Notes: generated by a model not told the origin, from the letters alone. Positions 1 to 34,765 are shown, counted from the first letter of the stretch. The stretch: DNA of 34,765 nucleotides from Jimgerdemannia flammicorona (GCA_003990765.1 RBNJ01000269.1:1-34765); one strand, 5' to 3'. Numbers and translations: made by a program.

Positions 1-216
1 TTTTTTATCGGCAATGCATAAATGGGGTAACCTGGGCTTCGGATGGCTCGTTTAAAACGGTTCATACCGTATGTACGCAACCCAAAGGAGGGCAACCTGT
101 AATGACTCGCATGTGACTTGGATGGCAGCTTCGTTACTCGGCTGCACGGCGACGATCACTCACTTGATTGCAAACATCGCCGCCTTTTGCACTCGTAACT
201 TCTTCACAACTCAGAA

Positions 217-2469
217 ATGTTGGATGCGGATATCCTCGTAGTGGGAGCCGGTACGCTGTATTTTCTTTTGCAGGTGTGGTTTTGTCTTGCCGGATCGACT
301 AGACTTGCTGACCAAACGTCGCGATAGGTCCCGTTGGGGTGTTCACTGCCATCTTGCTGGTGAAATTTGGATTCAAAATCCGTATTATAGGTATAAAGTC
401 AAAATCGCGATCTCTTGTTGCCGCTTAGCGAAACCCTCTCAAACTCTTACGATTGTGAAAATCTCCGGCTCCAGATCAATATCCCGAGCCCATCGGGAAC
501 GGAAGCCAAGCTTGCTGTGTGAATTCGCGCACGCTCGAATTCCTCCACAGCATCGACCCGGCTCTCGCGCAGGAAGTCCTGCTCGCCGCCACCACGTTCA
601 CGCATACCTACTGGTACCGGAATGGCGCGCTGATTATGCAGAAGATACCCATCCAATCGGATAGCCGGTTTACGCACACAACCCACCTCCAGCAGAGCCG
701 GTACATGGAAATCCTTACCGCGCATCTGGCGTGCCAGGGTGTGCACATTGAGCGCTCCACACGCCTCGTCGACTTTGAGGGCCGGTTCGAAGGCGACGGT
801 GTGTCGGCCATGATTGAGGACCTGGAAACCAGCGCCACGAGCACGGTCGAGATCGCGTACTTGATCGGCGCAGACGGTATCAAGTCTGTCACGAGGATGC
901 GACTGGGGATCTCGATTAAAGATATCTGCCCCACAATGTCCTGGCATATGATGGATGCTATTATCGGCCATTCGACCCTGCCGACGATAGGAGAACGCAA
1001 GTAAGTGAGATCTTATTTGTATCGATCTCCTGTGTCTATGTCATCGCACCAGTTCTCATTTCTCTTCCACAGCCGCATTGAAAACAAATACGGCACGGTG
1101 CACTCTGTGGCTATCGGTGGTGGTTTTCATCGCTTTTCTCTACATATATGCTCGGATATTACCGGAGACCTCGGCCAAGAAGAAATGATAGAACGAATCA
1201 AGCTCATTGTATTACCATTTGAGATCGAATTCAAAACAGTGGATCGGTTTTTTAGATATAATTGTAAGTAATTCACGTACTTATGATCGACTCGCCACAG
1301 TAGTTTATGGTATCTTGTTGATAACGAATTATTTACAACAATAGTGAACCACTTCGTCGCCGAAGAGTTTTCTCAAGATCGGGTCTTCCTTGTAGGTAAG
1401 CATTAATAATGTTGTGCGATGCGGTCTGCAAACAGTTCACACGTTATTAGCGAACTAACGTGAATAATAAATAGGGGATGCCGCACATAATTTCTCGCCC
1501 ATATGCGGGCTTTCCTTGAACACCGGCTTAGCCGACAGGTCAGTAGGTTCTCTGTGTTTTGCGGTATCAACCTCAGAATAATTGTCGCTTGACATGTCTA
1601 ACTGCACCTTTAGCTGGAATCTCGTTTGGAAACTTGACTTGACATCCCGCGGAGTAATGAAGCCAACTGTGCTGGAAACGTATCATGAAGAGCGCTACAC
1701 CGTTGCGGAAAGAATGGCAGAGTTATCGGTCAAACTACACACGCTAGACAATTCGGGTTCTGTTATGACCGGAGTAGAGAGTCAGAAGGAGTTGCATTAC
1801 ATGTGGGATAGGAACGATGGGTTTTTAACAGGTAAGCAGAAATTTCCTTCATTCGTTAAACGCACTTGGGAACGATGGAAATGATTTTAATCATGCCTTT
1901 ACGTTATGTCAGGCATCGGAGTCGAGTACCATATAAGCTCCTTAAACCTGTACGCTAGCGATGATATCGATCTGCGCGTCCGCCCCGGCATGCGCTCCCC
2001 CGATGGCCGTATAACCCCGTCCATGATCACGGACAATGTCACGCCCATACGGCTCCTGGACTTGTTCACGGTAGTGTCGATATTCCACATCCTCGTCTTC
2101 GTGGGCGACCCATCACACAACAACGACTATCTCGAGAAGTTGGCGGACTTATTAACCTTGCAGAGGCTGTACTCGGGCACCCCGAATCGCCGCATGTTTG
2201 CCGAACACAGGGAATGGTACGAACTCATCATCATCGTTCCTGCGAACGTGTCCCAGCCGTCGTGCACGTCCATCGTGGAGGCAGCCGGCGGTATTTACTA
2301 TACCGACGATGTGACAGAGGACGAAGGGTTGTATGCGAGGTACGGGGTTGATCTGCAGGAAGGCGCCATCGTGATTGTGAGGCCGGATGGGATCGTTGGG
2401 AATCGTATTATATTGTCGACATGGATGAGCAAAGATCCTTATTATCTCGCAGAGTTTTTAAATGTGTGA
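217..2469 (+). CDS. FAD-dependent monooxygenase (phenol hydroxylase/PheA-TfdB-like, FAD_binding_3 plus C-terminal thioredoxin-like domain), 8 exons, 567 aa
   Basis: Exons 217-250, 328-390, 475-1000, 1073-1263, 1345-1395, 1475-1538, 1614-1831, 1913-2469 are joined by seven GT..AG introns and splice in frame (1704 nt). Motifs: DILVVGAGPVG (GxGxxG), YLIGADGIKS (DG motif), RVFLVGDAAH..P..G..LNTGLAD.WNL.WKL (GD motif), C-terminal IVIVRPDG. Confidence 0.93.
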
Positions 2470-3290
2470 TATTGCTCTTGTGCGCTTTTAGATTTCGATT
2501 GTGTTTATATATATATATTATAAATGATAGATTTCCAATATTACATGAATTGTTTGCAGCAAACTTTCATATTCTGTGCCGAATCAATTCCAACAACCAT
2601 TGCGAATGACCATGAGCTGTAAAGATGACCCTTGCAATCGAGGCGGCAGCCAAGCGAAAAAATTCATACGCCTTCTAGTTTTCGGGTGTGCGGGATGTTC
2701 TATCCCTGTAGGCTGTAGGGCACCCTGCGCCCTAAACGAACCCGGTGGTCACATGAAGCGGTGATCGATGTGGGATCTCAATGTGAGACGCGTGCATGTT
2801 CCGAGTGGTGATCGGTAGTCCGAAGCAAGATCGGGTCATGGAACGCTAGAGGCCCTCCTCCCTGGTATTCTGTGCGTGATGCCATCGCATTGCGAGGCGT
2901 GTGATCGGTTATGGGTACTTAGGTGGCCAAGACCAATTTTTGCGAACGAACTTTAGTACTAAAGTTGATCAAAAGTAGGGTGACAAGCAAATACTATAGT
3001 ATAGCCAGATGACATACAAAGAACACTTAGCATAGTTACCTCACATAGTTACCACATGCACCACCAATTTGTATAAATAACCAGATGTATATATATACCA
3101 AATTGGATATATTGATCTCATTCCAAGTGGAACACTCAAGTAGAACACTCAGTAGAACACCTGTTCTACAGGAAATATCTGGGAACAAGTGGTCACACCT
3201 TTTCTGAATTAGCCTTACTGCACATTCTATAATTATCCAGATAGTAACCAGATAGCAATCACACTTATATAAAATATCTCAGAGATTTAA

Positions 3291-4465
3291 ATGAATAAAC
3301 CTCAGTCTGAAAAGTCAAAGAATAGCAAAAGTCAATTGTCTAGTATACTTAAGGGAAACATCTGCCAAAAGTCACTTGATCTAGAAATGATAGAGATTGT
3401 CTACTAATAAGCCACTATTAAGAAATTTGAGCTTTATTCTCTTTTCTACTCTAGTCTACTTTCTGATATAAAGAAGTCTACTAATTTTGGTCTACTTATC
3501 AGATTAAGTCTGAAGAACTTTAAGATATCTGTTATATTGAGAAATCTACCAAACTGTCATATTATATCAAATCTGTACCTAATAAGGAAATTGCTGAGAT
3601 TATCTATATTTTAAGAGAACTTGTATTCTCAAAAATCTACTGAATATTTTATTACTTTTTAACAAAATAACTAAGAGCTCAAGTCAAACTATATAACTAT
3701 TCTAACTTTGTAATTTATCTTTATTAAGTTGGTATATTATATTTAGAGACTCAACTAGAAAGATTTTTGAAATTTATATAACTTTTCAGCTTATAAGAAC
3801 TCAATAGTCAAATCAGATATATTTGATATAGTACTAATCTCTATTACTATAGAAGAAATAATCATTGCAAGACTTACCAACTATCTGTTATCAGAAGATT
3901 CCAACTAAAAGTTAGTACAGTACAGAACTCTTTACTATTATTAGCAATTATATGTAGCTTATAAATATATCAGAAGCACTAGTAAATTTATCATCAAGAG
4001 ATCTGACCTAGCTAAATCAATTAGATAATATAGATAACATTATCTAAACTTTTGATAAACTTGTATAAGAACTTGGAGACCATATTGTTCAATTCTGATT
4101 TTTCTTAAAAGTTTTATCTATTTTATCTCTATCTAAACTAGCAGACTCTCTAAGCCTAGCACCTTCAAGAATATCAAGAAGTATATCAGTATTTTAAAGA
4201 CTAAGTACATATTCTTTAACTCTCAGTAGCTCAACTAGACTTAGTATATATATTTATAGGAATAATAATTAAAATAGATTTAAAAACTGAGAAAGAATTA
4301 GAAGATAGTAAAAATAAAATAATAGCACTATTATCTATATTTACAAGATATCTAAAAGAAGATCCAAGAGAGTTCTTAGATACTCTTGAAGAAATCACAG
4401 CCCTGAAAGCTCTTGCTCTCAAAAGACAAATTGTTATCTTTAAGATATAGCTAAGAGAATTAGTC
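3291..4465 (+). pseudogene. Degenerate ORF relic, 3' part resembling Ty3/Gypsy Gag capsid N-terminus
   Basis: ATG at 3291 followed by many stops. Region ~4330-4465 reads LSIFTRYLKEDPREFLDTLEEITALKALALKRQIVIFKI*LRELV, reminiscent of the Gag pattern F.G...EDP.EFL...E.......W.........L.G.A. Cut off by LINE copy A. Confidence 0.4.
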
Positions 4466-4467
4466 AA

Positions 4468-7400
4468 TATATCTTTCTCCAGTAATATTTAGATTATACA
4501 AACTTCTGGCAATACTCAAGACTTTATTTTTGGAGAAAAGATACTAGCAATATAGCAACCAATGAGTATTCTGAGATATATATAGGGCAGAGTGGCTCTA
4601 GTGTATTTGACTAGTAGTATATAGAGAGGAGTCATGGCTTAGGGGAAAGTATGAGGAGCTTACTGGCTAGAAGATGTAGAAGAGAAGAAGGCAGTACTGA
4701 GAGACAGAATAGAGAGAATGAGCTTTGTAGACAAGGTGAAGGGAGGTCAACTGATGATGATAACTAGACTGGAGAGCTAACTGAGGAAGAGCAAAGAGAT
4801 AGTGAGAGCTATAGATTCTGGGAGAGTAGCCCATAGCAGTAAGAGCAGCAGGACTAGAGGAGTAGTGGCTGAGAGGAGTGGGACTGCTGATGGCAAGAGG
4901 ACTGTTAATCTAGAAAAAAATCTATATATAATAGTTGATGGTAGATCTGAACAGAGGGTGGGCAAGAGGTCTAAGGACCTGGTAGATAGTGTGATAGGAC
5001 TGGTGGCAGTACTATTACTCAAGAAATTGAGGTTAGAATTTACCATCACAATATATTTCTGGGGCTTGGCAATAATGGCAAAAATAATTCTGGAGCTTCT
5101 GGCCCAAGAGGTGAAGGGGGCTACTTTAGTGAAGTTTTTGAAGAGACTAGAAAGAGTGGAGGTCAGCTTTGAGAAGGAGGAGGTGCTGTTGGAGACAATA
5201 GAGAAAGGAGTAATAGTGGGGGGGGGGTAGTGATCTCTATGGCCCAGTATTTGCACTGAGATCTCCAAGTGATATAGCTGACAGTACTGGATGTACCTAT
5301 GGTATCAAAGAAAATGGCCAGAGAGTTAATTATGGAGGCCATCAAGGAGTATAGAGATATCATAGATATTGGATTTAGGATCTGAGAAGGTACAGAATTC
5401 AGGACCAGAGATGTAGATATCAGAGTGAGGCTAATAGATAAGGAGAATATGAGGAAGACAAGAAACTGATCAGCAGTTCTTAAGTGGGAATCTGTAGAGT
5501 ACAAGGTCTCACAAGTAAAAGAGATGCTAGAAGAAGAAGAGAACTTGCTAGAGATACATATTAGAGAATCTGGCTAGAGAGAAGGAGATTGACCTGGAAG
5601 AAGTATGAGATCAAGATAGTTGTAGAAATTGTCAATAGCAAGAAGGTGCAGCTGGATCAGACAGCCTGAGAGAGAGTATAGGAGAGATATATCCAGAAGG
5701 AGCTGTTGGCTAAGTTGGAAGGGGGGGCAGCTAAGGAAACCACCACTGAAGTGGCTGGATTGAAGGTGAGTACCTGGGTAGGAGAGAAGGGAGTGGAACT
5801 GAAGGGAACTCTAGGAGTGGAGAGGATACTAGGTGGAGTATCATGGTGGAGAATACAGAGATAGTAGAAAGAGAGAACCCTCAGTATGAGGTATCAGATA
5901 GGGCTGGAGGTGATGATAAATTGTAAGATATGCTGGAGGAGGATTGGAATGAGTCAGTAAGGAGAAAAACAGAGGAGAGACAGGTGGAAGGAGTATTAGA
6001 AGTGGTCCAGAGAGTGACAGAGGCTAAGACTAAGAAGAAATAGCTATAGAAGATACTGGAGAATATGGCAGCTGAGGAGCTGGAGGGAGAGGACTTCTAG
6101 ATACTAAGTAAGAGATACTGGAGTAAAATCTTATAAGTGAGAAGGTGCTACAAAAACTCCAGAATGAGATAATGGCAGTATTATTAGAGGCCAAGATATA
6201 TCAGATTGATGGTGCTAGGGAGACAGTGCTTCTGGCAATTGCAAATGATAGGACTGATTATATATAAGGCCTGAGAAAAGAGCTGGTAAAGTAGCAGATG
6301 GTGTGCAAGGAGTATTATACAGAGATGGAGGCTGTAGATGGTACAGATTACCAGGAGATACTAGAGACATTGGAGGCTTAACAGAGAGAGGCAGATAAAC
6401 TAGAGGCAGAGAGGAACCTGGAACTATTGGGGATACAGTGAGTATAGAATTATAGAGTGGAGGACTGTACTTCAAATAACATTATTCAGTATAAATAGTA
6501 TAACTAAAATCTTATCTCTAAATGTTAATGGGCTCTGAGGAAGGGTGAGGTGGCAAAATATCTTTAGATGACTGAAAGGGACAGATGTTAATTTGTTTTT
6601 ATTATAAGATATTGGGTATAATGGGAATCTAAATAGTCAGGACTAGACAAAGAAATGGGGTGGTGTAGCTGTTTGGCAAGAATGTATGGGGCATTCTGAT
6701 TAGGAAGGGTAAGAGAGATTTGGACAACATTGGACATTGGGAGAGTAGGGTAAGTGTGGGGTATTTGGAAGAGACTGGGCTAGAGACCTTTGATAGTTGG
6801 GTTGTATTATTGTCTGGCAGAAAGGGGGGAGAGAGGGGAATGGATCTATAGGCTACAAGAGTCTGGAGGCAGGAAATGATTGTTTAGGGAGAGACTTTAA
6901 CATAATACAGGATAGGAAGATTGACTGAACTAATGAGAGTAGAGGGGTGATAGACAGGAGTGGAGATATAGAAGCCTGGAAGGAGGTTAAATTTTTGAGC
7001 TCTTTAGTAGATACTAAAAGGCTTAGATGGAGGAATCATAAGGTCTTTACTCACTGGATAGCAGGGCTTGACTTGAGGATTGACTAGATATTGACTGCTT
7101 ATTGCTGGGAAGTTGATATCAGGAGGTCTTTAGAGGCTGTTTGGTATTCATGGTCAGATTACTAGGGTCTTTTAGAAGAGGGATATTTTGGGAGAGATAG
7201 GGAGAGATCTAGATATTGATGACTGAATACTTCTTTGCTAAGAAAGGTCTCTCTATAGGAGGCATGGGTGATAGACATTAGCTCTAGAATTCTTGACTGG
7301 AGAGTAGCAGGACTGTGATTGGGGATTAATGGGTACAATTGAAGTCTGAGGTACAATGGTACTAGAGGGAGGCAGAAAGGATATAGAGTACTCAAAGGAG

Positions 7401-9805
7401 GAAGTAAATAAGGTGGGTCTTCCAAAGGTTGGTAAGGTTGTTGGTGTCTTGGACAGATCTAACAAATAAAGAAGTGGAGAGAGATTGGCACATACAGTGG
7501 GCCAGGCTGGAGGTAGAGGAGCTGAAGGGTATTCTGTAGTAGAAGGAGAATCTATAGGTTAAGAGCATAGTGATCAGATTGCAGTAGTAGAGATTGGAGG
7601 AGGGAGAATGGCCAATCAAGTTTTTGTTGCAGCTATTGCAGGCAAGGAGAGTCTGATAGTAGTGGGAGGGAGTATTAGATAAGACTGAGGAGTTGGTAGT
7701 TGGGATATCAGAGATTTTAGACTAGCTGAGTAGGTGGTGAGAATACTTATAGAGTGAGAAGAATAGAGGGGAGGGGGTGTTAAACATTGACAGATACTTG
7801 GAGAAATAGTACTCTGATCCAATAGCAGGTTTAGGGGATCTTGGTGCTGCTGTTTAAGGAGAGAAGATTTGGTAGGTTCTGCTAATGATGAGCTCTGGGA
7901 CTATGTCAGAGAAGGATAGCTTATAGTAGAATTTCTGAAAAAGAATGACAGAAGTTGAGTTGGCCCTAGAGGAAATGATGACAATATGTGATAAAGTAAT
8001 AAGCTCTAGGGTATAGATTAGAGGACAGAGCTTAGGTTTTGTAGCTCTGCTATTTAAGAATAAGGAGAGGAGAGAGGAGTGGAAGAACTGGAGACTGATT
8101 ATACTTCTGGATATAGATTGCAAACTGGTCATGAAGGTCTGGTAGCTAGGCTGCAGAGAGTAGCCCAATAAGTCCTGGGGGCTAAGCAGAGAGAATTTGT
8201 AGGAAGATATCTGATCAGAGATAAGATAGCATGAGTGTATGATATCATTAAAGATACTCACTCTGCTAGAATAGATGGATGACTAGTCTTTCTGGACCAG
8301 AAGAAGGCCTATGATAGAGTCTGATAAGTATGGTTAAAGAGAGTGCTAAAGTGTATTGAGATCTCTTATGAGGTCTAATGGGCCTTAGTCAGTTTGCTAA
8401 AAGAGAGTCAAGTAGCAATTATAGTAAATGAGTATAGAGAGATCTCTTTCTCTCTGAGCAGAGGAGTGCTGCAAGGGGATCCATTATTACTGATTTTGTA
8501 TATGCTATCCCTGGAGTTACTTTTGGATAGAATATAGTAAAAGGTAGAAGAATTGGACATTCTAGAGGTTAATTAGAAGGTGGGGGCCTTTGCTAATAAT
8601 ATAGTAATTGAGCTGGAGTCAACTGTAGATATTGTAGTACTGAAAGATGCTGTAGAATGGTATGAAGAGTGCTCAGATACCAAACTCAACTGGCACAAGT
8701 ATGAGACTTTAGTGCTAGGAGGAGAGATAGTAGGTAGAGACATGATTAGAACAATTGTTCTAGTGAGAGAGGCTGTTTGATATCTGGGGATCTACTTTTC
8801 AATGTATGACTCCTTGCTACCATATAAGTGGTGGGAGCAGAGGTTAGTAGAGTGGGGAAGTACTCTTTTAGAGTGAGGTGGTTGCTATATTTCTCTAATA
8901 GGAAGGGTAATAGTATTGAATATCTACTGGCTGCCTAAGCTATAATATCTAGGATACTATTTGGACTTTCTAGTATAGGTGATCAAGTAACTACTAAAGA
9001 TGGCCAGAACCTGGATATGGGCAGAGTGGCAGAGTCAGATTGGTTGCGAGATGTTGACCTGACCAGTAGACTAGTGAAGACTGGGTCTGGTGAATTTTCC
9101 CAAGTATCTTCACTGTTTGAGAGTATGATGGTTGAAGCAAGTAAGTGAGTTAGAGGCAAGAAGTAGATTCCACTTATACAGAGGATGTAGGAGGCCTGAT
9201 TCTCTCCTGGGGTAGAACTGGGAATCTTCTCTCTCTGGTAGCTTTGGAGGAGAGTTAGAGGATATAGTATAGGGGATTTTGGTGGGGGGTGGCTGATGGA
9301 GAGTAGCTGATGGGGTGCACCATATTGGTCTCTATTAGAGGGGTGATGAAGGAGAGGAGGAATAGGAACTCTGGATATAGAGGTAGGATTACCTTCTATT
9401 GGGCAAAGCATCAGTAGATAATTTCTGCTTGAAGAATAATATAAAGTACCTTTGGGAGCATGGGAGAGATCTGTGGCCCAAGATATAGCAGAGAGTGGGA
9501 ATTGGCAAGGAGTAGAAGTAGAACAGTATTTGGTAGTGGAGCAAGCAGATAGCTAGATAGATCTCCAGTGGTATGGTAGAGAGTATTATAGCATAATATT
9601 ATATTGAACTATAGGATGAGCTACTTGGTGGTAGGGGGTACCTAGGAGTATAAAGAGTATCTGAATATTAGACAGAAGAGAGGAGTGATATAGATCCCTG
9701 AACATTAGCTGGGAAAGTGTGAGATGATGAGAACTTTTGAAGAGAGATTGAGGTATAGCTGAGAGTATAATCACTAGAGTTAGCAGTAGGAGAAAGGTAA
9801 GATGG
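4468..9805 (+). mobile_element. L1/Tx1-like non-LTR retrotransposon, copy A (intact 5' end, ORF1 and ORF2 relics, 3' end missing)
   Basis: 5' end atctttctccagtaatattt matches copy E at 22966. ORF1 relic ~4630-6480 is colinear with 23130-24975. ORF2 carries endonuclease and RT motifs. No poly(A) tail; right boundary approximate. Confidence 0.9.
6491..9805 (+). pseudogene. LINE ORF2 relic: APE endonuclease, reverse transcriptase, C-terminal Cys/His motif
   Basis: ATA at 6491 (ATG at 19784 in copy D) then NSITKILSLNVNGL; GDFN ~6890; RID.IL; WKNWRLIILLDIDCKL ~8080; FLDQKKAYDRV ~8290; GVLQGDPL ~8463; AFANN at the (Y/F)ADD site, intact AFADD at 17738-17752 in copy C; YLG ~8781. Many TAG/TGA/TAA stops. 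Confidence 0.9.
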
Positions 9806-11172
9806 CTGTCTGATGTCTCAAGGCCAGATCTTATTGGTATTCTCCCAGACCTCAAATATACCATTCTTATATAGATCTTTGCTTAATACTCTTCCAGTCT
9901 CTTTCAGGCTCTTCTCTATATTCCCTCTACTTTCACTAGCCCAGACACTCATCTTGGCTCCCCCAGTATCCTCAGTTCTATTAGCAAACTTCTTCATCTT
10001 CTCTTCTAGAGCTGCCAGTAACTCCTTCTGCCTCTTGTGTCTCTGGGAAGCCCCTTATCAATTTGAATATACTTCCTATCTACTATCTCCAAATGTGTTG
10101 ACACTACATATACCTTCCAAGTCTTTGCCCTCTACTCTACAGCTCTACTTAGCTCCTCCAGTACTTCTAACAAATTTTCCTCCTCCTCCTTCTCACTTCA
10201 TCACCTTATATATAATGGTCCTCTACACTATTACTAAAGACTAATCCCAAATCTTCCCAGTAGTCTCTCTCTCAGCCAACTGAATCCTAACATCAACATT
10301 CTCTGTCCTGAATGAGATCTCTTCTCAGATCTAAAGCCCAACATCAACTATCTCTATACTTAGCTATAACTTCCTCAACTCTTCTCTTTATTTCCACAGT
10401 TATCACTATAGAAACTTTCTTTACTAGAAGTTGTACCACCTTGGGGTCCCACCTCAGACAGTATACCATCAGGATATGTATATATCTTTTCAATGATCAG
10501 TCTAATCTTCAGTATAGTCTCCAATAGTTCAGTCTTCTCAAAGCTCACCTTCACTTTATCTAATCTCCTCAGAAACTTCATAGATACCATCTCAGTCATC
10601 TGCTTAATGATCAGCCTCAAGACCATTTTTATCATCACTACCAAGCCCCAGAAGTACAAAGTAATTATAAACTCTGAAATCAACTTTTTGAGTAATGGGA
10701 TCACTGCTAGGCCTATTACTATCTATTAAGTCTCTCATCCTTCTGGACTCTATCTTCTCAGCCCCACTATCAGCAGTCACATCTAGATTTTTTTCTAGAT
10801 CACCAGTCACCCCCCCATTAGTAGTTATACCCCCAGTCACTATATCTCTAGCTCTTCTACTTAATATCTCTAAGAGAGCCCCTTCTGTCCTCTCAGTAGC
10901 AACCATTCTCTTACCACCCTACAGCTATTCATTTAGTTCTACCACTAAATCTCTCTGCTTGATCTTCTCAGCAAAACTCATCTGATTCTCCCCTGGCCTC
11001 ACCATACCCCCACCTCTACTATTACTGACCCTTCTCCCATCTGACAAAGTGCTTGGTATCCCCAACCTAGCTCTCTGACCCTTCCCCATATACTGCTAGC
11101 TAAACACACCAGGGCTACCCTGCTCAATATACTCTCTAGAACTCTGATTCATGGACATGTTCTTAAGATGTT
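9806..11172 (-). mobile_element. LINE copy B, 5' ~1.4 kb only (5'UTR plus part of ORF1), inverted, diverged subfamily
   Basis: Minus-strand ORF LLKKLISEFIITLYFWGLVVMIKMVLRL matches copy A LLKKLRLEFTITIYFWGLAIMAKIILEL. The 5' end begins aacatctt as in copy E and shares the gcagggt(a/g)gc.ct.gtgt.ttt..ctagcagtat block. Confidence 0.85.
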
Positions 11173-11557
11173 TCTCTAAAGAATAGTATAAAAGTAGGTA
11201 ATATATATTTATATAACATGAGATATATTAGAAAGAGTTACTGTAGTATTTATGATATAACTTCTTATCTAATACTAAACTAGATCCGCTATCTACATAA
11301 GGAGTAAGTAAATGAGATTTAACTCAAATACAAAAAGATGAGATATATTTACTATGTAAAATATATCTGACCACCTAAGCTACTCTATTAAAAGTTATCT
11401 GTCAACTTGAGTAGATATTAGAGGATGAGTTTCTTTACTAACCAACTTAATATATTACTGAACATATGTATGCTACTGGACAGATATTTGATATCTACTT
11501 AAGCACTTCTCATGCTCAACTATGAAAATTGGCCATGGTCACATAAGTATTTCAAAC

Positions 11558-11614
11558 TTTATTTTTATTTTATTTTTATTTAATTTTAATTTTTATTTTA
11601 TTTTATTTTATTTT
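11558..11614. repeat. AT-rich (TTTTA/TTTTTA)n simple repeat
   Basis: Directly visible imperfect tandem run just outside the right inverted repeat. Confidence 0.8.
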
Positions 11615-12337
11615 CAAATAGTACACAAAAAAAGAAAATGAAAATAATGGTTTTATTCACCAAAGGGTTCGCAATCCATCTCGATCCTAGCCTTCACCTA
11701 CAAACTGTAAAGGCGAAGACAGCGCGAGTTCTGAGAAGCTCACAGGGAACAAATGTGACCACAACAGTGAATCTCGTACTTAAGTAAAAACGGAGAATTT
11801 CATGAACAGGAACGCGTAGCTCTCCTTCGTCATCCTCTCGGTTCACCTACTGGCCAGTCATGCATCCATAATGCATTTAGGCTCCATTCCAGTTACTCCA
11901 ACAAATATTTCTATACTGCATCGTAACTTCAGAAAGGTTGACGGATAGGGCTGTGCAAGTGAGTGACGATTGCGGTGGCCGGATCCGCTGTTCCCAACAT
12001 TCCAAAATGATGACTTGCACTTTCTAGCATGTAAGTCAGTAGACAAGGCCGGCTCCCTTGACATCATTGACACAACCATGACATTATTTGAAAACTTCAC
12101 TTAGGGTGTTCTCATTGAATTTCTGGCCACATCGTTACTCAACGAAGTTTAGTGAACCTCGCTGAAGATAAAAAGGCCATTGTCGATGATGGTTAAAGAT
12201 GACTTTGGAGTGTAAAACATCCAGCAGATTGACAGCTTTCTCCTTTTATTATCTTCTTTATTAATTGGTTGCTATCCTTACGCTAATCTCGTTAATTCCC
12301 AAAGTTATTTCCCCGTTTTACATCTACAAAGTGGTAA

Positions 12338-12372
<35 letters not shown>

Positions 12373-12383
12373 ACTTGGAAGAT

Positions 12384-13370
12384 TCACATGTAGCCGGGTC
12401 TGTGGACAAAAGATACTCCCTTTTTGACCTCTTCTTTCAGTACGGGGCTAACGATACGCAATAGTCTCTTCTCGTAGCTCGAGATTGGGCCGAGGGGGTG
12501 GATTTTGACGACACCTTGGGGTCCAATATCCACTTTAGGCGCAAAGTACTCCAGCTCTCCGACCTCCGCCCTGATGGAAGCGGCTCCCACGGGATCAGCG
12601 TCGAGGTTTAAGTACGTGTACTCGACGACCGTCTTGCCGTTGATGATAGCGTTCAGCAGCGAAAAGATAAATCTGGAGGCGGCGTAGGCAATGGAGAGCG
12701 GGGACCTATGCAGCCCATCCTCGACATTAATAACATTGTCGCTGCAGAACTGGACGCGACGGGTCACGGCCTCAATTTGACTCTGTGACAGCATCCGGGA
12801 GACTTTGACTTGGGAAATGAGCGGGACGATGGTGAGTCCGCTGTGGCCGCCAACGACAGGGATGCGGAGCGAGCGAGGATCGGCGTCGATGAAGTAGGCG
12901 ACCAAGGTCGAGGCGTGGACGATATCAAGAGTCGTGACACCGAAGATCCTTCTTGGGTCGTAAACTTTATGCTTCTTGAAGACCTCGACAACAATAGGGA
13001 CGGCTTGGTTGACAGGATTGGACATGATAACCATGAAGGCCTTAGGGCTGTATCTGGCGGCGGCGTCGGCGATGTCCCGCACACTGAGGGCGTTTATCCG
13101 GAACAGCTCTTGAGGAGTTTTGGGCCTACGGTTCGAGACGGCGGGAATGAGGATGATATCCGAGTCCTGGACGGCCTCCTTGAGCGAGGCATGGCCAACA
13201 TGACCAGTGACTATGCCCTTGGTATCGATGTGGCTCAGGTCGATCGCGACACCTTGAGTGTTTACAATATCGTAGAGGGACAGGTGGTCGATGAGGTTGA
13301 CCTGTTTCAGGAGTACGGAGAGAGGATGGCCGATTCCACCAGTAGCACCGCAGATGGTAACTTTGACCAT
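12384..13370 (-). CDS. Malate dehydrogenase-like protein (mitochondrial/glyoxysomal/E. coli-type MDH fold), divergent active site, 328 aa, no introns in CDS
   Basis: ATG at 13370. MVKVTICGATGGIGHPLSVLLK, LSLYD, GVAIDLSHI, SNPVN, RIFGVTTLDIV, PVVGGHSG.TIVPLISQ and LSIAYA are all MDH-family hallmarks. Uninterrupted ORF, GC-rich third positions, CpG retained. Confidence 0.93.
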   Translation of the reverse strand: MVKVTICGATGGIGHPLSVLLKQVNLIDHLSLYDIVNTQGVAIDLSHIDTKGIVTGHVGHASLKEAVQDSDIILIPAVSNRRPKTPQELFRINALSVRDIADAAARYSPKAFMVIMSNPVNQAVPIVVEVFKKHKVYDPRRIFGVTTLDIVHASTLVAYFIDADPRSLRIPVVGGHSGLTIVPLISQVKVSRMLSQSQIEAVTRRVQFCSDNVINVEDGLHRSPLSIAYAASRFIFSLLNAIINGKTVVEYTYLNLDADPVGAASIRAEVGELEYFAPKVDIGPQGVVKIHPLGPISSYEKRLLRIVSPVLKEEVKKGVSFVHRPGYM

Positions 13371-15521
13371 GTTAGCTGGGAGAAAGAAAAGGAAGGGTGG
13401 AGAGGCGGGCCGAGGGAAAAATAGCAAAACAGTTCAAATCAGTTAATTGGAACTTTTATTATATCATGACACCCCTATTAATTCAGCTTGAAGGGCTTCA
13501 TGGATGATTAATTGGTCACTTATTGATATTTACCTCCTAATCCATCAATTCATAAGAATGCATGTAGTTTACTCCCAACATGTGCAGCGGTGCCCCGACA
13601 TTAACTGTAAAGGGACATGATTCTGCAATGTAAACATGCACTTTACTAATGCACCTCAAAAGCATATGCCAAGCACGAAACTGTTATAGTCAGGGGCAAC
13701 TACTGATGGATCTGCGCAAGTCGCTGAAGGACATTACCAATATTGTGCGGTTAGAGAGTCGACTAGCAGTTCCAGGTGTACAACTTCAGAAAAAACAAAA
13801 TAGGAGGATAAAAAAAAAAAAAGGTAACCTGAAGGCGTGTTTGCACGCGGAAAAATTTAGCGCTCAATTCATGTTGGAGCTTGATCAATTTGTGTATTAG
13901 CATACGTCGTGGAAAGGTGGTGAAAAATCACATGCTTTTTTCTGTTCCGGAGTTACTCAAATATTTTTGTTATATGATCTTGTCTCTCCTTCTATTATTA
14001 TTATTATTACTATAAAAAAGAAGTGATATCTGTACATTGCCCTTCTTTTGCTTTTCCATACACTTGCGACATCAGGGATCTGCGACATTGGTTTCGTTCA
14101 AAATTTTACCTTAGACAATATTTGACTTGAATCGGCCAGGGTATGCGAACGCTTTATACCGTGTTTGCGCGGTTAAACGCCCTTGTTGTTGGCCATGAAC
14201 AGACTCTTCATCGTTTCATCCACGACGGTCCGGTATCTTGATACAGGCAACAAGTTCTTTATAGAATAGTCCAATTTCGTCTTTCCAAATCCGAGTTCCT
14301 CCCGGAGGCATCCCACAACCTTCACGCCAGCCATGTTAATGTTACCCGCGGCCATCAGCGAACCTGTGAGAAATGCCACGCCACCTTCCCAGCACTGCAC
14401 GCACTGCAACGTCCGGTAGTGCGCGCAATATCTCCCGCACTCTGTCCCTTCTGCAGCTATGCGGTGCGCTGCAAGTTTGACAAGAGGTACTTTTGGTGCC
14501 ACGCCGCGCTGCGTCTGGGACGAGTACGGATGGCATTGGAGCAAGGATGAGGACGTTTGAGGAATGTGCTGGTGAGTGGAGGAAGGTGAAACGCAGCTGA
14601 GTGAATGATGCGGTTTGTCGTGCCACATTATCGCTGCGACAGTATTGTTTGCCACAGTATTATGATCAATGCATCTGTCATTGTTTTTACGTCGAAGAGT
14701 TGTCAAGCACTGTCTGTCTCCCGTCGTCAGACTCCCAGTCACTCCCATGTACATATATCCACGCTTTTTCTTTCTTTCGTGGTCTTGCATTTCTAACCTT
14801 TTACTTTGCCCTGGAGGAAATGGCAGAGCTGAGTTTGTATCACCAGCGAGGGATCCACGCCGTGGTTGGTCCATGCATGGATGCATGGTGCAATTAACTT
14901 TTCAAGCTCAGACAAATCTGCCAAGGGCCCGTGTTAACGATATCTCGTGCCGAGTTTGTATCACATATCACAACGTAGATACATTCATGCCGGATCTAAA
15001 TATAGAGCCTTTGTCTCCATTGAGACAGTGAACTGTAAAAAGCGTTATAGGTAGACAACGTAGAAATGGCGGGTTTGCCGTCTCATTGATATGTGGGCCC
15101 CAGAAACGATGGCTTATATCAGTTATGTATGCTACCTTTTTTTTTTTTTTTTTGAAGGTGACCAAATTGCTAACGTGTCGCGTGATACTCAACAGCAAGG
15201 CAGATGAACAGACATGTACGATGACCGATACTGAGCGCGTGACACGTTTAAAGCTTCGGCAACACCATTGAGAAAATAATCTCCGAAAGATTTTCTCTTC
15301 GAAGGGGTGTTTGTTCACGTTGGTCGACCCATCATTTTAGAGGGTTGTGTTGAAGAAAAACATGGGAAGACGGTATGGCAGGAGGGGGGGAGGAAAAACA
15401 AAACAAAGACGTTTATTCCAGAGAAACGTGACACAATCGGTGGCGATAGCAGGTTTAGCCATTTAGCCACACGGGCCACGCGCTGAAGTTCCCGCTTTTC
15501 GATGGGTCTAAGCGATCACCA

Positions 15522-18500
15522 CTAGGATGGAGCCCCCTGACTGTTGGGTCATGTTATTGCCCAGCAAAGAGGAGGGAGCACTTGGAGTGAATATATAGAC
15601 TACAGGATGCAGGTATGATGGTGGCAGAGGGGATTGACTGTCTGGGTAGCAACTTCAACATGATAAGGGATGGGCAGTTGGACAGGACTGATGGAGGAAG
15701 GGGGATGGTTGGTAGGAGTAGGGGAATAGAGGACTGGGAGGAAATTGAGAGGCTGGGCTCACTGGTGGATGCAGGGTATCTTAGGTGAGGAGACTACAGG
15801 GTCTATACTCATTGGGTGGCAGGGCTGGGTTCAAGGATTGACTAGATCCTAACTGCTAGAGAGCAGATGTCTGGGGCTCTCTAGAGATAGTTTGGTGCCC
15901 ATGATCAGATTATTGGGGCTTACTGGGCTGTGGGAGGTTTGGAGGAAGTGGGGAGAGGCCTGGCTATTAGTGTCTGAATGCTTCATTATTGGGGGAACCC
16001 TCCTTGTGGGATGCATAGATAGTAGACATTAGCTCCAGGATCTTGGACTAGAGAGCACAGGGGCTGGAGATTGGGGATCATTGGTGGTATTTGAAATTAG
16101 ATGCCCAGCAGTTCTGAGGGAGGGGGAGGGTACTCAGAGAAGGAGTCATTTAAGGTAGGCTTTCTGGAGGTTGGAGAAGCTATTGAAGAAGTGGGCAGAA
16201 TTATTGAATGACAAAGAGGAAGGGGATTGGAGAGTTCAGTAGATCTAGCTAGAGATAGAAGAGCTGAAGAGTAGTACTCCCAAATAAATCAAATCAATTC
16301 AAATTAAATCAAATTGAGGATCATTCAAATTAAATCAAATTAAGGGTCATTTAAATCAAATCAAATTGGGGTTTTTTCAATTCAAATCAAGTTCAAATCA
16401 AATTCAAATTGAATTGAGGTCTGATTCAAACCCTATTTTTCAAAATATAATAACTCAACAAAAATATATCCAAAATTAATAATATTTAGCTTGTTAGATT
16501 TCTCTTATATAGAGAAATCTAATAAGCTAAAGATCATTAAATTTAGATATATTTTCATCAAGTTATTATAGTTTGAAAAATAGTGTTCAAATCAAATCTC
16601 AAATTAAATTGGACCTTTGATTTAATTTGAATCAAATTGAATTGGACCTTTGATTTGATTCATTGGGAGTACTAACTGAAGAGACTGCTAAGATAGGAGG
16701 AATAATTGCAGATAAAGGGTATAGCAGTCCAGTTAAGATAGCAGAGATTGAAGGAGAGAGAGAGGTCTACAAAGTTTTTGTCAAGACTGCTTCAGGTGAG
16801 GAGGGTGTAGCAGCAGTAGGAAGGAGTTTTGGATGAGGCAGGAGAGATAGTAGTCAGTACTCCCAAGATCTTAGGTCAGCTGAGGGCCTAATGAGAGTGA
16901 TTGTAGAGTGAGGAAGAGGGGGGGAGAATGTACTAAACATTGAGCAGCATCTGATAGATTGGTACCTAGATCTGGCAGAGGACTTAGGTGATCTTAGAGT
17001 ATCTATTTATAGAGAGGAGATCTGTAGGATATTGGTAATGATAAGTCTTAGAATGGCCCCAGGAGAGAATAGTCTACCTTGGGATTTCTGGAAGAGGATG
17101 GTAGGGATAGAGGTAGCTTTGGAGGAGATGATATAGATATATAATGAGATTATTAGCTCTAAGACCTAGATTGGGGTGCAGTGCTTGGGTCTTGTAGCTC
17201 TGCTATATAAGAATAAGAGAAGAAGAGAGAATTGGAAAAACTGGAGATCAATCATACTTCTGGATATAGATTGTAAGTTGTTATAAAAATTTTAGTAGCT
17301 AGGTTGCAAGGAGTAGCTCAGAGAGTGTTGGGGGCAGAGTAGTGGGGCTTCATCAGGGGTTATTTAATAAGAGATAAGATAGCATAGATTTATAGTATTA
17401 TTGAAGAAGTTTGTACTGTCAGGGTTAATGATCAGCTAGTAATTCTAGACAAAAAGAAGACCTATGACAGTGTCTGACAAGTGTGGCTAAAGAGAGTACT
17501 AGAGTATATGAGAATCTCCTGAGGATTTAAGCAATCCTTGATCTATCTGTTAGAGGGGAGTCAGATAGCTATTATAGTAAATGGATATAGGGGAGAGTTT
17601 TTTCCTCTAGGCAGAGAAGTGCTGCAGGAGGACTCACTGTTACCAATTCTTTATACTCTCTCTCTGGAGCCTTTATTGGATAGGATTAGGTACAGAGTGG
17701 GGGGGCTGAACATTTGGGGGTGAACTGGAAGATGGGGGCCTTTGCTGATGATATGTTGATAGAACTGAGCTCTGTGGCAGATGTGACAGTACTGAAAGAT
17801 ATAGTGAAATAGTATGAGAGGTACTCAGGTACTAAGCTGAACTGGCATAAGTGCAAGACTTTAGTATTAGATAGAAGAATAGTAGGAGGAGATGTGATTG
17901 GAACAATTATCCTAGCAATAGAGATAGTCTAATATCTGGGGATCTACTTCTCAGTATATAGTTCTTTGTTGCCTCAGAAATGGTAGAAACAGAGACTGAT
18001 TGAGTAGGATAGTATTCTTCTAGAGTAGAGCAGCCAATATATATATCTCTCTGGCTAGAAGAGTGATAGTACTGAATATATATTGACTATCTAAGTTGTA
18101 ATACCTGAGATATCACTTAAACTTTCTAGCATAAGTAGTCAAGTAGCTATTGAAGATAGTGAGGATATGGATTTAGATAGAGTGATAGAGTCAGATTGAA
18201 TAAAAGATAATAACACTGAGAGGACTGGATCTAGTGGACTTTACCAAGTATCTTTACAGCTTAAGGATATAGTAGTTGAAGTGAGCTAGTGAGTTGAGGG
18301 GTTGTAAGTAGGTACTCCTTATACAAAGAGTATAGAAGATATAGTTCTCTCCTTGTGACATATCTAGCGACTTGCTCTTACTAGTAATACTAGAGGAGAG
18401 CTCAAAGATATGCTATAATTAATTCTGGTAGAGAGTAGTTGATAGTGCTCACTAAATTGGCTTCTGGTAGCAGAGTGATAAGAGAGAGGAGGACTGGAGA

Positions 18501-19379
18501 CCCCAGATATGGAGATGTGACTGTTTTTTGCTGGGAGATATATCAGTGGGTAATTTTAGTTTGAAGGATAATATAGAATGTCTAAGAGAGTATAAGAGAG
18601 ATTTGTGGTCTGAGATCTGACAAGAGGTAGGAATTGGAAAAGAGTGGGACTGGAATGGCATTTAGTCTTAGAGCAAGCAGATGATAAAGTGAATTCCTCC
18701 TAGATTCTAGATAACATAGTAACAATTATTATAGTATAATATAATGTTAAACAATAGGTCAGAACATTTGATAGATAGGAGTGTCCTAGAGTGTAAAGAG
18801 TGCTTTAATATTAGGCAAAAGAGTAAAGTAGTGCAGAAACCAGAGCATTAGCTGGGGAAGTATGAGGTTATAAGTGACTTTTGGAAGACTATTAAAGATT
18901 AGATAGGAGTCTGTCTATCTGGACTGATGGTAGATAGAAGGTGGGGTGATCTTTGGAGGAGGCTGGTAGAGGGGTTGGGGATGAGTAGTTAACTATTGAG
19001 TAGATACTAGTTATTGAGTTAGACTTACTGGATATTGGTTGTATATATTTAAGAATAGTCAGTAGTTGATACTTAGAGTGTAAGTTATGAGATGAGAATG
19101 ATTATTGATAGGTCTTTTGAATAGTTGGTGGTGGGGGTGGGGACCAAGAGGGGGACTTTATAGAAAGCTTATAAAGAAGATTTACAGATGGAGTAGGGGG
19201 AGGATTTGGGTTACAAAAGAGATAGTATATTTTTAGAAAGATAGAAAGAGAGAGAGAGAAGGAAAAGACTCCTTATGGAATTAGGTGAGGGGTGTATTGT
19301 ACATCTGTATTAGTATAATATAGATTGGAAGGTAATAAAGTAAAAGTATAAGTAACTAAAAAAAAAAAAAAAAAAAAAA
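15522..19379 (+). mobile_element. LINE copy C, 5'-truncated within the endonuclease domain, complete 3' end with poly(A)
   Basis: Colinear with copies A, D and E from ~15522. AFADD at 17738, CKEC..PEH.LG near 18790-18860, AATAAA 19334-19339, poly(A) 19358-19379. Interrupted by the foldback element. Confidence 0.9.
16272..16674. mobile_element. 403-bp foldback/MITE-like non-autonomous DNA transposon with 9-bp TSD (Mutator/FB-like)
   Basis: Termini tagtactccca / tgggagtacta are exact inverted repeats. Flanks are gctgaagag (16263-16271) and actgaagag (16675-16683). The inner arms pair around a 5-nt loop at 16506-16510, and the outer arms are built of AAATC/AAATT short repeats. Confidence 0.88.
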
Positions 19380-22300
19380 GATGGATTTTTGTATGATTGA
19401 TGAGAGGCTCTGGAGTGATATTCTGTAAGGAGAAGAGATCGTGCAAAAACTCTGGAATAAACTAATGGCAGCTCTACTGAAGGCAGAGGAGTATAAAGTA
19501 GATAATAACAGAAAGGCAGTATTTCTAATAATTGCAAATGATTATATATTTTATCTATTGGGCTCTTAGAAGAGATTGATAAAGTATCAGATAGTGTGTA
19601 AGGAATATAGATCTAATATGGAGGTAGTGGATGGTGAGGACTGTTAGGAGATCTTGGAAGCATTAAATACTCAGCAAGAAGAGATAGATAAACTTGAGGC
19701 CAAAAGAAATCTGGATGTTACTAGTAATATAGTGAGCATGGAATTATAGAGTAAGAGATAGCTCTTGAAAAACATTATTCAATATGAACAGTATAACTAG
19801 AATCTTTTCTTTAAATATCAATGGATTATGAGGGGCAGTGAGGTATCAGAATATCTTCTGCTGATTGAAGTAGCTAGATGCGAATCTTTTCTTACTATAG
19901 GATATTAAATACAATAGAAACTTAGATATACTAGACTAGATAAGAGAATGGAGAGATATAGTTATATGGTAGAATTAGGTGTGTATTTTGGTTTGGAAGG
20001 GTAAGAGAGATATTGAGAATATTGGACATTAGAGAGATAGAGTGGTGTGGGGAGTATGGAGGAGGTCAGGCTGGAGCCTATTGACTGTTGAGTCCTATTA
20101 CTACCTAGCAGAAAGAGGGGAGTATATGGAGTGGTTGAGAGAACTTTAAGAGACAGATGCTATAGTAGAGATAGAGATTAACTATTTAGATAAAGACTTC
20201 AACATAATATATAATAGGCAATTAGACAGGACTGATAGAGAGGGAGATATGGTTGGTAGGCATGGGGGTATGAAATAATGAAAGGAGATCAAAAGACTGA
20301 GCTCACTAGTGGATGTAGGACAACTTGGATGGAGAGATCACAGGGTCTATACTTACTGGGTAGTAGGGTTGGACTCAAGGATTGACTGGATCTTGACTGC
20401 TAAGTATTAGAGAGAGGATGTCTAGAGATCTTTGGAGATAGTTTAGTGTCCTGATCAGATTATTGAGGGCTGCTGGATTGTGGAAGATTTGGGAGAGATA
20501 AGAAGGGGTCAGAATATTGGTATCTAAATACTTTATTGCTAGGAGAGTACTTCTTATGAGATACATAGACAGTGGACATTAGTTCCAGGATTCTAAGCTA
20601 GAGGACAAAGGGGCTGAAGATTGGAGATCAATGAAGGTATTTTAAATTAGATATATAATGATTCTAGAGAGAGATAGAGAGGGTGAGGGGTACTCAGAGG
20701 AGAAGTTAATTAAGGTAGATCTCCCAGAGATTGGAGAAGTTGTTAGTGATATGGGTAGATTTGCTGAATAGTAGAGAGGAGAGAGATTAGAGGGTTCAGT
20801 AGGTCCAGCTCAAGGTGGAGGAGCTGAAGGAGCTACTAAGGTAGGAGGAGGACTTATAGGTGAAGAGTATGATAGCTCAACTATAATGGCAGAGTTTGGA
20901 GGAGAGAGAGAGACCTATGAAGTTCCTGTTGAGACTTCTTCAGGTAAGGAGAGTGAGGCAATAGTAGGAAGGAGTATTGGATGAGATAGGAGAGATGGTG
21001 GTTAGAGCTCTAGTAATTCTGAGTTAGCTAAGTTTATGGTGAGGGCAATTGTAGAGTAAGAAGGAGGGTGGGGAGAATATACTGGACATTGAATGGCATC
21101 TGGAGGATTGGCACCCTGATACAGCCAAGGGCTTGGATAGACTTAGCATACCTGTCCAAGGAGAGAAAATCTGTAGAATATTGACAATAATAAGTTTTAA
21201 AACAGTCTCTGGAGAGGATGTTCTATCTTGGGATTTTTGAAAGAAGATAGCAGGTGTTGAGTTAGCTTTGGAGGAGATAAAGTGGGTATATGATGAAGTT
21301 ATTGGCTCAGAGGCTTGGATTGGAGAGTAATACCTAGGACTTATAGCTCTGCTGTATAAGAATAAGGAGAGAAGGGAGAAGTGGAAGAACTGGAGGCTGA
21401 TCATGCTATTGAATATAGATTGCAAGCTAGTTATAAAGATATTAGTGGCTAGGCTACAAAGAGTGACTTAGATAGTACTAGAGGCAGAGCAGAGGGACTT
21501 TGTAGGGGGCTATTTAATAAGAGATAAGATAGTATAGGTACATAGTATTATTGAAGGAATATGTACTATAGAGATAGATAGATGGTTTATATTTTTGAAT
21601 CAGGAGAAGACATATGACAGGGTCCAATAAGTGTAGCTAGAGGGAGTACTGAAGTATATGAGAGTCTCTCTAGAATTTTAGCAGTCTTTGATCAGTCTGT
21701 TAGAAGAGAGTTGAGCAGCTATTCTGATAAATGGACACAGGGGGGCTTCATTCTCTTTGGACAGAGGAGTGCTACAGGGGAATTCATTATTACTAATTCT
21801 TTATACTCTCTCTTTAGAGCCTCTATTAGATAAAATTCAGTATAAGGTGGGAGAGTTGACTATTCTAGGAGTAAACTGGAAGGTGGGGGCTTTTGCTAAT
21901 GATATAGTAGTTGGGCTAGACTCTGTAGAGGATGTGGCAGTATTGAAGGGAGCAGTAGAATAGTATAAGGAGTGCTCAGGAGCTAAGCTTAACTAGTATA
22001 AGTACAAGATACTAGTATTAGATAAAGGGATAGTAGGTGGGGATATGATTGGAACAGTTATCTTAGTAGAAGAGACAGTTCAGTATCTAGGGATCTAATT
22101 CTCAGTATATGGCTCTCTATTATCTCAAAGATGGTAGGAGCAGTGGTTATTAGAGTGGGGGAATACTCTTCTAGAGTGGAGAGACTAATATATCTCTCTG
22201 ATAGAGAGAGTGATAGTGCTGAATATATATTGGTTGCCTAAGTTATAGTATCTGGAGTATTACTTGGACTTCCCAGTATAGATAGTAAAGAGGTTATTAA

Positions 22301-22961
22301 AGATAGTTAGGTTCTGGATATGGGCAGACTAGAGGAGTCAGATTGGATGAGAGATATTGGCATTACTAGTAGACTAGAGAGAGCAAGGTCTGGTGGACTT
22401 TATCAAGCATCTATACTACTTGAGGGTATGGTGGTTAAAGTAAGCTAGTAAGTTGAGAGACCAAGAGTGAGTACTTCTTATATAGAGTATAGGAGGTTCA
22501 GTTCTCTCCCCATAGTACATCTGATAACTTACTCTCTCTGGTAGTACTGGAGAGAAGTCAGAGAATTTACTTTAGGGGATTCTAGTAGAGTATAGTTGAT
22601 AGAGCTTGATATATTGGTCTCTGATGGCAGAACAATAAAGGAGAGAATGACTGGAGACCTCAGATGTAGAGGTGGGACTATCTGCTATTGAGGGTGGATA
22701 TTAGTGAATAACTTTAGTTTAAAGGATAGTATGGAGTATCTTTGGGAGTATGGGAGATATTTGTAGCCAGAGACTTAGCAGGGGGTTAGAATTAGTAAAG
22801 AGTGGGACTGGAATAGTATCTGGTCATAGAATAAGCAAGTAATATAGTAGATTCTCTTTAAGTTCTGAGTAGTATAGTGGAGGCTTTTGTGGTGCAATAT
22901 GATATTGAACTATAGGTCTAGACATTTGGTAAAAGATGATATCTTAGAGTATGAGAAGTAT
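19380..22961 (+). mobile_element. LINE copy D, left part (end of ORF1, ORF2 from ATG 19784 to the Cys motif), interrupted by copy E
   Basis: MNSITRIFSLNINGL at 19784, WKNWRLIMLLNIDCKL, GVLQGNSL, AFAND. Breaks at 22961 and resumes at 32735. Confidence 0.9.
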
Positions 22962-25382
22962 CAACATCTTTCTCTAGTAATATTTGGATTATATAAATTT
23001 CTGGCAATACTTATAATATTATTTTTGGAGAATAGGTATTAGAAATATAGTGACCAATAAGTATTCTGAGATGTATACTGGGCAGGGTGGCTCTAGTGTA
23101 TTTGACTAGCAGTATGTAGAAAGGAGTTATGGCTTGGAGGAGAGTCTGCTGGACTCTCTTGCAGATGAAAGAGAAGGTAGAAGAAATAGAGCTGAAGCTA
23201 GTAGACAGGGGCCTGGAAGGATGAGCTTTACTGATAAGATAAAGGAGGGACATTCATTGACTAGACTAGAGAGTTGGCTGAAAAAGGACAAGGAGATGGC
23301 AAGGACTGTAGAGTCTAGTGGAGTAACCTATAACAGTAATAGCAGTGGGGCTAGAGGAGTAGTGGCTGGGGGAAGTAGAACTACTGATGATAAGAAAACT
23401 GCCAATCTGGAAAAAAATTCAAATATGATAGTTGATGGTAGATCTAGACAGAGAGTGGGCACAAGGTCTGGAGATCTAGTAAATAGTATATATAATAGAC
23501 CTGGTGACAGTACTATTACTTAAGAAATTGAGATCAGAATTTGCTATCACATTGTGTTTCTGAGGCTTAGTAGTAATAGTGAGAATAATTTTGAAGCTTC
23601 TGGCTCAGGAGGTAAAAAGAGCAGTCTTGGTAAAATTTTTGAAGAGTTTGGAAGGAGTGAAGGTAGGCTTTGAGATAGAGAATATGCTGCTGAAAGCAAT
23701 GGAGAAGGGAGTGATAGTAGGGGGGGGGGTAGTAATTCCCATAGCTTAGTGCTTATACTAAGACCCCAGAGTAGTGCAGTTGATGATAGTAGATATATCT
23801 ATAGTGTCAAAGGAGATGGTCAGGAGGTTGATTGTGAAGGCTGTCAAGGAGTATGGAGATATTATAGATATTGGATTTTAGGTCTAGAAAGGCACAGAGT
23901 TTAGAATAGAAGATATGGATATCAGAGTACAATTGGTAGACAAGAAGAATATGGAGAAAGTGAGAGACTGGCCAGTAGTCCTCAAATGAGAACCTGTAGA
24001 GTACAAGGTTTTGAGAGTGAAAGGGATACCAGAGGAAGAAGAGGACTTGCTAGAGATATTGGAGGATCTGGCAGGGGCTATTGAGAGGAGGAGATTGGTC
24101 TAGAAAGAGTTTGAGACCAAGACAGTAGTAGAGATCATAAATGACAAGAAGGTGTAGCTGGATCAAGTAGCCTGGGAGAGGATACAGAGGAGACATATTC
24201 AGAAGGATCTGTTGACAAAGTTAGGAGGGAAGACAGAAGGAGGGACTGTCATTATAGATGTTGGGTTGAGAGTAAGTACCTGGGCAAGAGAGAAGGAAGC
24301 AGTACCAGAGGAGGTCCTGGGGGAGAGTGGAGGCTCAGAACAGAGTGTAGTAGTGGAAGATGAGAAGATGGGTAAGGAGGAGCACCCACAGTATGGGGTA
24401 CTAGTAGGGGCCAGAGGTGATGACAAACTGCAGGATATACTGGAGGAGGATTAGAATGAGTTGGTAAAGATAAATAGAGATGAAGGACAGGTGGAAGAGG
24501 AAAAAAAGGTGGCTCAGAGAGTGGAGGAGGCAGTTGATGAGGAGAAGTAACTGTGGAAAATACTGGTAAATATAGTAACTGAGAAGCTGGGGGGGAGGAC
24601 TTTTAGGTACTACTTAGTAAGAGGTATTGAGGAGAAATTCTGCAAGGTGAGGAGGTGCTGTAGAAACTCCAAGATGAGATAATAGCAGCTTTGCTAGAAG
24701 CTGAGATATATCAAGTAGATGATGAAAGGGGGGCAGTACTTTGGGTAATTATAAATGACCAGACTACTTATCTGTGGGGCCTAAGAAAGGAGCTGGCAAA
24801 GTAGCAGATAGTGTATAAGAAGTATCAGACAGATATGGAAGCTGTGGATGGTGCAGATTATTAGAAGATCTTAGAGGCATTGGAGGCTCAGCAGGGAGAG
24901 ATAGATGAGCTTGAGGCAGAAAGGAACCTAGTGATGCAGTAAGTATAAAATTGTAGAGTGGGCAGCTGTTCTTCAAAAAATATTATTCAATATAAATAGT
25001 ATAACTAGAATCTTCTTTTTAAATATCAATGGACTATGAGGAGCAATGAGATATAAAAATATCTTCTGCTGACTAAAGGCTGGACACAGATTTATTCCTA
25101 CTATGTATAAGATATTGGATGCAATAGAGACTTAAATATTCTGGACTAGATGAAGGAATGGAGTAGTGTGGCTATTTGGTGTGAATGTATGGGTATTCTG
25201 ATTAGAAAGAGTAAGGGGGATATTAGAGACATTGGACATTAGAGGAGTAGAATAGTGTGGGGAGTTTGGAAGAGGCCAGGCTAGAGACTCTTGACTGTTG
25301 GGTCATATTATTGTCTAGTGGAAAGAGGGAATAGATTTGAGAGCTATAAGAGTCTGGAGTATTAGTAGAGGTGGAGATTGAT

Positions 25383-25733
25383 CAGTATATCAGCCCCTTT
25401 CTCTGCTACCTTACCAGTCACAATGGTTTGATAGATAATCTTCCAAGTCTACTTTCCACAATTATTACTCTCTCTACCTTAGGTTAGTTTGCTATACCTA
25501 TTGTAGAGCAGTGGAAGAGAGGCAATGGTGATGAGTTGTCCCTTTATCAGTGTTCAATCAGTATCTTCTCTACTTTTTTACAGTTTCTGGTACCTTCAGC
25601 TACATCTGGGGTGTATCTATTTTAGTATAGTATCTTCTTCCTTTTGCCATTACCAACAAGATATTGTCTTAGTATATTATGAGTTATATAGGAAGTTGGC
25701 TGACCTTGGATGTCAAGTGTCCTATATAGGTTA

Positions 25734-25790
<57 letters not shown>

Positions 25791-28083
25791 CGTCACTTGG
25801 ACTCCCTTCCTTTATTAATACCCATCTATCCCATACAATTACAATGATCCCACCCCCTATCCAATCCCCCTAGGGGGGCCCCCTCCCCCTACCCCTTCTC
25901 TGTAAAAGACCACTTTGTCAAACACTATCCCTACCCTCCCACCATTCTGCTCACAGATCCTCATCACCAGACTGCGACATTGTCCTCCCTGAGGACCCCA
26001 ACCCACCCACCATCTGGTCAGCAGATCCCCCACCAGCTCCTCCCATCATAACACCTTCTCATACAGCCCCAACCACTGCCCCTCCTCAAATACAAAAAGC
26101 CAGTGGCCTGCCAGTCCCACCCATACTGCTAACACCTATTCTACAGTGAGCCAACTATCCCCCACCCCACTTACAAGCCGAGATCGTAAGTCCTCCCAGC
26201 GACCTCTCTCCCCCACCTGCTGATGCCCCACACCCAGTCGATTCCCAATCTCAGCCCAAAATTCCCCCAAGACCTCACACTCTCCCAGCCAATGTTCCGG
26301 CATCTGTACATAACCCCCAGCCTGCCCAACATCGTAACACTCCTTGCAGTCAAATTGTCCACCCTCTACTAAATGCTCTGAGTGGAAATTCAGCATGACA
26401 TTCCTCTGCAACATTCACCACCACACCACCCAGAACTTAGGAGGAAGCTACCACTGTACCTCAGCACTCCAAGACCAGATGCCTGCCCAGTCCCACTTCT
26501 CTCCAATTCCAACTGCCTGCCAGCTACTCAGCCAAAGGTCCTGGCCAAGCCCCTGCTGACACTCCACTCTCTCCCCAATATCGAACGCAGCCAGAGGAGT
26601 ACCCCCCAGGAGCAGTCTATCTCAACACCACATATTAGGCCCCCACGCCACCTCCCTCTCATTACCTTGCCATCGCAGGCCAATTCGGTGTGCTCCATTG
26701 GCCACTTCCCACCAAAAGCCCTTAAACTGCAGCCTCCGAACTCCATTCAGCCCCACCAAAGAGAGCAGATCTCTGGAGAACCCTCGGGGGGATGTTCGCA
26801 TCTCCCATACCTTCTGCAGCAGAGGCACTCAACCTCTGCCCTGCAATTCCACAGCTCTCTTCAACCACCAGGCTCTCAAACAGTACAGCCTCTTAGGGAA
26901 ATCCACCAGGCCAAGACCCCCCATGACTATCAGTCCGCAAGAGTATCCCAACTGACCTGGGACCTCCTCCCCACCCAAATCCAATCCCTAGCCACCTTCG
27001 TCAGCTTCTTCACCACTCATGCTGGGAAGTCAAGGTGATATGCCACATACTACAGCTTTGGGAACCAATATACATTCAGGATCAACACCCACCCTGCTAG
27101 AGAGATATGGTGGCCTCCCCAACCTCGAAGGGCCTCCCCCCAACTATTCACCCTGCCCTCCCACTACACTCATGGCAAGACAGAACCATATATAGAGAGG
27201 AAGATGCCCAGATACCGTACCATCTCACCAGAAGGGACAATTGTTCCTATATAGGTTACCTACAGATTCTTAGTACCTATAGTAGAGCCCTCTAACTTTG
27301 GCAAGCTTCCCAGTAAGTATGGTTCTGATATAGGTAACTATTTTTTGGGTGGTATTGAGATAGGAGAGGAGATGACTATCATAGATAAGAAAAAGGGTGA
27401 TAATGGTGAACCAGTAGAGTGCTAGACTGGGGGCAGTCATTGGGGCTGGGGCAAGTGCTACTTTGGTGGGGTCTTTTGATTAGTGCAGAGTAGTTAGATA
27501 ATAGGTATCACTCATGGCTTCTTTTGGCAATACATGGGGTTGGACCCCAGTTATTGGGTGGAGTTGGGGGGTCTAAGACTACCCATTTAAGGCATCTTGG
27601 CTATACTCAACTAGAACTGAGAGCTGATATAGCAATGTGATTGAGGCCCACAGACTTGAGTAGTAGGGTATTGGGGGTCTCCTCCTACCTTACATATAAG
27701 TCCTTTACTCACCTTATCTAAGAGAACCAGGCTCTATCTACTGTAATATACTTTGATAAGAGTTTTTCTTTGCCTATCATTCTCCTTGGGGTGGTAGGGG
27801 CTATTCTATTTAGCTCAAGCATAGTCTTATACATACATTGGGGTTTTGAGCATATGCTTTTAATCATTAGCATATGGCTGAGTTCCTCCTGGTAATAGGA
27901 AGAGCATAGTATACAGAATGAGATATAGACCACTATAGGTTCTGCTGTACCTGACATGGTTGAGCTGCTGAACAATAACTAGTCTAGATTAATGAGAAAG
28001 CAGTGCTTGATGGGTGGTGGGGGAGGGTTTTGGCCTATATAGTCTATATTCTCTTTTAATAAAAATCTGTAGAACTCTAAGTC

Positions 28084-28151
<68 letters not shown>
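25383..28151 (+). mobile_element. Poly(A)-tailed retroposon 'X', copy 1 (~1.2 kb net, split by LINE copy F)
   Basis: 25417-25736 plus 27262-28086 are colinear with 30187-31331. AATAAA 28058-28063, poly(A) 28087-28151, TSD gagattga(t/c) at 25374 and 28152. The host endonuclease frame resumes after the tail. Confidence 0.85.
25737..27244 (-). mobile_element. LINE copy F, 5'-truncated 1.5 kb, youngest insertion
   Basis: Poly(T) to 25788, TTTATT 25811-25816, perfect 17-bp TSD tcctatataggttacct (25720-25736, 27245-27261). Minus strand encodes VRYLGIFLS...CKECYDVGQAGGYVQMPEHWLGEC. Retains several CpGs. Confidence 0.93.
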
Positions 28152-28154
<3 letters not shown>

Positions 28155-30188
28155 ATTGACTGTCTAAGTGGAAACTTAACATGACATATGATAGAAAGGT
28201 AGATAGAACTAATAGGAAAAGGAGAATGGCTAGTAGGAGTAGTGGTATAGAAGTCTGAGAGGAAGTCAAATATCTGAGTTTATTAGTAGATACTGAGAGA
28301 CTTAGATAGAGAGATTATAAGGTCTATACTCACTAGGTAGTAGGATTGGGCTCAAGGATTAACTAGATGTTGACTGCTGAATACTGGGGAGTTGATATGT
28401 ATCTGGAGAACTTTGGAAACTGTTTAGTACCTATGGTCAGATCACTGAGGCCTTCTAGAGGGGGAGTATTTTAGAGAAAGTAGAGAGGGACTTAGATATT
28501 GGCACCTGAATACCTCATTGCTAAAGAAGGCCTCCTTATGAGATATATGGGTAATAGACATTAGCTTCAAGATACTTAGCTAGAGAGTAAAGGGGCTGGT
28601 AATTGGAGATCATTGGAGGAGATTGAAATCAGATATACAACAGTACTGAGAGGAGGCAGGAAGAATGTATAGTGCTCAGAGGAGAAAGCAGATGAGATAG
28701 ACCTCCCAGAGATTGACAAGGTTGTTGGAATTATAGACAGATCTGCTGAATGATGGTGAGGAGAGAGATTGGAGAATCCAGTAGATCAGGCTAGAGGTGA
28801 AGAAGTTGAAGAGATTGCTGAGGTAGGAGAAAGACCTATAGATAAAAGACATGGTGGCCCAACTGAGGTAGCAGAGATTAGAGAGATCTATAAAGTTTTT
28901 ATCATAACTTCTACAGATGAGGAGAGTATGGTAGTAATGAGAGAGGGTATTGGATGAGGTGGGGGAGTTAGTTGTTGGGACACTAGAGATTTTAGACCAG
29001 TTGAGTATATGGTGAGAGATAATTGTGAAGTAAGGAGAAAGGAAGAGTAGGGGTACTAGATATTGACAGATACCTGAAGGACTGGCACTCTGATCTGGCA
29101 GAGGACTTAGATGACCTTGGTACTTCTGTCCAAAGAGAGGAGATTCAGTGAGTACTGACAATAATGAGCTCAGAGATGGTATCAGGAAAAGATAGCTTAC
29201 TATAGAATTTTTAAAAAAAGATAGCAGGAGTCAAGCTGATTTTGGAGAAGATAATGAAGATGTGCAATGAAGTCATTAGCTTAGGGGCATAGATTGGGGG
29301 GCAGTACTTGGGTCTTATGGCTCTGCTGTTTAAGAATAAAGAGAGAAGAGAGGAGTGGAAGAACTGGAGATTAATCATACTTCTGGATATAGATTATAAG
29401 CTGATCACAAAAATACTAGTGACTAGACTACAAGGTATAGCTCAGCAGATATTAGGGACTAAGCAGAGAGGGTTTGTAGAGAGCTATCTGATCAGAGATA
29501 GAATAGTCTGAGTGCATGATATCATTGAAGGAGCTCATACTACTAGAGTGGATAGATGATTGTTTTTCTGAACCAGGAGAAGGTCTATAACAGAGTTCAG
29601 TAAGTATGACTAGAAGGAATGCTGAAGCATATAGAAGTCCCCTCAGAGGTCTAGTGGGCCTTGGTTGATTTGCTAGAAGAGAGTCAGGTAGTAATTCTAG
29701 TAAATAGACATAGGGGAGTTTTATTTCCTCTGAGCAGAGAAGTGCCACAGAGGGATCTACTGTTACTAATTCTATACATACTGTCCCTAGAGCCTCTTTT
29801 GGATAGGATTTAGCAAAAGGTGGAAAGTTGGACATCCTGGTGGTTAATTGGAAGGTAGGGGCCTTTACTGATAATATAGTGGTCAAGTTAAAGTTAGCAG
29901 AGAATGTAGTAGTACTGAAAGGTATGGTAGAGTAGTATGAGGGATGCTTGGGTACTAAGCTTAACTGGTATAAGTGTGAGACTTAGTATTAAGAGGAGGG
30001 ATAGTATGTAGAGATATAATTAGAACAATTGTCTCTATAAGAGAGACTGTTTGCTATCTAGGAATCTACTTCTCAGTATATGGCTCTTTGTTACTCTGCA
30101 GATGGTGAGAGCAGTAATTGATAGAGTGAGGGAGTGCTCTCTTGGAGTGGAGTGGTTATTATATATCTCTGACAGAGAGGGTGATAGT

Positions 30189-31327
30189 CACAAGGTTTGG
30201 TAGGCAACCTTCCAAGTCCCCTTTCCCCTAATATTACCCCTCTCTACCTTGGGTTGGTTTGCTGTATCTGCAGGGGCATAGTGGGAGGAGGGCAATGGTG
30301 ATGAGTTGCCCCTTTATTGGTGTCGGATCAGTGCTTCCTCTACTTTTTCGCAGATTCTGGTACCTTCAGCTGCATCTGGAGTATACTCATTTTGGTGCGG
30401 CACCTTCTTCCTTTTGCCATCACCTACAAGGTATTGTCTCAGTGTGTCTTGGGCTACATAGGGAGTTGGCTGACCTTAGACGTCAAGTGCTCAGTATAGG
30501 TTACCTGCAGATCTTCAGTACCTGTGGTGGGGCTCTCTGGCTTTGGCAAGCTTCCCGGCAAGTGCAGTTCTGGTGTAGGTGACTGTTTTTTGGGTGTTGT
30601 CAGGTTGGGAGGAGAGATGGCTATCATAGATAGGAGGAAGGGTGATAATGGTGAACCAGTAGAGTACCAGGCTGGGGGCAGTCGTCGGGGCTGGGGCAGG
30701 TGCTGCTTTGGTGGGGCCTTTTGATTGGTGCGGTGTAGTTAGGTGGTAGGTGTCACTCTTGGCTTCTTTTAGCAGTCAGCGGGGTTGGGCCCCAGTCATC
30801 AGGGGGGGTTGGGGGGCCCGAGGCTACCCATTTCAGGCATCTTGGCTGTACTCAACTAAAACCAGGAGCTGATATGGCAATGTAATTGAGGCTTGCAGGC
30901 TTGAGTAGTGGGGTATTGGGGGCTTCCTCCCACCTCATGTGTAAGTCCTTTACTCACCTCGACTGAGAGAACCAGGCCCTACCCACTGTGTTGTACTTTG
31001 ATGAGGGTTTTTCTTTGCCTGTCACTCTCTTTGGGGTAGCAGGGGCTATTCTATTCAGCTTGGGCATGGTCTTGTACATATATTGGGTTCTCGGGCATAC
31101 GCTTTCAGTAATTGGCATATGGTTGGGTTTCCCCTGGTAGTAGGGAGAGCATGGTATACAGAATGAGGTGCAGGCCAATATAGGCCCTACTGCACCTGAC
31201 ATGGTCAAGCTACTGGACAATGACTAGCCTAGATTAATGGAGGTACAGTGCTTGGTGGGTGGTGGGGGAGGGTTTTGACCTATATAGTCTAGGTTCCCTT
31301 CTAATAAAATTCTATGGGACATGAGTC

Positions 31328-31404
<77 letters not shown>
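30189..31404 (+). mobile_element. Poly(A)-tailed retroposon 'X', copy 2
   Basis: Perfect TSD agagagggtgatagt (30174-30188, 31404-31418), AATAAA 31303-31308, poly(A) 31332-31404. Homologous throughout to copy 1. Confidence 0.9.
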
Positions 31405-31407
<3 letters not shown>

Positions 31408-32701
31408 AGGGTGATAGTGTTAAATATATACTGGTTATCTAAGTTATAGTATCTGATATACCACTTGAACTTTCTGACATGAGTGGTCAAGAGATTATTA
31501 AAGATAGCCAGGACTTGGATATAGACAGAGTAATAGAGTCAGATTGACTAAGAGATATTGATCTTACTAGTAAACTGAGAAGAGTTGAGTCTGGTGGATT
31601 TTTCCAAGTACCTTCATTACTTACAAATATGGTAGCTGAAGTGAGCTAGTGAGTTGAGGAGCAGAGAGTGGATTCCTCTCATACAGAGAATGTAGAAGGT
31701 CCAGTTCTCCCCTTATGGTATAACTGGGGACCTACTTTCTCTGGTAGCTTTGGAGAAAAGTCAGAGGATGTACTTTAGAAGATTCTGGTGAGAGGTAATT
31801 AATGGGACTCACTATATTGGTCTCTAATAGTAAGATAATGAGAGAAAGGAAAACTAGGGACCTCAGATATAAAGGTGAAACTATCTTCTGTTGGGTAGAG
31901 TATTAGTAAATAACTTCTGCTTAGAGGATAGCATGGAGTATCTTCAGGAGTATGGGAGAGATCTGTGGTCTGAGATATGGCAGAGGGTGGAGATTGGCAA
32001 AGAGTGGAATTGAAATAGAATTTAGTTATAGAATAAGCAGGTAGTAAGATAGATTCCCCCCAAGTTCTGAGTGATATAATAGAGACTTCTATAGTATAAT
32101 ATAATGTTGAACTATAGGTTAGATCACTTGGTGAAAGGAGGTACTCAGAAGTGTGAGGAGTGTCTGAATATTGAATAGGATAAAAGAGTGGTACAGACTC
32201 CTAAACATTGACTAGAGGAGTGTGAGGTAATAGGTGACTTTTGAAGAGTGATTGAGAAGCAGCTAGGGGTGTGCCCACCAGAGCTGATAGTGGGAGAGAG
32301 GTGGAGTGACTCTGAAGAAGACTAGTGGGGGGTTGGGGAATGAGTGGCTGATATTGAGATGGGTGCTAGCTATTTGAGTAGGGCTTGCCAGACATTAGTT
32401 ATATGTATTTGAGAAAGGTTAATAGCTAATACTAGAGGTGAGAATTACCAGATAAGAGTGGCTGATGGTAGACTTGTTGAATGAGTGGTGGAGAAGGTAG
32501 GGTATTGGTGAGAGTATTAGAGATATCTAGTAGAAATAATTTGTAGAAAGAGTGGGAGAAGAATTGGAGTAGCAGAGGGGATGGCAGTATTTTGGAGAAA
32601 TAGTAAGAGAAGAGAGGAGCTTCTTTGTAGAATTGGGTGAGAGGTTCATTTATATTAGTATAATATAGACAGTTTGATAATAAAGTAGAAGTCCTTGTGA
32701 C

Positions 32702-32734
<33 letters not shown>

Positions 32735-32736
<2 letters not shown>

Positions 32737-32858
32737 AATATGAGGAGTGTCTAAATGTTAGACAGGAGAGCAGTATGGTATAGACTCCTGAACATTGGCT
32801 GGGAGAGTGTGAGGTGATGGGGGACTTTTGGAGAGCAATTGAGAGTCAGTTGAAAGTA
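32735..32858 (+). mobile_element. LINE copy D, middle fragment (Cys/His motif) between copy E and the Tc1 element
   Basis: Reads EECLNVRQES..V.TPEHWLGECEVMGDFW, the direct continuation of the sequence broken at 22961. Confidence 0.85.
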
Positions 32859-33090
32859 TAGTGATGGGCAAAAGGGTAATAATGTTTTGAAAATTTTACT
32901 TTTATAAATAATATCTCTATAAATAATTAATATAATGAAATGTAACTTATATTTTCCAAAAGCTCTTGCTTTTCTTTACCATTGGTTAAAATATCATTTT
33001 GATACCATTATTATTTAGCTTACAATAAATTTTTACATTAATACTATGTATTGTTACCCTTTTGGTTTTTCCACTGCCATTTTTGCTATT

Positions 33091-34107
33091 TTAATATTTT
33101 ACATAACCTCCTTTGGCCTTGTATACAGCAGCAATGCATCTTGGCATACTCTCAATTAGGTTAATGCATTTTTCGGTCAATATGCCTTCCCATTCATGCT
33201 CTATACATTCCCAAAGCTTTTGCATTTCTTTAGGTAGTTCATCATATGCATTGAGCAGTTGTTTGAGATGTCTCCAAAGATGTTCAATTGGATTAAGATT
33301 GGGGGACTGTGCTGGCCAATCTAGCAAACAGATGAAATTGTTCTTGAACCAGTTGTATGCCATCTTCAATGTATGTTTTGGATCATTATCTTGTTGAAAT
33401 ATCACCTTCTTTTTGTCCATTCTAAAGAATTTAATAGATTCCTTTAATTCATCTTTGAGGATTTCTATATATAGCTCCAAATTCATATACCCATCGATTC
33501 TGCATATATATCCAATGCTATAGTAACTCATACATCCCCAAATCATAATCGATCTGCCACCAAATTTCAATGTCGGAGTCACGTGATATTGCTCAAGCTG
33601 TACCCTGGGCCTCTTCCATGCCCATTCTCATCCATCCAACCCCAAACAGTTGACTTTTATTTCATCTGAGAATATCACCCATTTCCAGTCATCTATGGTC
33701 TAGTTCTTATATTTTTGTGCAAATTCGTACTACAATTTGATATGGTGTGGCAATAATAACAGCTTTTTCTGCTTCATGAATGACTTCAAACTAGCACCTT
33801 TTAACATTCGACATACTGTGGTTGCACTCACACTGGCTTGGCCCTCTTCTTGAAGTATTTTTGCGATGTTTGCAGCAGTTTCAACCTTGCCACTAGACAC
33901 TTGGTGGACAATCCATGATCTATCTTGAGTAGATAACTTTGGTGGACAACTGCCTTTTGATATGTTTGCATCATCACAATGCTCATTTCAGATGTGGCTA
34001 ACTGAAGTAATGCTTATGCTGATTGCTTTGACAATCTTTTTTGCCGACTGCCCAGAATTCAACCTATTGATGATAGTGTCATGAATCTCAATAGATAGCT
34101 TCTGCAT
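33091..34107 (-). pseudogene. Tc1-family transposase, 339 codons, four premature stops, no frameshift
   Basis: ATG at 34107. WKWVIFSDE, GGRSIMIWGC, FQQDNDPKH, WPAQSPNLNPIEHLW, with 34 residues between the second D and E. In-frame stops at 33988-90, 33730-32, 33700-02 and 33628-30. Confidence 0.95.
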
Positions 34108-34152
34108 TTTGTATAAGAAACGAATGTTGGTATGAATTTTTATACCATTTTT

Positions 34153-34194
34153 ATGCCAAGAATGATGTCAAGAATGATGCCAAGAATGATGCCA
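34153..34194. repeat. 12-bp tandem repeat (atgYcaagaatg x3.5) in the transposase leader
   Basis: Directly visible between the right TIR and the transposase ATG. Confidence 0.85.
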
Positions 34195-34473
34195 TATGTT
34201 GCAGCTGTATAAAAGGTTGAGCGAGTTATGTGAAATATTAAAATAGCAAAAATGGTGGTGGAAAAGCCAAAAGGGTAACAATACATAGTATTAATGTAAA
34301 AATTTATTGCAAGCTAAATAATAATGGTATCAAAATGATATTTTAACCAATGGTAAAGAAAAGCAAGAGCTTTTGGAAAATATAAGTTACATTTCATTAT
34401 ATTAATTATTTATAGAGATATTATTTATAAAAGTAAAATTTTCAAAACATTGTTACCCTTTTGCTCACCACTG

Positions 34474-34765
34474 TATATATATCTGGGCTAGCAGTGGAGA
34501 GAAGATGGGATACTCTCTGGGAGAGGTTGGTGGAGGGGTAAGTGATGAGTAGTTAACTATTGGGTGGGTTATGGCTGTTTGGATGGGCTTGCTGGACATT
34601 GGCTGTATGTATTTGAGGAGGGTCAACAGGTGGTGCTTGGAGAGCAGGTTGCAAGGTGGAAATGGTTGGTGTTAGACCTTTTGAATGGCTGGTGGCAGGG
34701 GTGGGGACCTGGAGGGGGGTGCTATAGGAGACTTGTGGAGAAAATCTGCAGGCAGAGTGGGGGGA
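34474..34765 (+). mobile_element. LINE copy D, 3' part, running off the window
   Basis: Colinear with 18910-19200 (copy C) and 32270-32560 (copy E). Confidence 0.88.

Follow-up and report, generated by a model that had tools for sequence, protein, structure and literature searches.

We confirm that the transposons of the window, by which we mean the whole 34,765-nucleotide stretch of Jimgerdemannia DNA analysed here, have undergone a repeat-restricted RIP-like decay, as proposed in the original prediction but with several refinements to it. The best explanation, to which we assign a probability of roughly 0.6, is a methylation-linked C>T mutation of transposon blocks directed by chromatin domains, methylation being putative in this DNA. 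The window comprises the following features.

217..2469, plus strand: intron-containing flavin monooxygenase gene of the phenol hydroxylase type (Pfam FAD_binding_3 and Phe_hydrox_dim; start read by eye)
2950..4441, no strand assigned: AT-rich relic of a repeat, with 0 CpG, forming the left margin of block 1
4442..9800, plus strand: heavily mutated LINE copy a with ORF1 and an endonuclease/RT ORF2, 67-73% identical to d and efg (1 CpG vs 178 expected)
9850..11285, minus strand: fragment i, the 5' (ORF1) part of a LINE from a distant subfamily, ~60% identical to a and e (0 CpG vs 43 expected)
11670..15515, no strand assigned: unique island with a normal CpG content
12384-13370, minus strand: intronless malate dehydrogenase gene in the unique island
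15518..19379, plus strand: 5'-truncated LINE bc with a poly-A tail, its b/c contiguity established against copies d and f (0 CpG in part b, 1 in part c; weak RVT_1 match, E 0.028)
16272..16674, no strand assigned: AT-rich MITE carrying terminal inverted repeats; we take it to be Mutator-like from the length of its target duplication (9 bp)
19383..34765, plus strand: LINE d, outermost in the nest (RVT_1 E 2.9e-14; junction alignment), in pieces 19383-22962, 32734-32856 and 34476-34765, running off the contig
22963..32733, plus strand: LINE efg inside d (~18-bp target duplication, poly-A tail, RVT_1 E 0.00055), split by X-A and X-B (0 CpG vs 180 expected)
25382..28150, plus strand: X-A, an older non-LTR 3' fragment with a poly-A tail in efg, interrupted by LINE h (0 CpG vs 46 expected)
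25737..27244, minus strand: LINE h, a younger 3' fragment from a distant subfamily, inserted in X-A (16-17-bp target duplication; CpG o/e 0.24, GC 0.54)
30189..31403, plus strand: X-B, a younger copy of the X-A element (15-bp target duplication; CpG o/e 0.18)
32859..34473, minus strand: Tc1/mariner DNA transposon in d (DDE_3 and HTH_Tnp_Tc3_2; TA target duplication)

A Pfam search of 2950-11670 with stops read as X gave no match, the relic and LINE a included, and an ORF at 14176-14571 had no Pfam or Atlas match.

The old repeat blocks are almost devoid of CpG, with 5 dinucleotides vs 765 expected (o/e 0.0065). The region 2950-11550 retains two (301.7 expected), at 9047 and 11287 only, and the region 15520-25780 retains three (310.7 expected), at 18368, 19440 and 19881 only, which are exactly the survivors named at the outset. 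In contrast, unique DNA has a CpG o/e of 0.97-1.20 that is kept right up to the repeat borders, with 212 CpG vs 176 expected in 1-2948 (o/e 1.20), where the monooxygenase gene provides an unmutated control, and 203 vs 209 in 11670-15515 (o/e 0.97). Just outside three borders, 300-bp flanks have observed/expected counts of 23/21.7, 14/15.7 and 21/16.7, and non-coding unique DNA has a GC content of 0.44-0.47 and a CpG o/e of 0.92-1.10. The spectrum of the repeats is not found in unique DNA, which keeps its CpG. The affected span had been given as 2950-34765; this holds for the old blocks but not for the unmutated 3.8-kb island at 11670-15515 inside it. Similarly, the near-absence of CpG extends to 25780, whereas three younger elements beyond that point retain CpG at o/e 0.18-0.25, so that the younger nested elements keep more CpG than the old copies. 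Both retrotransposons and DNA transposons are affected. The GC content here is about 40%, and the described TpA excess is present but modest, at an o/e of roughly 1.1-1.26 for the old copies of LINEs (vs 0.68-0.83), the excess of CpT/ApG being the stronger mark (1.45-1.6 vs 0.79-0.91).

The mutation spectrum was derived from the pair X-A/X-B, with the younger X-B as proxy ancestor for polarising X-A changes and with context rates limited to sites having an identical 3' neighbour in both copies; these cleanest rates come from one pair, and the copy differences may include pre-insertion divergence. Among 1140 columns there are 157 C>T/G>A changes vs 38 reverse changes and 29 transversions, a load of 27% (157/579 C/G sites). 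Polarised C>T changes occur at 8/8 CpG, 60/159 CpA, 40/148 CpC and 10/148 CpT sites (CpA vs CpT, P 3.6e-11; CpC vs CpT, P 3.9e-6) and are therefore not confined to CpG. Of the two targets initially proposed, CpG and CpA, both are hit, but CpC has to be added as a further non-CpG target, with CpT being spared, giving the order CpG>>CpA>CpC>>CpT. The two strands are hit equally (CpA 24/62 and 46/108; CpC 15/57 and 35/143), and a repeat-restricted mutator acting beyond CpG is borne out by the CpA and CpC rates together with the unmutated unique DNA. Rates are flat across 5' bases (0.26-0.41), with no 5' preference seen, and CHG and CHH sites differ little (19/48 vs 81/258). Canonical RIP acts in clustered, strand-coordinated bursts. 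In the X-A/X-B pair no strand-coordinated runs (same-strand neighbours 88/156 vs 87.2 by permutation, P 0.48) and no over-dispersion of mutations (P 0.82) were detected; RIP-type bursts are not seen here, although many rounds could hide them.

Seven LINE segments give the same ranking of CpG > CpA > CpC > CpT (0.59, 0.41, 0.32 and 0.23), with more noise than the X pair; copies h, i and j, which are distant or misaligned, were omitted from this table, and the MITE arms were left unscored due to poor alignment. Majority-rule polarisation of the LINE set was not accepted as a measure of rates, since T>C is inflated by parallel hits and by divergence between subfamilies (272 vs 466; 281/4113). The described dominance of C/T and G/A differences is reflected in transition/transversion ratios of 2.0-7.6 for same-family pairs (1.2-1.6 for distant subfamilies), and the ~250-bp inverted repeats of the Tc1/mariner element differ by 9 transitions and 0 transversions. 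Non-CpG events on both strands, as indicated by the X-A/X-B rates, are also real in coding frames: the RT frame of one copy has 18 in-frame stops, of which 11 have CAG/CAA or TGG as their counterpart in another copy, 5 are shared as stops by all four copies and 2 face other codons. The Tc1/mariner transposase frame (33091-34107) contains 4 in-frame stops and no frameshift.

Ordinary CpG methylation decay, combined with old age and a general AT-ward bias in unselected DNA, agrees with CpG being the fastest context and the first lost in young elements, as seen in the Tc1/mariner transposon (CpG o/e 0.25, CpA/TpG o/e 1.39-1.52, TpA 0.69-0.79), and fungi are known to show TE-directed decay of CpG (PMC4352252). 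This combination is already contradicted by the data, and we give it next to no credence. CpT, an internal neutral control, has a corrected rate of 0.07 vs 0.47 for CpA and 0.31 for CpC; simulated CpG-only decay yields CpA/CpT ratios of 1.2-1.3, peaks at 2.7 over 80 runs and never reaches the observed 5.6, which places the spectrum beyond such decay; and the composition of non-coding unique DNA, as well as the different loads of same-age parts of one insertion, argue against it. A purely passive version of the favoured methylation-linked reading is strained by the CpG o/e of the old blocks, which is far under the human CpG depletion, described in a review as roughly five-fold. A cytidine deaminase, APOBEC/AID-like or other, attacking transposon DNA or silent chromatin would fit the pure C>T direction and the very high CpG turnover, estimated at steady state as ~250x the T>C rate (range 110-790, equilibrium assumed). 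We consider it very unlikely, as both strands are equally hit, a DNA transposon is also affected, changes build up after insertion, and the rate depends on the base 3' of the cytosine, while APOBECs recognize the 5' one.

The border is sharp for CpG loss, as originally described, whereas the loss of CpA and CpC is graded inward and depends on depth in the block. Within one insertion this loss is lighter towards unique DNA (0.23 vs 0.39): in LINE bc, part b, which adjoins unique DNA, has lost 53/228 CpA+CpC sites and part c 248/633 (P 1.2e-5), and the same columns in copies a, d and efg are flat (P 0.54-0.94). In LINE d, the last piece has lost 15/97 (0.15) vs 330/833 (0.40) in the main body (P 1.2e-6), with 2/43 in the final 145 bp before the contig end. 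No drop was seen at interior element ends (0.38-0.44 at the 5' end of d, 0.39 at the 3' end of bc). In 2950-4441 the fraction of cytosines with A or C on the 3' side starts at 0.64 beside the border and drops to 0.30-0.37 farther in, a gradient that is uncontrolled because the window has no homologous copy. The taper near 34765 probably marks a domain edge.

Light edge pieces could also arise if they were younger insertions or gene-conversion tracts under a uniform mutator, or by a library artefact, and the controlled tapers in the window are two in number, the contig ending inside the second. Such an origin is most improbable. LINE bc is one insertion split by the MITE, with b and c meeting across its 9-bp target duplication, and d continues collinearly on either side of the TA target duplication of Tc1; both light pieces, unlike young elements, have 0 CpG (36.5 and 11.9 expected); and their loads are graded (0.19, 0.22, 0.29, 0.38; and 0.31, 0.24, 0.05). 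Against an artefact, the genes are intact, and the independent public sequencing run X1 contains related copies whose differences are chiefly transitions (62 places towards C/G, 27 towards T/A). It was the one run listed in a sequencing-run search, with a share of 0.14 and no RNA run beside it; its match to 25795-28080 consists of 36 short contigs, 28 of them <90% alike, and is too broken up to yield context rates.

The monooxygenase is 88-90% and 76% identical to proteins of J. flammicorona, which places the host, a root-associated fungus, in the Endogonales, an early-diverging lineage, as the original prediction had allowed for, and not among RIP-proficient ascomycetes. In Dataset S1 of PMC9963178, J. 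flammicorona has three DIM2 rows and Endogone has two, these identities being reciprocal matches at 24-29%, and neither has a RID1 row in 83/83 C5-methyltransferase rows; DNMT1 is listed for Endogone and not for J. flammicorona, whose assembly there is ~70% complete. A survey of 1,239 genomes found RIP-like signatures to be unique to ascomycetes and scored both J. flammicorona and Endogone as 'no_rip'. This survey used k-mer enrichment on scaffolds >50 kb only, a filter that would have removed the 34.8-kb contig, and the spectrum described here escapes the CpA indices. A literature search, with the genome paper (10.1111/nph.15613) outside its scope, returned no report of such a pattern for Endogonales.

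Like RIP as described in Neurospora crassa and Pezizomycotina, the decay is repeat-confined, runs one way from C:G to T:A on both strands and leaves stop-riddled colinear relics. Unlike RIP, it does not have CpA as the dominant context (CpG >> CpA > CpC), young elements are lightly hit, and RID has no listing for the genus. With index thresholds of >=1.1 (product) and <=0.75 (substrate) in 52 TE windows, the substrate index is <=0.75 in 0/52 (minimum 0.87) and the product index is >=1.15 in 25/52, compared with a reported average substrate index of 0.44 and GC of 16% in Neurospora RIP regions (bioRxiv 10.1101/115501, PMC12543289, PMC6714961). True RIP without RID, in which premeiotic repeat pairing would recruit a DIM-2/H3K9me-type pathway over many sexual cycles, is in our view unlikely, even though DIM-2 alone is reported to mediate RIP in Neurospora (bioRxiv 10.1101/115501), the genus has listed DIM-2-like genes, the load is heavy, and strand runs would vanish over many light rounds. 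DIM-2-mediated RIP in that report spreads into adjoining single-copy DNA with a strong CpA preference, whereas here CpG is near expected outside three borders, with flank selection possible, and CpG and CpC are among the targets. In addition, the load shifts within one insertion with homologous columns of other copies flat, J. flammicorona has 37,472 repeat matches >1 kb at 95-100% identity, and the monooxygenase keeps its CpG despite a 76-90% relative, a weak point, the relative being a possible paralogue. Of the two modes first suggested, homology-directed and methylation-directed, the former is therefore disfavoured, because the load tracks block position and not element ends, strand runs are absent, RIP indices fail and RID is unlisted.

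The methylation-directed reading is favoured by the agreement of the mutation order with the published Dim2-dependent 5mC order in Zymoseptoria tritici TEs (CG 43-61%, CA 10-22%, CC 3-8%, CT <0.01%; PMC8016269), where C>T mutation is likewise TE-restricted and reported as independent of the sexual cycle, in line with the lack of a burst signature here. The two orders need not agree, however, as the Dim2-dependent mutations reported there are >98% at CA with CG not above background, unlike the present case, where CpG is erased first and CpC reaches 27%; Zymoseptoria is also an ascomycete with RID, and the present host a member of Mucoromycota without a listed RID. Neurospora DIM-2, according to a review, prefers CpT, the context spared here. 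The TE-confined CpG loss resembles the CpG/TpCpG hypermutation of basidiomycetes and Tuber, linked there to Dnmt1-class enzymes, but CpA and CpC are also hit here (PMC3318451, PMC4352252). While Pucciniomycotina are described as preferring TpCpG, the reverse is observed here: among the CpG contexts of young elements, TpCpG survives best (39 vs 21.4 expected, 88 strand-sites, P 0.0002), and it has the lowest NCG rate in the LINE segments (0.49 vs 0.61-0.66). Within the same phylum, Phycomyces blakesleeanus has DIM2 and DNMT1 and repeat-restricted 5mC on TEs in CG plus CHH contexts, in a study that deals with methylation and silencing and not with a mutation footprint (PMC11258239).

We infer that transposon blocks may be packaged as silent chromatin, where DIM-2-like and perhaps also DNMT1 enzymes would methylate cytosines in the order CpG > CpA > CpC >> CpT. 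Methylated C would then turn to T and become fixed through numerous small events, independent of one another and affecting both strands, that accumulate with time since insertion. The CpG decay would be fast enough for completion up to the last base of a repeat, and the CpA/CpC layer would be set by depth in the silent domain, fading over the outer ~0.3-1 kb beside unique DNA. It is conceivable, though doubtful, that Endogonales have an active RID-free mutator based on a DIM-2 paralogue that converts methylated C to T across silent domains far above passive decay. If so, methyltransferase-linked repeat mutation would not be an ascomycete invention but either the ancestral state behind RID-based RIP or an independent parallel, and surveys would have missed it by testing CpA/AT-rich k-mers on long scaffolds. 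If the cause is instead passive decay of methylated cytosines, the pattern is striking yet mechanistically familiar.

A repeat mutator that acts strongly outside CpG, in a lineage for which DIM-2-like genes are listed and RID is not, is relevant to the origin of RIP and to whether DIM-2 itself is mutagenic. A RIP-like outcome is evident in a lineage scored as lacking RIP by a kingdom-wide survey. Such a mutator is compatible with genome growth to >200 Mb; Bifiguratus, a contrasting case, has a genome of 19 Mb with 0.2% repeats. The testable prediction is a 5mC order of CG>CA>CC>>CT with an edge taper, and the culturable Phycomyces is suggested for genetics. Metagenome scans revealed no further copies, giving 124 pattern matches for the Tc1 transposase, 0 of them confirmed, and 0 matches for a degenerate LINE motif. 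In a tree of malate dehydrogenases, too broad in its placement to single out a genus, the gene of the unique island sits on a long branch within Mucoromycotina together with three other proteins.

Self-alignment combined with junction analysis resolved the repeats of this contig into nested elements with target duplications, as follows.

1-2948, unique DNA, with a monooxygenase gene at 217-2469 (+)
2950-4441, AT-rich relic, start of block 1
4442-9800 (+), LINE a
9850-11285 (-), LINE fragment i
11286-11669, relic, end of block 1
11670-15515, unique island, with a malate dehydrogenase gene at 12384-13370 (-)
15518-19379 (+), LINE bc, start of block 2, 5'-truncated and split by a MITE (16272-16674)
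19383-34765 (+), LINE d, holding LINE efg and a Tc1 element
22963-32733 (+), LINE efg, holding X-A and X-B, two copies of a poly-A-tailed fragment
25382-28150 (+), X-A, holding LINE h
25737-27244 (-), LINE h
30189-31403 (+), X-B
32859-34473 (-), Tc1 element

The reverse transcriptase and transposase domains were confirmed in Pfam with stops read as X, and the nesting order provides element ages that are independent of mutation load. The LINEs (4442-9800, 15518-34765) have inserted repeatedly into one another, to four levels (d > efg > X-A > h), and their sense strand is strongly purine-rich and G-rich (e.g. 123 G vs 28 C in 34476-34765). The relics at 2950-4441 and 11286-11669 (25-28% GC), which flank LINEs a and i and gave no Pfam match, may be two halves of one older element; a T4-5A repeat run lies at the right border of block 1 (~11555-11620). 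The AT-rich MITE is flanked by a 9-bp target duplication; its terminal inverted repeats are short, units of 5-6 bases recur inside it, and its TpA o/e of only 0.55 implies little visible non-CpG decay. The Tc1 transposase (340 codons) carries four in-frame stops without a frameshift. In a small public run (X1), 36 short contigs match LINE h and element X (25795-28080); most are less than 90% alike, and transitions make up the bulk of their differences.

The original prediction described RIP-like, repeat-restricted hypermutation across 2950-34765. Its map of surviving CpG is exact (9047 and 11287 within 2950-11550; 18368, 19440 and 19881 within 15520-25780), but the span includes the unmutated island 11670-15515, and three elements past 25780 retain CpG (o/e 0.18-0.25). 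The old repeat DNA (23,482 bp) has 5 CpG vs 765 expected (o/e 0.0065), and the unique DNA has o/e values of 1.20 (1-2948) and 0.97 (11670-15515). At three borders, the 300 bp outside contain 23, 14 and 21 CpG vs 21.7, 15.7 and 16.7 expected, and the 300 bp inside contain 0, 1 and 0 vs 9.2, 6.4 and 15.6. CpG and GC are both higher in the younger inner elements h and X-B than in the elements that host them. Assuming steady state, CpG turnover is estimated at ~250 times the T>C rate (range 110-790). In the young elements (25790-27249, 30189-31331, 32862-34472) surviving CpG is enriched in TpCpG (39 of 88 strand-sites vs 21.4 expected, P 0.0002), opposite to the target preference in Pucciniomycotina, and the unique DNA of the window has no such bias.

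The cleanest view of the spectrum is the comparison of X-A with X-B over 1140 columns, where 157 of the 579 C/G sites of B are T/A in A. The reverse count, 38/561, is an upper bound for T>C, as it includes C>T in B; transversions number 29. Where the 3' neighbour is identical in both copies, the losses are CpG 8/8, CpA 60/159, CpC 40/148 and CpT 10/148, with a borderline difference between CpA and CpC (P 0.05). The strands agree, so the predicted non-CpG C>T change on both strands holds, and the proposed targets CpG and CpA have to be extended to CpC. The corrected rates (CpA 0.47, CpC 0.31, CpT 0.07), with which a context model reproduces the data in simulation, make CpT, at 2.7 times the transversion level, usable as an internal neutral control; CpA and CpC exceed it 6.7-fold and 4.5-fold. 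Plain CpG decay with age is the least probable explanation, since simulated CpG-only hypermutability gave CpA/CpT ratios of 1.2-1.3 (maximum 2.7 in 80 runs) vs 5.6 observed. Seven LINE segments (h, i and j excluded) follow the same context order with more noise, and a strict four-copy count gives CpA 101/305, CpC 47/147 and CpT 92/780. The 5' base has a small effect on CpA/CpC loss. The Tc1 inverted repeats (~250 bp) differ by nine transitions and no transversions, read from the alignment as five CpA, one CpC, one CpT and two at one former CpG; in the left repeat, even the first base has undergone C>T at CpA.

The predicted sharp borders apply to CpG loss, whereas non-CpG loss fades towards the edge within single insertions. 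From the unique border inward, CpA+CpC loss in LINE bc is 13/68, 18/83 and 22/77, then 0.38-0.41 (border-side part b 53/228 vs part c 248/633, P 1.2e-5). Towards the contig end, LINE d falls from 330/833 in its body to 12/39, 13/54 and 2/43 (last 290 bp 15/97, P 1.2e-6 vs body), and of the nine differences between the Tc1 inverted repeats, two have T/A in the repeat nearer that end. Columns matching the bc taper are flat in a, d and efg, those matching the d taper are steady at 0.39 in bc and efg, and element ends abutting other repeats show no drop in load. Separate insertions or an artefact are very improbable explanations. Both light edge pieces have no CpG at all (36.5 and 11.9 expected), which together with the tapers indicates a CpG layer complete to the edge and a tapering non-CpG layer. 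The layers could come from two enzymes, or from a single one that still saturates CpG where its action is weaker; we infer unique DNA beyond 34765.

On the features tested, the pattern is not canonical RIP. RIPper thresholds were passed by none of 52 one-kb TE windows (minimum substrate index 0.87), and the 300 bp outside three borders show none of the outward spread that marks Neurospora RIP in its DIM-2 branch. X-A has neither same-strand mutation runs (88/156 vs 87.2, P 0.48) nor patchiness (P 0.82). A deaminase is a quite improbable agent.

The footprint would be best explained, with a probability of roughly 0.6, by methylation of silent transposon domains, after which C>T changes at methylated cytosines would become fixed. 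The mutation order matches the Dim2-dependent 5mC order reported for Zymoseptoria TEs, CG > CA > CC >> CT (PMC8016269); DIM-2-like genes are reported from Endogonales, with RID placed in Pezizomycotina only (10.1101/2022.12.01.518749); and Phycomyces is described as having DIM2, DNMT1 and CG + CHH methylation on TEs (PMC11258239). These points, with the enzyme counts that follow, lead to the methylation reading. Among all 83 C5-methyltransferase domain rows of Dataset S1, J. flammicorona has three DIM2 and no DNMT1, RID1 or DNMT5, and Endogone two DIM2 and one DNMT1 (10.1101/2022.12.01.518749). Such absences are soft, given weak RID1 rows for Gigaspora in the same dataset and a paper crediting arbuscular fungi with RID (PMC8298701). 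Counting against methylation, Zymoseptoria mutations, unlike its methylation, are reported almost all at CA (PMC8016269), and CpG loss is far deeper here than the five-fold depletion quoted for human (PMC13297926), suggesting that T:G repair is weak or that an enzyme assists. RID-free RIP triggered by homology is an unlikely alternative, though less so than the others.

In the survey of Badet and Croll, which used only scaffolds >50 kb, RIP-like signatures are restricted to ascomycetes, and J. flammicorona, Endogone and Bifiguratus are scored 'no_rip' (PMC12543289); J. flammicorona and Endogone have N50 values near 11 kb and longest scaffolds of 94 and 110 kb, respectively. TE signatures described in basidiomycetes and Tuber are CpG or TpCpG (PMC3318451, PMC4352252), and a Mucoromycotina genome paper, in the passages covered, mentions RIP in general terms only (PMC7928374). 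The open-access literature searched contained no report of repeat hypermutation in Endogonales. The pattern is a real genome-level feature and would represent a new form of methylation-linked transposon mutation.

The host is an early-diverging fungus, the case that the prediction had raised as a condition, and not an ascomycete. The monooxygenase has two database matches, both from J. flammicorona, with identities of 88-90% over its last exon and 76% over another; the two matches are themselves almost the same in the overlap of their models. Together with the malate dehydrogenase relatives, the monooxygenase places the host in Endogonales (Mucoromycota), as Jimgerdemannia or something very close to it. 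If paralogous to its J. flammicorona relative in the same genome, it would be a duplicated gene that escaped mutation. In the island, an open frame at 14173-14901 (-; 242 codons, with a cysteine-rich stretch) has no Pfam match, and its last 132 codons no Atlas match. The malate dehydrogenase is 67% identical to its best match overall and 53-60% to its best named relatives, Mucorales and Umbelopsis. In a 31-protein tree it falls among Mucoromycotina, grouped with three proteins; its branch is long (0.93 changes per column), and it is probably a fast-evolving paralogue; the gene is intronless with normal CpG (76 vs 72.5), perhaps a retrocopy.
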